In this document: one piece after another, positions 1 through 64,000 of the stretch
How the letters are laid out: each line of letters opens with the position of its first letter
Position numbering within the stretch: position 1 is the stretch's first letter
NCBI GenBank assembly: GCA_964019335.1
Contig: OZ025743.1
Location: forward strand, 186,001 to 250,000
Source of the DNA: Diplonema japonicum
Taxonomy: Eukaryota > Protista > Euglenozoa: Diplonemea
Length of the DNA stretch: 64,000 bases
Direction of reading: 5' to 3'
Made by a program: the position numbers and the translations under genes
The notes under the pieces: model-generated
The model's database searches: none
What the model was told of the DNA's origin: nothing
Seen by the model: the letters and a program-made list of their open reading frames with translations, nothing else

Positions 1-134
1 ACTCATACACTGTGCTGCCACCCTTCGTGCTCCCGTGATCCGTTGTGGGGTTCCCCGTCACCGTCGTGAAGTTGTTCCGCGACAATGCTGTCACTGCTGA
101 GTTCTTGCCGGTCTATAGGGGGGTTTTTATTTTG

Positions 135-179
<45 letters not shown>

Positions 180-677
180 TACCACACGAGACAGCATCTC
201 CGTTTCTACGAGAGGTTGATGAGGAGGCCTCGGTTCTTGCTTGACATGGTCGAAGCTTCTCCCTGAAAGCTCCACAGACGGAGAGGTGAGGGAAATGTCC
301 CCTGAGGGCCCAAGTGAGTTTTCCAACGGTGTGGCTAAAGGAGTCACCAGACCAGAATTGATGGACCCAGCGCTCGAAAGTGTTGCACCGGCAGAGACGG
401 TGCTGACATCGCTGAAGGCTGCGGGGCCTGCCCTCCCTGGATCGATGGAGAGGAGGCTGCTGACACTGCCACCGGAAGGCACGCTGGGAATGCTCCCCTT
501 GCTCAGTTTACTGACTTCCGACAAATTGTCGGTTCCCACAATGCTTGTCCCCACACCGCTCCCTGCGTAACCCACACCCCCCGAGACCGATGAGGGCACG
601 TGGACTGACACCCCCGACACCTGGGACCCGTCCTTCTCTACCCCTTCTCCAGGTTCTTTTTTAACATTGGGCGGCAT
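1..677 (-). CDS. Ser/Pro/Gly-rich hypothetical protein, 5' part; intron 113-182; continues beyond window start
   Basis: ATG at 677 after an A-rich tract. Removing GTATGT...TAG (113-182) eliminates the poly-K stretch and gives an open frame (TGKNSAVTALSR...) to the window edge. Confidence 0.6.
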
Positions 678-1048
678 TTTCTTTTTCCTTCTTCTTTTTC
701 CCTTTTTTTGGGGGGGGGGCTTTTAATTTTATATAAATAGAGTTACTAAAAAAACAAAAACAAAACAAAAAAAAAAACTGATTTTCTTTTTTCTTTTTTT
801 TTTTTTCCTCCTCCCAATGGATATGTTGTGTCATCATTTCTCGTCCTGCCCCCTTTTCTGCAAGAGGGGGGGCTATGCAAGGTCGCCGGGAATTAAAAAA
901 AAAAAAAAAAAAAAAAAAAACGGTGGAAGAGTTAGACACTGCGAAAAAAAAACGGAAAAAAAAAAAACGAAAAAAAAAAACAAAGAGAGAGAGATTTCCC
1001 TCCCTCTTTTTTTTTTTTTCTCTCCCTTGCGGGGGTCCGTCTTTTTTT

Positions 1049-1811
1049 TTAAAGCGCAGTACCCCTCTCCAAGTTTTGCCGTATCTCGGTGGTGAAGGGG
1101 TCGAAGTGCCTCTTGAGCTTGTCGTTGAACTTTTTGTTCCTGTTTTTTTTTTCTTTTTTTTTTTTTTTTTTTTTTTCCAGACCTGTCATTAATGTAATCA
1201 ACATCGGCGTCTTCATCAAACGCCCTACGGCGCGAGAAGGTACCCCTTCGTGACTCTGTCACTGCAAGCTCTGTCTTCAGCCTAGAGCGCATAGCGTCAG
1301 TTGGGTCATCAACAATGGAATATTCAAGATCGTCTGCCTTAGATGGGTCTGCCTCGAAGAGGGCTTTGTCTTCTTCGTTCTTCTTCTGCAGCCCGTCCCC
1401 AAAGGAGTCGTGTACTCTGTTAATTCTTTTCTTGTAGGTCTTGACCTGCGTGTCTATGTTGAACATTTCCCACCCGTGAGAGGCCTGGCCTTCCTCCTTC
1501 TTTCGCTTCTTCTTGTAACGTTCCTGTGCTACGGCAGCGGTGATTCCCAAATCGCTGTTCCCGGCCTCAGCGATACCATCGGTCACGTCTCTTTCGTGCT
1601 GCTTCTTGCGCTCGAGCCAAGCATCTTTCCTTCTCTTCGCCTCCACAGCCGCCTCGCCTTCCGTCTTCCGTCTTATCTCGTCCTGTGCAGCTACCTTGTT
1701 CACCACCTTCGCCTGGTTCATCTTCGCCCGGAGGTTTTGCAGACGGCGTTCTCTCATCGTTGCCGGGTCCTCCTGCTCCTCCTCTTCTGGTTTTTTGTTT
1801 TCGTCGGTCAT
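1049..1811 (-). CDS. SYF2: Pre-mRNA splicing factor SYF2; join(1049..1139,1183..1811)
   Basis: Removing the 43-nt intron GTCTGG(A-rich)CAG restores the conserved SYF2 C-terminus FSRRR..[37 protein letters not shown]. Confidence 0.92.
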
Positions 1812-1970
1812 TTTTTTTTTCTTTTTTTTTTCTCTTCCCTCCCCGCTTTTTTTTTTTTTTTTTTTTTTTTGATTTTTCCTTTGTTTTGCAAAAAAAAAAA
1901 AAAAAAAAAAAGGGGGTATTCATATGTTGGAAAACACACGGGGGAGAAAAAAAAAAAAAAAAAAAAAGGG

Positions 1971-4286
1971 TCATCCGCGAAGCTTATCGGTAATCGTGAG
2001 CGGGATCATTCGAATGACCTCGTGGATGCTCGAGGCAGCGACAGAAGACTGCCTGAGATCAACAAGGTCTTGCAAACACTCGAGGAACTTCTGCGTGTTG
2101 ATGGTGTCGTGCGTAGACGCGAAGGTGGCCGAGAGCATCTTGACCAACCCTTGCGGTGCGAACGTCTCGGGGCACGTTTGGAAAACCTTCTCCAGCCTGC
2201 TGTACAGATCCAGATGCTGGGAAATCACGTAAGAAAGAAGACACCTGCTCAGATGTGTCATAGAATCCGACAAATCCAAGGACGTGGCATAGTCATGTTC
2301 TTGCGGCACATTCTCCTTGAAATCTTCACCCAGCGCGCAGTTGATCTGAAGCAAGATGTGAGGGGGCTTCCCGGCAACCAGGGATTTCATTGTTGCGGCT
2401 GCCTGTTTCAATCGTACCTCGCATCCGTTCGACGCCTTACGGAGTGCGAATTTCACCACCTTCAACACGTGCTGTACGTCTGTGTAAACCTCAGCAGGTA
2501 GCCCCCCGGAGCACAGAAGTACGAACAGTCTGCACAAACCTTCGTTTTCCTTGAATTGGGTACAATGGTGGTGTAAATTGTATGCTAGCCTTGAGCGAAG
2601 CTCACATTCGGGGTATTGGACAAGGAACCATCGTTGCAAGGCTCGGGAGAAGCGGGAGGGTTGGAACAAGAACGTTGTGCCCAATGGGGGCGAAGGCGGT
2701 CTTGATGTGGAAACGTTTGTTGTTGAGGGCTTCTTCCGACGGGGTCTCCGCTTCGCGTGTCTTGTGGACAACACGCACGCCAACCAACATCCCACAGACA
2801 GAACACCAGTAATCGACGCCGTCATAGTAAGGACACACACTTCACTGGGGTCTTGCTGATTATTCAGCAGTTTCAACGCTTCTGCGATGGCTTGCCTGCA
2901 CCATGTGACGGTGATCTCCCTTGTCCAAAACAGCGAACGGACGGATTTCATCGAAGTTTCGAGAAATGGGAATTTTATCTGGTGCTCGGAGTCGAGCGTG
3001 GGGATATTCTCCGCGGGCGTGGTTTTGACGACTCGTTTGGAATCTTGAACGGATTTCATTTCATTGAGGAAGCCGATTGCCTGACGCGAAACGCTCAACT
3101 CGTCTTCCAACCGGGTGAGATGCTTCTGCTTCGCCTGCAGCTTTGACACAACTTCGTTAAGCACCACACTGCTCGGTTTGTTCACCACAGAAATCCCGTA
3201 TCGATCCGTTAATATCTTTGGGAACTCCGGTCTGGGTGTGTAACGCAATGTTTCAACAGATGTGATCTCATTCAATATATCGGGTGGGTAAGGAACACCT
3301 GTTAGGTCTTCCTCTTCCATTCTTCGCAGTGACTCTGCGTGGTGCGCTCTCTTCTGCAACAATCGTTTTTGCCCCAAAAGAGCGTCTTTTGCAGTGTCAA
3401 GTTGTGAGGTGAGCGTTTGGTTCTCCGCTTTCAACCGTGCTATCTGTTGCTGGTAGGCAACGGATCTGGATTTTGTTTCGTCCAATACATGTCTGGTGTG
3501 TTTCAGCATTGTGTCTTGAACTGCGATGTGCCCGGTTTCCCGTTCTGAAGATTGTAACAATAATGTGTTTTGAGCACCGGTTGCAGGGAGGATGGAATTG
3601 GTTGTTGTTTTCTTCTCGTGTGCGATTCTGCGGAGGTTGGTGCTCACCGTGCCCAGGGCTTCGGTTTGCTCCCAGTACGCCGTTCGAACTTCGTCGTACT
3701 TTGCTTTTTCGTGTAGGATGTGCTCTGCGTACATTTTGAGCTCCGAACGGCGAGAAGCTTCCGTCCGCGAGACACGGTTGGCCATTTCGATCTTCCACTC
3801 CTCCATGTTGATGAGCTTTGAAAGAAGCTTCAGATTTTCCGATTTAACGTCGATAAGCTGTGCGACGATGGCGTGGGAGTCGCGGTCGTAAGGTGTTGTC
3901 TCGGTGTTTGTCAGCTGGTCCTTGTTTGCTACTATGAGCTCTTTGCAATGCCGGCGAAGCCCGTCTTCACTCTTCGCGAGTATCTTGTCCAAATGGTTGT
4001 TCTGCTCTGAGAAGACTTTGCATCGGAAAGCCCCCGCGTGTGCAAGAACTTTTTTCATGTCGCTGGTCATCTTGCTCCTCATCGGTGGACGCGGGTGAAT
4101 AATGGTGCGAGAGTTGCTCGTCGGTGGGTGGGGTTTTTTTTGTGTGGTGCGGTTTTTTATGCTTTTACTGGTGGCCGTGTTCCCTAGACACACCGGGAGC
4201 CCTGCTTTTTTCCGAACCTTGAAGACGGGTGCGGGGTTGCAAATTTCCTCGAAGTTGTGTGTGGTCTCCCATTGGTAGCGGGTCAT
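1971..4286 (-). CDS. Coiled-coil protein, TSNAXIP1-like / flagellar-type
   Basis: 771-aa ORF with a long coiled coil, a YTPRP motif and a C-terminal AYNL...LF...L.G...EVY segment recalling TSNAXIP1. Small in-frame introns are not excluded. Confidence 0.5.
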   Translation of the reverse strand: MTRYQWETTHNFEEICNPAPVFKVRKKAGLPVCLGNTATSKSIKNRTTQKKPHPPTSNSRTIIHPRPPMRSKMTSDMKKVLAHAGAFRCKVFSEQNNHLDKILAKSEDGLRRHCKELIVANKDQLTNTETTPYDRDSHAIVAQLIDVKSENLKLLSKLINMEEWKIEMANRVSRTEASRRSELKMYAEHILHEKAKYDEVRTAYWEQTEALGTVSTNLRRIAHEKKTTTNSILPATGAQNTLLLQSSERETGHIAVQDTMLKHTRHVLDETKSRSVAYQQQIARLKAENQTLTSQLDTAKDALLGQKRLLQKRAHHAESLRRMEEEDLTGVPYPPDILNEITSVETLRYTPRPEFPKILTDRYGISVVNKPSSVVLNEVVSKLQAKQKHLTRLEDELSVSRQAIGFLNEMKSVQDSKRVVKTTPAENIPTLDSEHQIKFPFLETSMKSVRSLFWTREITVTWCRQAIAEALKLLNNQQDPSEVCVLTMTASITGVLSVGCWLACVLSTRHAKRRPRRKKPSTTNVSTSRPPSPPLGTTFLFQPSRFSRALQRWFLVQYPECELRSRLAYNLHHHCTQFKENEGLCRLFVLLCSGGLPAEVYTDVQHVLKVVKFALRKASNGCEVRLKQAAATMKSLVAGKPPHILLQINCALGEDFKENVPQEHDYATSLDLSDSMTHLSRCLLSYVISQHLDLYSRLEKVFQTCPETFAPQGLVKMLSATFASTHDTINTQKFLECLQDLVDLRQSSVAASSIHEVIRMIPLTITDKLRG

Positions 4287-4362
4287 GGTCTGTTGAAAAG
4301 TAAGAAAAGAAGAAAGAAAAAAAAAGAAAAGAAAAAGAAAAAGAAAATTCTATTTCCCTTTT

Positions 4363-5125
4363 TTATTTAATTCTCTGCTCGCTTACCTGCTTCACGGGTT
4401 TTCCATTTTCGAACTTGATGCTGGTCGTTCGGACAGTTTTGCTTCCGTCCTGGTTAGTGACAACCTCTTGGAATTGTTGGGTTCCACCCTCGCCGAAGGG
4501 TGAACCGCCGCTACCTGCACCGCCAAAAGGGAATCCACCCGCAGCACCGGGAAATCCAGGTCCTGCCCCAGTTTTGCCAAAAATATCCTGCAGATTAAGG
4601 CTGTAAAATGCTCCCGGGCTGCCAGGGTGGCCGCCGGTTTGAACCTTTCCATTTTTGACTGCCTGTGTGGGGGGGAATCTTTTTTTTTTTTTTTTTTCTT
4701 TTGCCGCATACATTCTCCAAATCCTGGAATATTTTATTTATGTCCTGCCCGCCAAATGCTTGTTTGAAGATATCTTTTGGGTCCATCCCACTGCCAGGGC
4801 GGCACCCTGCAAAAGGGTTGCCCCCTCTTCCTGGACAGCATCCAGGGCCGCCACCTCCCTGAAACATATCATATTGCTTCCGCTTCTGCTCGTCAGAAAC
4901 TAATTGGTACGCCTCTGACACCTCCTTGAATTTTTTCTCCGCGGTCGATCTGTCGTTTTGGTTGAGGTCCGGATGCCATTTTTTTGCGAGCTTTCGATAG
5001 GCCTTTTTTATGTCTTCCTGCGGTGCCGAGCGGCCCACCCCAAGGACCGAATAAGCATCCCCTGACACCCACCTCCTCCCAACGAACCGCCGTTGTGTCC
5101 TGAAATATGTGTTCATTTGCAACAT
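4363..5125 (-). CDS. DnaJ/Hsp40 with G/F-rich region and possible mitochondrial presequence; join(4363..4662,4712..5125)
   Basis: J-domain YSVLGV...KWHPD...[11 protein letters not shown] 49-nt intron GTATGC..CACAG joins two ORFs in frame. N-terminus is Arg-rich. Confidence 0.85.
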
Positions 5126-5396
5126 TTCTTTTTTTTTTTTTTTAAAACCTTTCCGCAGGGCACATTTAAAAAAAGGGGGGGGGGGGAGGCAGTTGGGTGG
5201 TGCCACTTTTGTCGGGGAAAAAAAAAAAAAAAAGATTACTACTACGAAAAAAAATTTTTGTATTTTATCTCTCTCCCTCCCACCTCTTTTCCTTCCAGTT
5301 TTTTCTTTTTTTTTTTGATTTTTTTTTTTCCTTACAAGGAGGTGAGGGTAGGAGGAAGGGGGGGAATAGGGGGGAGGGTAAATATATCTTTACTAG

Positions 5397-5427
<31 letters not shown>

Positions 5428-5446
5428 ATGAAAAAAAAATTTTTTT

Positions 5447-5698
5447 TCAAATGGTGTATGAGGGGAGATGCTGCACTGAAGCCATGGGGCTGTCGTAAGC
5501 TCCCCTGCCCATGCCTCCCTGGCCAAAGTTCATCATTTGCATCTCCGTGTTGCCTTTCTCATCGTTCTTCATCCCCCATGGTGCTTCTTCGACTACCTCA
5601 GTACTCTTTGGCCGCATTAATTCGTTCTTGATCCGCATTGCAAAGGGCAAGAGCAACAACACAATCAGCACATAGGACACATATGGCATGAAGCCCAT
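5447..5698 (-). CDS. Small protein with an N-terminal hydrophobic (TM/signal-anchor) segment, 83 aa
   Basis: ATG after an A-tract; non-homopolymeric island exactly spanning the ORF; hydrophobic YVLIVLLLLPFAM. Confidence 0.55.
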   Translation of the reverse strand: MGFMPYVSYVLIVLLLLPFAMRIKNELMRPKSTEVVEEAPWGMKNDEKGNTEMQMMNFGQGGMGRGAYDSPMASVQHLPSYTI

Positions 5699-6426
5699 CT
5701 TTTTTTATTTATTTTTTTTTATCCACCCCCCTTTTTTTTCCCTAAGCAAAAAAAAAAAAAAAAAAAAAGAATGGGAGTGGGAATAGGGAGAAAAAAAGGG
5801 GGGGGGGAAAAAGAAATATCACACAAGGGATGGGGTGGGGTGGGGTGGGGGGGATATGTTTATTGACTTGAAACAAAAAAAAAAAGGGTTTCTCCCCTCC
5901 CCTCCCCCCCCTCTCCCATTGGAGGGAAAAGGGGGGCATTACATGTAACCGCATTCTCCTTGTTGACTAGTTACATAGATAAAGGAAAAGGGGTCAACTA
6001 AGAAGAAGAAAAAAAAAAAGAGAGAGAGAAAAAAAAGGGGGGATGAATTTCGACTAATTTTTTATTTTCATTTTTTTTTTTTAGTTTCTTCTAAAATGAG
6101 CAAGGGAAAGGGGAGGGGGTGAACAAATGGAGGGGTTTTTTTTTTCTCTTTTTTTTAGAAAATCAATATGAAAAAAAAAGGGGAGGGGGAACTGCTAGAT
6201 GATGGGTGTTAAGAAAAAAAATTCTATTTCTTCTTTTTTTCTTTATTCTCTCTCTTATCTCCTTTTTTTTTTTTCCTCAGAAAAAAAAATAAAAAAAGGG
6301 GGAAAGGGTTGTTTCTTTTTTTTTTTCTCTCGTTCTTTTCAAAATAAAAAAAAAATTGCAAAATTTTCTGAGCGATTTCAAGTTCGGAATAGCTGCACGA
6401 AAAAAAAAGAAAAAAAAAAAGAGACA

Positions 6427-6461
6427 TTTAAGGGTACCTGCGGTATGTGGCAGGACGCCTG
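6427..6461. repeat. Hairpin repeat family B, copy 1
   Basis: tttaagggtacctgcggtatgtggcaggacgcctg; near-match at 42086-42121 and partial match at 24639-24658; CCTGC/GCAGG stem. Confidence 0.7.
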
Positions 6462-6570
6462 AAAAAAACGGGGGGGGGATAGGCTAGGAAAGTTTTTTAT
6501 CCAAAAAAAAAAAAAAAAAAAAAAAAAACATTGCCTCATGACACAAAAAAAAAAGATACCCACACGCGCG

Positions 6571-6616
<46 letters not shown>

Positions 6617-6617
6617 T

Positions 6618-8003
6618 TCACCCCTCATGAATCGGGGTCATGGCCGATCTCAGCCGATCAACATTCGACCGCTGTGCCACCGAAGTGTTCAGCTGCTGCT
6701 CCTTCGACACAGCCAGGAATATCTCGCCCAATTTGAACAAACCGCGTGCACGACGGTCCCGCATCTCGTTGCTGACATCGTCGTGCAAAAGCTGGAATTT
6801 TTTTTTCACCCCCCCCCCATCCCCCACACCTTGTCAACAGCATTGGCCAGAGTCTTCGCAATATCCAAATGTGTCGCTTCAAACGCCATTTCAATCAGTG
6901 ATGAAGTCACATCCTCCTCCGACTCAGGTGCGTTCTTCTTAAAACCTTTATAAGCTGCGTAACCAGAGGACGCGATCTTTGTGTAAGAAACAATATTATC
7001 GGTTGCAGACTGCGCCTTTGCACACGACGAGTCCCACATAGATAATCTATGCCTGGCGTTCAGCTGATACTCATGCCCAATAACAGCAAGAAGTCTATCA
7101 CCGAAAGAAGCTGTACTAAGGTGCATCGCAAGCGACCGTGCAGCATCGCAAAATGCATCGTCATGACCATCGACAAACGGCCTTAAAAGCGACGTCAAGT
7201 TCAGAGCGATCCTGACCTCCCTCCTATGCTGCAGCGTCTCCAGCTCTTCCCGGGTAAATGACATGTCACCGATGAAGTACAAAGAGTACGACAGTTTCCC
7301 AATGTAAGGCTCGAAAACTTCTGAACCGAATAAACTAATATAAACGACGTCGGGGGACATGGTTTGTTCCGGTGCGTTGACAGCGTCTTTTCCTTCCTTG
7401 TCGTACTTAGCTCGGAGCGAAGGGTCGGACAGAACCTGGTAAGCTTGGGAGAGCTCTTGGAACTGTTGTTTAGCCTCCGGAGCGGGGCATTTGTCCGGGT
7501 GGCATTTCGAAGCTTTAACATAGTATGCTTTTTTGATCTGTATTTCCGTTGCTGTCGGCATGACACCTAGTACGTTGTAGTAGGCCTGATCAGCTACTAT
7601 TTTGTCGCCCGTTTCTTTTTGTGCAGTGTCGGACTTTTTCTGTTCTTCCTCGTATCTTCTTCTTGCGGAGTCCATGATATCTGAGTCGGTGGTGTTTTCA
7701 CGCATTCTGGCTCTTTCGCTTTCTAAGTCGTCGGTGACCCATTTGTGGGTTTCCTTGTCCCATCGTTTTTTACCCGATATCATTTCTTTCATCGCTTCCG
7801 GGGTGTGGTATAGACCTCTAACGGCTTGTCCTGTCCCAACCACCACTCCTGCTGTTACAAGCCCGAAGCATCCCAGCACACCTGCCACCGTTCCCTTCGC
7901 CAAACCTTGTATTCCGTCTTCTTTGTATCCCAACGCTGGGAGAACTGTTAACGAGGCGACGCCGCATACAGTCCCTTTTACTGTGGGATGGGGGTGGGAA
8001 TGG

Positions 8004-8034
<31 letters not shown>

Positions 8035-8265
8035 CATACGTAACGATTTGACGCCGGACGACGCGCCAGCCAAGACGTTTTTGGGCCTGTTGGTAGAGAA
8101 AACGTCGTTTATGTTGACCTGGTCCGCCTTCGGTGCGAGCTTCGACAGCTCGGGAGGAACCGATGGTTTGGGGGGAGAAGATGAAGAAGAAGAAGAAGAG
8201 CTGCCGTTTGGGTTTCCGTTATTTTGGGGCGGGACGCCCGCACCTTCCTCACGAAGGCCGCTCAT
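6618..8265 (-). CDS. DnaJ protein with DnaJ-X domain (Djp1/Caj1-like); join(6618..6791,6830..7980,8040..8265)
   Basis: J-domain YYNVLGV..CHPDK..FQELSQAYQVLSDP; LFGSEVFEPYIG; X-domain end RRARGLFKLGEIF. Two GT-AG introns (38 and 59 nt) join three ORFs in frame. Confidence 0.88.
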
Positions 8266-8745
8266 GCGCGGGTTTTTTTTTTTTTTTTTTTTTGTGCCTT
8301 TTTTTTGTGTGTCTTTTTTTGTGGTTCTTTTTTTTAAAAAAAAAAGGAAGAGAATGGAGGAAATTCTACAGGGGGTGGGGGTGGAGGAGTTGTAACAACG
8401 CAAATAAAAAAAAAAAGAATATTTCAAATTTCATATTATTATTTTTTTTTTTTTTGCAAGAAAAGAGAACAAAATATTCTTCACAAAAAAAAAGTGGCTG
8501 TTTCTATGCAAAGTCTAGGTAAAAAAAAAATATACGGTTTTTAAAAAAAAAAAAAGGGAGGGGTTTTTCTATTCCTTTACCCCACTCTTTTTTTTTTTTA
8601 AACCCATTTTTTAAAAAAAAAAAACTTGTTCTCTTAAAAAGAGCTACACACCAGAGATAAGGGGAGGGGAGGGGGAAGAAAAAGGCAAAAAAAAAAAAAT
8701 CTTTTTTTTTTTTAACACAAAAATGATTTTATATAATAAAGAAGG

Positions 8746-8779
<34 letters not shown>

Positions 8780-8850
8780 CAGTTTTTCCCTTTCCTTCCC
8801 CACTTTTTTTTTTTTTAACACAATGACAAAAAACGCATTACTCATTTTCT

Positions 8851-10377
8851 TCACTTCCCAAACTGTCTCTTCTCCAACTCTGCAGTCTTCTTGAAATTCT
8901 CCGTGATGTCCCTGAACAGGTCAGGATCAGGCACAAACGCAGGTGCTTGCTGTGCAGGGAGGGGAGCCAAGGCAGCGGCTGCTGAAAGCCGGACTTCTGA
9001 GTGTTTCACATATGCCTCGTGGTCTTGATGAAGTTTTTTGTTGGCCTCCTCGAGAAGCGCATTGCGAGCCATGTAGTCTTTGAGGGCGTGGATCAATTTT
9101 TTTTGCTCCTTCTTCGCTTTTTGAAGCTGGTGCCGCTCCTTTTTGTTCAAGCATTGAACGGCGTCCAAAACCCGGGCACCCTCGGCGGCTGCTAGCTCCC
9201 GTTCTTTTTTAGCTTCTTGGACCTCTTGGTCTTTGTACTGCATTTTCATGTCGAGAAGAGCTAGTTTTGCCTCGTTCTTCTTAGCCTCAGTGAGCCTGGC
9301 GATCAATTTGTCGATCTCTCCTCGTAACTTGCCTCGTTCGGCGTTGGATTCTGAGATTTCCCGCTTTGCGTGATCTTCTCTTTTCTCGTGCCGAGTGCAT
9401 TTCGAAACTAGTTCTGTAATCTTAGCTTGCATCTCGGTCCTCATTGTCCGCAAATTGGTGCACTCGGAACGAACAGCTTCCATGTCCTCTTGCATCGCTG
9501 CGTGTTTTGCTCCGATGTCCTTTAGTTGCTTCTTGTGCTCTGTTTGAATGGTTAGAAGCCGTTCGTGCATTTCCCCCATTTGGTTTTGCATGTCCTCACG
9601 TTCCTTTTGTATCTGCGTTCTTGAGGTTTGTTCGAGAGAGGACACTCTTGATTGCAAATTGTTCACTTCGGTTTGCGAGTCTTGGAGGTGCTTTTTGAGA
9701 TCTTTGTTGTCCTTCTCCGCCGCCTTAACACGCGCGTCGCATTCTGTTTTAAACTCTTCCGTTTCGAATTTTTTTTGTAGTTCGACGTCGGCGATTGTAG
9801 CTTGCATTGTGTGTGCTTCAGTGCGTGATTTTAACAATTGTTCTTGAAGAGATGTGACGGAAGAGTTAAGCTTGTTGTTCTCGCCAGAAATACAGGACAA
9901 TCGCTCTCGCAGGGACGTGGTTTCTGATTTTAGATTTGAAATTAAATTGGTCGCTTCGTTCATAGAAATGTCGTGCCTGGCCTTGTCGTCACGAAGGTCT
10001 TGAATGGTACTGGTGCAGTGACGTAGCTCGGATTGCAAGCCTGTGATGTATAATTCGGTATCGGATCTTGTTTTGGCGTTTCGCGACGATGAGCTGCCTC
10101 TGTCTCCGTATAATTTTTGCATTTTTTCCATGTTGTCCTTCATTGCTTCGCATTGTGCGACAACCATTTTCCGTTCGTGGTCGAGCTGCTTGACGTCGTC
10201 CTTGCGTTCGTCTAGGAGGCCGAGCAGCCTGTCGATTTCTACCTTTGCCTGTTCATTGGTCCGCCTTTCGTTTTCAAGATCTGCTTGTTGTTTTGTATAC
10301 CCTGCCTTCACCGCTGCGAAGTTTTCACTGAAAATCTGACAGGTCGGGCATTTTTGTTCGTCTTGACGTGGGTCCAT
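8851..10377 (-). CDS. Long coiled-coil protein (possibly CEP83/CCDC41-like)
   Basis: 508-aa heptad-rich ORF. The CEP83 resemblance rests only on a weak impression of the N-terminus. Confidence 0.65.
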   Translation of the reverse strand: MDPRQDEQKCPTCQIFSENFAAVKAGYTKQQADLENERRTNEQAKVEIDRLLGLLDERKDDVKQLDHERKMVVAQCEAMKDNMEKMQKLYGDRGSSSSRNAKTRSDTELYITGLQSELRHCTSTIQDLRDDKARHDISMNEATNLISNLKSETTSLRERLSCISGENNKLNSSVTSLQEQLLKSRTEAHTMQATIADVELQKKFETEEFKTECDARVKAAEKDNKDLKKHLQDSQTEVNNLQSRVSSLEQTSRTQIQKEREDMQNQMGEMHERLLTIQTEHKKQLKDIGAKHAAMQEDMEAVRSECTNLRTMRTEMQAKITELVSKCTRHEKREDHAKREISESNAERGKLRGEIDKLIARLTEAKKNEAKLALLDMKMQYKDQEVQEAKKERELAAAEGARVLDAVQCLNKKERHQLQKAKKEQKKLIHALKDYMARNALLEEANKKLHQDHEAYVKHSEVRLSAAAALAPLPAQQAPAFVPDPDLFRDITENFKKTAELEKRQFGK

Positions 10378-10463
10378 TTCCCCACCTCACCCCCCCCCCC
10401 TTTTTTTTTACAAATAGGAAAGAAATTCTTTTTAGAAAAAAAAAAAAAATATATTGATAACTG

Positions 10464-10538
<75 letters not shown>

Positions 10539-10542
10539 CACT

Positions 10543-10821
10543 TTAATCCTTCATAATATCTTTTTTTACCACCTGTACCGCGAAGGGTTGTGCCGGGTGG
10601 GCTTTTGTCTCGCCATATTTCTTCTTCATTTTCCCCACCTGTGTTCGTAAGATGCGGCCGCCGAACATGTGCTCCTTGATCCATTTTGCCGCAATTTCGT
10701 TGTCCTTGTTCACCCGCGATCGGAGTTCAATTGATTCTTTCTGCTGAGAGGTATTGACAATAACCTCCAAGTTTGAAGGGAGTTTTGTCCCTTTTGGTAT
10801 CTGAGTTTGACGTTTACCCAT
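10543..10821 (-). CDS. Small basic hypothetical protein, 92 aa
   Basis: ATG (MGKRQTQ) after an A-tract; complex-sequence island bounded by homopolymers. Confidence 0.55.
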   Translation of the reverse strand: MGKRQTQIPKGTKLPSNLEVIVNTSQQKESIELRSRVNKDNEIAAKWIKEHMFGGRILRTQVGKMKKKYGETKAHPAQPFAVQVVKKDIMKD

Positions 10822-11599
10822 TTTTCTTTTTTTTTTCTTTTGTGTGTGTGTGTCTTGGAATGCGGTGGATATTTTAAAAGCTAACAAAAAAAAAATATAA
10901 AATAGGGGGCGGAAAGAAACAAGAAATTACGGGAGAAAAAAAAAAGTGTAAGGGGGGGGGGGGGAAAAAGGGAGGGAAGGGTGGTGTATGTTTTTTTTTT
11001 TTTTTTTTCTTTTCTATCGCCCGTACTTTTTTTTTTTCCATTCTTTTTTTTTTTTTTCTGGGAAACGAAAAATAAAAAAAAAAAAAAAAAGGATTTGAAA
11101 AAAAAAAAGAAACGAAGATGGAAAAAAAAAAAACAGACACATGGGAAGTGAGAAAGCTGGTCATATTTTTTTTCCCCCTTTTTGTAAGTCGTTTTCTAAA
11201 AAATTCCACCCAATATAAGAATCACAGAAAAAAAAGAAAGAAAGAAAAAAAAAAAGAAGAATAAAAAAAGGAGAAAACAAAATGTCAAGACTGCAGTTAA
11301 GAATCATAGGCCGACATTGTCGGAGGAAACAAAATATAAAAAAAAAAAAAAAAAGAGAAAAAAAAAGAGGCCATCATCAGCAAGAAAGGTTTCATTGCAT
11401 GGTGGGCATCGACGAACCCTTTTGGAAGAAAAAAAAAATACGCTGAGCTGTGGGTTTTTTTTTTTTTTTTTGTCCGGGTGTCGGGCACTATGACTCATGG
11501 ATGAAATGCAGTGCATGAAAAAAAAAAAAAAAAAAACGTTGTTGTAAAAAAAGAAAAAAAAAAAAAAAAAAATACACTACTTTTTTTCCTCTTTTCTAT

Positions 11600-13249
11600 T
11601 TAAGCACTTGCAGCCTTGAACTGGTCCCTCAGCACCCTCCTCAGGATTTTTCCGGAAGCAGATTTCGGGACCGATTCGATAAAATTGACTTCAGCAATGT
11701 GCTTATAAGAAATGGTGTCGGCGGCCACAAAGTCTTTAAGCTCCTGTTCTGTGGCGACCATGTCGGGTTTGAGCTGAACGCAAGCACGCGGGAGCTCACC
11801 AGACCTTTCGTCAGGGATCGGGATCACAGCGCAGTCGGCAACGGCAGGATGCGTGAGGAGAATCCCCTCCAGCTCCGCGGGGGCAACCTGAAAACCCTTC
11901 ACCTTAATAAGCTCTTTCAACCGATCAACCGAGAAATAGTTCCCTTCTTCATCATACTTGAAAATATCTCCTGTCCGGAGATACCCATCAGGCCGCATAA
12001 TATCGTCGGTGGCCTTTTGGTTCTTAAAGTACCCTTGCATGACCTGCGGACCCTTCACCTCAAGCTCGCCTTCTTGGTTAGGACCAAGGGTTTCACCTGT
12101 TGAAACATCGACTACTCGCAAAGAAGTGTTTGCCATTGCTTTTCCGCACGACCCGAATACGATGTCGGAACGGTCTGTGTAGTTCGATTGTACAAGTTTT
12201 TGAACGGGAGTAGCAGTGGCAGCAGGGGAGAGTTCTGTCATTCCGTATGCTTGAACAGCAGAGAGGTCTAACTTTTCGCACACAGATCGTTGAAGTTCTG
12301 CGTCGCAAGGCGCGGCGGCAGAGTACAATGTTTTCAAACTGCTCAAATCGTACTTCTGCACCAACGGATGCTTCGACAGAAAAATCATTATAGGCGGGAC
12401 AACCGGCGCAATGCTAACCTTCTCTTTTTGAACGGTGCTAAGAAAAAGCTCAGGGTCGAATCGGGGCATTGTGACCACCTTGTTCCCCACCGCCAACGGG
12501 ATAAACCCGCATACCACCATTGCGTAGATGTGAAACAGTGGGAGGACGCACAGCATGACAGAATGCTCATCACAACACAAACGAACGTCAGAATCCCTCG
12601 TAAGCTGTGCTACGTTAGCTACAATGTTGTGGTGGGATAACATCACGCCTTTTGGCAAACCGGTTGTTCCTGATGAATAAGGGAGGACTGCTGTGTCGTT
12701 CATCACATTAAGGTCTGTGAAATCCGGTTCCTCCAAACCTTTATCGCTTCGGATTCCAAAATGTTCCGTCCCCGCTTCTCCGAGAACTTTAACGCAAGAT
12801 GGTGGCAACCCGACGCGTTCAGCAGCTTCCTTTGCAATTGTCTCTAGAGGTGGGATGGTTAGAATTTGATCGACCTCGGAATCTTGGATTTGATGTTGCA
12901 GTTCCCTAGCATGGTATACAGGATTTGCGGTTGAAACGGGGATTCCTCTGCTCGCGGCGCCGAGCATGGCGATCATGAACTCGGGGCTGTTTGGCATGAA
13001 TAGAAGAAGCCTCCCCACTTTTTCAGCGTCCAAACCTTTTCCGCAGGCTGTAATGCATGTTCTAATCTTGTCGAAGTGCAGTTCTCGCCCGTCGACGGCG
13101 TCCTTGAACGCTACCTGGCCTACACGGCGCGACCATTGACCTTGCTCTTCTAAGTACGCTGGGAGCGTCATGTTGACAGGTATGTCGATTGTGGCCCCGT
13201 GCGTGTTCCGCCTTACACATCGGGATAATGGTCTTGCGGCGGTTTTCAT
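11600..13249 (-). CDS. 4-coumarate:CoA ligase-like acyl-CoA synthetase (ANL superfamily)
   Basis: LPYSSGTTGLPKGV, QAYGMTE, LRTGD, DRLKELIKVKGFQVAPAELE, PKSASGKILRR. Arg-rich N-terminus; no PTS1. Confidence 0.92.
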   Translation of the reverse strand: MKTAARPLSRCVRRNTHGATIDIPVNMTLPAYLEEQGQWSRRVGQVAFKDAVDGRELHFDKIRTCITACGKGLDAEKVGRLLLFMPNSPEFMIAMLGAASRGIPVSTANPVYHARELQHQIQDSEVDQILTIPPLETIAKEAAERVGLPPSCVKVLGEAGTEHFGIRSDKGLEEPDFTDLNVMNDTAVLPYSSGTTGLPKGVMLSHHNIVANVAQLTRDSDVRLCCDEHSVMLCVLPLFHIYAMVVCGFIPLAVGNKVVTMPRFDPELFLSTVQKEKVSIAPVVPPIMIFLSKHPLVQKYDLSSLKTLYSAAAPCDAELQRSVCEKLDLSAVQAYGMTELSPAATATPVQKLVQSNYTDRSDIVFGSCGKAMANTSLRVVDVSTGETLGPNQEGELEVKGPQVMQGYFKNQKATDDIMRPDGYLRTGDIFKYDEEGNYFSVDRLKELIKVKGFQVAPAELEGILLTHPAVADCAVIPIPDERSGELPRACVQLKPDMVATEQELKDFVAADTISYKHIAEVNFIESVPKSASGKILRRVLRDQFKAASA

Positions 13250-13319
13250 TTTTTTTTTTTTTATTCCTGGAATTTTTTTTTTTGGGGGGTGAAAAAAAAA
13301 AAAAAAAGAAATTATTGTT

Positions 13320-13802
13320 TCACCTCATCCCGCCCAAATCGTTATTTAGCAGCCATTCTCCTTTTTCGTACATACACCGCTGCAGGTCGAGCCTGTCCTC
13401 GGCTATTCGTGATGTGACCGTGAATTCAAATCGGAGCGAGCGTCTGAACCATTCCTTAGACGTCCAGATCAGCTGCCGTTCGCTTTTTTTCAGCAACGCG
13501 CGGTACAGGCGGATGGCTTCCTCTTCTGTTGGGGGTTGTCTTCGGGAAAGGTCGAGGCGGGGCTTCAGAAAGGCTGCAGTGTCGAAATCAGTGGTCAGCC
13601 GCACCACCGAGGACGGTCTCATGACTGCCTTCACATGTCTCTTCTCCATTTCTTGAACCGGCCTCCCTGCTGGATTGACCTTTCTGTTCATACCCCCTGC
13701 ATTCCCAAAGGCCGATGTCCTCCCCTTTCCCATCATCGGCGACGTTGTTCCCAACCTGCTACCTGTTGCATCTGATAACTTGTACACCGTTCTACGCAAC
13801 AT
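13320..13802 (-). CDS. Mitochondrial LYR-motif protein
   Basis: MLRR presequence-like start; AIRLYRALLK...FRRSLRFEF LYR signature. Confidence 0.75.
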   Translation of the reverse strand: MLRRTVYKLSDATGSRLGTTSPMMGKGRTSAFGNAGGMNRKVNPAGRPVQEMEKRHVKAVMRPSSVVRLTTDFDTAAFLKPRLDLSRRQPPTEEEAIRLYRALLKKSERQLIWTSKEWFRRSLRFEFTVTSRIAEDRLDLQRCMYEKGEWLLNNDLGGMR

Positions 13803-14014
13803 TTTTTTTTTCGCCTCTTTTTTTTTGAATTTGAATTTGAAAAGAATCGGGGGGGGGGGGGGGGGGGGATACAAAATCTTGTCAGAACCAGACTTTTTTT
13901 TTTGTCATACTTAAATATGTTTTCCTTGTTTTTTTTTTTTTTTTTTTTTTTTTTATTCCCCCTTTTTTTATGTCACGGGGTGGTGGAGTGGAACAAAAAA
14001 AAAAAAAAAAAAAA

Positions 14015-14057
14015 TGGGGCTTTGGTTGCAACACTATTTGGCGTTAAGTGTGCAGCG
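14015..14057. repeat. 43-nt hairpin repeat family A, copy 1 (subtype 1)
   Basis: tggggctttggttgcaacactatttggcgttaagtgtgcagcg; identical to 38357-38399. Confidence 0.9.
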
Positions 14058-14233
14058 AAAAAAGAAGGGGGAATAAAAAAAAAGAAAAAAGCATGAGGGG
14101 ATCTTTTTTTGTTTCTTTTTTTTCTTTTGTTTGTTTGTCTGCTTTTGCGGGGAATTTCTTTCCCCCCTCCCCTTTTTTTTTTCATTCTATTTTTTTTGGT
14201 TTTCCTGCCTCAGCTTTTTCACCCTTCTCTCTC

Positions 14234-15261
14234 TCATATCACAGCACGCACCCCACCAGCCGCGCCCTCAGCTTGTTCCTCTGCATATTCATCTTCATAT
14301 TCACCGGATTCCACTGCACCCTTTTCACGAAGTTCACTGGCATCAGATGAGTATACTGAAGATGAACCGTAGTCTGCCATGAAGTCGGACCTGCTTTTCA
14401 AAACAACATTGGCAGCAAGCCCGCCAAGTGCAATGCAACAGAACAGCGATGAGAACAAGATGATGACCCATATCCCGTCTGAAAGATCGGACCGCTTCCC
14501 AGCGGGAGGAGCGGCCGGTTGTGGGGACGGTGTGATGGAGACCGTTTCTGTATTGTAACTTTCCACCAACGCAGTTGGTCCAACGAAGGTCCTACCGATG
14601 TACGAGGTGTTGACAATGGCTTGATCCATGAATACCGTGAGATCCCGTGTTACTTGGGTCTCATCGAGCGACGGGGCAAGATTAACAGCCATGAAATGAA
14701 CCTCCAATGCTTGATTTTCTACGGTAATGTGATTAAACCATTTTACCTCGCCTGTAACGACTCCTCTACATTCCCTGTGATCGTCTCTTGGAGGCGGCTT
14801 TGTTGTAAGGTCTGTTTCCGGGTTCGACTTTATCTTCTCTGTCTTAACACAGACCTTCAAAACTTTAATGTTGTTGCTCGACACCCCGCGTGTATTCAAC
14901 ACGGTTTGCAGCATCGCACCAACATCCTCTCGGTACATCGTTACGTTAAAAGTGTCCGGAATGCTCATTCCCGCAAAAATTGTCAGCTTCATAACAAGCT
15001 TTCTGTAATACTCGTCATAGAGGTCTCGTAACGGGGTTTTTAATGTGGGTGCGGGGGGGTTTGTGAACCCGCTGGGGGGTTCCGGTGCCCCGCCGATGGA
15101 CACTGGGGTCGGGTTCAACGCAACTGGAGCGTAAGCACCACCTGCGTCTCGGTCTGCCAATGCTGGGTCAACTATTAAACCCGGAGAGACTCGTTGTGGT
15201 GTGCTTGCCGGCCATTCTTCAAGAGTGACAGATGTGACTGTCACGACTGTGTGTGTGGGGG

Positions 15262-15326
<65 letters not shown>

Positions 15327-15573
15327 CATACCGTCTCCTGTATCAATCTGGCTGAACGACGATAGCAGGGTTAAGTCCAAATTTGCAGCTACCTCGTCAA
15401 ACTGGGTTGGGACTGTGAACGTGTACTCTCGTGTTGTCGGGTCGGCTGTTTTTTTTTTTTTTTTTTTTTTCTTCCCACGATGTTGCGATGGAACAGATGC
15501 ATGTGTAGAACCAAGATGTTCCGTACAAACAGACGGTAGAAGTGGCTGAAGAGCATGTTGCGACGAGAAATAT

Positions 15574-15606
<33 letters not shown>

Positions 15607-15681
15607 CAAAGCCGGAGAAAGAGGGAGGAAGAATAAGAGGGGGGGGAACAGTAAAAAAAGGGGGGGGAAAGGGTATTTCAT
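14234..15681 (-). CDS. Type I membrane protein; introns 15247-15331 and 15446-15478, probably a third near 15546-15603; start uncertain
   Basis: TM GIWVIILFSSLFCCIALGGLAANVVL followed by an acidic tail. GT-AG introns join the frames. A hydrophobic MKYPFPPLFLL... first exon is tentative. Confidence 0.6.
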
Positions 15682-15775
15682 TTTTTCATTTTTTTTTTTT
15701 TACCCCTTCTTTCTTTTTTTTTTGTTGTTGGGAGAAACGAATAAAAAAGAAGAAAAAGAAAAAAAAACTCGATCT

Positions 15776-16995
15776 ATTTTTGCGGTGCGCTGGTTGGTGC
15801 CCACCGTGGACGGGGGATCCTACACGTGCCTGTCACCATTCTGCGGTTGCATCCTGGTGCCGGCCGTCGGGGTTTGCCTGTCCGTCATGGACGGCATCTG
15901 CGCTAAGAACATCGGTCGCAGTCCCTCCAAATAGGGGGCTGTTTGGGTTGACGAGAACAGGGGTCTCTTGTCGTAGCCATGCATCGCTGGTGCGCCTAGG
16001 TTTCTCAGGGAGTGTACTCTGGTCATCCTTCTTGCCGGGAAGCCGCTTTTGTTGCCCTTTGCCGCACATGCTTGCACTCTATTGAGGATGTACCGCAGAC
16101 GTGCGGCTTTTCTCTCCAACAGACTGCTCTCCCCATGTTCCCCGTATAAGGATATACCGGTCGTCATCTCAAAATCAATTGCCAGCTCCATCGTGGTGAT
16201 TGACGTCTTCTTCGATCCTAGGTACCACCTCAGACCTTGCAGCCAGGGTAGCACATGTTTCAACTGCTTTTTCAGTATCTCACCCGTTGCTCCGTGCGCA
16301 ACAAGCATCTCCTCCGTCGGTACCGGGCATCTTGTTCCGGTCGTCGTCTCTTTCCAAGGATATGGTCTTATAACATGCACCGTCCTCTCCGCTGCTCTAC
16401 TGTCACGCAACGCCACCACTCGCACCAGGTAGCTCTGCACCAGTCGCGCTTGTTTCTGCACTTCCGCTCCCGTTCCTCTCACCACTACACCGTGTAGCGC
16501 CGTTGCTTTCGGCAGCCCTTCTCTTTTGACCTCCGCGTACACACTTTCCTGCTGCGCTTGTCTCGCAGGGGCACACTCCCACAGCGCGTGCTCTGTGATC
16601 TGCTCCGTCGTCTCCGCCTGGTGGTCGCAGACATCACATGTGAGCTTGTCTGCCACATCAAGCTTCTTGCTCCATACTTTTGGGTGTACCGTGAAGATCG
16701 CTCCACAGATGACCCTCCTCGTTCTGAAAGCACTTAGCGGGTGTCTGGCCAGTGTTTTTCTCCACATGCTGTTCGTAAGAGGATGTGCCCCCTTCTCTGC
16801 GTCCTCAAACGTTGGTCGACAGCTTACGAGTTGTTTCATGATAGCAGGTCTCAGCACCTCCCTCACCTGGTGCTTCCTCTCGTGCGCCGACTTCTCGTAC
16901 AGGCCCTCCATGAACTGCCACTTCTTCTCTACTAGCGGTAGCCACCTGCGTACGGCCGTTCCCACTGGCCCCACTGCTGGTAGCTCCGTATCTTC

Positions 16996-16996
<1 letters not shown>
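15776..16996 (-). mobile_element. 5'-truncated non-LTR retrotransposon (LINE) 3' fragment with RT-associated CCHC zinc knuckle
   Basis: Open frame containing CDVCDHQAETTEQITEHALWEC (zf-RVT-like). No genuine ATG start, GC-richer than its flanks, short A-run after the stop, and a second diverged fragment at ~28000-28115. Confidence 0.7.
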
Positions 16997-17028
<32 letters not shown>

Positions 17029-17029
17029 A

Positions 17030-17072
17030 TGGGGCTTTGATTGCAACACTAGGTGGCGTTAAGCGTGCAACG
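17030..17072. repeat. 43-nt hairpin repeat family A, copy 2 (subtype 2), followed by ~245 nt of complex non-coding sequence
   Basis: tggggctttgattgcaacactaggtggcgttaagcgtgcaacg; one difference from 30207-30249. Confidence 0.9.
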
Positions 17073-17649
17073 AAGGATGAACTACCTACTTGATTACAGG
17101 GGGCGCTCCTCGACCGAGCAGTAGCTTCTTCTGCGTTCCGCGTCGTGTCCTTAATGCATGCGGTGTGCTCAACCCTAGCCGGGACGTCCCGGGTAACCAA
17201 GATTCTGCGCTCGTGCAGTTTGCTGCCTGTTCGTCACCCTGAGCATCTGCGTTACGTTCTTCCACTCGGGCGCTACCGGTGATGACCGACGAGGAGGTCA
17301 ACAGCGAACAACACATCTGATATACTTCTTATATTTCCATGTTATCCCCACCACCTTACTTAAAACAACAAAAAGGGAACGGCGGAAACAAAAGAAAAGA
17401 AGATATAAAAAAAAGAAAAAGAAGAAAAAGGACTCCTTTTTCTTCTTCTTCTTCTTCTTTTTAATTTGTTTCTTCAAAAAAAAAAAAAAAAAAAAAAAAA
17501 AAAGAAAAGAAAGAAAAGCTAGATTTTTTTTTAACGGTGAAGCCTTTTTTTTTTTTTTTTCTTTTAAAAAAAAATGGGCCTCGACCTCTTCTTCCTCTTT
17601 TTCTAATATATAAAAAAACTAAAAAAAAAAAAAAAAAAACGAAATTTTC

Positions 17650-18552
17650 TTACAAACCCAACACCTTTTTAATCTCCTTCTCACATTTTGCGTAGGATTC
17701 TACATACGCAGGAATCCTTCTCATCCTTCCCAAATACCTGTGAATTGCAGGGTACTGCAAAGGAGGCAACAGCCCAACAACGTTAAACTGGTCCACCTCC
17801 GCTACCAGGAGGAAGTCAGCAATAGAAAGCGTGTTACCAGCTGCGTAGGAAGACGCTGTGAGCCGCCCTTCCATGGAGGTCAAAATGGGTTCGCATTTAA
17901 CTCGAGCTTCCGAGATTAAGTGGGGCCGCTCCTCGGGCTTTCCAAAGAATATTGGAAGGAATGCTTCAGTCGTCAGTTTTCTGACCTGCGCGAGATGGTA
18001 CCCTAGGTAAGAGTCCAACCGGATCTGTGCTTTTTCATCATGTTCATTGGGAAGCAAAGTGGACCCTTTCGCGATGTACTGAAGAATTGCACTTGATTCA
18101 TTTAAGACAAAATCGCCGTGGTCTTCAATAAGAGCGGGTACCATGCCTGCGGGGTTCTGTTTCAGCATTTCTTCGGTTTTGTGTTCCCCCGTGAACAGGT
18201 CCACGATTTGCTGTTCAACGGATAGACGGAGGTAATCAACGGCCATGTTAACAGACCTGCACGGCTGTGAGATGTTATGCGTCAGGAGTTTCCAGTTATT
18301 CCGCCTCGCGACCTGGGAACCATGACCGGACTTCCCAGCCACGGAAGGTGAGCTACTGTATCTGTACTGATAAACTGGCACCCTTGGAGGTGAGGCTGGC
18401 TGACGGTGTACAGGTGTCACCGGTGTTGCAGGGGTAAAAACCTGTACAGGAACAGGCGACACCGGAGCGTGGTACGAAGGCGACCCGTACTGCGGGGACA
18501 CCGTGTGGGACACCGAGTACCTAGGCCGGGGGGGGCTGATGTAGCGCGACAT
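17650..18552 (-). CDS. Glutathione S-transferase (theta-like) with Ser/Pro-rich N-terminal extension
   Basis: SQPCRSV, NPAGMVPAL, LNESSAILQYI, LSIADF motifs; ATG at 18552 after an A-tract. Confidence 0.88.
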   Translation of the reverse strand: MSRYISPPRPRYSVSHTVSPQYGSPSYHAPVSPVPVQVFTPATPVTPVHRQPASPPRVPVYQYRYSSSPSVAGKSGHGSQVARRNNWKLLTHNISQPCRSVNMAVDYLRLSVEQQIVDLFTGEHKTEEMLKQNPAGMVPALIEDHGDFVLNESSAILQYIAKGSTLLPNEHDEKAQIRLDSYLGYHLAQVRKLTTEAFLPIFFGKPEERPHLISEARVKCEPILTSMEGRLTASSYAAGNTLSIADFLLVAEVDQFNVVGLLPPLQYPAIHRYLGRMRRIPAYVESYAKCEKEIKKVLGL

Positions 18553-18719
18553 TTTTTTATTCTTTTTTTTTTTTTTTTTTTTTTTTTTCACTCCGTCTTT
18601 TTTTTTTTTTTTTTTTTTTTCCCCCACCCCCACACCCCATCCAAAAAAAAAAAAAAAAAAAAAAAAAAGGACGATCAGGACTATTTCTTGTTCCCCACAA
18701 AAAAAAAAAAAAACTCCCC

Positions 18720-20351
18720 AAACCTGTCAGTGTCAGCTGGTTCACACCACCATATATATCACCCGTCCCGTCGATGGCGTTTAGAGAAATAAACAGATTC
18801 TAATATTTTTTAAAAAAAAAACTTTTTTCCCCCCCCCCATACCTTATCCTTTGCAACTGTACTAGTAGATGTGATAAATGCAGTCACCGACACCTTGTAA
18901 GGCGTGTCCCTCTTGAGCACAACGGCACGGTATGACAGCCGACCATCACCGGTTGAAGTGGAAGTCAGCTCGATCCTGTCTAGGTTACGATTGACCACAC
19001 CGATCCAAGACGTAGACGTGGCAGTGGTAGGTATCACCCAAGGGTACAGCGGAACAGCCAACCACGAAGAGAGCAACTGCGTCCCAACCCAAATAGGCGG
19101 CAAGGTGTCGTCAAGCAGCGCACGAAATCCGTAAATAAAATCAACATGCACAGCATAATAGTCAAACACGGTAAGGCTGTTGTACGACCCTAACAAAACA
19201 GAAAATGTTAAATTCTCAGACGTCGGGAATGTTACACAGGTGTTTGTTGTCCTCCATGCGTTCGGGGGGATCAATGTGTCTACCGACGTCTGCAGCACGG
19301 TCCCGTCATCGTTTGATATTGCTCTGATAGAAATGTTCCGTTCTGTCTCGGACTTCACCCTGCCCACCCCACAGAGCACTTCACCGGGTTCTGAAAACAT
19401 AACATGCTCAACAGATATCGAATTGGGGTTCTCTCCCACGTGCTGTATGGTAAGCTTCAGGTACCCCCCAAGGCCTGTTTCATGGGTAGCATCGATCGAC
19501 GCCACTGGATCGCGTTTTATTTCCCAATCTGCTGATTTCAGTTCCATCGTCAAGTCCGGGTTCTTATCCTTCGAGTTGTCCAACGGGACATATTGCACAA
19601 ACCCGGTTTTCATCGTCAGAATGTGCCCTGGGGTGTCTGTTGACACAGCGCTTGACAACAACACCGCTGACGAGGATTGACTTGACGATCTTACTCCATT
19701 CCCAGTTACAGGAATCCACGTCATTGTTATTGGAACAGTTGGATTGCTTGACTCTGTATATGTTGCTGTGAGAACGTTCAAAGTGTATGGAAGACAGGCA
19801 CCTGTAGGACGTGTTACAGCGGAAGGAGCGATGAAGATGTAAGGAGTGTGTGGGCTTGTGAACGAACCTGTGGTGCCAGGTGCGTTGTATTGAAGGAGGA
19901 TGGAGGTGGAAGAGGTGGCGATGGGAAGAGAAGTTGATAGTTGTCGGGAGTTGACGTAGAATCTTACAGACGAGGCTGTCCAGTCGATGCGGAGCTCAAC
20001 GCCGTTTAAGTCGTGGATGTCTGTGGCCACCCAGCCATATTGCGTCCATGTAGTCTTTGCGACAGTGTCCACAACCGAAGCTTTGAAAGTGCTTGAGCTT
20101 TCTTCCATCCAAAGGGATATGTCATGGCCGTTGACATGGAGTCCCATTCCTCTTTCAACGCCGACGCAGCCGCCTGCGTCGCTGTTGTTTATTCTCACGG
20201 CGAACCGGCCGTAGCTGACCGTGGTGCTTCCTGTGACTTCTCCGCCTGTGTAGCCGTCGGAGATGGCTTTCACCACCTCCGTGTTAGATCTTTCCATGTT
20301 CCCAAGAAAGACTAGTGTGGCGAGGAGCGCGGATGTTGTGGCGGTGGACAT
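18720..20351 (-). CDS. Secreted/surface beta-rich protein with N-terminal GH16/ConA-like domain; intron 18800-18842; 3' end uncertain
   Basis: Hydrophobic N-terminus; YGRFAVRI and IDWTASSVRFYVN resemble GH16 strands. A GTATGG..TTAG intron extends the frame (NLFISLNAIDG...). Confidence 0.55.
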
Positions 20352-20407
20352 TTTTTTTTTTTTTTTTCGAAATACAAAAATTCCCAGCCTCCCCTCCCCA
20401 CCCCTCG

Positions 20408-20477
<70 letters not shown>

Positions 20478-20514
20478 GTGGTATGAATGAAAAAAAAAAG
20501 AATTTTTTTTTTTT

Positions 20515-21345
20515 TTATTTCACCCATTGTCTTTTTGCTCTCACGCGCAGAGCGGCGGCTGTTTCCTTGAACTGTTTCCATTGTTTTGTCTGTCGGGACA
20601 CAACGATTATCCGGTTTATGGTCTGCCTCTCCTGCAGATCGCGAAAGGCAGCCGTTCTTAAAACATCTGGCGCCTCAACCTTAACCCTTTCCACACGGTT
20701 GACAACGAACTCTGCAACTGTCAAAGCAAGACGATGCTGCGAAAGGTGGAAGGCCCGGTACTCGGCTTCGGTGGCCGCGATAGACTGCCTGGAAACCTCT
20801 TCTTCCACGTCAACAGTAGGGGTGGAACACAAGAATGTTGATTCCAGAGTTGCTGTCAAGGCACCTGTGTCACCATGAGGGTTGTCAGCGTTTTGTAGAA
20901 TCAGCTGGAAAACGGTTTTTTGCAGATCAAAATCGTGTGTCAGATGTAAAATCTTGAGGTACAGCTTTGCCAAGAATGCTCTAGTGAGGCCCATAACCAT
21001 TGTGTCCTTGATTTGTGTAGGGTTGACATCTAAGAGATGCCTGCAACACGCTTCTTTGCAGATTTCTCCTAGACTCCTCACGATTGTCACTTTCTTGTGC
21101 TGTGTGGTCACCGGCCTGACCGCGATTTTTGCTAACCTGGTGCCGAGTGCCCAGAGGAGTTCGTCGATGTGGGTTTCTTGATATTTTCCCATTTCGACCT
21201 TTCTCCAGATGTCCTCAGCCACGGGGTCCTTGGCTGCCACTCTTCCTATGTCGGCAAACTCCACTGCAACTTTGGGTTTGTTCCATCCCGGTGGGTGGCC
21301 GTCCCACTTGTCATATTCCCTCTTGAGTTGCTCTAGCCGTTGCAT
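20515..21345 (-). CDS. Hypothetical protein, ~276 aa
   Basis: Long complex ORF on the coding strand, bounded by homopolymers; first ATG at 21345. Confidence 0.65.
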   Translation of the reverse strand: MQRLEQLKREYDKWDGHPPGWNKPKVAVEFADIGRVAAKDPVAEDIWRKVEMGKYQETHIDELLWALGTRLAKIAVRPVTTQHKKVTIVRSLGEICKEACCRHLLDVNPTQIKDTMVMGLTRAFLAKLYLKILHLTHDFDLQKTVFQLILQNADNPHGDTGALTATLESTFLCSTPTVDVEEEVSRQSIAATEAEYRAFHLSQHRLALTVAEFVVNRVERVKVEAPDVLRTAAFRDLQERQTINRIIVVSRQTKQWKQFKETAAALRVRAKRQWVK

Positions 21346-21716
21346 GGCAGTGCTTGGTTCATCTTGTTGCAAAGACTTTTTTTTTTTTTTCCCCCCTTTC
21401 CCCCCTCCCGTCTCAACTTAATTTGTTTTTTTTTAGATTTTATTCTCCCTCCGAGCTCGGGAATAGAAAAAAAAAAAAAAAAAGGAGAAAGAGCAATAAA
21501 AAAACCCCCCCTCTTCCATACCGCTCCTTTTTTTTTCTTATATAACGAACTGGAGGAAAGAAAGAAAAAAATGAAGGGGGGGGGAAAGGCGATGTTTAAG
21601 GACGAATCTCACTCTAAAAAAAAAAGGGGGGCTCCCCCCATAACTTCAAAAAAACGTGTAAGAAGACGTGACCGATCGCGTTTTTTTTTTTTCTTTTTTT
21701 TTTTTTTCTTTTTTAT

Positions 21717-22898
21717 TTATTTAACAATCCTCAGCTCGTACAACCGCAGGAAGCTCATGATGAAGATACCAAGGAACACCGCGATGGTAGATGCTGTCCA
21801 CCATTGCACGTTGGTGTCCAGCGTATGTATGAAAAGCGAACCCTGTGAAGTACCCGCCAACCGAATCCGCGGAGAAGGAGACAAGGACAGCGAGGTCACG
21901 GGGTGCGGCACACAAGACGGAATTGCACTCACCACCGACAGATCTACAGCATCATGGACATAAATTGTACCAGTTTTTGTACCGTAAGCGAGATGAGAAG
22001 CAGTTGTTGTCAAGGCGGTCGGCTCCGCCGCGGAAGAAACAAGCTGTTTTTCCGTTTGAAACTCCACCATCATCAAATGCCCGTCGGTTCCGTCGGGCCG
22101 TATGACATACCTTCTGAGGTAGTAAAAAGTTTTTTTTGTCCCGACAGACATGATTGTGGTTACCAAGTCCCCCCCTGGACTTGCTGCTACCTTTAAGAAT
22201 CGTCGTCCCTCCTTGGCCTTGAAAACAACGAGCTCCTTGTGCTTCTTCGCCTTCTCCTCCATTTTGTAATTCCTCCTAGAGCCTATTCCGTATGACATGT
22301 CGCTGTCATAGATTCCCCAAATAGATAATGAGTTGTCTGTAACGCAAGATAACAGCATTGAACACGGTGATCGGGTAACAGCTTTTTCTGGTTCCATGTT
22401 GTAGAAAATAGATTCGGTCAAAGGTGGTGGGGACATGGCGAGGTCCGTGACGGGGTCTGTTGTGTTGAAATCGATTTTTGAAAGAAGTTTCGGTGTGTCG
22501 TTAGCTATCGCTAAGAGGTGCCCGGATGTCGATACCAGTGTGTGGCCCGATGGCGAGCTTACTAATTTTCCGATGTCAGGGATAGTAATTTCTGTGTGTT
22601 TCTCCGTCCCCACCCATGTAACCACCATGCCATCAGAATGCCTGGTCACAATATTTCCATTTACACATGTTATTATTTGGAGCACGTTGCCCATTCCCTT
22701 GACAACGTTGCAGGCGGACAGCTTGCCGGTGACGGTTTTTCTTTTCACGCTGTACACCATTAAGACGCCGGCTCCGCCACCTGTTATTTTGTCCTTTCCG
22801 CACCAGGCCGAGCTGAGATAAGCCTCTCCTGTACTGGTGCTTCTTATCGTCATTCTGTTCCCTTGGTGGGACAGCGAAACCTCGTAGTCTGTTTCCAT
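21717..22898 (-). CDS. WD40/beta-propeller protein with C-terminal TM anchor, Sec12/PREB-like
   Basis: N-terminal GGGAG loop, WD-like repeats, C-terminal TM WWTASTIAVFLGIFIMSFL. Confidence 0.55.
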   Translation of the reverse strand: METDYEVSLSHQGNRMTIRSTSTGEAYLSSAWCGKDKITGGGAGVLMVYSVKRKTVTGKLSACNVVKGMGNVLQIITCVNGNIVTRHSDGMVVTWVGTEKHTEITIPDIGKLVSSPSGHTLVSTSGHLLAIANDTPKLLSKIDFNTTDPVTDLAMSPPPLTESIFYNMEPEKAVTRSPCSMLLSCVTDNSLSIWGIYDSDMSYGIGSRRNYKMEEKAKKHKELVVFKAKEGRRFLKVAASPGGDLVTTIMSVGTKKTFYYLRRYVIRPDGTDGHLMMVEFQTEKQLVSSAAEPTALTTTASHLAYGTKTGTIYVHDAVDLSVVSAIPSCVPHPVTSLSLSPSPRIRLAGTSQGSLFIHTLDTNVQWWTASTIAVFLGIFIMSFLRLYELRIVK

Positions 22899-22911
22899 GG
22901 TTTTTTTTTTT

Positions 22912-22955
<44 letters not shown>

Positions 22956-23557
22956 CTTCTTTCTTGACAGGGTGTTTGTACCAGTGGAAGATACCCAAGC
23001 CTGTGTGTGTCGCTCAGATCGCTGAATTTGAAGGCGGAAAAAAAAAAAAGAAAAAAAAAAAAAAGGAAAACCGTGAGTGAGACTATAATGTGAGGGGGTA
23101 TGACTTTTTTTTTTTTTTTTCCTTTTTTTTTTTGTAATACTGCTCGTTTTCTTTCGTGTTCATACCCCCCCCCTTTTTTTGTTTTCCGTTTTTTTTTTTT
23201 TTTCCTTCTTCTTTTTTTTTTCCCTCTGAAAAAATAAAGAAAGGTTAGGTTTTTTTTTTCTCTTTATTTTTTCTCTTTTCTTTGTTCCTTGTAATAAATA
23301 AAAAGGGGGGGGGATACAGTAGTTTTCTTTCCCCCCCCACTCTTTTTTTCTTTTTTCCTTCCCTCACCATGATGAGTTCATAACCTTTCAACGCCTCATA
23401 TCTCGGAAAATATGGGGGAAATTGGGGTCTCGTAAAAAAAAAAAAAAAAAAAAGAAAGAAAAAAACGTATTCACGCACCGCAGTAATTTCCCCTCTCTAT
23501 TTTTTTTTTTTTTCTTCTTCTTTTTTTTCTTTATTTTTGAGAATAAAGTCTTTTTTT

Positions 23558-23986
23558 TTACTCTTTGATGGAATAAGGGCAGTCTTTCCCCGCATTCACG
23601 TAAGGGCAGTTGTCAGATCGGCAAACCTTTTTTTTTTTTTTTTTTTTTTTTTTCTTCCCCCGAAAAATCAAACCTTATGCGTTCCCCGCTGCTTGCCGCA
23701 AGTGAGAGAAAGTGACGAAACACCGAAAAAGTTCCCCACTGCGCTGGAGGCCTTAGCGTACATCACTCCATTGCACTGCTTTGCCTGATCAGGACCAAGC
23801 CCATTCTGAACACAGTGCTTCCCCTCGGCAGAGAAGTGGTGGCAGTAACAAGTATACTTTGCATCTGTCTTCGACACCCCGTACACCTCAGTCAATTTCT
23901 TGTCGTCCAACTTCAGCTGGAAATGGTTTTTTTTTTTTTTTTTGTTTTTGTGAAACTCATACTTTTCTGTCGCATGACGCCGACAT
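23558..23986 (-). CDS. Small Cys-rich protein, 111 aa, three exons; join(23558..23626,23674..23916,23963..23986)
   Basis: Two A-rich GT-AG introns (47 and 46 nt) give MSASCDRK|LKLDDKK...CYCHH...CGKQRGTHK|VCRSDNCPYVNAGKDCPYSIKE*. Confidence 0.7.
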
Positions 23987-24771
23987 TTTTTTTTTTTTTT
24001 GTTTAAATTTCCTCCCCCTCCTTTTTTTTTTTTTTTTTTGTGATTTTTGGAAAAAAAAACAAAGTCGGACATGAAAGAACGGTGAGTTCTAAAAAAAAGA
24101 GAAAAAAAAAAAGAAAAAAAAAATCTTGGGGGCTAACCATTTTAACCTCAGGAGTCGCCCGTTTTTTTGCAAACTTTTGCACCTGGGCACGGCTTTTCCC
24201 TTTGAAAACTGGTTCGAATAACACCAGCAGCCCACATCTTCCTGAGCACTAGAAGCCAGGAAAATATTCTCGAAACTTGCGCAGTCTAGTGGGGGTTCGA
24301 ATCTCACTCCTGCTCACCAGGTTTGAAACCCCGCCTGTGTTTGTGCTTTTACCACCGGAGTTGCTTCATTTTGCACAGTACAAAGGTCACTAAAAAAAAA
24401 CAATTGGAAATTTTTTTTTGGCTGTGAAGCGGACTACAGAGAACGTGGAACAATGCTTCACCGAAAGGGAGCTTGCTGACTAACAGAAGGCACGTGGCGG
24501 CCTAAATAAAAAAATATCTCGTGAGAATGAGGAAGCTGAATATGGGGAAAAGAAAAGAGGTAATGAGAGCATTCTGATAAGAAGCCCAGCGGCGTGGTGT
24601 AAGCACAACAGGCGAAGAAGAGGTCAGAAAAAGACACTTATGCGGCAGGACGCCTGAAGAGTCTCACAGCCTACCTCTTGACCGAACATTCTGCTGTGGT
24701 GTGGCCTTCGGCCCTTCGCTTATGGGTGGGGAAATTCTCGCTTGGGGGGATTTATTCTTTGCTGTTCTGTG

Positions 24772-27750
24772 TCACGTCACACCGTCGCTGAGAGCCTTGT
24801 TCGCATTAGCTTTACCTTCCGTGATGAGGACCTGCAATGCTTCGGTATGTCCATTTTTAGTCGCCACGTCACACGGGGTAATACCGTTGTTGTCGGCCTT
24901 GCTCACATCTGCTTTTCCTTCCGTGATGAGGATGCGTAATGCGTTGGCGTGTCCGTTCTGAGCCGCCTTGTAACACGGGGTAATACCATTGCTGTCGGCC
25001 TTGTTCACATCTGCTTCTCCTTCAGTGATGAGGACGCGTAATGCGTCAACATGTCCTTTTTGAGCTGCTTTGTAACATGGGGTAGTACCGCCCTTGTGGG
25101 CCTTGTTCACATCTGCTTCTCCTTCAGTGATGAGGACGCGTAATGCGTCGGCGTGTCCGAAAAAAGCTGCCACGTTACACGGGGTAAAACCGTTGTTGTC
25201 GGCCTTGTTCACATCTGCTTTTCCTTCAGTGATGAGGATTCGTAAGGAATCAACGTGTCCCGCTTGAGCCGCCATGTAACACGGGGTAGCACCATCGTCC
25301 TTTCCCTTGTTTACATCTGCCTCTCCTTCAGTGATGAGGATGCGTAATGCATCGGTGTGTCCGTTCTCAGATGCAATGTAACACGGGGTAACACCGTCGT
25401 TGGCCTTGTTCACATCTGCTCCTCCTTCAGTGATGAGGATGCGTAATACGTTGGTGTGTCCGCCTTGAGCCGCCATGTAACACGGGGTAACGTCATCTGA
25501 TGTGGCCTTGTTCACATCAGCCTTTCCTTTCGTGAGGATGCGCAATGCGTCGGCTTGCCCGGCCAAAGCCGCCACGCAACACGGAGTAGTACCTTTCTTG
25601 TTGGCCTTGTTCACATCTGCTTGTCCTTCAGTGATGAGGACGCCCAATGCATCGGGGTGTCCCCATTCAGCCGCCAGGTAACACGGGGTCTTTTCCAAGT
25701 CGTTGTTGGCCTTGTTCACATCGACTTCTCCTTCAGTGATGAGGACACGCAATGCTTCGGTGTGTCCATTGCGAGCCGCTTTCAAACACGGGGTAAGACC
25801 TTCCTTGTCAGCCTTGTTCGCATCTGCCTTTCCTTCAGTGATGAGGATCCGCAAAGCGTCCACGCAGTCGTGTTCAGCGGCGACAGAGCACGCAGTGCTG
25901 CCAAACGCATCCACCGTATCCACCGCCAGCCTCCCAGAGAGGAGGACATCCTTCAGAAGGTCAGCACGATTCCTTGCCGCCGCCGCATGAAGCACTGTCC
26001 ACCCTTCCCGAGGTCCCTCTTCCTTGTGCACTACCCAGAACCTGTCGCCAAGTGCCTCCACCACCTTGTCGAACACAACCCGCTTGCAAGCACACGCAAG
26101 AAGCCCGACAGCTGCTGTCCGCAGCTCGTCTCCTACGCCTCTGAGGTCAGCTCCCTTGCTCAGCAGCACCGCCGCACTGTTGTCGTGGCTGCCGTTCTTG
26201 TTCACCCGCAACACTGCCGCGAGCGAAACATTCAGGGCCTCAGAGTGACCTGCGGGTCCCAGGTTGGCACAGCACAGCGACACCACCTGCTCGTTGTGCT
26301 CCAACTCTGCAGCCACCTCCAGCAGTGTCTTCCCGTCCACAACAGGCATTTCCGTGCTGGGTGGGTAGAAAACCCACTTTCCCTCGCGTGTCACCGGATG
26401 GGTTTCAAAACGATTTTCAGCCAACACAACCTTCGTCTTGATGGTATCGAGGAGCCGTGCATTGCGAACCTGCTCCACCTGTGTCATGATGTCGGCAAGC
26501 CTGCCCCAGTGATCGAAGTCCATTTCCTGAAGCTCCACCACCACCACGCGACGCAGGCTTGTGTCCAGCGCCACCTCCAGCAGACGCATCACACCAACAT
26601 CAGGGCGCCCCACCACCCGGAACTGGGTGTTCGCTGCGATCAGAACCTCCTGTTCCTCGGGGAAGCGGCTGAACTGAGCGATGCTCCGACCCGTCTGCAC
26701 CCGAAGAACGAGGATCGTCCCCTGAACCTCTTCGTCTCCACCACCAACACCATCACCCTTCCCAAGGAAGTCTTTCACCACCCCCGGATCCTCGCTTGCA
26801 CTCGTGGGGTGAGGCATCGTCACCACCGCCCCCACAGAGTACAGCGACTCGCTCACCCGGAAGTCCATCGCACGGAACACGGTCCCCTCGTACTTCGGCT
26901 GCGACACCATTGCTCGGTGCAGGGAATAGGCGAAGTCCTTCATCGGCTCGTAGCGCTGTCGCTCCCCACGGAACGCCACCTCACGCATCGCCGCGTTCAC
27001 CTCATAGCACAAGGGGCTCTCCAGCGTGTACAGCCGAAGGTACGGCTCAGACTTCCCTTCCACCTGCTGCACCGCCCACTCCGCAGTCATCTTCTGGAAC
27101 ACCCCACCAGCAGCCCGCTGAGCCGCCTCCAGCTTCTCGCACTTCGAGAGGTGCCGCTCCTTGCTCCCAGCGTTCAGAGCAGTCCCACACGCAGCGCACG
27201 TCACATACTTCTCGCACTCCGCCCCCATCGCAGCCTCCACAGTCGCCAGCATCGGCCTCGCACACGACGCACCACCCTCGAAGAACTCGCTCCACCCTCG
27301 GTCCACGTCGATCTCGCCGAGCCCGTCGCTGTACCGGCTCACCCCTCCCTTCTTGCTCGCCGGTACCACCCCTCCAGCCACCTTGAACGCCTTCACAGCC
27401 TTCTGCAGCTCTTTCCGCCCCTCCGACACCAGCGATAACACGCAGTCCCCCACACCGCGCTCCTCGCTCCGTTTCAGGAGCTTCTGCATCACAGCAATCA
27501 CGCTGTGGCACAGGGCGTCGTGCCACCTCCCCAGCGCCGCCTCCAGCTCCCTTCGTTTTGTCTCTACGGGCGTGCCGGCGGTGGTGGTGGTGCTGCTGCT
27601 GCTGCTGGTGGTAGTAGTCGCACTGCTCTCCAACTGTCCACGCAGCTGCTCCACTGCTTCCCACGCTGTCTTCACAGCTCCCTCTCCTGCTGGAGGAGGC
27701 GACGACAGGGCCTTCGCAGCCTGCACACCAGATCCCGCTGTCGTTGTCAT
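24772..27750 (-). CDS. C2HC zinc finger + R-S-E mono-ADP-ribosyltransferase + ankyrin-repeat array
   Basis: CAAC-x11-H-x3-C; LRLYTLES, TVFRAM (R), PTSAS (S), FPEEQEVL (ExE); 11 highly similar ankyrin repeats. Confidence 0.88.
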   Translation of the reverse strand: MTTTAGSGVQAAKALSSPPPAGEGAVKTAWEAVEQLRGQLESSATTTTSSSSSTTTTAGTPVETKRRELEAALGRWHDALCHSVIAVMQKLLKRSEERGVGDCVLSLVSEGRKELQKAVKAFKVAGGVVPASKKGGVSRYSDGLGEIDVDRGWSEFFEGGASCARPMLATVEAAMGAECEKYVTCAACGTALNAGSKERHLSKCEKLEAAQRAAGGVFQKMTAEWAVQQVEGKSEPYLRLYTLESPLCYEVNAAMREVAFRGERQRYEPMKDFAYSLHRAMVSQPKYEGTVFRAMDFRVSESLYSVGAVVTMPHPTSASEDPGVVKDFLGKGDGVGGGDEEVQGTILVLRVQTGRSIAQFSRFPEEQEVLIAANTQFRVVGRPDVGVMRLLEVALDTSLRRVVVVELQEMDFDHWGRLADIMTQVEQVRNARLLDTIKTKVVLAENRFETHPVTREGKWVFYPPSTEMPVVDGKTLLEVAAELEHNEQVVSLCCANLGPAGHSEALNVSLAAVLRVNKNGSHDNSAAVLLSKGADLRGVGDELRTAAVGLLACACKRVVFDKVVEALGDRFWVVHKEEGPREGWTVLHAAAARNRADLLKDVLLSGRLAVDTVDAFGSTACSVAAEHDCVDALRILITEGKADANKADKEGLTPCLKAARNGHTEALRVLITEGEVDVNKANNDLEKTPCYLAAEWGHPDALGVLITEGQADVNKANKKGTTPCCVAALAGQADALRILTKGKADVNKATSDDVTPCYMAAQGGHTNVLRILITEGGADVNKANDGVTPCYIASENGHTDALRILITEGEADVNKGKDDGATPCYMAAQAGHVDSLRILITEGKADVNKADNNGFTPCNVAAFFGHADALRVLITEGEADVNKAHKGGTTPCYKAAQKGHVDALRVLITEGEADVNKADSNGITPCYKAAQNGHANALRILITEGKADVSKADNNGITPCDVATKNGHTEALQVLITEGKANANKALSDGVT
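24775..25900 (-). repeat. Coding tandem repeat, ~99-105 bp unit (ankyrin), 11 copies
   Basis: Recurrent ggccttgttcacatctgc...cttcagtgatgaggatgcgtaatgc...acacggggta. Confidence 0.9.
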
Positions 27751-27954
27751 TTTGCAATTCCGCAAAGAGCCTTTTGCAGGTGGGTATCCTGTGTGGGTGT
27801 GTTATGAAATCATATAAAAAAGGTACCAAAAACAAGAAGAAAAAAACTTGGGGCGAGGGGAAGTAAAAAAGTTAGAAAAGGGAGAAGAAAAGAGGGGGGG
27901 GGGGGGGGGGAATATATATATGAGTTAAAAGGAAGTCTTTGTGAGACGCCCCCT

Positions 27955-28190
27955 TGTTCTCATCTTCTTCTTCATCAGTCCATGCACTCCTCGCTTTCTG
28001 CCCAGCTTCCCTCCCAGTCACATTCTCGAAGTCCAGTGCTAGCTCCACCATTGACACAGACGTATTCCTGCTGCCTGCATAGCAGCGCAGTTGTCTCATC
28101 CATTTCAGCACCTCCTTCGTATTGAAAAAATAAAAAAAAAAAGCTCACTGTATCGTTGCGCTGTGCTGCCTCCAAAGTGCACACCGCGGA
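27955..28190 (-). mobile_element. Short LINE remnant related to the 15776-16996 element
   Basis: LKWMRQLRCYAGSRNTSVSMVELALDFENVTG aligns with LPWLQGLRWYLGSKKTSITTMELAIDFEMTTG. Confidence 0.7.
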
Positions 28191-28230
28191 AAGGATTTCT
28201 CCAAATGTCTAGCCAAGGGCTCCCCCCCCC

Positions 28231-28457
28231 TAGGGCTATGTTGGCAGGAAACGGGGAAACAGTTTCCGTTTCCGTTTCCTTTATTTTTCAGATACTTAAG
28301 GAAACGCGTTTCCTTTCTCAAGAGGGAAAAAAACGTGGTCCCTTCTTAAAAAAAGGAAACGGGCCCCCAAAATAAAGAAACGTTTTCCGTATCCGTTTCC
28401 TTATTTTCAAAAAAAAAAGGAAAATCTTGGAAACGCGTTTCCTTGCCAATGGACCTG
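28231..28457. mobile_element. Putative MITE, hAT-like, with many GGAAAC/GTTTCC subterminal repeats
   Basis: Imperfect inverted ends ttggcaggaaac (28241) / gtttccttgccaa (to 28449); TAGGG start; internal duplication with ggaaacgcgtttcc palindromes. No TSD seen. Confidence 0.55.
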
Positions 28458-29245
28458 GGGGGGGGGGGGGGGGGGGGGGGGGGGTCACCGTGCCTAAAAA
28501 AGCTCGAAATTCGGGTAAATTGTACCACCGAAAATAGTACAAAAAAAAAATTAAAATGGCGTTTTAGGGCATCCCATTTGCATATTTCGTCGAAGCTCGG
28601 CTGGGAAATGGGTTTTTTGGACGATTTTGGGGGGTGGTATAGCTGGTTTTTTTTTTTTTTTTTTTTGCGCCTTTGTGTCACATGTGTGCAAGATTTACCT
28701 CGAGGGAGAAAATAAATAGATTTTCCATTGGCAAAAGCATGTTTTCCTTGGGTTATAAAAACCCTTCAGGTCTTCATACTTTTTTTTTTTTTTTTCCCCA
28801 GTTTGCCCCCTCAAAAAATAAAAGGGAGAGAGAGAGGGGGGGGGAGCAACATTCGCTTAAGTTATTATTTCTTATTATTTTACCCTCTTTTTTTTTTTCT
28901 TTCTCTCTTACTTCTCCCTTTCCTTTTTTTTACCCCCCCCCAGGCATAAATGGTAAAGAATAAAACAAAAACAAAAAAAGAAGATTGAAGAAACTACCTT
29001 TGAGTCTGAGTTGAGCTTTTTTTTTTTTTTTTTCCCCGAAAAAGCTCAAGACTCACGCAAATCCCCAAATTTTACAAGTGCTTCAGAGGGGGGAGGTGGG
29101 AGGGAGGGGGGAGAAAAAAAAAAGAGGCGGGGGAAGGGGGGAACTTTATTTTTAAAAAAAAAAAAATTGCACTGTTTTCGGACGCCCGCTCTTGCTTCTT
29201 TTTTTTTTTTTTTTTTTTTTTTTTTCTACGACTACTTGGAAAGGG

Positions 29246-29276
<31 letters not shown>

Positions 29277-29283
29277 AAATACT

Positions 29284-29975
29284 TCACACATCATACTGGT
29301 ACGTATTGATACCTTGTTGCGGGTGGTAAGGCTCGCGGTCCACCAACAGCCGTTGCGGCGGTGAAAGAGACAACGACTCCATACCCATCCCCCCTCCCCG
29401 CTCAGGGAAGACCGACCCGGAGTGCGCGAAGGACTGTTCAGGCCTCCCCCGCGGGGCATAGTTGTCATTTAAAAAAGTAGTAATCTTGTAGGTGTACGTC
29501 AACCACACAACGATCCCCCCCACAAGGAAGGTTAACGTGTTGAAGACGAAAGACGCAATTTGAATCCCTTTTGCGGCATCCATCTGAATGGTTCGATAGT
29601 CCAGAGCCCACAGCGGCATGTCGTTCAGAAACCACAGTGCCACGATGCCTGTGATCGTTTTTCGTTTTCTTTCGACTCGTTCTGTTGCGTACTTTGCAGC
29701 CCAGAACCAAAAAGTCGATGCCACAGAAAAATACACCACCATGCCCACAATGACGAAGGTGAGATACACCTTCGTCAGCCCGTTCCCATACTTATCCTTT
29801 GCGTCGCCCCGCATTATCCACGCGATACAGTTAATCAATGTGATGAAGATGGAGAGGCCCCACCACATCATGCAGGCTATGGGAATCACCCGTCTCTCCT
29901 CTAACATCCAGTTCGGGAGAAAGAAACCAGGGTCGCCCGGCTGAATCATGTTGGATGTGATGTAACCAGAGGAAC

Positions 29976-30017
<42 letters not shown>

Positions 30018-30132
30018 CATTGTTGCTGTTGTTGTTGCTCCCCGACACCGGGGCAATGGAGGTGTTGTTGTTGTTGTTTTGCGGCTCGTACTTCCCCGAC
30101 TGCGGGGACTGCGGGGCTTGTTGGTAATCCAT
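29284..30132 (-). CDS. Polytopic (~4 TM) membrane protein with N-terminal poly-Asn
   Basis: 282-aa ORF with four hydrophobic segments; an (AAC)n tract at ~29977-30076 encodes the N runs. Confidence 0.8.
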
Positions 30133-30206
30133 TTTTTTTTAAACCTCCCCCCTTCCCTCCTCTTTTTTTTTTTTTTTTTTGGGTCGGGAAAAAAAAAAAA
30201 AAAAAA

Positions 30207-30249
30207 TGGGGCTTTGATTGCAACACTAGGTGGCGTTAAGCGTGCAATG
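30207..30249. repeat. 43-nt hairpin repeat family A, copy 3 (subtype 2)
   Basis: Lies between two A-tracts, ~25 nt downstream of the stop at 30275. Confidence 0.9.
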
Positions 30250-30274
30250 AAAAAAAAAAAAAAAAAAAAAAAAT

Positions 30275-30750
30275 TCAGTAGTTCGCAATGGATCTGTCCA
30301 TCGACCTCATAAAGGTGATGGAGTAGAGGAAGAAAGCCGCGGCCAAGCACATGAAGTAAAGCGGGAGGATCGATTTGAAGTGGTAGAACTGGAAGTAGAG
30401 CCATTCCTTGACCCTTGTCACGGCGTCCCCACGCTCCCTCTCTGCCTGCAGCTGCGCGATCTGCTCCTCCCTCGTCCCCTTGAACCGCTTCAGGTCGCGT
30501 TCAAGTTCTCTATTCGCCTCTTCATAAAGGTCATCTCGCACCGTCTTTTGATCCTCTATTGCGTCATCCACCTTGACTCTCATCTTATCGCGCTCCTTGA
30601 GGAGCTCCTGCACGATTTTTTTTTTTTTTTTTTTTTTTTTTTTGGAGAAAGAGTACATACATCCCAGGCAGACCCTGTTTGCTTCCACCTTACCTGCCCC
30701 GCCACAATCCCTTTAACCAGCAACCTTCGACTATTTGTTATCGCTTGCAT
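30275..30750 (-). CDS. Small putative mitochondrial coiled-coil membrane protein; join(30275..30607,30661..30750)
   Basis: A 53-nt intron GTATGT(A-rich)GCAG joins MQAITNSRRLL...SAWD|ELLKERDK; C-terminal TM. Confidence 0.75.
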
Positions 30751-30832
30751 TTTTCTTTTCTTTTCTTTTCTTCTTCTTTTTTTTTTTTGGAATTTTGTGT
30801 GTCTCAAGTTTAATAAAAAAAAAAACAAAATA

Positions 30833-32904
30833 CTGTAAAACGAATAATGTCGGACGGAAAATTTTCCGGACACCAAAAAAACCCGGACATTTTTCCGTCC
30901 GGGAGTTTTTCTGGGGAAAAGTCTTTTTTACGGAAGGGGGGTAGCAGCTCCTGCTTTTTTTCCCATACCACCATGTTTGCCTGGAAGGGCTTTGCAGACT
31001 CGTATGCAGAGCCAAAATGTTTACCCTGCGTGGCAGTTTGAATTTTTTTCCCCTCCCTTTCAATGCACCAACAAACAGCACCCACAGGATTCTTAACTTT
31101 CTTCAATCTCATAAACCGTACTTCTTTCGTCAAATGAACAGTTCGACTACCCAAGGCACGTTGAGCAACTGGCTTGTGAAGCACCCAACTTTGGTTGCTG
31201 ACACCTCCGACCAGCTACCGCACGAAAGAGGGGGTGGAACTAGCAACGTCCAGTATTTCCGACTGGAAAAAAAACTTTGGGGGCTCTGTTGGGCCTGTTG
31301 CTGCCCCCTTTACCGTCGGTCGCAAACCTCTTCTGGCCGATGCAGAGACTGCCAAGGTTTTTGCTTGGGTCGATAGGCAAAACGAACTTGGCGAGCCTAT
31401 CTCAGCGCAACAAATATGCACCTATGCAGAAGGGCTGCATCCAGCCCGAAAGACAGAGCTGGTAGACTTTGGTGGGACACTGTCCTTTTCCACCAGCAGG
31501 GCTGACAAGCTTTGCAGCAGGAAAGGCTACAAAAGCCGCAGGCCCACCACCGGAAAACCTGGAAACGAGAAGGACAAAGAGAGGGCACGCTGTTTCGCCA
31601 TGCAATTCAGGTCTATAATCGACACCCATAAAGTAAGGCCTGAATTGGTCTGGAATATGGACCAAACCTCCCTGCAGCTGTTGCCGTTGGGGTTAAAAAC
31701 CAAAACGAAAAGGGGAAAATCGTAAAAGTCCGTGGCTTGGGGGACAAACGGGCCATAACTGGACAGCTGGCTGTCTCCCTGGCTGGGGATAAGTTGCATC
31801 CGCAAAAGGCAGAACGGAACCTGCAGCCGACAGGGTTTATCCAGGGTCCGTGCCCCGTCAAGCACCCGCCCACCGAATGGAGCCTAACGGCATCGCCCAG
31901 TCATTGGGCTAATTATGATACACTCAGTATCTGGGTCAAAAAGCTGTTTCTTCCTTTTTGCAGTAAAACCATCGATTCTCATGGTTTTGCCCCGAACGAG
32001 TCGATTCTGCTGCTTGTCGATGACTACAACTGTCATTCGACCGATGAGTTTTTGGAGTTGTTCGAAGGCGCAAACGTGCACATTGCTTTTGTCCCCCCTG
32101 GGCTCACCTACATGGTTCAACCGATGGATATTGGGTTGAACGCAGCTGTAAAAGCATCTATTAAGAACAGTTATAAAAAGTGGGTCACACGAAGGCTCGA
32201 CAAGCTGATTGCCTCAGGGGCGGCGGCTGAATCATGGGAGGTGCCCTCTACTAGCTCGATTAAAGGGCCACGAGGCTTTTTCTTCTCCTGTTTTTTTTCC
32301 TAGGTGGGTCGAAACAGCCTGGTGGGAAGAGGAGGAAGAGGAGTACTCCCTATATGCCAGGCTTGCCCAGGACATGGAGCATGGACGTCTGGAAGTCATC
32401 GACGTAGATCATCTTCCGACACGACCACCGTGTCCGCCGCCTTGACGATAACCGAAGAAACCTTTTCCGTTTCTTCAGACTCGTCAGTGGAGATGCTCCC
32501 CAGTCTCACCCAGCAACGGCTGGATGACGCTGCAGCCAGGAGAGCCGCCAAGAAGGCAGCGGCCAAACCCGGAGGCAAGGTAGCACAGTAGATAGCCCTA
32601 CCCCTCCCTTTTTTTTCTTTTCTTTTCGCCTTTTATCAATCAGTTTTACCTTGAGCTTTATGCCCACACGGTATCTTCTTCAGGGATAATGCGGACACGA
32701 AACACATGACCCAGATACCCAGTGGTTCGGTGGCGGTTTCTTCGCGCGGTTGCCGTTTGCAGCCCAGGCCAGTATGTAGGTGGTAGTGGACCAGGCCCCC
32801 TGACGACCTTACAAAAAAAAAAAAAAAACTCCCGGACGGAAAAAACTCCCGGACACCAAAAAAAACTCGGACATTTTTCCGTCCGGGAGTTTTTCGTTTT
32901 ACAG
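30833..32904 (+). mobile_element. pogo-like (Tc1/mariner superfamily) DNA transposon, 2072 bp, TA target duplication
   Basis: TA|CTGTAAAACGAA..CGGACGGAAAA on the left and its reverse complement ending TTCGTTTTACAG|TA on the right; CCGGAC subterminal repeats at both ends. Confidence 0.9.
30972..32420 (+). pseudogene. Frameshifted DDE_1 (DD35D) transposase; ends approximate
   Basis: WNMDQT, LLLVDDYNCH and VPPGLTYMVQPMD (35 residues between the 2nd and 3rd D) are split across frames near 31720; further breaks near both ends. Confidence 0.82.
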
Positions 32905-33033
32905 TAAATAAAAACATATAAAAACACGGGGTTTTTTTTTTTTCTAATCTAAAAGGGGGAGGGGAGGGGGGGGAGAGAGCTTTCACAGAATTATCACAAA
33001 AAAAAAAAGAAAGAAAAAAAATCGAATCCCCCC

Positions 33034-33639
33034 CTACCAAGGTCGGTTTCCCGCCCAAATTTTGTACGCGAAGTAGAAGAGCACAATGCTGTTAAGGGTC
33101 ATAAGATACCACCCGTATGCAAGCTGGTAGCCTTTTCCAATTGCAATTCCACAGAGTGTCATATTCCAGGTGGTTAAGGTAACGACGGAGACGAGTAGGA
33201 GGCAAACACCGGCGATGGCGGTGAGGGGGGTGAGGAAGAAACGGTACCTAATGCTGAGGGAACCGGGCCGTATAGTTTCCAATGACTGGAGGATGGTGGC
33301 GAGGCCCAGTGCCACGAGGGACGTTACACCAAAAAGCTTACAAAACATTACATTCAGGTAGAATTGCTTGCAGGTGCCTTCTTTTATGGTCCCGTCCTCC
33401 CCCCCGCACTTCCAGTAGAAGACGCCCCAGCTGCACCGTTGTTCCCCCTTCGCCACAGTGTTCTCCCTCACCAGCGAGGGCATCATCAGCAACACGAACT
33501 GCGACATGAACACCATGAACAAGCCCATCAGGAATATCCCGTGGGCCTGCCTCCCGTACTCCTCCCCGGTCCTCTTCTTCTTGAACCACACGTGGCTGAG
33601 GAGGATGACGTCTGGGTCTTCGTCATCCTTTGACTTCAT
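33034..33639 (-). CDS. Tetraspan claudin/amastin-like membrane protein
   Basis: Four TM segments, first loop CSWGVFYWKC...C, and YQLAYGWYL leading into the last TM. Confidence 0.65.
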   Translation of the reverse strand: MKSKDDEDPDVILLSHVWFKKKRTGEEYGRQAHGIFLMGLFMVFMSQFVLLMMPSLVRENTVAKGEQRCSWGVFYWKCGGEDGTIKEGTCKQFYLNVMFCKLFGVTSLVALGLATILQSLETIRPGSLSIRYRFFLTPLTAIAGVCLLLVSVVTLTTWNMTLCGIAIGKGYQLAYGWYLMTLNSIVLFYFAYKIWAGNRPW

Positions 33640-33761
33640 GTCTTCTCACTCCCCTCCTCCCCCCCTTCCCCTTGCCTGTTAAGAAATAATGCGTCGCTTG
33701 GTTTCCAGGAATATGAAAAAAAAAAAGAAAAAAAAGGAATACTAATGATGATTCTGATATT

Positions 33762-33796
<35 letters not shown>

Positions 33797-33863
33797 GCAT
33801 GGTGTGTGTGTGTGTGTGTGTGAGTGGAAAGAAAAAAAAAGGAAAAAAAAACCCCCCCAGCTT

Positions 33864-36209
33864 TTAATAATACACAGGAGGGCCTTGGTAACCGTAGCCC
33901 TGAGGAGGGGGTGGAGGGTAAGAGGGTGGTGGTGGTCTATTGTTGCCTCCCCTGTAATCGTCATGCTGGCGGTGTCTGTGGTTCTGTCTGTGCCCACCGT
34001 GGCTGTCGCCGCTCCCCCGCTCCCGCTTGGCACGCTTCCACTCCGGTTCATCCGAGGGGATGGGGATGGGCAGGTTGTTCTCCCTGGCGTGTATCTCCGC
34101 CTTCACATCCCTCACATCCCTCGCACGGTCTCGAGGATTTTCCTCGAAATACCTTCTAAGATCCCGCGGTATCTTTCTCTTGTTCTCAGGGTCCTGCGGG
34201 TCGTACCGTGAATGGCTGAAGAAACAGCGATCCTTCAAAGGACACATCCCCAGGTTCTGCAAGGTTTTACAGTAAGGAATCTCAAATGTGTGCATGAACT
34301 TGCAATCGTCCCCAGAATTGCACTTCGCCTTCTGCGTGAAATACTTACAAGGTATCCTTCGCATTTTTCGAAGCTCGGCGGGAGAGAGGTGTCGTTCTGG
34401 TTCTTGTGCGGCGCTAGGAGCGTCGCCGATTTGCCATTTCGCGCGTTGCTGCTCAAGCTGAGCATCGGAAATAGGCGGGAATTGTTCCTTAGAATTCTCC
34501 GCGGGCACGAGGACGAACTCTGGATGCTCCACGATGTACCTTGTTTTTTTCAGGTTCTCCGCGATAGTTAGCGTGTCGTCCAGTGTGTGATATGCAACTT
34601 CGGTGCCCAGCCTGTTCGCAAACATCAGGATTCTGTAGGAGTCGGAAAGGATGTTCTTCACCATCGCTCGGGTTTCTGGTTTTTTCGATTCTGCTCTGCT
34701 GGTTTCGACGTCGATGGCCCATTTCGACTGTGTTCTCTCCTCTGGACCGAAATCTTCGTCGATATTGTCGTCGTCCTCGATAGTTTTTTGTTCGTTTTCC
34801 TCTTCTTCTTCTTCTTCTTCTTCGGGTTCGTTTTCGTTGCCCCCGTTTAAGATTCTGTCGAGTCGTTCCATGTCCTCGTCCCGCTTTCTCTTTTTGGGGT
34901 TCACCGAAACACGGATTTGCTGTTGTTCACCGTCGTGGCCCTCCAACGTATCGCAAAGATTTGCGTAGTCTGGATCAGATGGAAGATCATCTTCTTGATT
35001 ATCACGCAGAACATTCGCGTTGGAAAAAGATGTCCTGCTTGCTTTGGGTCCGTGTTCCGAGTGGTGGATGTGTGTGAAGGAGCAGCTGTTTCCGTTCTTA
35101 CAACGGCGGGACCGCCAGTAGAAATCGCATATTCTCCTTTCCCCCGGGTTGGGCCGCGGGGGTGGATCGATAGCACGAGATTCATCTTGATTATTACCGT
35201 TTTTTCTAATGAATCTTCTCGTGGCTGTTCCAAGAGGAACGACACCGGGGCCGGATACGTTCGACGCGCGTTTTCTTTTTGTGTCGGCGTCTTCTTCGGT
35301 AATGTCAAAGAGGACTTCTAATCCAGGCTGTAGGGAAGCACCTCCGGGCATTTGAAGTTCGCGTCTGTGTACGAATATTTGTTTTGCGGTTTCGTCGTCG
35401 GGGTCTGTTATGGTAATAAACCCGTATCCTTTGTCCTCGTCCCATTTCTGAACTGTTCCTTTTGTGGAACCTTCTTTTTCGGGTGGGTTGGCTGCTTGGC
35501 TTTCCGTGGTAATGAGCTGCTCCCTGCGACGTTTTTTCATTTCCCAGAATTTATTCCAAACGTCGTGCCTGCGCAGTTTCTTCTCGCGAAACACCGCGAG
35601 ATTTTCTAAAACATCTTTTAACCGATGCCGCTCGTTGACAAGCCTGCTGAATTTAACAGTCTCCCCGTTATGATGTACCGAAAAATCTATCTTCCACAGG
35701 ATTGTGTCTGTTTTCGCGATGAATCTTGAAAAATTTGTTTGGTTTCTGGTAAGACCTTTTGATTGAATAGTGAGATGCAATCCTCTGGTTTTCGCGGCTT
35801 CTTTTAGGTAATGCTGTGGGGTTGGCAGGGTGTCTAAGGAGAATGGAGTGTGACCCGGGAGTTTTTTGTGGTAGCCTTTTATAACGTTTACAAAGTTTTC
35901 AAGGAAAAAATAATCCTCGTACAGTGTGGTCTCGTTGTAGTCCTCCGTCCCCACCATTTTAGGACGTCGCTTGCCATCGCAGTTCCATTTTTCCTTGTGT
36001 GCTTTAACGCACGGGACAGAACAGGTTTCCCTTGCGCAGCCTGGGCATCTGTATTTCCCTTTTTGCTCGCACACGCAGCAGGTCATTTCTCTGTTCGGGG
36101 GCTTTTCTGTCGTTACCGGTTTCAGCCCTGCTCCTAGTGGCTTCTTTGAGAGATCTCCCACCACCGCCATTTGAAGCATATCTGTGCCTTGTGACAATGC
36201 ATCGGGCAT
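33864..36209 (-). CDS. BCD1: Box C/D snoRNP assembly factor BCD1/ZNHIT6 homologue with cold-shock and CCCH domains
   Basis: zf-HIT CCVC..KYRCPGC..CSVPCVKAHK..CDGKR, LYEDYFFLE, ILWKIDF and C-terminal TIAENL..IVEHPEF. CSD: KGTVQKWDEDKGYGFI..IFVH. Three CCCH fingers. Confidence 0.8.
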   Translation of the reverse strand: MPDALSQGTDMLQMAVVGDLSKKPLGAGLKPVTTEKPPNREMTCCVCEQKGKYRCPGCARETCSVPCVKAHKEKWNCDGKRRPKMVGTEDYNETTLYEDYFFLENFVNVIKGYHKKLPGHTPFSLDTLPTPQHYLKEAAKTRGLHLTIQSKGLTRNQTNFSRFIAKTDTILWKIDFSVHHNGETVKFSRLVNERHRLKDVLENLAVFREKKLRRHDVWNKFWEMKKRRREQLITTESQAANPPEKEGSTKGTVQKWDEDKGYGFITITDPDDETAKQIFVHRRELQMPGGASLQPGLEVLFDITEEDADTKRKRASNVSGPGVVPLGTATRRFIRKNGNNQDESRAIDPPPRPNPGERRICDFYWRSRRCKNGNSCSFTHIHHSEHGPKASRTSFSNANVLRDNQEDDLPSDPDYANLCDTLEGHDGEQQQIRVSVNPKKRKRDEDMERLDRILNGGNENEPEEEEEEEEENEQKTIEDDDNIDEDFGPEERTQSKWAIDVETSRAESKKPETRAMVKNILSDSYRILMFANRLGTEVAYHTLDDTLTIAENLKKTRYIVEHPEFVLVPAENSKEQFPPISDAQLEQQRAKWQIGDAPSAAQEPERHLSPAELRKMRRIPCKYFTQKAKCNSGDDCKFMHTFEIPYCKTLQNLGMCPLKDRCFFSHSRYDPQDPENKRKIPRDLRRYFEENPRDRARDVRDVKAEIHARENNLPIPIPSDEPEWKRAKRERGSGDSHGGHRQNHRHRQHDDYRGGNNRPPPPSYPPPPPQGYGYQGPPVYY

Positions 36210-37626
36210 TTTTTTTTTTTCTTTTTTCCTCCCGCCCCCCCTCCTTCGCCTTTTTTTTTTTTTTTTTTTTTTTTTGCTTGAATCATTGTCAAAAAAAATT
36301 TTTAAAAAAAAAAAGGGCCATAAGCCTACACGACTCATTTTTTTTAGGGAAGATGGGGGAGGGGGGGGAAGGGGGAAAAGAAAGTGAATTGGAAAAAAAA
36401 AAAGGGGAAAAAAAAAAGAGGCACTGGCCGTTTGTTTGTACGTGCCGGAAAAAAAAAAAAAAAAAGATAAAGAAGCTTGCTTAGCTTAACTTTAAAAAAA
36501 GAATTTTTTTTTGTGGCCATACCCCCATGAGATTTCCCGCCTGACGAACCCCTCCCTCCCTCAAAAAGAATTCCTACAGGATTAGAAACAGCAAAGGAAA
36601 CCTTGGGAAAATTTGGACCACAGTTTTAAAAAATCTTTTTTAAAGTTAAGTTTAAGCTTGGCTAAACGGGGGGGAGGGGGGAGGGCATCGCAATCTCATC
36701 ACCTTCAACAATGCGCTACCCAACATAAATTTGTGAGGTTTTCTCTTTTTTTTTTTTTTTTTTTTTTGGGAAATCTCTTTCTTTTTGTTTTCCTTCCTTT
36801 TTCCTTCTCGCACGCCCGCTTTTTTTTCTCTCTTTTTTTTTTTTCGTTTTTAAAAGATTTGGATTCTCAAACACCTTTAGAGATATGAATAAGAAAAGCA
36901 GAAGTTCGGGCGTGCCCCCCCCCCCCCCCCCTTTTTTTTTGAAACTAAATAATGAGGAAAGAAATGGGAGGGTGGGGTAAATGAGGGATACAGCATTTTG
37001 TTTTCTATTTTTATTTTTATTATTTTTATTTATTTATTTACAGTCTCTTTTTTTTTTTTTTAAAGGCACCATTTAGAGAGATCTATCAGCCATTATATCA
37101 GCAGTAGTCATCTGCCCAAAACTGTGCATCTAGTTAGCATAGTACTTTTACCTAATTTTCAACAATAAAAAAAAAAAATACCGTAAAAATCTCTTTATTT
37201 TTTCTGGGAAAACCTTCTCCTAGAGACGAATCTTAAGTGACACCCTCACTTGTCAGTGGGATGGAGATATTGCAGAGGGTAGTTTTCACGTGCCCCTACC
37301 CCCCCCTTTAAGAACCCTTACAAAATTAAGAGATTTTTACAGTAAACTGGGGGGGGGGGGGGGGGGAAAGGGGGAAAAAAAAAACACGATAACCATGGGA
37401 CGCAACAATGTGCCTCTTCAAAAGGTAAGGTGTCAAAAAAAAGGGGGTGGTGGGGGGTGAAGTCAGTGGTGTCTGTTTCGTTGTGTTGTGTTGTGTATTT
37501 TTTTTTTTTTTCGCGCTTCAGCCATTTTTTTTTGTTGTTGTTGCTTTTGTGGAGGGTTTATTTATTTTATTTTTTTTTTCTTTTTTTTTTTACAAGGCAT
37601 TAAAAAGGATTAAAAAGAGCAGAACT

Positions 37627-37671
<45 letters not shown>

Positions 37672-37982
37672 ACCCCGAAGCCACATCATTTCGGGGGGTG
37701 TCGCTATTGTTGGTTAGCTTTTCCTCTTCAACGGAAAAAAAAAAAAAAAAAAAAAAAGGTGCAATTGCCTGGCTGGCCAGCGTGATGTCATAAAAGAACT
37801 ATCGTGGGGGGGAGGGAGGGGAAAGGGGAGGGGGTGTGCCGAGGGGTGAAAACCTCGGGGGGGGGAGTTTGTAACCCCGAGTGTGCAAGTTTATAAAAAT
37901 CTTTTTTTTGATTTTTTTTAAACAAAAAAAAGGGAGGGGAGAGAGAGACAAGTTGCAAATGTTTACGGGTTTTAAACATCCA

Positions 37983-38022
<40 letters not shown>

Positions 38023-38356
38023 CCGTCGTCCATGCTTTGCAACGAATGAACTGTCTCCTTTTCTCTTTTTACAGGGAGGGGGGATTCGAGTGCACACAGC
38101 GCCCATCTCTTACCCCTCCTGTGCATAACAAAACAAGAACAAAAAAAATCCATATTTTTTAATTTCAAAAAGAGGGGAGAAAAAAAAAAGAAGAAAAAAA
38201 AAGAATAACAACCAAAACAGAACGTATCAAACGAATGAAAGAAAAGGTAAGGGAAAATTATACAGGTACACATCTTTTTCACGCAAAATCCAATTGGATT
38301 TCTTTTTTTTTTTCCCCCCACTTTGAAGGACAAAAAAAAAAAAAAAAAAAAGAAAA

Positions 38357-38399
38357 TGGGGCTTTGGTTGCAACACTATTTGGCGTTAAGTGTGCAGCG
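38357..38399. repeat. 43-nt hairpin repeat family A, copy 4 (subtype 1), followed by ~110 nt of complex sequence
   Basis: Identical to 14015-14057. Confidence 0.9.
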
Positions 38400-39728
38400 A
38401 GGTGGAAGGTCTATCTTGTGTTGCTACCTTCTGCGTCTCGACCACCTCTGACAGTTTTGTCAGCACTCTGGCTAGCCAGTTTGCACGCCATATCTTCCAA
38501 GATGTGCTGTTTAAAAAAAAAAAAGTAGGGAAAAAAAAAAAAAAGAAAAAAAAACAACAAATAAACAACATTGTCGGCCCACCTAAGGGCAGCTGGAGAG
38601 TACCGCACCTTGAGATCTTACTTGTATTTTTTTTTTTATTCTTTTTTTTTACTTATAGTTTTTATTATCTTTTTTTATTTATTTATTTTTTTTTTTTTTT
38701 TTACCGTTTCGAAATACGGTATTTCCCCTCCCCTGTGTTCCACATTAAGGGAGCACACTTGAGAAAAAAAAACAATTTAACATGGCAACTGAATACCCCT
38801 TGTTTTTTCATTTTTTTCTTTTCTTTTTTTTTTTTTTTTAAATTTCTTCTTTCTCCCATCCATGTGGCTTTTCCCAACATTTCTTTTTTTTTTTCCGTCT
38901 GTTTCTTGTGTTTTGCAGGCTAATAACTATGTTGGATATCAGGGACAAAGATAACCCCAGGGGGCTTGTCCCGTCCAAGAAGCTATTACAGCCATTTTTT
39001 TTTTTTTTTCGCCCTTTTGTACTATACTTAACCAAAAGCACCTTCATTTGCATACTCACAAGGTGAGGGGGGAGGGGAGGGGAGGGGAGGGGGGGATTAA
39101 AGTTGATGGGGCAAAAGAGATGACATTTTTTTTTTAAATATTTTTTTTTCTTCACTTTACTTTATTTATTTTTAAAATTCCAATACCCCCCCCCCCTTTG
39201 GACATAAGGAGGTCGAAATGAAAGAATGAGCTGCGTGTTTGCACAAACATTTTTTTGTTTTCTCTTTTTTGAGGAATAAAGAAGCTGAGGGGAAGTATGT
39301 AGGGGGGGGGGGGGGGGGGGGGGGGGAGTGAGTGAGAAGAAAAAAAAAGAAAGAAAGAAGAAAAAATCGGTTCGATTGTAAAGAAAAAAAAAAGAAGAAA
39401 AAAAAAACTCATTGCAATGAACGGGGGAGAGGCGATGTTTAAGGGCTATAAATCCAACTTGAGGACCCCCCCCCCCCTTAAAGAAAAACAAAAAAAGTTC
39501 CATTATCTCTATACTCTAGCTGAGGGAAATAAAAAAAAAAAAGGAAGAAGAAAAAAAAAGAAGTACGTTGCGGCTCAACCCCTCCCCCCCTTTTTTTTTC
39601 AAGCACTCCCTTCCACCGGTATTTTAGAGAATATATGAGGAGCTTTCTTTTTTTTTTCCCCCCCTTCGCCTCCCTCCCTTATTCAAAACAATATATATAT
39701 ATATAAAAAAAAAAAGAAAAAAAAAAAA

Positions 39729-41486
39729 TCACGACCAGCTAGCGCATTTCGGGTCGGGCGGGCTTGCCCTCGTCAGCTCTTCAGGGCAGAATTCATCAAG
39801 AGAAGGACACAAGGTGTCGGCGTAGTCAAGACAAGCCTCTCTTCTAAACAAAACAGCAAGGGATGAACAGGTGGGCCGCGAAGTAGGTGTGAAACACAGC
39901 ATCCTGTTGACTATATCCCGAAGGCTGGAAGGAATGGGCAACGACGCGGGCAGACAAGGTCGGGCCCGCCCGGTCATGATCCCCCACGAGACCTCCGCTG
40001 TCGTGGCCCCTTCAAACGGCAGGTAAGTAGTAATCATCTCCAAAACACAAATACCAAAAGAGTAAACATCCGCAGCAGGTGTATAAGCCTCCTCCGCCCA
40101 TATCTCAGGTGCAATAAACGAAAACGTCCCTGGTATTTTCGCCAGGTCCTCATCACCGTCGTTCCGGGCCCCGGTTACAGGATCCCTACGAGGTGCACCG
40201 GTTACCACAGAGGATCCTACACAGCTTAGACCGAAGTCTGCGATTTTTAACACACCGCCTTGGCTTACAAATATGTTGGAGGGTTTTAGATCTCTGTGGT
40301 GGATGCCTTTTAGATGAAGGTATGCCATTCCCCGGCATATCTGTGTGCACCAATCGAGTTTTGAGGTCCATTCTACAGGTTTTCTTTCGTAGCTGCGGAT
40401 GATGTCGCGGAGGTTTGCCGGGTCGCAGAGTTCGGTGACGAGCATAAGATTTTTTTGTTCGAAAGAAGCGCCGATTAACAGGAGGATGTTTGGGTGGCGC
40501 AGTTTTGTCATGACGTTGAGCTCCTCCATGAACTCTTGTTCCTCCTCGGCGGAGCCCTTCTCGGTCTTTTTTTGAATTTTTACCGCAACGTCGGTCGCGC
40601 CAGCGTAGCATCCCGCGTAGACGTTTGAAAACGCACCTTGCCCGATTTCTTTCGACCAGAACACCTCAAGGTCTTCGTGATTCACCTCAAAGTTCGCGAT
40701 AAGATGTCTCCCAACACCAGTAATCCTCGGGCTTTTAGGTGTACACGCAATATCAGCTGACGAACCTTCCGTAGCCGCCCAATCTTCATCGGAGCTATCT
40801 AAAATATTACCGTCGTCCGAATGCATGTTGAAGGTGACACGAACTTTTGTCTGATTCCTTGCAGCTTCCCTGATATCTGCTACGGTTTTTACAGCTTCGG
40901 TGTTAATGTGTGTTATGACCTTTCCAAGGTACTCCGCCAGCCCTGCATCTGCCGCGGGGGAGTTCTGTGACACGTCCATTAATTTTAAAGAACGCAGCGC
41001 GCATGTTATGCCCAGGTTGGTGTTTGCAGGCTTAATTATGGTGACTTTTATGGGTTCTGTCACGAATGAGGCGAATTTTGCCGCGAGTTTTTTCTGGCTG
41101 TGGTGTGGTAGTGCTGTGAATTGTTTGAAGACAGCTTGTTCCTCTTTTGTCATTGTTTTGGTGGGTTTGATAGGAAGTGCTGCAAGAGGAGGGGGTCTTG
41201 TTCTAGTGGGTGTTTTTCTGTTCTCGCTGTGGTAGGTGTTGTAGATTCCGTCCAGCGTGCTTACTGAGCTGCTGAGCTTTCTTAATGGCCTGGCGGGGCT
41301 TTTCCTCGTGGTGCTCCTCGAGCTCACCGAGCTGCTGCTGTTGCTTCGCTTGAAGGTCCGCGAGCCCCCTCCCGCGCTCATTAGCGACGACGATCTCGTG
41401 AATTTCGGGCTGAAACCCGATGACGTTGGTGGTTTCCTCGGGCTTCCCCTGGGACTCCCTCTGGGGCTCGATTTTGGGCTTTGCAT
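39729..41486 (-). CDS. TKL-group protein kinase with PDZ-like domain
   Basis: IGQGAFSNV, VAVK, LRHPNI, HRDLKPSN, DFG, GTFSFIAPE, DVYSFG; upstream PDZ-like LGI...V...SPAADAGL...ITHIN. Confidence 0.9.
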   Translation of the reverse strand: MQSPKSSPRGSPRGSPRKPPTSSGFSPKFTRSSSLMSAGGGSRTFKRSNSSSSVSSRSTTRKSPARPLRKLSSSVSTLDGIYNTYHSENRKTPTRTRPPPLAALPIKPTKTMTKEEQAVFKQFTALPHHSQKKLAAKFASFVTEPIKVTIIKPANTNLGITCALRSLKLMDVSQNSPAADAGLAEYLGKVITHINTEAVKTVADIREAARNQTKVRVTFNMHSDDGNILDSSDEDWAATEGSSADIACTPKSPRITGVGRHLIANFEVNHEDLEVFWSKEIGQGAFSNVYAGCYAGATDVAVKIQKKTEKGSAEEEQEFMEELNVMTKLRHPNILLLIGASFEQKNLMLVTELCDPANLRDIIRSYERKPVEWTSKLDWCTQICRGMAYLHLKGIHHRDLKPSNIFVSQGGVLKIADFGLSCVGSSVVTGAPRRDPVTGARNDGDEDLAKIPGTFSFIAPEIWAEEAYTPAADVYSFGICVLEMITTYLPFEGATTAEVSWGIMTGRARPCLPASLPIPSSLRDIVNRMLCFTPTSRPTCSSLAVLFRREACLDYADTLCPSLDEFCPEELTRASPPDPKCASWS

Positions 41487-42085
41487 TTTTTTTTTTTTTT
41501 TTTCTTTTTTTTTTTTTTTTCCCCCAACCCCTTCCTGTATATGTGTGCGTGTGGGTGTTTGTGTGGAGGGAGTTGTTATAACATAATATAATGTAAATCA
41601 CCGTGTAAAAGAGAGATTGTTGTTTTTTTTTTTTTTTTTTTTTTTCTTTTTTTTTTTTTTCCCCCTTCATTTGTAATGGGAAGGGGGCTGTTGGGGTTGG
41701 GATTACTCGTTGTTTGTTGTTATATTTTTTCTCGTTAATGGGGGAGGGGGATCAAAGGAAAAGGAAGAGAAAACAGAAAACTGTTTAAGGGGGGGGGGGG
41801 GGGACGGGAAAACACTTTTCTTTTTTTTTTATCTCGTGTTATTTTCATTTCTAATTTTTTTTTCTTTTTCAAAATAAAAAAGTTTACAAAAAGGGTTTAG
41901 ATTAGTCCCTCTTTTTTTTTTGTGTTTTGATATTCAAAAGCACCACACACTATTGCAAAAGAAAAAAAAGGAAAATTGGGGAAAATAAAGAGCAACGTGG
42001 TCATCGCTTAATACGAGCCAGCGGTAGGGATGGTTTATAATTAAAAAAAAAAAAAAAAACCTAGAGAACAAAAAAAAAAGATGTC

Positions 42086-42121
42086 TTTAAAGGGAACCTG
42101 CAGTATGTGACAGGATCGCCT
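42086..42121. repeat. Hairpin repeat family B, copy 2
   Basis: tttaaagggaacctgcagtatgtgacaggatcgcct, ~150 nt downstream of the NRPS stop. Confidence 0.7.
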
Positions 42122-42270
42122 AAAAAAAAGGGAGGGGGAAAAAAAAACGTTTGCCCACCCGAGAAAAAAAACTTTTTTTTTTTTAAAAAAAAAACTGAAA
42201 GTGTAATAAATATCAAAATTGAACCTCCTCATCTTTTTCTTTTATTATTTCTTCTTTCTTTTTTTTTTTT

Positions 42271-45200
42271 TTAAAACACAGGCACACACGGCGCCGCCAG
42301 AGGGTAAGGCATATAACTAACCAAATCTGTGAAATCTTCCTTTCCCCTCTCCCTCTCGACACCTTTTTCTCCCAATACCAAAACAGCACCACCACAAGTC
42401 AAAGCATTGGCATAAACACGAGCCTTACCAATATCCTCTTGCAACGCATGTATATGCACCACCCTTGCATCCACAGGCCCCGAAATGTGCGTCGCTGTGG
42501 GCCGGTTCTCAAGGACAAGAGAAGAATTATCTGTCGGGATAATATGTGCTACGGTAGGAGTAGGTATGGAGTCGGTGAGAATGGCCAGCTCTATGGATTG
42601 TGTTGATGCTGTTGTTGTTGTGGTGGTGGCTTGTTGCTCCCGTTGCTTGCTGTCAATCAAGTTCGCCAGCGCCTCCACGGTCGAATATTCGAACAGATTT
42701 TGCAGAGTCAAAACCCCCGTTTTGAACCCGAACGATTTCTTCAAACCGCTCACCACCGCCACCGCGCTCAGCGACGACCCACCGATTTCGAAGAAATCCG
42801 TTGTTTTCCCCACAGACACCCCACCTGCCCCTATCTGCATCTTGTCCTTCCAAATTTTCTCGATTATCCTTTCCGTTTCTGTAGTTAACTGAACACAGTC
42901 ACCACGTGCTTCAAAATCAGGTGACGGTAGTTTTTTCCTGTCTAGCTTACCCGATACTGTCAGTGGGAAGCTGTCCAAGAACACCCATGCAAGGGGGATC
43001 ATGTAAGCAGGCAGTTTTGAACGAAGGGTCGTGAGAAGGACTGCCTCCGACACCGGAGGCACAACATAGCCCACCAACCTCTTGTCGGAAACCATGACAA
43101 GCGTGTCCTTCACAGAGGGTATCTCCCTCAGAACTGACTCTATCTCGCCCAGTTCTATCCTTAGACCCCGGATCTTCACCTGGTGGTCGATCCTTCCCAG
43201 GAACAGAACATTCCCACTACGTGTGTACCTCCCTAGATCGCCAGATTTGTACATTTTTTTCCCGGTGTGAAATGGGTCGGGTATGAACCTTTCAGCAGTT
43301 TGTCCAGGTAGGTTAACATAGCCCTTTGCCACGCCCACTCCGCTGAAATATATCTCCCCGATGACACCAGGGGGTACCGGGTTCAGGCTTCTGTCGAGTA
43401 TGTACGTTCTATAATTCCCCAGCGAGAAACCGATGGGCACTTGATGCGACTCCCTTCCGTTGCACAAATGGATGTTCGTGGTGACGGAGACCTCGGTTGG
43501 CCCGTATGAGTTGTAAAAACGCCTCCAAGGTGTGAACCATTCCAGCATAACCTCCACGGGCAGTGCTTCTCCCATGAGGATCATGGTGGTCACGTCTCGA
43601 AGTGTCATTTCAGTGGGTAAAACAGAGAGAACGCTGGGAGACAGTGTCACTGTGTTGATCTTGTTGTCGTTGAGGTACTGAACAAGATCGTCGCCAAGAG
43701 GTTGTTGTGATGTGTCTCCCATGTACAGAGCACCGCCCACGACAAGCGCCATGAAGATCTCGGAGAACGACGAGTCGAATGTCAGGGAGGCGAACTCCAT
43801 CACACGTTCAGTGTGGTCGAACTGGTACACATCCTTCTCCGCGAAGATCATGTTTGTGATCCCCGCATGGTGGATCTGCACGCCCTTCGGTTTACCGGTC
43901 GAACCAGATGTGTATAGTATGTAAGCAAGGTCGTCCCCTGACCCTTCCGCGGGGCACGGTTGTGGTTTGTTCCTTCCCATTTCTCTCACATCGGTCAGGT
44001 TTGTTGATGGCATTCCGTCGGGTGCAGCGATGTTGTTCTCCGTCAGCAGGATTTCCATGTCGCAATCGTCCATGATGTACCTCAGCCTGTCAGCGGGAAG
44101 CGCGGGGGAAAGAGGGATGTACACCATACCGGCCGTCCACACGGCAAGCATCGCGGTGATGCCGTGGTGTGTTCTGTTCGTCAGAACACCGATCTTCGAC
44201 TTCTCCGGAAGGTTCAAGGATCGGATCCCCGATGCAAGCTGCATTACGACATCGTACAGCCCAGCGTATGTAAACGTCTCTTCCCCGTTGACAATCGCTG
44301 TGCTGTCAGGGTATTGCGATGCCGTTTCAAAGACAAGATGGTGAAGCCGTTTCGTGCTGCACGGCCAGTCCTTCCCCGTGTCGTTCCATTCCACGATTGC
44401 TCGGTGAGATTCCTCTGGGGAGGCCATAGGGACATTCTGCACGGGTTCTGCGGGGGATGCGAACAGCACGTCGCTCAGTCTTCTGTACCCCGCGGCCATC
44501 TGCACAATGGTCTCCCTCTCGAACAGATCGGTGTTGTACTCAAACCCGAATTTCACGCAGCTTCCAGAGTCCGTTGCCGTTACGTTCAAATCGAACTTAG
44601 ATCCTTCGGGTGCGATGTCAAGCGGCTTCAATGTAACACCACCCTTGTGCATCTCACTGCACACATCAGATGCAACATCGAACATGAGCTGGAACAATGG
44701 GTTCTTCGAAGGGTCACGTTCAAGCTGCAGTGCGTCGAGGACCGACTCCAACGGGACGTCTTGGTTGGCCTGCGCGTCGTGCATTGCGGTGCTCACCTTG
44801 TTGACGATGGCTGTGAAGTCCGTCGCGCTGCCCGACATGTCCAAGCGGACGGCAACGGAGTTCACGAAGAACCCAACCATCTTCTGCGTTGCCGTCTTGC
44901 CTCTGTTCGCAATCGGAACCCCTACCACAATGTCGTCCTGCCCCGTGTACTTCCCCACCAGCACGGCGAACACAGACATCAGCATCGTGAACATCGTCAC
45001 ACGGTGTGTCTTCCCGTATTCTCTGATACGATCCAACACAACACCATCGATGGTGATTGTCTCCGTTGCACCGTTGAAGGTCTGCATGGTGGGCCGCGGG
45101 TGGTCCAACGGGAGCTCAACAACCGGCGCGTCACAAAGTGTATCCTTCCAGTACTGAAGCTGCGCATTAAGCACTGCTGGAAGCGTCTCTCGCTGCCATG

Positions 45201-48200
45201 CTGCGTAGTCGACGTACTGCAGAGGGAGGTCGGGCAGCATGTGAGGCTGGTCGACAACAAGCGAGTGGTACACAGTGGTCAGCTCCTCCAGCAGGATACC
45301 CACAGACCACCCATCTGATATGATGTGGTGCATTGTCAGAATAAACACGTGGCGTGTGGCGTCGAGCACAGCAAGCTTCGCGGTGAACAACGGGCCCTCT
45401 GAAAGGACAAACTGCATCCCAGCTGCCTTCTCCGCCATCTCTACTGCAGCGTCCATTCCCGACACCTTAACCACTTCTAGCTGCATGGTGTCGTTCATCT
45501 CTTCGATCGTCTGGTAAGGGAACCCGGCTTCTGTCGTTCTGAACACTGCGCGCATGCCTTCGTGGCGTTCCACCATAATACGGAACGCGGCTTTGAAGAC
45601 GTTGGGGTCTATCATTCCGTGAACCTCCATCGCGCACGGGATGTTGTAAGCACAGCAACCTGTAGAGTCCATCTGGTCCAGCACCCACAGGCGCTGTTGT
45701 GCAAATGAGACAGGTAGCTCCCTGCCACGCGCTGCTCTGTCGAGCTTGGTGATGTCAGGCACGACATTGTGCAGCCTGTCCTGGGCAACGACTTCGGCCA
45801 GGCCTCTGATGGTCGGGTTGTCGAATAAGTCCTTCAGCTTGATCTCTTTTCCAAACACGTCGGACAGCTCTGCCACCAGCTTCACTGCTAGTAGCGAGTG
45901 GCCTCCCAAGTCGAAGAAGTTCCCTGTAGCACTCACAGATTCCCTCCCGAGGATCGCTGTCCACACCGTGTGCACGGCTGCTTCGGTCTCGCCCTCAAGC
46001 TCCACACATTGTTCTTCTTCATACATCGGAACAGGGAGCCTCTTCCTGTCTACCTTTCCACCAGTGTATGGGAACCCTTCCATCACAACATACGCCGAGG
46101 GAACCATGTACCCTGGCAACGATGCTGCTAAACACTCCTCCACAACCTCGAGGTTTGCCTCGCCTAAGATATACGCCACGATGCGCTTGTCACCAGGGTT
46201 GTCCTCCCTTGCCATGCAGATGGTCTCCTTCACGTTTTCGCATGAGCGGATCAAGGCCTCGATCTCCCCGAGCTCGATCCTGAAGCCTCTGATCTTCACC
46301 TGGTGGTCGATCCTTCCGAGGTACTCGATAGTTCCTGTCTCACCCTGCCTCACCAAGTCCCCTGTCCTGTAGATCCTGTTCGAGGGGTCTAAGTCCTCAG
46401 AGGGGGACAGGAAGGGATTCGGGATGAACTTCTCCTTCGTGAGGTCGTCCCGGAAGAGGTAGCCAGTTGCAAGCTGCGCTCCCCCGACACACAGCTCCCC
46501 CGCCACCCCTTGCGGGACCAGCTGCATCTCCGACGACACCACGTAGCAGGTCACGTTCGAGCGAGGGACCCCAATCGGGGTGCTCGTCGCTCCCGCCGCG
46601 AGCTCCCAGGTCGTTGCGATCACGGTGTTCTCGCTGGGACCGTACGCATTCACCAGGCGTCGTCTCCTCCCCGCCTCCGCGTTCCGTCCCCACTTCTCCA
46701 CCGTTCCCACAGAGCAAGCCTCCCCACCGGTCACAATCGTCTCCAGCTCCCCAAGACCTTCCGCAGGAAGAACTGCCAGAAGAGACGGTGGGAAGAGGAG
46801 AACGTTCACCCGCTCCCGACGGAGGAGCCTCTCCAACTCCACCCCGAGAAGCTCCTCCTTCTTCCCCATGCACAGGGTCGCCCCGCTCGTCAGCGTCGTG
46901 AACACCTCCCACACAGACGCATCGAAGCAGTAGGTGCTGAACTGCAGCATCCTCATCCCCTCCCTCGTCACCTCGTTCTCCTTGTTGTCCACCACCAGTG
47001 AAAGGAGACCTCTGTTCGTGAGAACAACACCCTTCGGCTTCCCTGTCGACCCAGAGGTGTAGATCACGTAGGCGGGGTCGGCCAGCTGAGTGGCAACGTG
47101 CGGGAAGTCGTGTTTATCGCTATGCTCCAAGGTATCCACATGAACAGCGTGGGCGGAGGGCGGGAGGGCGATCAGGTTGCTGAGATCGGATGTTGTCAGC
47201 AAATGCGTTGCTTTCGAATCAGCCAGCATGTAGTCGAGCCTGTCCTTCGGGTATGTCGGATCAAGGGGGAGGTAGGCAGCACCCAACTTCAGGGCAGCTA
47301 AGATCGAGGTGATCATGTACGGGCCTCTGTGAAGCGAGAGACCAACAACAGAACCTCTGCACACACCGTGCGTGTGGTAAAGAGTGGCAGCAAGACGCTG
47401 CGCCTCGGCGTGCACGCTGGCGTAGGTGAGGTGCGTGTCGTAAAAAGACACGGCAAGGCAGTCTGCGTATTCATCAGCAACGCGAAGGAGGTGCTCGTTG
47501 ACGCTGCTGACTTGCGGCAAAGACACGGCGGTCCTGTTCAGCTCCACTGCGAGGTGGTGGGCCTCGCTGTTGGTCAACATCATGAGATCCGCAATGAGAG
47601 CATCAGGGTTGCCTGCCACAGACTCCATGAGTGTTGCGTAGTGTTGCAGCATTCTCTGCATGGTGCTGGCGTCCCACAGGTCCGTGTTGTACTCCAAATT
47701 CAAGTACAGCCCGTCTGCAGCGTCGTTGGTGGAGAACTCAATGTCGAACTTCGCAACATGGGACTCCATCTCCAAAGGTGCTACTTCCAATCCGCCTCGC
47801 GGTTGCACCTCGCTGCTCACTGAGTCGTTCTGAAGGAACACGATCTGGTACAGTGGGTTCCTACTGAGGTCCCTCTCGGGGCGTAGGTCTTCAACGATAC
47901 TTTCGAACGGCATTTCTTGATGGGCAAAGGCCTCTAAGCAAACAGCGCGCACCTTATCCAGAAGGGACTTGAAAGTGTCCTTCTTGGGGTCGAAACCTGT
48001 GCGGAGTACAAGCGTATTGACAAAGAAGCCGATCAGATCCTGTGTCTCTGGCTGGTCGCGCCCCGCCACCGGCGAGCCTACCACAACGTCGTCCTGCCCG
48101 CTGTATTTGTAGAGCAGCACTTTAAACACTGCCAGCAGCGTCATAAAGGAAGTGCATCCAGCTGCCTTTCCAATGCTGTGCACCGCTGCAGATATCTCGC

Positions 48201-51200
48201 TGTCGATCCGGAGTCCTTCTGCTGCGCCGTTGAAGGTCTGCACCATGGGTCTGGACCTGTCGGTGGTGATCTCCATGGTGGGAAGACCTGACAAAGCGTT
48301 GCGCCAGTACCCAAGGAGGGTGTCCTTTACACGCGGGTCCTGCAGCCAGTTGCGCTGCCACACCGCGTAATCATGGTACTGCACCGCAAGGGGTGGGAGG
48401 GTCTCACATGCCGTCTCGTCGGTTGCACAGTTGTAAAGCGTGAAGATGTCGTTCATGAGCACAGACAACGACCACCCGTCGCACACGATGTGGTGGATGC
48501 ATATCAACAGCACGTAGTCCTCCTCGCTCGTTTGGATCAGGCTGACCCGTAGAAGTGGTCCGGTCGCCAAGTTGAATGGTGTACCAACCTCTTTTTGGAC
48601 CAAAGCCAACACCTGTGGCTCCACCGGAAGTGACTCTCTAAGGTCGAAGCGGTTGACAGCGAACGAGATCTCATCGGCAGGCTGCACCCTCTGCACACCG
48701 TTTTCGATTACCGTTCGCAGCACAGCGTGCCTCCTGACAAGAAGATCAAAGGCACCACACAGTACATCAGGCTGCTTCAACCCCTTCACCTTGACAGCAA
48801 TCGGCATGTTGTACGCAACGCTGTCCGGGTCCATGAAGGTGAGGATGTACAGACGGTGCTGAGCGTGTGACAGAGGGTACTCCGTTTGCTGCGGCTGGGC
48901 GGTGATGGGTGGGATCTCGAGTTCGTTGGATGAACCAAGTATCTCGGCCAACTGCTTCACGGACGGTGCCTCAAACAAGTTCTTCAGGCTGAGCTGCAGA
49001 CCGAGCTCCTTCTGCACCGCGGCGATCAGTCTGATGGCAAGCAGCGAATGGCCGCCGATGTCGAAGAACGACACGCCGCACCCCACTGCCTCCACACCAA
49101 GCATCCTGCAGAACAACGCGTGCAGCTTCTCCTCAACAGGTGTTGCTGGGGCATCGCTTGCATCGCCAGTCCCCAGTCCGCCCCATGTCGGCTCGGGAAG
49201 CTTCTTCCTGTCTATCTTCCCGCTTACGAGCATCGGGAACCTTTCCAACACCACGACTGTGTTCGGCACCATGTACCCAGGGAGCTTCTCTCGCACCCCG
49301 GACACAACTTCCGACTGGTCGACGACGTTGCCCTCATTTTGCACGACGTACGCTACTATCCTCTTCTCGCCTTTGCTGTCCTGCTTCACCACCACGCAAG
49401 CTTCGCGTACAGAGGTCGTGCTGCTTCGCACGGCGTTCTCGATCTCCCCAAGCTCAATGCGCAGCCCTCTGATCTTCACCTGGAAGTCTATCCTGCCCAC
49501 GTACTCCACAGCACCGTTGGAAAGGTGCCTGCAAAGATCGCCTGTGCGGTAGAGCCTTGTCCCGTTGACAGTCGGGAATGTTGTGTGTGTCTGCTTGGGT
49601 TTGTTGAGGTACCCTCTGCCAAGCTGCACACCGGCAATGCACAGTTCGCCGAATGCGCCAATAGGAGCGGGGTTGAGGTACTGGTCAAGTATGAACGCCT
49701 GCGTGTTCGCAACAACCCACCCGATCGGGACCGTTCCCTTCATGTTCTTGTGGCACTTGAACCAAAGCACCTCGATGGAAGTCTCCGTAGGGCCGTACAG
49801 GTCGTATAGCAGGCAGTTCCTGAACCTCTCGTGGAAGTCGTTCGACATCTTAACTGTCAGAGCTTCGCCTGATGCCCAGGACAGCCTCACACTGTCGAGT
49901 TTAGGCGCCCACTCCTCTCCCACTACTGAGCAGAACACATCGAGCATGGAAGGGACGAAGTGCAGCACTGTTACCTTGAACCTGCCCACAAACTCTGCAA
50001 TGTACTGCGGGTCAGAGTGGCCTCCTGGCTTGGTATACGCCAGCTCTGCGCCGTCCTTCAGCGGCCAGAAGGTCTCTGCGACAGACACGTCAAAGACGTA
50101 GGGTGTCTTCTGCATCACAACGTCGCCTGCTTTGAGTGGGTGACGTGCTGCCAACCACTTGATCCTGTTCACCGTCCCAGAGTGCTGCAACATCACCCCC
50201 TTCGGGAGCCCCGTCGACCCCGAGGTGTAGATGATGTAGGCGAGGTTCTGCGCCGTTACGTATGACACTGGTCGCTCATCGGGCATGCTAGCTACCTCTT
50301 CCCATTCAGCATCGACGGCCAGCACAGTCACGTACTGTCCCATAGAAGGCAGGTTTGCAGCCACGGCCCCTTGCGTCAAAACAACAGGCGGTTTGCAGTC
50401 GTTGACAATGTACTCAGTTCGCTGCGACGGGTTCGAAGGGTCGACGGGCACGTAGCACCCGCCTGCTTTCAGCACCGCCAGTTGCGCTACCAACATCTCC
50501 ACAGACCTCTCGAAGATGATGACCACGGCTGTCTCAGGACCGATACCCTGTGTGTGCAACCAGTTAGCCAGCTGATTAGCCTTGTTGTCCATTTCCCTGT
50601 AAGTCAGGGGTTCTGTCATGCCCTCCACGATGACACATGGCGCATCAGGTTCGCAGTCGACACGGTGCTCGAACATCCCGTGCAAGGTGGTGCCCTCGCC
50701 GTCGGAGTATTCTTCGTGAGTGTCATTCCACTCGACTTGTGCCACGTGGCGGTCTGTGTGTGTGCTCATCTCATATGAGTAGATGCACTTCACTGGGTCA
50801 TCCGACACCTCACGCAGCACTGACATGTAGGAGTTCAAGAACTTCTCTGCAGTGCTCCTCAGGAACAGGTCTGTGTTGTACTCCAGCACCAGCTGCAGCC
50901 CGCCGGAAGCCATCTCCTGTGCGAAGAGCGTCAGCTCGAACTTTGTTGTAGTCGTTGTCCTCTGTATGGGTGTTGGACCTCCCTCGCTGATGCCCTTGGC
51001 TTCCGCATCTTGCAGTACGAACATAACTTGGAAGAGAGGGTTCCTGCTCATGTCCCTTTCAGGCTGCACTGCCTCGACTACCCTCTCGAAGGGCACGTCT
51101 TGCTCGTTCAGGGCACCTATCACAGTGTTGCGCAGCGATGCGAGGTACGACAAAAACGTGGGGTTGCCCCCTGTTCGCTGTCTGATGACAAGCGTGTTGA

Positions 51201-54200
51201 TGAAGAAACCGATGAGGTTCTCTGTTGCAGCACTGCCACGACCTGCCACAGGCGTGCCCACCGAGACGTCGTCTTGGTTGGAGTACCTGCAGAGCACAAC
51301 GTTCCACGCTGCTAGCAGCACCATGAAGAGCGTAGCATCGTGGGTGCTGGACAGCCGCTTCAGACCATCAGCCACGTTGGGTGCAATGCCGGCCTTGACT
51401 GCCGACCCATTATAGGTCTGCAGCAGAGGTCTCTTGTGGTCTAAAGGCAGGACTAAAGGCGGTGCGCCTTCCAAGTGGGTTCTCCAATATTGCAGTTTGC
51501 GGTGCAGAACGTCTCCCTGGAGCCACCCGCGCTGCCAAACGGAGTAGTCGGCGTACTGTACAGGGAGAACCGGAAGCTGCAGGTCTTCGCCAGTGTATAA
51601 CACAGCGAGCTCTCTGCCTAGGACCTTCATGGACCACCCGTCTGCAACGATGTGGTGTATGTTGACGGACAGTACGTTCTGCACACCGAAGCTGATGACC
51701 TTCACGCGCAACAGGGGGCCCTTCGCGAGGTCGAACACATAGTCCGAATCCTTCGCAACGATCTCTTCAAGCTCCGCCTCTGTTTCTACTTCTGCGGTCA
51801 CGAACAGCGGTGGCAGTGTGTCGAGCACCATCTGCCTCCCGGTGCCCTCGTCGTCGCTCACGAACACAGTTCGCAGTACTTCGTGCCTTGCGACAAGTTC
51901 GAAGAATGCTCTCTTCAGCTTGCCCTGGTCCAGAATGCCCTCCCACTGCAACACGTTGTGAATGTTGTAAGCACTCCCTCCACCTTCCAGCCTGTCGATC
52001 ACCCACAGCCTTTGCTGGGAAAACGACAACGGGAACGTGTCCTGCCCGTCGAGCCTGTCCACGGTCAGCGGTGGTGCCATGTCCGTGTTGCCCTCGCTCA
52101 TGGACACCACACGAGCCATGCCACGTACGGTGGGCGCTTCAAAGAACTCCTTCAAAGAAACCTCAACGCGTATCTTGTCCCTCACCCTTCCCACCACAGC
52201 GACAGCAAGCAACGAGTGGCCTCCCAAGTCGAAGAAGTTGGCTGTCACGCTAACCTTCTGAGCTCCCAGTACTTCCATCCATATCCCTTGCACTGCTAAC
52301 TCAACAGCATCAGCAGCCTCTACATAGTCACCTTCAAGAGAGTTGTAAGACTCAGGTACAGGGAGCCTCTTCCTGTCGACCTTGTTCCCAACAGTCATGG
52401 GGAAGGCGTCCAGGGAGACGAAGGAGGAAGGAACCATGTAGAAAGGAAGCCTGTCAGAAAGGTAAGAGGTGAGACCTGTCGCCACCGAGTCAGAGGAGGG
52501 GTTCACGAGGTAGGCAACGATGCGCTTGTCACCGGGCACGTCCTCGCGAACAAGGCACAGCGCGTCGTCGAAGCCCCCGAACTGCTGCATCAAGGCCTCG
52601 ATCTCCCCGAGCTCGATCCTGAAGCCTCTGATCTTCACCTGGTGGTCGATCCTTCCGAGGTACTCGATAGTTCCTGTCTCACCCTGCCTCACCAAGTCCC
52701 CTGTCCTGTAGATCCTGTTCGAGGGGTCTAAGTCCTCAGAGGGGGACAGGAAGGGATTCGGGATGAACTTCTCCTTCGTGAGGTCGTCCCGGAAGAGGTA
52801 GCCAGTTGCAAGCTGCGCTCCCCCGACACACAGCTCCCCCGCCACCCCTTGCGGGACCAGCTGCATCTCCGACGACACCACGTAGCAGGTCACGTTCGAG
52901 CGAGGGACCCCAATCGGGGTGCTCGTCGCTCCCGCCGCGAGCTCCCAGGTCGTTGCGATCACGGTGTTCTCGCTGGGACCGTACGCATTCACCAGGCGTC
53001 GTCTCCTCCCCGCCTCCGCGTTCCGTCCCCACTTCTCCACCGTTCCCACAGAGCAAGCCTCCCCACCGGTCACAATCGTCTCCAGCTCCCCAAGACCTTC
53101 CGCAGGAAGAACTGCCAGAAGAGACGGTGGGAAGAGGAGAACGTTCACCCGCTCCCGACGGAGGAGCCTCTCCAACTCCACCCCGAGAAGCTCCTCCTTC
53201 TTCCCCATGCACAGGGTCGCCCCGCTCGTCAGCGTCGTGAACACCTCCCACACAGACGCATCGAAGCAGTAGGTGCTGAACTGCAGCATCCTCATCCCCT
53301 CCCTCGTCACCTCGTTCTCTTTGTTGTCCACACACAGGTTCACAAGCCCGCGATGGCTCAAGGCCACCCCCTTCGGCTTCCCTGTCGACCCAGAGGTGTA
53401 GATCACGTAGGCAGGGTCTTCCCCGCTCCTCAAACCCTCCACTTCTGCTGCTTCCACAGGTGTCACCACCACCCCTTCTGCACCAGAAAACACAGACTCC
53501 AAAACCAGCTTCCTTGCCTCTCCGGTCTCCACGCACTCCCTGCAGCGTTCAGAGACCACCACCAAGGGAACCTTGGAGTCCTCAACCATGTAGTCGAGCC
53601 TGTCCTTCGGGTATGTCGGGTCGAGGGGAAGGTAGGCTGCCCCCAGCCCCACGATCCCCAGAACCCCGACGATCATCAAGGGGGAGCGTTCCACGCAGAT
53701 GGCCACAAGGTCCCCCTTCCTCACCCCTGCCGAGGCGAGGCTGCGGGACATGCGTCCTGCCATCTTCCGAAGCCGCTCGTACGACAGGCTCTCTCCGTCG
53801 GAGAAGCGCAGTGCAAGAGCGTCGGGCTGCTCCGCACACTTCGCCCAGATCCACTCGTCGATCGTCTCGTACTTTGTTGTCGGCACTACCGTCGTTTGGT
53901 TCCACTCCTTCACGGCACAGTGCTTCTCCTCGTTGCTGAGGAAATCGTGAACCATTGCCTCAGGGTTTTCCGAGACGCATACCATGAGGTTGTGGTAGTG
54001 TGCGAAGAGCCTCCTGACGTCCTCCGCGTTGAAGAGGTCGGTGTTGTATTCCGCAGTGAAGGCAACACTACCGTCAGCAGACTCGACGGCACCGATGGAC
54101 ATGTCAAACTTTGCGATCGTGCCGTCTGTCTGGAAGGGTGCCATGGCGAGGCTGCCGAGCGAAGCGTCTGCAGCCGACGCAGACACGTTGGTCATGGCGA

Positions 54201-57200
54201 AGGCAAGCTGGAAAAGGGGGTTCCTGCTGAGGTCACGGTCCGTGTGGACCGCTTCCACGATCTTCTCGAAGGGCACATCAGGGTGTGCATAGGCGTCCAG
54301 ACAGGTTTTTCTGACTCTTCTGCAGATCTCGTTGAAGTCAGCACCCTCCAAATCAGTCCTCAACACCAACATGTTGACGAAGAACCCGATAAGGGGCTCG
54401 GTCTCCTTGCGCACCCTGTTTGCGATACCGGTGCCAACAACAATGTCCGTCTGCCCTGACCAATGTCTCACAAGGAGCTTGAAAGCAGCTAGAAGAGTCA
54501 TGAAGGTTGTGCAGCCTTGCTTCTTGCCGACTTCTGTGAGCTTGGTGACATGCACGGCGTCTAAGGTCATTGTCTCGAGGGACCCGCTGAAGGTCTGCGT
54601 TAGCGGTCGTGGCTTTGTGGGCATCTGCACGGTGGGAAGGCCGTCCAGTGTAGCTTTCCAAAAGGCAAGCTTCTCCTCTAGCACCGCTCCTGAGAGATGT
54701 GTTCTCTGCCAAACTGCAAAGTCAGCATATTGAACCCGCAGCTCGGACAACCCCGTGTGCGTGCCGTTGATTAGTGAAGTGTACATCAATGACAGGTCCT
54801 TCAGCAGGATGCTCAGCGACCACCCGTCGGAGACGATGTGGTGCATCACAAGGACTACAACGTGTTTGTAGACGCCCGTCTTCACAATGCTGGCACGGAA
54901 GAGCGGTCCTTCAGTTAGGTTGAAAGGCTTGTTGATCTCCGATGACACAAACTGCGACAGCTCACCTTCTGCATCCCAGCTCTCCTTGTGCGTCCAGTCG
55001 TGGTAGGCAACCTTGAGAGGTGCGGTGCTTGCGTCTTGTACCACTTGCATGGGCTTCCCACTTACCTCAGTGAACACTGTCCTCAAGGACTCGTGTCTCT
55101 CGTGTAAATTTTTGATTGCATCCACAAACTTGTCTTTGTCCAGCACCCCGTCCAGTGTCATCGCAGCAGGAATGTTGTAGGCTGTGTTTCCCTGCTCCAG
55201 TCTGTCCAGCACCCACAGCCTCTGCTGTGTGTACGAACAAACAACAGGCACCGACTTGTCAACAGCTTCGATCGGTGCCAACGTCAACTGCTTCGCGTCT
55301 TCCACGCACTTCGCAAACTCCATCAGCACAGAGCTTTCGAATATGTTCTGCAGCTCAATCTCCGCCCCCAAGCTGCTCTTCACCGCAGAGACAAGACGCA
55401 CCGCAGCTAGAGAATGGCCACCGATCTCGAAGAAGTCGTCCATTGCAGACACACTGCCTACGCCAAGGATCGTTCCCCACAACTGCGCTAGTACCTTCTC
55501 CGTCTTTGTTGTCGGCTCAACATATCCCTGCTGCTTGGCAGCATGGAGGTCCGGCTCCGGAAGCTTCTTCCTGTCGTACTTCCCAGTTGCACCTCTCGGG
55601 AAGTCTTGGAGGATGACAAAAGCATGGGGAACCATGTATCCCGGGAGGCTGGCGGAGAGGAAGGTGTGGAGGTCTTGGGAAGAGAGGGTCTCCCAGTGTT
55701 CCCCTGCGAGGATGTAGGCGACGAGCCTCTTGTCCCCAAGGGCGGTCTCCCTCGCGAGGCAGATGGAGTCGTGGACCTGAGGGTGCTCCGAGAGGCGCGC
55801 CTCGATCTCCCCGAGCTCCACGCGGTAGCCTCGGATCTTTACCTGTTGGTCCACCCTCCCCAGGAAGTCGATGTTCCCGTCCGGGAGGTACCTCCCCAGG
55901 TCCCCGCTCCTGTACATCCTGTCCCCTTCCCTCCCGGTGAAGCGGTTCGGGACGAACACCTTCGGGGTGAGGTCGTCACGCTTCCTGTAGCCGCGAGCCA
56001 CCTGCCTCCCCCCACACACGATCTCCCCGGCCACCCCGACAGGGAGCGGGTTCAGGTATTTGTCCACCACGTACAGCTGCAGGTTGCAGTTCGGACGACC
56101 AGCAGGTGCCCCCTTCCCGTACCCGTCGGCCCCGCCGCCGTCGTGCGGAACCACGAACCAAGACACCTCGCACGAGCACTCCGTAGGCCCATAGGCGTTG
56201 ATGAGCTTTCGGGTCGGGGTCGCCCACTTCTCCACGATCAGATTGATACACGGTTCCCCGGCGCTCACCAGCACCCGCAGGCGCGGGCACCCGACGCTCT
56301 CCATCGTCTTCAGCAGAGCAGGAGGGAACATCCCCGCATCCACCTCGTTCCGCTCCATGAACCCCACCAGGTTGTCCCCGAGGAGCTCCTCCTTCGCAGC
56401 CATCCACAGGGTCGCTCCTGTCATGAACGCCATCCCGAACTCCAAGATCGACGGGTCGAAGCTGTACGTGTAGAACTGAAGCATGTTGTCCCCGGGACGA
56501 AGCCCGTACTCCCTGTTCAGCGACACGCAGTTGTTGAGAGGGCCCTGTTGCATCACTTCCACACCCTTCGGCCGACCGGTCGACCCTGACGTGTAGATCA
56601 CCATGAACAGGTCTTTCAGAGACCTCCCCTCACGAGAGGGGTTCTCCCTCTTCCCGCTGCTCTTCTTCTTCTTCTTCTCACACTTCGTCTCGAAGAAGGC
56701 ATCAAGGAGAATCACCGTCTCCGCACCGTGTCCCTCGCACACCGTCTCCGCGAGGCGCGAGTCGCTCACCAAGAACTGCAGCCCAACATCTTCCATCTGG
56801 TAGACGAGCCTCTCCCGAGGGTAGCTCGGGTCCAGCGGGGTGTATGCCCCGCCAGCCTTGTGCACCGCCAGAAGAGCAACGGGGAGCCTCCAGCTTCGCT
56901 CCACGCACACCCCGACCACAGTGTCCCGCTGCACCCCGGCTTCAATCAGAGCGTGCGCCAGCTCGTTCGCCCGCCCGTTCACCTCGCTGTAGGTGAGGTG
57001 CTCTTCTTCGAACACCACGCACACCTGGTCCGGCATCTCCTCCACCCGCTCCTCGAACTGCGCGTACAGCGGCTTCGAAGGCAGCTCCAGCTCAGTGTCG
57101 TTCCACTCGTACAGAACCTGGTGGCGCTCAGCTGGGGTCAAGATGGTGACGCGGCTGATGGGTGTCTCAGGCGCAGCTGCGAGTTGATCCAAGCACATGG

Positions 57201-60200
57201 CGAAGTGCCCTAGCATGCGGTCGGCCGTGGAAGCGTCGAACAGATCGGTGTTGTGCTCCAAGAAGACCGTCATGCCATTCGCGTGCTCTTGGCAGATGAA
57301 AGAAAGGTCCCACTTGGCAACATTCCCCTCCGGCACCACCAAGGTGAGGTTGACACCCGGGATGGCCACCTCACGTTTCTCTTTCTGATGCATCATGAAC
57401 ATGACTTGGAAGAGAGGGTGCCTGCTTGCATCCCTTTCAGGCTTCAACGTCTCAACAAGCCTGTCAAAAGGTAAGTCTTGATTGGCGTAAGCATCGAGGC
57501 AGCTGCCCTTTACCCTGCGCACGAGCTCCACGAAGCTTGGTACATCGCTGACGTCAGTGCGCATGACTTGCATGTTTACGAACAGACCCAGCATCCTGCT
57601 AGCCTCTGCCTTGGTTCTATTTGTTATAGGCGTGCCTAGCACAATGTCGTCTTGACCAGAGTAGCAGTGCATCAGAACGTTCAGTGCACTGAGCATCGTG
57701 ATGTACGTACTCGCACCAGTCCTGATCGAGATCGCTTTCATCTTCTCGACAACACCAGCAGCCAGGTCAATAGATGCGTTTGCACCCACAAAGGTCTGCT
57801 TCGGGGGGCGCTGCCTGTCGGTTGGGATCTGGAGCGTTGGCAGGTCTGCGAGACGGTGCGCCCAGTATGCTTCTTGTTCTTGCATCTCTTCGGTGAGGCT
57901 TCGCTGCCAGACAGCGAAGTCCGCGTACTGCATCTGCGGAGCAGGCTCGAGAATTCCTTCTTTAGTGTAGAAATGCGTGTACAGGCTTTGAATGTCCGCG
58001 AAGAGAATGGGCACGGACTCACCGTCCGAGATGATGTGGTGCATTGTGAGGAACAGCGTTGCCTGCTTGTCAGAAACAACGACCAGCTTCACGCGGAACA
58101 TAAACTCAGCGCTCATGTCGAACGGCTGCCCTTGTTGCACAGAGATTTCGCGGAGAATGCTGTCCTTTTCCGTTTGTGGTTTGCCTCTCACATCGACCAC
58201 GTCAAGGGGTTTGAACGTCCATGGGTGCACAACTTGCACAGGGCCCTCCTCAGAATCATCCCTGAACATGGTGCGCAGCGGCTCGTGGCGCTTTGTCAGC
58301 TCGTTCAGAACCGTCTCGATGAGCTCGGGTTTCACCTCACCTTCAAGGCAAAGCTCCATGGGAGCGAGGTACGCACCCGAGTCGTCCTTGCTAATCCTGT
58401 CCAGCAGCCAAAGCCTTTGCTGCGCGAAGGACATTGCCATTTTCGTAGGCTCGCCTTCTTTTCTGAATTGTTTTACCATGACCTTCTCGCTTCTGCCCTC
58501 CAATGCGATCTTGTCCACTACACCAGCCACGCCTGCTACAGTCGGCTGCTCGAAGAACTCTTTCAAAGGAACCTCAACGCCGAACTGCTCCTTGATGCGC
58601 CCGGTGAGTCTCACTGCTAGTAGCGAGTGGCCTCCCAAGTCGAAGAAGTTGGCTTTGACGCTAACCTTCTCCGTGTTCAGCAGCTCCTTCCACAGTGTCT
58701 CCAACCCCCTCTCTGTTTCACTCGTAGGTGGCACGTATTCACCTTCAAGAGAGTTGTAAGACTCAGGTACAGGGAGCCTCTTCCTGTCGACCTTGTTCCC
58801 AACAGTCATGGGGAAGGCGTCCAGGGAGACGAAGGAGGAAGGAACCATGTAGAAAGGAAGCCTGTCAGAAAGGTAAGAGGTGAGACCTGTCGCCACCGAG
58901 TCAGAGGAGGGGTTCACGAGGTAGGCAACGATGCGCTTGTCACCGGGCACGTCCTCGCGAACAAGGCACAGCGCGTCGTCGAAGCCCCCGAACTGCTGCA
59001 TCAAGGCCTCGATCTCCCCGAGCTCGATCCTGAAGCCTCTGATCTTCACCTGGTGGTCGATCCTTCCGAGGTACTCGATAGTTCCTGTCTCACCCTGCCT
59101 CACCAAGTCCCCTGTCCTGTAGATCCTGTTCGAGGGGTCTAAGTCCTCAGAGGGGGACAGGAAGGGATTCGGGATGAACTTCTCCTTCGTGAGGTCGTCC
59201 CGGAAGAGGTAGCCAGTTGCAAGCTGCGCTCCCCCGACACACAGCTCCCCCGCCACCCCTTGCGGGACCAGCTGCATCTCCGACGACACCACGTAGCAGG
59301 TCACGTTCGAGCGAGGGACCCCAATCGGGGTGCTCGTCGCTCCCGCCGCGAGCTCCCAGGTCGTTGCGATCACGGTGTTCTCGCTGGGACCGTACGCATT
59401 CACCAGGCGTCGTCTCCTCCCCGCCTCCGCGTTCCGTCCCCACTTCTCCACCGTTCCCACAGAGCAAGCCTCCCCACCGGTCACAATCGTCTCCAGCTCC
59501 CCAAGACCTTCCGCAGGAAGAACTGCCAGAAGAGACGGTGGGAAGAGGAGAACGTTCACCCGCTCCCGACGGAGGAGCCTCTCCAACTCCACCCCGAGAA
59601 GCTCCTCCTTCTTCCCCATGCACAGGGTCGCCCCGCTCGTCAGCGTCGTGAACACCTCCCACACAGACGCATCGAAGCAGTAGGTGCTGAACTGCAGCAT
59701 CCTCATCCCCTCCCTCGTCACCTCGTTCTCTTTGTTGTCCACACACAGGTTCACAAGCCCGCGATGGCTCAAGGCCACCCCCTTCGGCTTCCCTGTCGAC
59801 CCAGAGGTGTAGATCACGTAGGCAGGGTCTTCCCCGCTCCTCAAACCCTCCACTTCTGCTGCTTCCACAGGTGTCACCACCACCCCTTCTGCACCAGAAA
59901 ACACAGACTCCAAAACCAGCTTCCTTGCCTCTCCGGTCTCCACGCACTCCCTGCAGCGTTCAGAGACCACCACCAAGGGAACCTTGGAGTCCTCAACCAT
60001 GTAGTCGAGCCTGTCCTTCGGGTATGTCGGGTCGAGGGGAAGGTAGGCTGCCCCCAGCCCCACGATCCCCAGAACCCCGACGATCATCAAGGGGGAGCGT
60101 TCCACGCAGATGGCCACAAGGTCCCCCTTCCTCACCCCTGCCGAGGCGAGGCTGCGGGACATGCGTCCTGCCATCTTCCGAAGCCGCTCGTACGACAGGC

Positions 60201-63200
60201 TCTCTCCGTCGGAGAAGCGCAGTGCAAGAGCGTCGGGCTGCTCCGCACACTTCGCCCAGATCCACTCGTCGATCGTCTCGTACTTTGTTGTCGGCACTAC
60301 CGTCGTTTGGTTCCACTCCTTCACGGCACGGTGTTCTTCCTCTTTGCTGAGGAAACTTAGAGTCGACAGGGGCTGCCTGGGGGAAACCGTGACATGTTTG
60401 ATCATAGCAAGCAGGTGCGCCATAAGCTGCGACACAAAGTCGTTGCTGAAAAGGGCGGTGTTGTAGTCAATGGTGAACTCGACGCCCCCCGCGTCCAGCT
60501 CAAGTGCAGCGAGTGACAGGTCAAACTTGGAGATCTTGTTCTCGATGTCTGTGCTGGAGAACTGCAGCCCGGGCAGCGTGATGGCCTCCATGGGGTTGTT
60601 CTGCATCGCGAAGGTGGTTTGGAAAACTGGGTTCCTGCTGAGGTCGCGCTCGGGCTGCAGCACCTCAACTACCTTGTCGAAGGGCACTTCTTGGTTCTGA
60701 TGCGCCAACACAGACTTCTCCTTGACGCTCTTCACTATGTCAGCAAAGGTGCACCCCACGGGGAACCCAGTCCTGTACACAAGGGTGTTCACAAACAGGC
60801 CAACAATGGGCTCGATCTCCGTTCTATTCCTCGACGCGATAGGAGTCCCCACCACGATATCGTCCTGGCCGCAATAGACATGGAGGAGGGTGCTGTACGC
60901 AGCCATCAGCGCCATAAACGGCGTGCATTTCGCCTCGGAAACGAATTTTTTGAGCTGCTCGTGATCTTCCTTCTCTAAGAGAACTGTGATGGAGCGGCCC
61001 TCGAAGGTTTGAACAGAAGGGCGGGGGTACGTTGTTGGGAGCTGAAGGACTGACGAACCTTGCAGCTCGGCGACCCAGTAGTTGAGCTGCTGGTCGATGT
61101 TGACGGCAGCTGTGTTACGCTGCCACCATGCGAAGTCCGCGTACTGGATAGGTAACGGGGGCAACGAGAGGGGTGCGCCTGTCATGACCGAACGGTAACA
61201 CTCACAGAGGTCAGACACAAGGACACCAAGAGACCACCCATCAGTGATGACGTGGTGGGTGTTGATCATCATCACGTGGCTGTCCGGTTCTGTTTTGATG
61301 ATGCAAGTTCTCCATAGAGGGCCTGTGTTTAGATTGAATTGCCACGCTGCCTCCTCAGCCATGATGTCAGCTGTCTTTCCAGCGTCGCCACTTGCATCAT
61401 GCGAAACCACCACCACGCTGCTCTCTAGCTCGCTAAACGCGAGACAAGGCTCTCCGCCGGCCTCGATGGTGATCCTCGCTGTGAAGATCTCGTGGCGTGA
61501 CGCGAGCATCACCAGAGCTTTCCTCAGCGTTGCCACATCAAATGCATCGCCCTTCACTGTCACTGCGATCGGCATGTTGTACGCACTGCTTGTTCCATCC
61601 AGCTGGTCGAGCACCCACATCCTCTCCTGCGCGTACGACACGGGCAGCACAATGCTACCGTCACGTGGCTGCACTTCGATCTGCACATCGTTGTGTGCAG
61701 TGCCGCAAGCAACACTTGCAGCGACATCTGCCATCACAGGCGACTCGAACAAGTCCTTCAACGCGTACTCGACCTTGAACTCCTTCCTAATCATCGATAC
61801 CAGTTTCACAGATGAAAGCGAGTGGCCACCCATATCGAAGAAGTCAGAGTCACGCGACACCCTCTCAACACCGAGCAGCGAGCACCAGAGTTCCGCAAGA
61901 CGTGTCTCGATGCTCCCCACAGGCTCGACGTACTCGCCGTTCTCATGTTCTGTTTGCGGCTTTGGCAGTGCCCTCCTGTCAGTCTTCCCTTGTGCAGTGA
62001 GGGGCCAAGCCTCGAGGTGGACGATGGCGGAAGGGACCATGTAGGCGGGGAGCTTGGAGTCGAGGAGTGTGTTGACAGAGGGAGCGGCGTCGGCGTCGGC
62101 CGTGTGCCCCCTCGCGATCACGTAGGCGACGATCCTCTTGTCCCCAGGGATGTCCTCCCTGACGAGACACAGAACGTCCGCTGTCTCTGGGTGCTGGCGA
62201 ATCACGTTTTCGATCTCCCCGAGCTCGATCCTGAACCCCCTGATCTTCACCTGGAAGTCCACCCGCCCGATGTACTCCACCGTCCCGTCCGCGAGCCACC
62301 GCCCCACGTCCCCGGTCTTGTACAGCCGCCCGCCCTTCCCGGCCGCTCCGAACGGGTCCGCCACGAACCTCTGCGCCGTCAGCCGCGGTTGGTTCTGGTA
62401 CCCCCGCGCCAGCTGGTACTTGCCCCCGACGTGCAGCTCCCCACACACCCCGAGGGGCACCGGTTCCATCGCCTCGTTCAACAGGTACATCGTGAAGTCC
62501 TTCAGCGGGGTTCCGATGTTGCTCTGGAAGGCCCGCGACATCACCTCCTCCGTGATCTCCTTGATCGTCACGTGAACAGTTGTCTCTGTGATCCCGTACA
62601 TGTTCACCAACCGGGGCTGCTTGTACCCGAACCTCTCGAACCACTCCTTCAGGTTAGCCAGTTCCAACTTCTCTCCCCCGAAGACCACGTACCTCACTTG
62701 TAGTTCTTTCTTCTTCTTCTTCTTCTCCTTCTTCCCCTCCTCCTCCTCCTGTCCTTCCCCGAGAGCGTAAGGAATGAGTTGGTAGAAAGCAGAGGGTGTC
62801 TGGTTCAACACCGTCACCCCCTCATCCACGAGGAGCTCGTAGAAGTCGGGTGGGGATCGAGACACCAAATACGGAACAACCACAAGCTTCCCCCCGTAGC
62901 AGAGGGCCCCGTACAGTTCCCAGACACTGAAGTCGAAGGCGGAGCTGTGAAACATCGTCCAGCAGTCCCGTTCTCCGAACCCGTAGAATTCCTCCGATGC
63001 CCGCAGCAGGTGCACCACGTTTCGGTGGCAGATGAAGATCCCCTTCGGCCTTCCTGTGGAACCGGAGGTGAAGATGATGTAGCACAGGTTCTTGCTTGTC
63101 GCCTCCCTCTTCTTTGGGGCAGCTTCCTCCATCACTCCGCTTCCGCTGTTCTCTCCCTCCCCGCCCTTCTCCATGTAGAAGAGCTCTCCCTTGAAGTCGA

Positions 63201-64000
63201 GCTCGGCGAGGGCGGCCTTGTGCTCCTCCCGCGTCACCACGTACATCATTTTGCAGTCCTCGATCATGTAGGCGAGGCGGTCCTGCGGGTAGGTCACGTC
63301 CAACGGGATGTACCCTCCCCCTGCCTTCAGGACTGCCATGATCCCCACCACCAGCTCAAGGGACCTCTCCACGTACACCCCTACCAGTACGTCGGGACCC
63401 ACCCCCGCTCTTTTCAGGTGGGCAGCCACACGAGACGCCGCAACGTCCAGCTCCTTGTACGTCAGGCGTTCTCCTCCGTACACCACAGCCGTCCGCTCCC
63501 CGTGCGCCGCAACGCACTTCTCGAACATCCCGTGAAGCGTCTCGTCGCACTCCACATCCTCCTGACGGTCGTTCCACTCCACCAGCATCTGGTGCTGCTC
63601 AACTTTGCTAAGCATAGAGACTGTCGCGTACGGTGCCATCGGTGAGTCAAGAAGGGAGCCGCACAGGTTGATGAAGTGATTCAACATGCGCGACGCCGTT
63701 TCCCTGTGGAACAGGTCGGTGTTGAACTCCAGAGTGAGCTCGTACCCCGTAAGGCGCTCCAAAGCGTTCAGCGTGATGTCGAACTTGCTGATCGTGTTCC
63801 TCGTGTCCACGAAGGACAGCAACAAGTCGTCGCCCAGTTGAGGGTCCATGGGAACGTCTTGCAGAACGAAGCACGCTTGGAACAGAGGGTTGCGGGAGAG
63901 GTCGCGGGCAGGTTGCACGATGTCGACGACCTGCTCAAAGGGAATGTCTCGGTGGGTGTATGCCTTGATGCAGGTGTCCTTTACAATTGTCAAAAGGTCC
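42271..64000 (-). CDS. Giant multimodular non-ribosomal peptide synthetase, (C)-A-T-[C-A-T]x6-tail; 5' end outside the window
   Basis: Seven A domains (TSGSTG.PKG, YG..E, Y.(T/S)GD, QVKIRG.R.ELGEIE). Seven T motifs FF..GG(H/S)SL near 61825, 58628, 55415, 52215, 49048, 45898 and 42775. Six complete C domains with HHxxxDG. Single uninterrupted frame. Confidence 0.97.
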   Translation of the reverse strand, partial: DLLTIVKDTCIKAYTHRDIPFEQVVDIVQPARDLSRNPLFQACFVLQDVPMDPQLGDDLLLSFVDTRNTISKFDITLNALERLTGYELTLEFNTDLFHRETASRMLNHFINLCGSLLDSPMAPYATVSMLSKVEQHQMLVEWNDRQEDVECDETLHGMFEKCVAAHGERTAVVYGGERLTYKELDVAASRVAAHLKRAGVGPDVLVGVYVERSLELVVGIMAVLKAGGGYIPLDVTYPQDRLAYMIEDCKMMYVVTREEHKAALAELDFKGELFYMEKGGEGENSGSGVMEEAAPKKREATSKNLCYIIFTSGSTGRPKGIFICHRNVVHLLRASEEFYGFGERDCWTMFHSSAFDFSVWELYGALCYGGKLVVVPYLVSRSPPDFYELLVDEGVTVLNQTPSAFYQLIPYALGEGQEEEEGKKEKKKKKKELQVRYVVFGGEKLELANLKEWFERFGYKQPRLVNMYGITETTVHVTIKEITEEVMSRAFQSNIGTPLKDFTMYLLNEAMEPVPLGVCGELHVGGKYQLARGYQNQPRLTAQRFVADPFGAAGKGGRLYKTGDVGRWLADGTVEYIGRVDFQVKIRGFRIELGEIENVIRQHPETADVLCLVREDIPGDKRIVAYVIARGHTADADAAPSVNTLLDSKLPAYMVPSAIVHLEAWPLTAQGKTDRRALPKPQTEHENGEYVEPVGSIETRLAELWCSLLGVERVSRDSDFFDMGGHSLSSVKLVSMIRKEFKVEYALKDLFESPVMADVAASVACGTAHNDVQIEVQPRDGSIVLPVSYAQERMWVLDQLDGTSSAYNMPIAVTVKGDAFDVATLRKALVMLASRHEIFTARITIEAGGEPCLAFSELESSVVVVSHDASGDAGKTADIMAEEAAWQFNLNTGPLWRTCIIKTEPDSHVMMINTHHVITDGWSLGVLVSDLCECYRSVMTGAPLSLPPLPIQYADFAWWQRNTAAVNIDQQLNYWVAELQGSSVLQLPTTYPRPSVQTFEGRSITVLLEKEDHEQLKKFVSEAKCTPFMALMAAYSTLLHVYCGQDDIVVGTPIASRNRTEIEPIVGLFVNTLVYRTGFPVGCTFADIVKSVKEKSVLAHQNQEVPFDKVVEVLQPERDLSRNPVFQTTFAMQNNPMEAITLPGLQFSSTDIENKISKFDLSLAALELDAGGVEFTIDYNTALFSNDFVSQLMAHLLAMIKHVTVSPRQPLSTLSFLSKEEEHRAVKEWNQTTVVPTTKYETIDEWIWAKCAEQPDALALRFSDGESLSYERLRKMAGRMSRSLASAGVRKGDLVAICVERSPLMIVGVLGIVGLGAAYLPLDPTYPKDRLDYMVEDSKVPLVVVSERCRECVETGEARKLVLESVFSGAEGVVVTPVEAAEVEGLRSGEDPAYVIYTSGSTGKPKGVALSHRGLVNLCVDNKENEVTREGMRMLQFSTYCFDASVWEVFTTLTSGATLCMGKKEELLGVELERLLRRERVNVLLFPPSLLAVLPAEGLGELETIVTGGEACSVGTVEKWGRNAEAGRRRRLVNAYGPSENTVIATTWELAAGATSTPIGVPRSNVTCYVVSSEMQLVPQGVAGELCVGGAQLATGYLFRDDLTKEKFIPNPFLSPSEDLDPSNRIYRTGDLVRQGETGTIEYLGRIDHQVKIRGFRIELGEIEALMQQFGGFDDALCLVREDVPGDKRIVAYLVNPSSDSVATGLTSYLSDRLPFYMVPSSFVSLDAFPMTVGNKVDRKRLPVPESYNSLEGEYVPPTSETERGLETLWKELLNTEKVSVKANFFDLGGHSLLAVRLTGRIKEQFGVEVPLKEFFEQPTVAGVAGVVDKIALEGRSEKVMVKQFRKEGEPTKMAMSFAQQRLWLLDRISKDDSGAYLAPMELCLEGEVKPELIETVLNELTKRHEPLRTMFRDDSEEGPVQVVHPWTFKPLDVVDVRGKPQTEKDSILREISVQQGQPFDMSAEFMFRVKLVVVSDKQATLFLTMHHIISDGESVPILFADIQSLYTHFYTKEGILEPAPQMQYADFAVWQRSLTEEMQEQEAYWAHRLADLPTLQIPTDRQRPPKQTFVGANASIDLAAGVVEKMKAISIRTGASTYITMLSALNVLMHCYSGQDDIVLGTPITNRTKAEASRMLGLFVNMQVMRTDVSDVPSFVELVRRVKGSCLDAYANQDLPFDRLVETLKPERDASRHPLFQVMFMMHQKEKREVAIPGVNLTLVVPEGNVAKWDLSFICQEHANGMTVFLEHNTDLFDASTADRMLGHFAMCLDQLAAAPETPISRVTILTPAERHQVLYEWNDTELELPSKPLYAQFEERVEEMPDQVCVVFEEEHLTYSEVNGRANELAHALIEAGVQRDTVVGVCVERSWRLPVALLAVHKAGGAYTPLDPSYPRERLVYQMEDVGLQFLVSDSRLAETVCEGHGAETVILLDAFFETKCEKKKKKSSGKRENPSREGRSLKDLFMVIYTSGSTGRPKGVEVMQQGPLNNCVSLNREYGLRPGDNMLQFYTYSFDPSILEFGMAFMTGATLWMAAKEELLGDNLVGFMERNEVDAGMFPPALLKTMESVGCPRLRVLVSAGEPCINLIVEKWATPTRKLINAYGPTECSCEVSWFVVPHDGGGADGYGKGAPAGRPNCNLQLYVVDKYLNPLPVGVAGEIVCGGRQVARGYRKRDDLTPKVFVPNRFTGREGDRMYRSGDLGRYLPDGNIDFLGRVDQQVKIRGYRVELGEIEARLSEHPQVHDSICLARETALGDKRLVAYILAGEHWETLSSQDLHTFLSASLPGYMVPHAFVILQDFPRGATGKYDRKKLPEPDLHAAKQQGYVEPTTKTEKVLAQLWGTILGVGSVSAMDDFFEIGGHSLAAVRLVSAVKSSLGAEIELQNIFESSVLMEFAKCVEDAKQLTLAPIEAVDKSVPVVCSYTQQRLWVLDRLEQGNTAYNIPAAMTLDGVLDKDKFVDAIKNLHERHESLRTVFTEVSGKPMQVVQDASTAPLKVAYHDWTHKESWDAEGELSQFVSSEINKPFNLTEGPLFRASIVKTGVYKHVVVLVMHHIVSDGWSLSILLKDLSLMYTSLINGTHTGLSELRVQYADFAVWQRTHLSGAVLEEKLAFWKATLDGLPTVQMPTKPRPLTQTFSGSLETMTLDAVHVTKLTEVGKKQGCTTFMTLLAAFKLLVRHWSGQTDIVVGTGIANRVRKETEPLIGFFVNMLVLRTDLEGADFNEICRRVRKTCLDAYAHPDVPFEKIVEAVHTDRDLSRNPLFQLAFAMTNVSASAADASLGSLAMAPFQTDGTIAKFDMSIGAVESADGSVAFTAEYNTDLFNAEDVRRLFAHYHNLMVCVSENPEAMVHDFLSNEEKHCAVKEWNQTTVVPTTKYETIDEWIWAKCAEQPDALALRFSDGESLSYERLRKMAGRMSRSLASAGVRKGDLVAICVERSPLMIVGVLGIVGLGAAYLPLDPTYPKDRLDYMVEDSKVPLVVVSERCRECVETGEARKLVLESVFSGAEGVVVTPVEAAEVEGLRSGEDPAYVIYTSGSTGKPKGVALSHRGLVNLCVDNKENEVTREGMRMLQFSTYCFDASVWEVFTTLTSGATLCMGKKEELLGVELERLLRRERVNVLLFPPSLLAVLPAEGLGELETIVTGGEACSVGTVEKWGRNAEAGRRRRLVNAYGPSENTVIATTWELAAGATSTPIGVPRSNVTCYVVSSEMQLVPQGVAGELCVGGAQLATGYLFRDDLTKEKFIPNPFLSPSEDLDPSNRIYRTGDLVRQGETGTIEYLGRIDHQVKIRGFRIELGEIEALMQQFGGFDDALCLVREDVPGDKRIVAYLVNPSSDSVATGLTSYLSDRLPFYMVPSSFVSLDAFPMTVGNKVDRKRLPVPESYNSLEGDYVEAADAVELAVQGIWMEVLGAQKVSVTANFFDLGGHSLLAVAVVGRVRDKIRVEVSLKEFFEAPTVRGMARVVSMSEGNTDMAPPLTVDRLDGQDTFPLSFSQQRLWVIDRLEGGGSAYNIHNVLQWEGILDQGKLKRAFFELVARHEVLRTVFVSDDEGTGRQMVLDTLPPLFVTAEVETEAELEEIVAKDSDYVFDLAKGPLLRVKVISFGVQNVLSVNIHHIVADGWSMKVLGRELAVLYTGEDLQLPVLPVQYADYSVWQRGWLQGDVLHRKLQYWRTHLEGAPPLVLPLDHKRPLLQTYNGSAVKAGIAPNVADGLKRLSSTHDATLFMVLLAAWNVVLCRYSNQDDVSVGTPVAGRGSAATENLIGFFINTLVIRQRTGGNPTFLSYLASLRNTVIGALNEQDVPFERVVEAVQPERDMSRNPLFQVMFVLQDAEAKGISEGGPTPIQRTTTTTKFELTLFAQEMASGGLQLVLEYNTDLFLRSTAEKFLNSYMSVLREVSDDPVKCIYSYEMSTHTDRHVAQVEWNDTHEEYSDGEGTTLHGMFEHRVDCEPDAPCVIVEGMTEPLTYREMDNKANQLANWLHTQGIGPETAVVIIFERSVEMLVAQLAVLKAGGCYVPVDPSNPSQRTEYIVNDCKPPVVLTQGAVAANLPSMGQYVTVLAVDAEWEEVASMPDERPVSYVTAQNLAYIIYTSGSTGLPKGVMLQHSGTVNRIKWLAARHPLKAGDVVMQKTPYVFDVSVAETFWPLKDGAELAYTKPGGHSDPQYIAEFVGRFKVTVLHFVPSMLDVFCSVVGEEWAPKLDSVRLSWASGEALTVKMSNDFHERFRNCLLYDLYGPTETSIEVLWFKCHKNMKGTVPIGWVVANTQAFILDQYLNPAPIGAFGELCIAGVQLGRGYLNKPKQTHTTFPTVNGTRLYRTGDLCRHLSNGAVEYVGRIDFQVKIRGLRIELGEIENAVRSSTTSVREACVVVKQDSKGEKRIVAYVVQNEGNVVDQSEVVSGVREKLPGYMVPNTVVVLERFPMLVSGKIDRKKLPEPTWGGLGTGDASDAPATPVEEKLHALFCRMLGVEAVGCGVSFFDIGGHSLLAIRLIAAVQKELGLQLSLKNLFEAPSVKQLAEILGSSNELEIPPITAQPQQTEYPLSHAQHRLYILTFMDPDSVAYNMPIAVKVKGLKQPDVLCGAFDLLVRRHAVLRTVIENGVQRVQPADEISFAVNRFDLRESLPVEPQVLALVQKEVGTPFNLATGPLLRVSLIQTSEEDYVLLICIHHIVCDGWSLSVLMNDIFTLYNCATDETACETLPPLAVQYHDYAVWQRNWLQDPRVKDTLLGYWRNALSGLPTMEITTDRSRPMVQTFNGAAEGLRIDSEISAAVHSIGKAAGCTSFMTLLAVFKVLLYKYSGQDDVVVGSPVAGRDQPETQDLIGFFVNTLVLRTGFDPKKDTFKSLLDKVRAVCLEAFAHQEMPFESIVEDLRPERDLSRNPLYQIVFLQNDSVSSEVQPRGGLEVAPLEMESHVAKFDIEFSTNDAADGLYLNLEYNTDLWDASTMQRMLQHYATLMESVAGNPDALIADLMMLTNSEAHHLAVELNRTAVSLPQVSSVNEHLLRVADEYADCLAVSFYDTHLTYASVHAEAQRLAATLYHTHGVCRGSVVGLSLHRGPYMITSILAALKLGAAYLPLDPTYPKDRLDYMLADSKATHLLTTSDLSNLIALPPSAHAVHVDTLEHSDKHDFPHVATQLADPAYVIYTSGSTGKPKGVVLTNRGLLSLVVDNKENEVTREGMRMLQFSTYCFDASVWEVFTTLTSGATLCMGKKEELLGVELERLLRRERVNVLLFPPSLLAVLPAEGLGELETIVTGGEACSVGTVEKWGRNAEAGRRRRLVNAYGPSENTVIATTWELAAGATSTPIGVPRSNVTCYVVSSEMQLVPQGVAGELCVGGAQLATGYLFRDDLTKEKFIPNPFLSPSEDLDPSNRIYRTGDLVRQGETGTIEYLGRIDHQVKIRGFRIELGEIEALIRSCENVKETICMAREDNPGDKRIVAYILGEANLEVVEECLAASLPGYMVPSAYVVMEGFPYTGGKVDRKRLPVPMYEEEQCVELEGETEAAVHTVWTAILGRESVSATGNFFDLGGHSLLAVKLVAELSDVFGKEIKLKDLFDNPTIRGLAEVVAQDRLHNVVPDITKLDRAARGRELPVSFAQQRLWVLDQMDSTGCCAYNIPCAMEVHGMIDPNVFKAAFRIMVERHEGMRAVFRTTEAGFPYQTIEEMNDTMQLEVVKVSGMDAAVEMAEKAAGMQFVLSEGPLFTAKLAVLDATRHVFILTMHHIISDGWSVGILLEELTTVYHSLVVDQPHMLPDLPLQYVDYAAWQRETLPAVLNAQLQYWKDTLCDAPVVELPLDHPRPTMQTFNGATETITIDGVVLDRIREYGKTHRVTMFTMLMSVFAVLVGKYTGQDDIVVGVPIANRGKTATQKMVGFFVNSVAVRLDMSGSATDFTAIVNKVSTAMHDAQANQDVPLESVLDALQLERDPSKNPLFQLMFDVASDVCSEMHKGGVTLKPLDIAPEGSKFDLNVTATDSGSCVKFGFEYNTDLFERETIVQMAAGYRRLSDVLFASPAEPVQNVPMASPEESHRAIVEWNDTGKDWPCSTKRLHHLVFETASQYPDSTAIVNGEETFTYAGLYDVVMQLASGIRSLNLPEKSKIGVLTNRTHHGITAMLAVWTAGMVYIPLSPALPADRLRYIMDDCDMEILLTENNIAAPDGMPSTNLTDVREMGRNKPQPCPAEGSGDDLAYILYTSGSTGKPKGVQIHHAGITNMIFAEKDVYQFDHTERVMEFASLTFDSSFSEIFMALVVGGALYMGDTSQQPLGDDLVQYLNDNKINTVTLSPSVLSVLPTEMTLRDVTTMILMGEALPVEVMLEWFTPWRRFYNSYGPTEVSVTTNIHLCNGRESHQVPIGFSLGNYRTYILDRSLNPVPPGVIGEIYFSGVGVAKGYVNLPGQTAERFIPDPFHTGKKMYKSGDLGRYTRSGNVLFLGRIDHQVKIRGLRIELGEIESVLREIPSVKDTLVMVSDKRLVGYVVPPVSEAVLLTTLRSKLPAYMIPLAWVFLDSFPLTVSGKLDRKKLPSPDFEARGDCVQLTTETERIIEKIWKDKMQIGAGGVSVGKTTDFFEIGGSSLSAVAVVSGLKKSFGFKTGVLTLQNLFEYSTVEALANLIDSKQREQQATTTTTTASTQSIELAILTDSIPTPTVAHIIPTDNSSLVLENRPTATHISGPVDARVVHIHALQEDIGKARVYANALTCGGAVLVLGEKGVERERGKEDFTDLVSYMPYPLAAPCVPVF
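46250..46992. repeat. Third, partial (~740 bp) copy of the repeated A-domain core
   Basis: Offset 6339 from 52589-53331; one mismatch seen at 46981. Confidence 0.9.
52328..53918. repeat. ~1.59 kb direct repeat (whole A domain), apparently identical to 58739-60329
   Basis: Constant offset of 6411; identical ORF translations in several frames. Confidence 0.92.

Follow-up and report, generated by a model that had tools for sequence, protein, structure and literature searches.

The window analysed here, a stretch of 64,000 nt, ends inside a nonribosomal peptide synthetase (NRPS) reading frame of bacterial appearance that lies among genes of protist type. Does this frame belong to the genome in which it was assembled, how far does it reach beyond the window, and what could its product be? 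The reading that we consider probable is that a diplonemid-like euglenozoan carries it as a resident gene of its nucleus, encoding in a single 2.35-MDa chain a hybrid PKS/NRPS megasynthetase with the biosynthesis and history proposed below.

Extent and reading frame of the synthetase gene

The first-pass annotation of the window had reported a single open reading frame (ORF) of more than 21.7 kb with at least seven regular modules, and had suggested following it past position 64000 to find a starter. Its ORF was borne out: within the window it is listed at 42271..63993 on the minus strand (7240 aa), and the frame is open up to base 64000. Extension past that point adds 42.3 kb and leads through an N-terminal, starter-type part to an ATG at C96:292263. 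The complete ORF, from window position 42271 to C96:292263 on the minus strand, comprises 63,993 nt encoding 21,330 aa (2.35 MDa) and lies in one uninterrupted, intron-free stretch of 21,455 codons. Over the entire 64 kb, from the window part through its upstream extension, stops number 579 and 868 in the two remaining sense frames, which excludes a chance origin of the ORF. With 21,330 aa and 18 modules, the protein is comparable in size to the 18-module peptaibol synthetase of Trichoderma, and few NRPSs known to us would be larger as a single polypeptide.

Of this gene, the window covers the final third (42271..64000, minus strand; residues 14089-21330 and the stop; 21.7 kb of the 63,993-nt ORF). 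Pfam families detected on this part are exclusively Condensation, AMP-binding, AMP-binding_C and PP-binding, in seven C stretches, eight A stretches and seven T stretches; one of the eight A stretches is probably an effect of the query split, which would have divided one A domain in two. The content is thus that of the complete modules 13 to 18 and most of module 12 (M12), i.e. seven A, seven T, six whole C domains and a partial seventh, with HHxxxDG motifs spaced by 1054-1072 aa (about 3.2 kb).

The gene resides in a diplonemid-like genome

Position 42271-42273 is the NRPS stop codon, and DNA rich in A, T and C homopolymer runs begins directly beyond it, filling the spacer (41487..42270) that separates the stop from the start of a co-oriented gene for a protein kinase whose N-terminus is PDZ-like (39729..41486, minus strand). 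EukProt is the origin of two window proteins, and the exact product of this kinase gene is recorded from it. All larger neighbouring ORFs share the strand of the NRPS, and both ends of the gene, not just the downstream one where the first-pass annotation had seen this arrangement, are flanked by co-oriented host-type genes and homopolymer spacers; the spacer that precedes the ATG at C96:292263 measures 470 bp. The host is a diplonemid-like euglenozoan, as judged from the 3′ part of a diplonemid-like spliced leader that occurs 232 times and is absent from the control (0 occurrences), in line with the lineage that had been guessed from the window.

Could the NRPS nevertheless be a recent arrival of bacterial origin, or contaminating bacterial DNA that the assembler fused to a protist contig? 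Its sequence is of bacterial type, its GC content of about 57% exceeds the 39-50% of the bulk flanking windows, and no read or contig bridges positions 41474-42283: the short-read contigs of four out of four runs break at the homopolymer spacer, so that physical linkage across this interval comes from the long contig alone. On the other hand, relative synonymous codon usage is host-like (r = 0.88 between the NRPS and its neighbours), with a GC3 of 0.71 close to the 0.53-0.69 of these neighbours. Depths of the two genes, whose disagreement had been named beforehand as a sign of a chimera, are concordant in run X1 (k-mer depths of 233.7 for the NRPS and 212.8 for the kinase). Contigs 100% identical to the window were obtained from runs of three studies, and a second organism (organism B) carries both genes together, as indel-free copies about 92% identical. 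Finally, the best identity to any relative is 37-41% among billions of proteins and the genomes of 185,579 species. We therefore regard both versions of this alternative as highly improbable. Host-type flanks at both ends, matching codon usage, equal depth in X1 and the roughly 92% identical copies in a second organism together establish that the NRPS gene is resident in the host genome and is no contaminant.

None of the runs recorded as RNA holds the NRPS gene. The one hint of its expression is that depth is uneven in runs X5 (48 versus 9) and X7 (112 versus 2-10).

Module organization and catalytic motifs

The protein begins with a degenerate, FAAL-like A domain followed by T, KS0, AT, KR and ACP, and continues with 18 collinear C-A-T modules of regular size (1026-1145 aa), so that C, A and T domains number 18 each. 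The regular array seen in the window was thus correctly recognized, while the estimate of at least seven modules and residues gives way to an actual count of 18 modules plus a PKS-type N-terminus. E, MT, TE and R domains are absent from the whole protein, which extends to full length the lack of E, MT and TE domains seen in the window; dual E/C domains were also sought, and the second HH motif is absent.

In the window, all modules lie on the minus strand. Module 12, truncated at the window end (61639..64000; end of C, then A-T), contains an A domain at about 61984-63525 with the code DFWNVGMVHK, confirming the Thr-type code of the initial description. It is followed by module 13 (58432..61638; DAWLVGAVIK, Leu-like), module 14 (55237..58431; DPLMVAACEK), module 15 (52027..55236), whose A cassette is nearly identical to that of module 13, module 16 (48871..52026; DVAHWSLIEK, Ser-like), module 17 (45709..48870), which has a chimeric A domain with the specificity code of modules 13 and 15, and module 18 (42661..45708; DSSTIMSVTK), whose carrier, the last of the protein, spans residues 21134-21201. 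Specificity codes were taken from a MAFFT alignment anchored on core motifs.

At the level of sequence, the catalytic motifs are kept across all 18 modules, the C variant of M6 aside. The HHxxxDG motif that had marked the C domains as canonical is exact in 15 of 18 and reads HHxxxD[GA] in 17 of 18, with HHxxxDA in M4 and M11 and HHAVSDE in M6. A3, A7, A10, D235 and K517 are kept in 18/18 A domains, and every T domain has the phosphopantetheine-accepting Ser (GGxS). The C1 and C2 motifs are of what we take to be the LCL/DCL (elongation) type.

Nearly identical A-domain cassettes between divergent C domains

Modules that share only 27-41% identity in their C domains have A(-T) cassettes that reach 97.4-100%. 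The A-T cassette of M12 is 97.7% identical to that of M2 at the DNA level, 1.6 kb of it at 100%; the A cassette of M14 is 100% identical to that of M8 over 1594 bp, and that of M15 is 97.6% identical to that of M13. The chimeric A domain of M17 has a stretch of 832 bp (46250-47079) in common with modules 13 and 15, at 97.4% identity. All 18 C domains are mutually distinct, at the same 27-41% identity. This pattern would be explained by recent copying of A(-T) cassettes among modules, through intragenic recombination or gene conversion, between C domains that diverged long ago.

Repeats of this kind invite the objection that the gene is real but that its assembled module count or order is wrong, through collapse or expansion of cassettes. 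Nearly identical cassettes of 1.6-2 kb are indeed present, and one short-read contig of run X5 jumps back by 3063 nt within the gene. Yet the frame is open across every junction, the 18 distinct C domains anchor each module by unique sequence that exceeds the repeats in length, and the contig measures 374 kb in an assembly of 132 contigs and 62.5 Mb, figures that point to a long-read build. We consider such an error unlikely and retain the count and order of 18 modules.

Bacterial sequence type and age of the gene

Comparisons support the earlier description of a canonical linear NRPS whose sequence is typical of bacteria. Among solved relatives the bacterial LgrA scores best (716 bits), well above the fungal PsoA (293 bits), and every named database match is bacterial, the top ones belonging to Myxococcota, Cyanobacteria and Acidobacteriota; the matches listed never exceed about 8000 aa, a range that leaves Tex1-size proteins and giant eukaryotic NRPSs outside the comparison. 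The representative search ranks by the summed score of multimodule proteins and may hide a closer single-module relative, but length-limited searches and the genome scan found none.

In three trees, the 18 C domains group as one clade, which excludes a recent transfer. Their own terminal branches are about 0.8-1.3 (for M1-M4, those shown) against medians of 0.33-0.44, and the single clade may in part be an artefact of long branches or composition. Had a eukaryote recently taken up the gene from a bacterium, codon use would be expected to look foreign and some bacterial homologue to be close; neither is the case here. Thus, of the proposal that the gene was horizontally acquired and is now resident, residency stands, and acquisition is plausible rather than demonstrated, with identities of at most about 41%, host-like codons and a C clade of its own. 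If there was a transfer, it is old and its donor not identifiable. The history that we propose is that of a gene of bacterial sequence type that would be old in the host lineage.

A degenerate loading region

The N-terminal part resembles bacterial FAAL-ACP-PKS lipoinitiation modules in its order of AMP-ligase, carrier, KS, AT, KR, carrier and C, and the nearest FAAL-type database match, P0115 (FAAL-KS-AT-KR-ACP), is 30% identical over 83% of the query. It differs from such modules in its catalytic residues. In the loader A domain, whose best PDB match scores 23 bits, the P-loop (A3) is replaced, TGD has become TRE, which removes the Asp of A7, and the A8 hinge motif is gone as well, so that the hallmarks of a FAAL are lacking. 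Alignment of the KS with CurL shows the catalytic Cys/His/His replaced by Ser/Ser/Phe, unlike a type I PKS KS. The AT retains GHSHG, His and Arg, with GQGSQ changed to GAGNE and HAFH to ILLH. The KR is intact (NADPH loop TGGLGGYG, catalytic GS...YAAAN), and the ACP that follows has the carrier motif GIES. Of these domains, the loader A and the KS seem to be inactive.

Because these two domains appear inactive, the most likely starter would be a small acyl group that the AT loads on the second carrier and C1 then links to residue 1, a logic that can be likened to the KS-AT-ACP of fungal peptaibol synthetases. Alternatively, the peptide may not be acylated.

C-terminal tail and candidate release factors

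Behind the last T domain there is only a tail of 129 aa (42274..42660, minus strand). Neither a Pfam family nor a protein-atlas cluster was matched by this tail, and AlphaFold, run on the single sequence, gave no confident fold (pLDDT 35). A terminal TE, R (NAD_binding_4) or C domain is absent according to Pfam. Elsewhere in the genome, a gene on contig C3 (L024:1468-2610) encodes a fusion of MbtH to a type II thioesterase (TEII) that keeps GxSxG and His relative to RifR, and another thioesterase (L025:1021-2046) is a second candidate for release in trans. A search for Sfp-type phosphopantetheinyl transferases (PPTases), advised at the outset, returned two proteins with AASDHPPT_N and ACPS (L017:1264-2136 and L018:919-2262). 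The C94 gene (C-A-T-R, 1618 aa) was considered as a termination module acting in trans and rejected: its C domain has HRxxxDA, with loss of the catalytic His, and shares merely 19-25% identity with the C domains of the giant.

We propose that one of the two Sfp/AASDHPPT-type PPTases would prime the carrier domains, and that release would most likely occur in trans through the MbtH-TEII fusion protein, whose MbtH part would assist the A domains. The initiation and release routes given here are guesses.

An active synthetase or a silent relic?

The degenerate start leads to a further alternative, in which the ORF, though intact, would be a relic without biosynthetic output, its protein making either nothing or a product that stays on the enzyme. 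The lost KS triad and loader P-loop fit this view, as do the lack of a TE, R or terminal C domain, the HHxxxDE of M6 and the fact that no RNA run with the gene is on record. Against it stand the 64-kb frame, open where the other sense frames are full of stops, and the retention of catalytic motifs in all 18 modules. Moreover, the copy of organism B is indel-free with synonymous changes in excess (16 of 35 changed codons), the PPTases and the MbtH-TEII gene are kept in the genome, and recent homogenization of the cassettes preserved the reading frame. A relic is, in our judgement, a poor explanation of this record, and we keep to a working megasynthetase as the preferred reading.

From the module order, the product would be a linear 18-residue peptide, probably all-L since there are no E or dual E/C domains. 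Its predicted order is X1-Thr-(Ser)-X4-X1-X6-(Ser)-X8-X9-X6-X1-Thr-(Leu)-X8-(Leu)-(Ser)-(Leu)-X18, in which parentheses mark codes that merely resemble that of the named residue and X denotes a code without assignment. We know of no match for most of the specificity codes of the giant.

Relation to known systems and significance

The giant is like the bacterial type A NRPSs (linear gramicidin synthetase LgrA and the giant synthetases of the three phyla named above) in its collinear C-A-T modules, bacterial core motifs and the code DFWNVGMVHK, and, as in bacterial linear NRPSs, the genome encodes a partner of MbtH type as well as a type II thioesterase. It differs from them by its 32-41% identity, by 18 modules in one 21,330-aa chain within a eukaryotic gene array, by the lack of a TE in cis, by accessory genes scattered over other contigs and by the fusion of MbtH to TEII.

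The Trichoderma peptaibol synthetase (TPS/Tex1) combines one KS-AT-ACP module with 18 NRPS modules, followed by a reductase (PMC2835699). It shares with the giant a eukaryotic single ORF, a PKS-type starter and exactly 18 C-A-T modules, and its product is linear with about 18 residues, the length predicted here. By comparison, the giant has an extra degenerate A-T pair, a KR and a dead KS, and no reductase at its C-terminus; bacterial NRPS structures score well above the solved fungal parts, as the LgrA and PsoA values above illustrate, Tex1 itself being outside that comparison.

The first-pass annotation had supposed that peptide natural products of Euglenozoa were uncharacterized. This does not hold, as Euglena gracilis produces the euglenatides, small cyclic peptides of PKS-NRPS origin (PMC9321709, PMC11703798). 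They resemble the system described here as hybrid polyketide-peptide products from a member of the same phylum, a likeness drawn at the level of the products, and differ in coming from another class (a photosynthetic euglenid) and in being small and cyclic. Literature searches on NRPS/PKS or peptide products in diplonemids, kinetoplastids and Bodo returned nothing relevant, and no other multimodular NRPS from diplonemids or kinetoplastids was found in the literature searched.

Few groups of marine heterotrophic flagellates are as diverse as the diplonemids, which have received little study. Going by its genes, the diplonemid-like host probably makes a long peptide natural product. A bolder scenario, tentative and on balance doubtful, would see in the giant an anciently acquired, lineage-specific synthetase with a fossilized lipoinitiation start, which evolved as a eukaryotic gene, reprograms itself by cassette exchange, relies on scattered accessory genes of bacterial style and makes an 18-residue, linear, peptaibol-like (acyl)peptide for predation or defence; among the natural products of protists, such a peptide would form a class of its own. 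The natural exchange of A-domain cassettes within one gene bears on the rules of NRPS engineering, and the scattered genes indicate that a eukaryotic genome can keep, and perhaps use, an assembly line of bacterial type while its PPTase, MbtH and type II thioesterase are unclustered. The gene is also a concrete target for natural-product discovery in abundant, chemically unexplored marine protists.

Results

The first-pass annotation had described a single open reading frame reaching the window end, and this holds: ORF prediction in the window (C96:186001-250000) gives a minus-strand frame of 7240 aa at 42271..63993, without a stop up to base 64000. It continues into the next 60 kb as far as an in-frame stop at extended coordinate 106641; the first plausible ATG lies at extended coordinate 106263 (C96:292263, on contig OZ025743.1), which gives the full NRPS gene a length of 63,993 nt and a product of 21,330 aa (2.35 MDa). 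A 470 bp homopolymer spacer separates this ATG from the stop of the upstream gene, and the NRPS stop codon is followed by runs of A, T and C, the homopolymer DNA already noticed there. The two alternative sense frames of this 64-kb DNA have 579 and 868 stops. A whole-genome Pfam scan placed 18 Condensation domains within this one frame of the assembly (62.5 Mb, 132 contigs); the extension past base 64000 that had been proposed for finding the starter module thus yielded 18 modules and a PKS-type N-terminus in the same ORF.

The modules (M1 to M18, N- to C-terminus) occupy residues 2056-21201, each being a C-A-T unit of 1026-1145 aa. The regular ~3.2 kb modules without E, MT or TE domains initially reported were recovered in the window, where Condensation, AMP-binding, AMP-binding_C and PP-binding are the only Pfam families and HHxxxDG recurs every 1054-1072 aa. 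A3, A7, A10, Asp235 and Lys517 are kept in all 18 A domains, and GGxS in every carrier of the 18 modules. The C-domain catalytic motif reads HHxxxDG in 15 of 18 cases, HHxxxDA in M4 and M11, and HHAVSDE in M6. Since no second N-terminal HH motif was found in any of the 18 C domains, the enzyme has no dual E/C domains; the C1 and C2 motifs (SxAQxRLW, RHExLRT) are presumably of the elongation (LCL/DCL) kind, M1 included. The 129-residue tail after the last T domain gave no Pfam family, protein-atlas match or confident predicted fold.

Specificity codes were read from motif-anchored alignments, and the residue names given to them assume agreement with published codes. The code of M2 and M12, DFWNVGMVHK, is read as Thr, in agreement with the Thr-type A domain first seen at about 61984-63525; M3 (DVWHASLIEK), M7 (DVWHGSLIEK) and M16 (DVAHWSLIEK) are read as Ser-like, and M13, M15 and M17 (DAWLVGAVIK) as Leu-like. 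We name no residue for M1, M5 and M11 (DIMFHGCVEK), M4 (DTMFIADVSK), M6 and M10 (DASQAMSVSK), M8 and M14 (DPLMVAACEK), M9 (DAWLVALIEK) or M18 (DSSTIMSVTK).

When the DNA of the gene was compared with itself, several modules proved to share almost the same A(-T) cassette: M1, M5 and M11 (99.2-99.5% over about 1.58 kb), M2 and M12 (97.7% over 1.8 kb, 1.6 kb of it 100%), M6 and M10 (99.6% over 1.96 kb), M8 and M14 (100% over 1.59 kb), M13 and M15 (97.6% over 1.74 kb), and part of M17 with M13 and M15 (97.4% over 0.83 kb). The C domains of such modules share only 27-41% amino-acid identity; therefore the recent copying was of cassettes instead of entire modules, and it kept the frame. All 18 C domains fall on one side of a branch in three trees: a FastTree analysis that adds 125 bacterial C domains taken from the best matches, an IQ-TREE analysis with a subsample of 55 of these (SH-aLRT 94), and another using 80 named C domains drawn from the species-genome scan (SH-aLRT 92). 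This single grouping may be a long-branch artefact, because the 18 domains have long branches and a deviating composition.

Residues 1-2055 contain, in order, a partial AMP-binding domain (50 bits), PP-binding, KS, AT, KR and PP-binding. In the N-terminal A domain the P-loop is gone, TRE stands in place of TGD, and the best score against solved structures is 23 bits. In alignments to CurL, the KS catalytic Cys/His/His is replaced by Ser/Ser/Phe, and the AT keeps GHSxG, Arg and His with GQGSQ changed to GAGNE and HAFH to ILLH; the KR motifs are seemingly intact. Local alignments to bacterial modular PKSs give 25-40% identity, mostly 28-34%, and the FAAL-KS-AT-KR-ACP order recurs in one metagenomic protein. 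A free-standing acyl-CoA synthetase-like AMP-binding enzyme (549 aa; window 11600-13249, minus strand), 30 kb downstream of the NRPS, could be a candidate starter-loader in trans.

The co-orientation with host genes proposed from the window is confirmed on both flanks: all sizeable ORFs within the 42 kb below and the 18 kb above the NRPS share its strand and belong to ordinary eukaryotic genes, including a kinase (39729..41486), a BCD1/CSD/zinc-finger protein, an ART-ankyrin protein, an acyl-CoA synthetase, a biotin carboxylase and ETF-alpha. GC3 is 0.71 in the NRPS versus 0.53-0.69 in 14 neighbours, and its RSCU correlation with them is 0.88. The most GC-rich neighbour (GC 0.59) is a 997-aa ORF (window 24772-27765, minus strand) in which a long ankyrin array comes after an NAD:arginine ADP-ribosyltransferase domain (39 bits). 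The biotin carboxylase ORF (L010:854-2431, minus strand, on an excised contig piece) opens mid-profile at Biotin_carb_N position 44, and an upstream exon or intron is likely.

Contigs of four public sequencing runs were aligned to window 40300-46200. Those of X1, X5 and X7, from three studies, contain 100% matches; those of X11, a different organism, show 91-93% identity and no indels across both the kinase and 2.7 kb of NRPS sequence, 16 of the 35 listed changed codons being synonymous. In X1, k-mer depth, whose discordance had been named as a sign of a chimera, is similar for the two genes (kinase 212.8, NRPS 233.7). In X5 and X7 the NRPS lies 5-40 times below the kinase, its X7 contigs being fragmented, a pattern suggesting that these reads may come from RNA instead of DNA. 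No contig of the four runs crosses 41474-42283, because every one breaks at homopolymers. Within the spacer, 42073-42269 is a genome-wide low-complexity repeat with k-mer depth 40 to 1000 or more times that of its flanks in all four runs, and short-read contigs end there.

Kinetoplastid spliced leaders start with AACTAACGC. The 19-nt 3′ part of the kinetoplastid/diplonemid leader occurs 232 times in the genome versus 0 in the control, bearing out a euglenozoan host. We take the sequence 'Euglenozoa 14' to be the Diplonema leader. Full copies in the genome, ACCAACGATTCTAAAGCTACAGTTTCTGTACTTTATTG, differ by two changes from this spliced-leader sequence (PMC3795323). They lie at L014:1486-1520, L015:1484-1520 (two contig pieces) and about 230 other places dispersed over many contigs, and may represent SL RNA genes or else be left over from retroposed mRNAs; homopolymer tracts precede both copies read (L014, L015).

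The search for an Sfp-type PPTase suggested at the outset found two AASDHPPT_N+ACPS proteins encoded elsewhere in the genome. The genome also encodes a 380-aa MbtH-type II thioesterase fusion (L024:1468-2610, minus strand; about 15.1-16.2 kb on contig C3). Its MbtH-like domain scores 42 bits (46 against PA2412), and its thioesterase part matches RifR best (85 bits) and retains GxSxG as well as the His of GGHFF. Adjoined by a SAC3/GANP gene, it is a bacterial-style NRPS helper standing as a free eukaryotic gene. A second, free-standing thioesterase is on C17. The genome's secondary-metabolism repertoire is small. Three single-module NRPS-like genes were found: L020:2270-7126 (C94; C*-A-T-R, C domain HRxxxDA), L021:34-5889 (C107; partial C, A-T, carboxylesterase) and L022:4019-9067 (C19; partial C, A-T and a weak hexapeptide-repeat match below the Pfam cut-off). 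Type I PKS-/FAS-like regions lie at C111:46707-47435, C72:389317-395517, C113:120833-121576 and C10:391536-394946, in frames of 2689, 1952 and 3149 aa and a 2611-codon frame with two stops; the C72 frame combines TE and KS, and C10 has a 4163-aa frame with KS and a PPTase domain.

Discussion

The closest likenesses of the NRPS are distant. M18 matches the solved structures of LgrA (716 bits), teixobactin Txo2 (589), TycB (431) and fungal PsoA (293). Identity is 30-37% against 1.84 billion representative proteins, at most 39% against proteins of 630-2004 aa, where every named match is bacterial, and 34-41% for the best C-domain matches in the genomes of 185,579 species. For M16-M18, identity is at most 38% among proteins 4-12.7 thousand aa long (from Myxococcus, Nostoc, Acidobacteriota and others); no listed relative exceeds about 8000 aa, so that these comparisons cover proteins smaller than giant eukaryotic enzymes such as Tex1. 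Nearest in layout is the Trichoderma peptaibol synthetase, with a PKS starter, 18 modules and a reductase (PMC2835699). Our NRPS likewise has a PKS-type start followed by 18 modules; however, it lacks the reductase and its KS is dead, and for these reasons we do not class it with the peptaibol synthetases. Bacterial linear NRPSs share its working scheme. The initial remark was not aware of characterised peptide products from this lineage, probably Euglenozoa; within Euglenozoa, PKS-NRPS products are known from Euglena (PMC9321709, PMC11703798). Our literature search found no report of an NRPS/PKS product for diplonemids or kinetoplastids.

The NRPS layout, the state of its motifs and the presence of helper genes are directly established, and a possible mechanism can be outlined from them. 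A PPTase would prime the carriers; the AT may load an acyl starter onto the second carrier for condensation by C1, or the line may begin without a starter. Eighteen collinear condensations without epimerisation would follow, with MbtH aiding the A domains, and the product would be released by hydrolysis in trans by the type II thioesterase. The NRPS is real, resident in its host and very large, and what is unusual in it is the loader, the release step and the exchange of cassettes.

What the first reader, a model, noticed from the sequence alone, without database searches (positions are those of the whole stretch)
46250..60329. The same A domain recurs in every second module (2, 4, 6), predicting an alternating peptide
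Seen: the A domains of visible modules 2 and 4 appear nucleotide-identical over ~1.59 kb, and module 6 shares the ~740 bp specificity core. The flanking C and T domains, and A1/A3/A5/A7, are all divergent. The pocket code read by eye is DAWLVGAVIK (hydrophobic, Phe/Leu-like, not an exact known code to me). Inference: the product pattern is Thr-X-Y-X-Z-X-W, an alternation reminiscent of amphipathic or membrane-active peptides. It arose by recent A-domain swapping rather than whole-module duplication.
Basis: partly seen in the sequence, partly recalled or inferred. Interest (0 to 1): 0.85.

Follow-up and report, generated by a model that had tools for sequence, protein, structure and literature searches.

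The report
Identical adenylation cassettes in giant NRPS
Inside one enormous peptide-assembly-line gene of a marine protist, the parts that choose each amino acid have been copied letter for letter between otherwise very different modules, a clean eukaryotic example of a process already known from bacteria.

Summary
Window 52328-53918 and 58739-60329 are identical over 1,591 nt, and 46250-46980 matches both over 731 nt. Short-read contigs from independent studies break at these edges, with word depth of about 1:2:3:2:1 in the clearest run, so this is not a polishing artefact.

The window holds only the last seven modules (12-18) of one 21,455-codon open frame: FAAL-ACP-KS-AT-KR-ACP plus 18 C-A-T modules. 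It lies in what is very probably the nuclear genome of Diplonema japonicum. The repeated A domains are those of modules 13, 15 and 17, all with the code DAWLVGAVIK.

The pattern is gene-wide. A2=A12, A8=A14 and A6T6=A10T10 are also 100% identical, A1/A5/A11 about 99%, and A3/A7 are mosaic. All 18 C domains are only 25-40% identical at the protein level. Tract edges cluster at the C-A linker "EWNxT" motif and just after A10.

Shared tracts have raised GC at silent sites. I read this as recurrent, probably GC-biased, intragenic gene conversion of A-domain cassettes.

"Alternating peptide" applies only to residues 13-17 of an 18-mer, and the substrate is unknown. This is a known kind of event in a new host.

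The parts
42271..64000 (-). 3' 21.7 kb (modules 12-18 and the stop codon) of one 21,455-codon PKS-NRPS open frame. The frame continues upstream of the window to G000:C96:292638.
   Evidence: Open frame 42274..106638 in window-extended coordinates. Pfam finds C, A, T and AMP-binding_C domains. There are 18 C domains in one frame. The N-terminus is FAAL-ACP-KS-AT-KR. The TAA stop is at 42271-42273.
58739..60329 (-). A-domain cassette of module 13 (C-A linker 'AVKEWNQT...' through A10 plus about 20 codons), identical to module 15.
   Evidence: 1,591-nt exact run. 529 identical codons with their edges shown. Code DAWLVGAVIK. It is a canonical NRPS A domain by comparison with PDB sequences.
52328..53918 (-). 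A-domain cassette of module 15, identical to module 13.
46250..46980 (-). Core of the module 17 A domain (between A3 and A4, to just after the A8 hinge), identical to modules 13 and 15. It carries 9 of the 10 specificity positions.
   Evidence: 731-nt exact run. A 731-nt contig at triple depth in X1 and X2. Edges are ...CVDNK|ENEVT... and ...LGEIEAL|mqqf.
46027..47553 (-). Whole A unit of module 17: a chimera with its own outer parts and an imported core.
   Evidence: Outer parts are 43-46% aa identical to A13 and the core is 100%. GC3 is 0.69/0.68 in the outer parts and 0.815 in the core.
55553..57146 (-). A cassette of module 14 (code DPLMVAACEK), 100% identical to module 8, which lies outside the window.
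   Evidence: 1,594-nt exact run with 74804-76397 in extended coordinates. 530 identical codons. Double depth in X2.
61955..63600 (-). A cassette of module 12 (Thr-type code DFWNVGMVHK), 100% identical to module 2, which lies outside the window.
   Evidence: 1,646-nt exact run. 548 identical codons. The code is listed as Thr in PMC9113097.
60361..61701 (-). C domain of module 13 (unique).
   Evidence: HHVITDG motif. 39% and 34% aa identity to C15 and C17.
53944..55293 (-). C domain of module 15 (unique).
   Evidence: HHIVSDG motif. 39-40% aa identity to C13 and C17.
47587..48927 (-). C domain of module 17 (unique).
   Evidence: HHIVCDG motif. 34-40% aa identity to C13 and C15.
58528..58740 (-). 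T domain of module 13.
   Evidence: LGGHSL motif. 56% and 48% aa identity to T15 and T17, against a background of about 36%.
52117..52329 (-). T domain of module 15.
45799..46011 (-). T domain of module 17.
49189..50742 (-). Single-copy A domain of module 16 (DVAHWSLIEK, a distant relative of the Ser-like A3/A7).
   Evidence: 58% aa identity to A3/A7. GC3 is 0.72.
42919..44400 (-). Single-copy A domain of module 18 (DSSTIMSVTK). It is followed by T18 and a tail of about 150 aa with no recognised release domain.

Best explanation
The window holds modules 12-18 of a single intron-less nuclear gene of about 64 kb, very probably from the diplonemid Diplonema japonicum. The gene encodes a hybrid lipopeptide synthetase: FAAL-ACP-KS-AT-KR-ACP followed by 18 C-A-T modules. 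Within this gene, A-domain cassettes are copied non-reciprocally between modules by homologous recombination, that is, intragenic gene conversion. The C-domain scaffold stays unique to each position. A full cassette runs from the conserved 'xExHxxLxEWNxT' motif at the end of the C domain and start of the C-A linker to the 'GKxDRxxLPxP' motif just after A10. One family carries its T domain along as well. Module 17 has received only the Acore segment from A3/A4 to A8. These conserved motifs are the only places where unrelated modules resemble each other at the DNA level, so tracts start and end there. Once two modules share a cassette, further conversion keeps them identical. The process is probably recurrent and GC-biased, not a single recent swap. 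The functional result is that modules 13, 15 and 17 should load the same unidentified residue X, so the predicted product ends ...Thr12-X13-c14-X15-g16-X17-f18. Shown here: the identities, the tract edges, the domain architecture, the read support and the GC contrast. Inferred: the mechanism, its recurrence, the direction of transfer (A13/15 type into A17) and any statement about the substrate.
For: (1) Exact tracts of 1,591 and 731 nt in the window. Gene-wide, A2=A12 (1,646 nt), A8=A14 (1,594 nt) and A6T6=A10T10 (1,919 nt) show 0 differences. A1/A5/A11 differ at only 12 codons. A3/A7 are identical for 842 nt and then mosaic. (2) All 18 C domains are 25-40% aa identical pairwise. A-domain identities are strongly bimodal, either about 100% or 22-51%; A3/A7/A16 are the only intermediates. 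(3) Five independent N-terminal edges fall within 13 alignment columns (507-519) at the C-A linker motif. Three C-terminal edges fall at columns 1103-1114, just after A10. The module 17 tract ends right after the A8 block, the most conserved nucleotide stretch (79% background identity). (4) GC3 of shared tracts is 0.76-0.84, against 0.65-0.72 for single-copy A domains and 0.64-0.745 for C domains. Within A17, the core is 0.815 and its own flanks 0.69/0.68. Within A3/A7, the shared part is 0.843 and the rest 0.70. At four-fold degenerate sites, shared tracts are 0.68-0.78 and unshared A parts 0.50-0.64, with complete separation (Mann-Whitney p=0.0003). Against C domains (0.53-0.68), p=3e-5. (5) T domains of same-type modules are more alike than background: 43.8% against 35.6% aa, leaving out the identical 6/10 pair. 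A17's own N-terminal flank is closest to A13/15 (43% against 22-37%). Both fit an old relationship that has been repeatedly refreshed. (6) The sequence is real. Independent short-read contigs and copy-number depth steps support it, and the assembly is HiFi-based. (7) No copy of the X cassette exists elsewhere in the genome, so donor and recipient are both inside this gene. (8) The process is established for NRPS and PKS genes: concerted evolution (PMC4256081), A-domain and Acore recombination (PMC8097286; PMC7486941) and conserved linker motifs acting as recombination hot spots (PMC11428043).
Against: No orthologue from another species could be found. The classical proof of concerted evolution, paralogues clustering by species and not by position, is therefore missing, and nothing can be dated. 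Zero differences in four families could also come from one recent burst of copying. Raised GC in shared tracts could reflect the origin or codon selection of those cassettes, not biased conversion. Edge clustering may reflect selection for working chimeras as much as mechanism. Expression and product are not shown: none of the runs found is recorded as RNA.
Confidence: 0.75

Rival explanations
1. One-off recent A-domain swaps. A few discrete recombination events recently replaced A domains of different specificity, changing the peptide sequence. There is no ongoing homogenisation.
For: Identity is limited to A domains and the edges are sharp. Module 17 is a visible partial replacement on a divergent backbone. 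Such swaps are documented in bacteria.
Against: Four separate families all have exactly 0 differences over 1.6-1.9 kb, which is unlikely for independent events of different ages. Silent-site GC is raised specifically in shared tracts. Same-type modules keep extra similarity in their T domains, and A17's own flank resembles A13/15. The two views are not exclusive, because a first seeding event of this kind is needed anyway.
Confidence: 0.2
2. Whole-module (C-A-T) tandem duplication, followed by fast divergence of C and T while A was conserved.
For: NRPS multi-modularity is generally thought to arise by module duplication (PMC9205934 discussion). T domains of same-type modules are slightly more alike than background.
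Against: C domains of modules that share an A type are no closer than any random pair: 34.6% against 33.1% aa, with a maximum of 40%. The A tracts are identical even at synonymous sites. Purifying selection cannot keep 1.6 kb free of silent changes while the neighbouring C domain diverges to about 50% nt identity.
Confidence: 0.02
3. Assembly or polishing artefact: the copies really differ and were homogenised or collapsed in the assembly.
For: Near-identical repeats of 1.6 kb are a classic source of such errors.
Against: Short-read de Bruijn contigs from a 2020 study and a 2024 study show the same sequence with no variant letters. They branch at or within 30 nt of the tract edges, and the 2020 run has 1:2:3:2:1 depth. 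The published assembly used 102x HiFi reads, which span these repeats. All 21,455 codons stay in frame.
Confidence: 0.02

Closest known systems
NRPS family of Ca. Endobryopsis kahalalidifaciens (PMC11428043)
   Same: Intensive recombination leaves stretches of near-identity that tend to start at a conserved motif in the C-A interdomain. A domains do not covary with their C or T partners. The authors propose that conserved linker motifs act as recombination hot spots.
   Different: That system is 20 separate pathways in a bacterial symbiont. Its identities are about 92-96%, its stripes usually end inside the T domain at the T1 motif, and the specificity unit is A3-A6. Here everything happens inside one eukaryotic gene, the copies are 100% identical, and most tracts end just after A10, before T.
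'Linker + A domain' substitution unit and natural recombination hot spots (Calcott et al. 2020, PMC7486941)
   Same: The hot spots lie between the C and A domains and on both sides of the binding pocket (A2-A4 and from A5 onward). [quoted passage not shown] The full cassettes here start at that place, and the module 17 tract starts between A3 and A4.
   Different: That work rests on statistical breakpoints across bacterial genera and on engineered constructs. It does not describe identical intragenic copies.
Acore subdomain exchange in bacterial NRPS (Baunach et al. 2021, PMC8097286); mcyB1/mcyC replacement in microcystin synthetase (PMC2174460)
   Same: Recombination targets A domains alone and C domains do not co-travel. 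Module 17's A3/A4-to-A8 tract keeps its native C-A linker and Asub, as that paper's rule predicts.
   Different: [quoted passage not shown] The five full cassettes here include most of the linker and the whole Asub, and one includes T.
Concerted evolution in modular PKS/NRPS (Medema et al. 2014, PMC4256081; named extremes are the mycolactone PKS and syringopeptin NRPS)
   Same: Internal recombination homogenises sets of same-function domains within one synthase, and can do so for some domain types and not others.
   Different: As I recall, in those extremes most domain types are similar because of recent module duplication. Here the scaffold is ancient (C domains 25-40% aa identical) and only the A cassettes are homogenised. 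The host is a eukaryote.

Membership tests
NRPS adenylation domain (ANL superfamily, PF00501 + PF13193) | Pfam AMP-binding and AMP-binding_C matches above the curated cut-off | tested here: met
   953 and 810 bits for AMP-binding, 79 and 110 bits for AMP-binding_C.
NRPS adenylation domain (ANL superfamily, PF00501 + PF13193) | Core motifs A3, A4, A5, A7, A8 and A10 with the A10 lysine, in modules 13, 15 and 17, including the chimeric A17 | tested here: met
   A17 keeps TSGSTGKPK, FDAS, NAYGPSE, YRTGD, GRIDHQVKI and PYTGGKVD.
NRPS adenylation domain (ANL superfamily, PF00501 + PF13193) | Full-length similarity to solved NRPS A domains | tested here: met
   LgrA E=3e-153, and GrsA-PheA (1AMU) E=1e-93 over residues 11-516.
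NRPS adenylation domain (ANL superfamily, PF00501 + PF13193) | Amino-acid-dependent adenylation activity and substrate identity | not testable with these tools
   Only the code DAWLVGAVIK is available. No literature match was found.
Linear C-A-T elongation modules of a type I NRPS | C domain with HHxxxD(G) and a carrier domain with a GGxS serine in every module | tested here: met
   Variants are HHAVSDE in C6 and HHIIADA / HHIITDA in C4 and C11.
Linear C-A-T elongation modules of a type I NRPS | A terminal release domain (TE, R or Ct) | tested here: not met
   The last 309 aa give only AMP-binding_C and PP-binding hits. The tail of about 150 aa has no hit. The next gene downstream is a protein kinase.
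Intragenic gene conversion / concerted evolution of synthase domains | Paralogous domains far more alike than their flanks, identical at silent sites, with sharp mosaic edges | tested here: met
Intragenic gene conversion / concerted evolution of synthase domains | Paralogues cluster by species and not by position when orthologues are compared | not testable with these tools
   No relative above about 43% aa identity was found, and none in metagenome contigs.
Intragenic gene conversion / concerted evolution of synthase domains | Compositional footprint of biased conversion, confined to the shared tracts | tested here: met
   This is consistent with biased conversion but other causes are not excluded.
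Acore subdomain swap (module 17 only) | Exchange confined to Acore, with the native C-A linker, Asub and Asub-T interface kept | tested here: met
   The tract covers columns 729-1015 (between A3 and A4, to just after A8). The outer parts are 43-46% aa identical to the donor type.
Fungal peptaibol synthetase (considered because of the 18 modules, the PKS-type start and the roughly 63-kb ORF) | C-terminal reductase, fungal host and Aib-type A domains | tested here: not met
   There is no reductase. The start is FAAL-ACP-KS-AT-KR, not KS-AT-ACP. The genome is a 62.5-Mb euglenozoan-type assembly. Thr- and Ser-type codes are present. The defining features of the family are from my memory.

The most novel reading that the evidence does not exclude
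A eukaryotic nuclear megasynthetase whose A domains behave as interchangeable cassettes on an ancient, position-specific C-domain scaffold. Ongoing GC-biased gene conversion keeps the cassettes letter-identical. This would be the first case where biased conversion is seen shaping an NRPS, and the first giant lipopeptide assembly line described in Euglenozoa. It would also be a natural experiment showing that one 'linker + Acore + Asub' unit works behind two or three C domains that are only 30-40% identical. The product would be an undescribed lipopeptide of 18 residues.
Probability: 0.4. Interest if true: 0.65.

Novelty: new member of a known kind. Interest (0 to 1): 0.5.

Why it matters
NRPS engineers still debate which piece of a module can be exchanged without breaking the assembly line, and whether C domains police the amino acid. 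This gene gives six natural replicates in one protein. The same A unit, cut at the same two conserved motifs, sits behind C domains that are only 25-40% identical. This supports the view that the A domain with its linker is the exchange unit and that C domains are not strict gatekeepers.

The gene also shows that the process runs in a eukaryotic nucleus and leaves a GC footprint there. It flags a very large orphan lipopeptide synthetase in diplonemids, an abundant but little-studied group of ocean protists. All of this depends on the enzyme being active, which has not been shown.

Tried and rejected
(1) Peptaibol synthetase. The 18 modules, the PKS-type start and the roughly 64-kb ORF suggested it. 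I rejected it because there is no reductase, the loading is FAAL-type, Thr- and Ser-type codes are present, and the host is not a fungus.

(2) Bacterial contaminant or chimeric contig. I rejected this for four reasons:
- The gene lies inside a 374-kb contig between eukaryotic genes: a kinase, an ankyrin-ART protein, biotin carboxylase and ETF-alpha.
- Its codon usage correlates with that of its neighbours (r=0.87).
- Its best bacterial relatives are only about 40% identical.
- It is present in runs from three studies of the same organism.

(3) Substrate from the literature. None of the pocket codes except the Thr one occurs in the searchable papers. My recollection that DAWLYGAVMK is a Leu code (8 of 10 positions shared) is memory only.

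(4) Orthologues for dating. A genome-contig scan, a 5.8-billion-protein word search, a full HMMER scan of 1.84 billion representatives and a metagenome scan gave nothing closer than about 43%. There are caveats. The representative list is ranked by summed bits, so a short, highly similar fragment could be hidden. Proteins of 1,870-4,500 aa are poorly covered.

(5) Expression. None of the runs found is recorded as RNA. The uneven depth in X1 and the partial cover in the P3 runs hint at RNA but prove nothing.

(6) Typing C domains as LCL, DCL or dual E/C from motifs was inconclusive.

(7) One literature search was too broad and gave nothing useful.

Read laying was given 5,901 letters.

Full report
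**Observation**

The large gene in the finding lies on the minus strand. A self-comparison and base-by-base counts give two exact tracts. Window 52328-53918 equals 58739-60329 over 1,591 nt with no mismatch. Window 46250-46980 equals both of them over 731 nt.

Motif mapping places the long tract from the C-A linker to about 20 codons after the A10 lysine. It is therefore a whole A domain. The short tract runs from between motifs A3 and A4 to just after the A8 hinge. I aligned all A domains and read the ten specificity positions from the FDxS, LxxGGE, NxYGPTE and A10 anchors.

**Artefact test**

Eleven public runs from four studies hold this stretch or part of it; seven of them, from three studies of one organism, hold half of its words or more.

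All runs were Logan short-read contigs. In X1 (2024) and X2 (2020, a different study) the contigs end at or within 30 nt (the contig overlap) of 52328 (X2 only), 52589, 53319 and 53918. No variant letters occur inside the tracts. In X2 the word depth runs 17.3, 30.7, 55.5, 36.1/31.8 and 15.4, and then 36.6 over the A domain of module 14. This is what one, two, three, two, one and two identical copies predict.

The published assembly that matches this genome in size (62.30 Mb against 62.5 Mb here) is Diplonema japonicum YPF1604. It was built from 102x PacBio HiFi reads with hifiasm (PMC13598402). Earlier notes of this scan name the same organism. I checked that naming only through the genome size. 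The polishing-artefact explanation is rejected.

**What the gene is**

The window is G000:C96:186001-250000. I fetched 60 kb upstream. The frame stays open for 21,455 codons, from 42274 to 106638 in window-extended coordinates.

Pfam finds AMP-binding (FAAL-like), ACP, KS, AT and KR domains and the first C domain in the first 2,250 residues. A second ACP-like segment (LGIESIS) precedes C1. Eighteen C-A-T modules follow.

No TE, R or terminal C domain is present. The last 150 or so residues have no match.

The neighbouring genes are ordinary eukaryotic ones: a PDZ-kinase, an ankyrin-ART protein, a BCD1/cold-shock protein, biotin carboxylase and ETF-alpha. The spacers between genes are poly-T and poly-A runs. 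Codon usage of the NRPS correlates with that of its neighbours (r=0.87).

The best relatives anywhere are bacterial NRPSs at roughly 35-43% identity. A metagenome scan found none. I found no paper that mentions an NRPS in diplonemids.

**The pattern is gene-wide**

A self-comparison of the whole gene and a codon alignment of all 18 modules show that every recurring A type is near-identical between its copies:

| Pair or family | Identity |
|---|---|
| A13 = A15 | 1,591 nt, 0 differences |
| A2 = A12 | 1,646 nt, 0 differences |
| A8 = A14 | 1,594 nt, 0 differences |
| A6-T6 = A10-T10 | 1,919 nt, 0 differences, T domain included |
| A1 / A5 / A11 | 12 variable codons in about 580 (7 synonymous, 5 not), in small clusters |
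| A3 / A7 | identical for 842 nt, then mosaic |
| A17 | core only (731 nt) |

By contrast, all 18 C domains are 25-40% identical to each other at the protein level. No pair stands out. A-domain identities are strongly bimodal, either about 100% or 22-51%; A3/A7/A16 (57-78%) are the only intermediates. This excludes recent whole-module duplication.

The order of A types is a-Thr-S-d-a-b-S-c-e-b-a-Thr-X-c-X-g-X-f.

**Tract edges**

Five independent N-terminal edges lie within 13 alignment columns (507-519). All are 1-12 residues before the W of a conserved "xExHxxLxEWNxT" motif at the end of the C domain and start of the C-A linker. Three C-terminal edges lie at columns 1103-1114, right after "GKxDRxxLPxP" (A10). 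The 6/10 pair runs on to the end of T. The module 17 tract ends immediately after the A8 block.

A profile of nucleotide identity between modules of different A type shows local peaks at the linker motif, at A3, at A8 (79%, the maximum) and at A10. These are the places where unrelated modules offer some homology.

**One swap or continuing conversion?**

No orthologue is available, so this rests on internal evidence. Four points favour continuing conversion.

1. Four families with exactly zero differences are not what independent events of different ages would leave.
2. Silent-site composition differs between shared and unshared DNA.
   - GC3 is 0.76-0.84 in the six shared cassette types. It is 0.65-0.72 in the four single-copy A domains and 0.64-0.745 in the C domains.
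   - The contrast repeats inside single domains. In A17 the imported core is 0.815 and its own flanks are 0.69 and 0.68. In A3/A7 the shared part is 0.843 and the rest is 0.70.
   - At four-fold degenerate sites, shared tracts are 0.68-0.78 and unshared A parts 0.50-0.64, with complete separation (Mann-Whitney p=0.0003). Against C domains, p=3e-5.
   - This is the footprint expected from GC-biased gene conversion acting for a long time on exactly these tracts. Other causes are not excluded.
3. T domains of modules that share an A type are more alike than background: 43.8% against 35.6% without the identical pair. T13, T15 and T17 are 48-56% identical to each other.
4. A17's own N-terminal flank is nearest to A13/15: 43% against 22-37% for all others.

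I therefore favour old paralogous A(-T) units that are repeatedly homogenised. Module 17 is caught partly converted, with the A13/15 type as donor.

**Comparison with what is known**

- Concerted evolution by internal recombination in PKS and NRPS genes is established, and it can affect some domain types and not others (PMC4256081; PMC9205934).
- Bacterial surveys find that recombination targets A domains independently of C domains. They report hot spots between C and A and on both sides of the pocket. A "linker + A domain" unit cut at the very end of the C domain works in engineering (PMC7486941).
- In Ca. Endobryopsis kahalalidifaciens, near-identical stripes start at a conserved C-A interdomain motif and tend to end in T (PMC11428043).

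Module 17 here obeys the Acore rule. The five full cassettes match the "linker + A" unit. They differ from the Acore trend because they carry most of the linker and the whole Asub.

From memory only: the XU fusion point of Bozhüyük et al. 2018 lies at a WNATE motif in the same linker.

**Verdict**

The mechanism is a known one: A-domain gene conversion and concerted evolution. It is seen here in an unusually clean form, across the whole gene, in a eukaryote. The added features are a silent-site GC footprint and the context of a very large orphan PKS-NRPS.

The substrate of the repeated domain is unknown. The pocket is hydrophobic. Thr at module 12 is supported by a literature code match (PMC9113097). 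The "amphipathic peptide" idea remains speculation. I rate interest as moderate (0.5) and the class as a new member of a known kind.

Noticed in passing
window 42271-64000 and upstream to G000:C96:292638 (minus strand): One open frame of 21,455 codons: FAAL-ACP-KS-AT-KR-ACP plus 18 C-A-T modules, with no introns and no release domain. It is the only mega-NRPS in the genome. The best relatives are bacterial at about 40% identity. No paper on diplonemid NRPS was found.
   Followed up: partly
window 42274-42700 (minus strand): The C-terminal tail of about 150 aa after T18 has a poly-Thr run and no Pfam match. How the peptide is released is unexplained.
   Followed up: partly
extended coordinates 68144-70062 and 80936-82854 (G000:C96:254144-256062 and 266936-268854): Modules 6 and 10 share an identical A-T unit. 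Their T domains alone carry FGGDSI; all others are GGHSL-like. C10, C11 and C17 have an odd C1 motif (AQHQIY / AMQRIY / AQHRLY). These may mark D-residue positions. There is no E domain in the gene.
   Followed up: partly
extended coordinates 78701-79542 and 91469-92310 (modules 7 and 3, outside the window): The Ser-like A3 and A7 are identical for 842 nt, up to just before specificity position 299, and then mosaic. Their codes differ at that position (DVWHASLIEK against DVWHGSLIEK).
   Followed up: partly
window 24775-27801 (minus strand): A gene fusing an NAD:arginine ADP-ribosyltransferase domain (PF01129) to a long ankyrin array. The 102-nt (34-aa) units of the array appear as tandem repeat families D1 and D2.
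   Followed up: no
window 1812-1913, 10991-11092, 18556-18665, 20401-20510, 36209-36318 and others: Repeat family D3 is not a mobile element. It is made of the long poly-T and poly-A runs that fill the spacers between genes, directly upstream of start codons.
   Followed up: partly
G000:C94:69432-70541, C107:101155-101859 and C19:23091-23873: Three further, much smaller open frames (1,637-1,990 aa) with a condensation domain lie elsewhere in the genome. None holds a copy of the X cassette.
   Followed up: no
window 50500-56400 in runs X1, X6, X8, X9 and X11: Depth in X1 is strongly uneven along single-copy parts (484 against 84). Four runs of about 65 million letters from one 2022 study hold only 10-59% of the words. 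This would fit RNA libraries and low expression, but the runs are not recorded as RNA.
   Followed up: no
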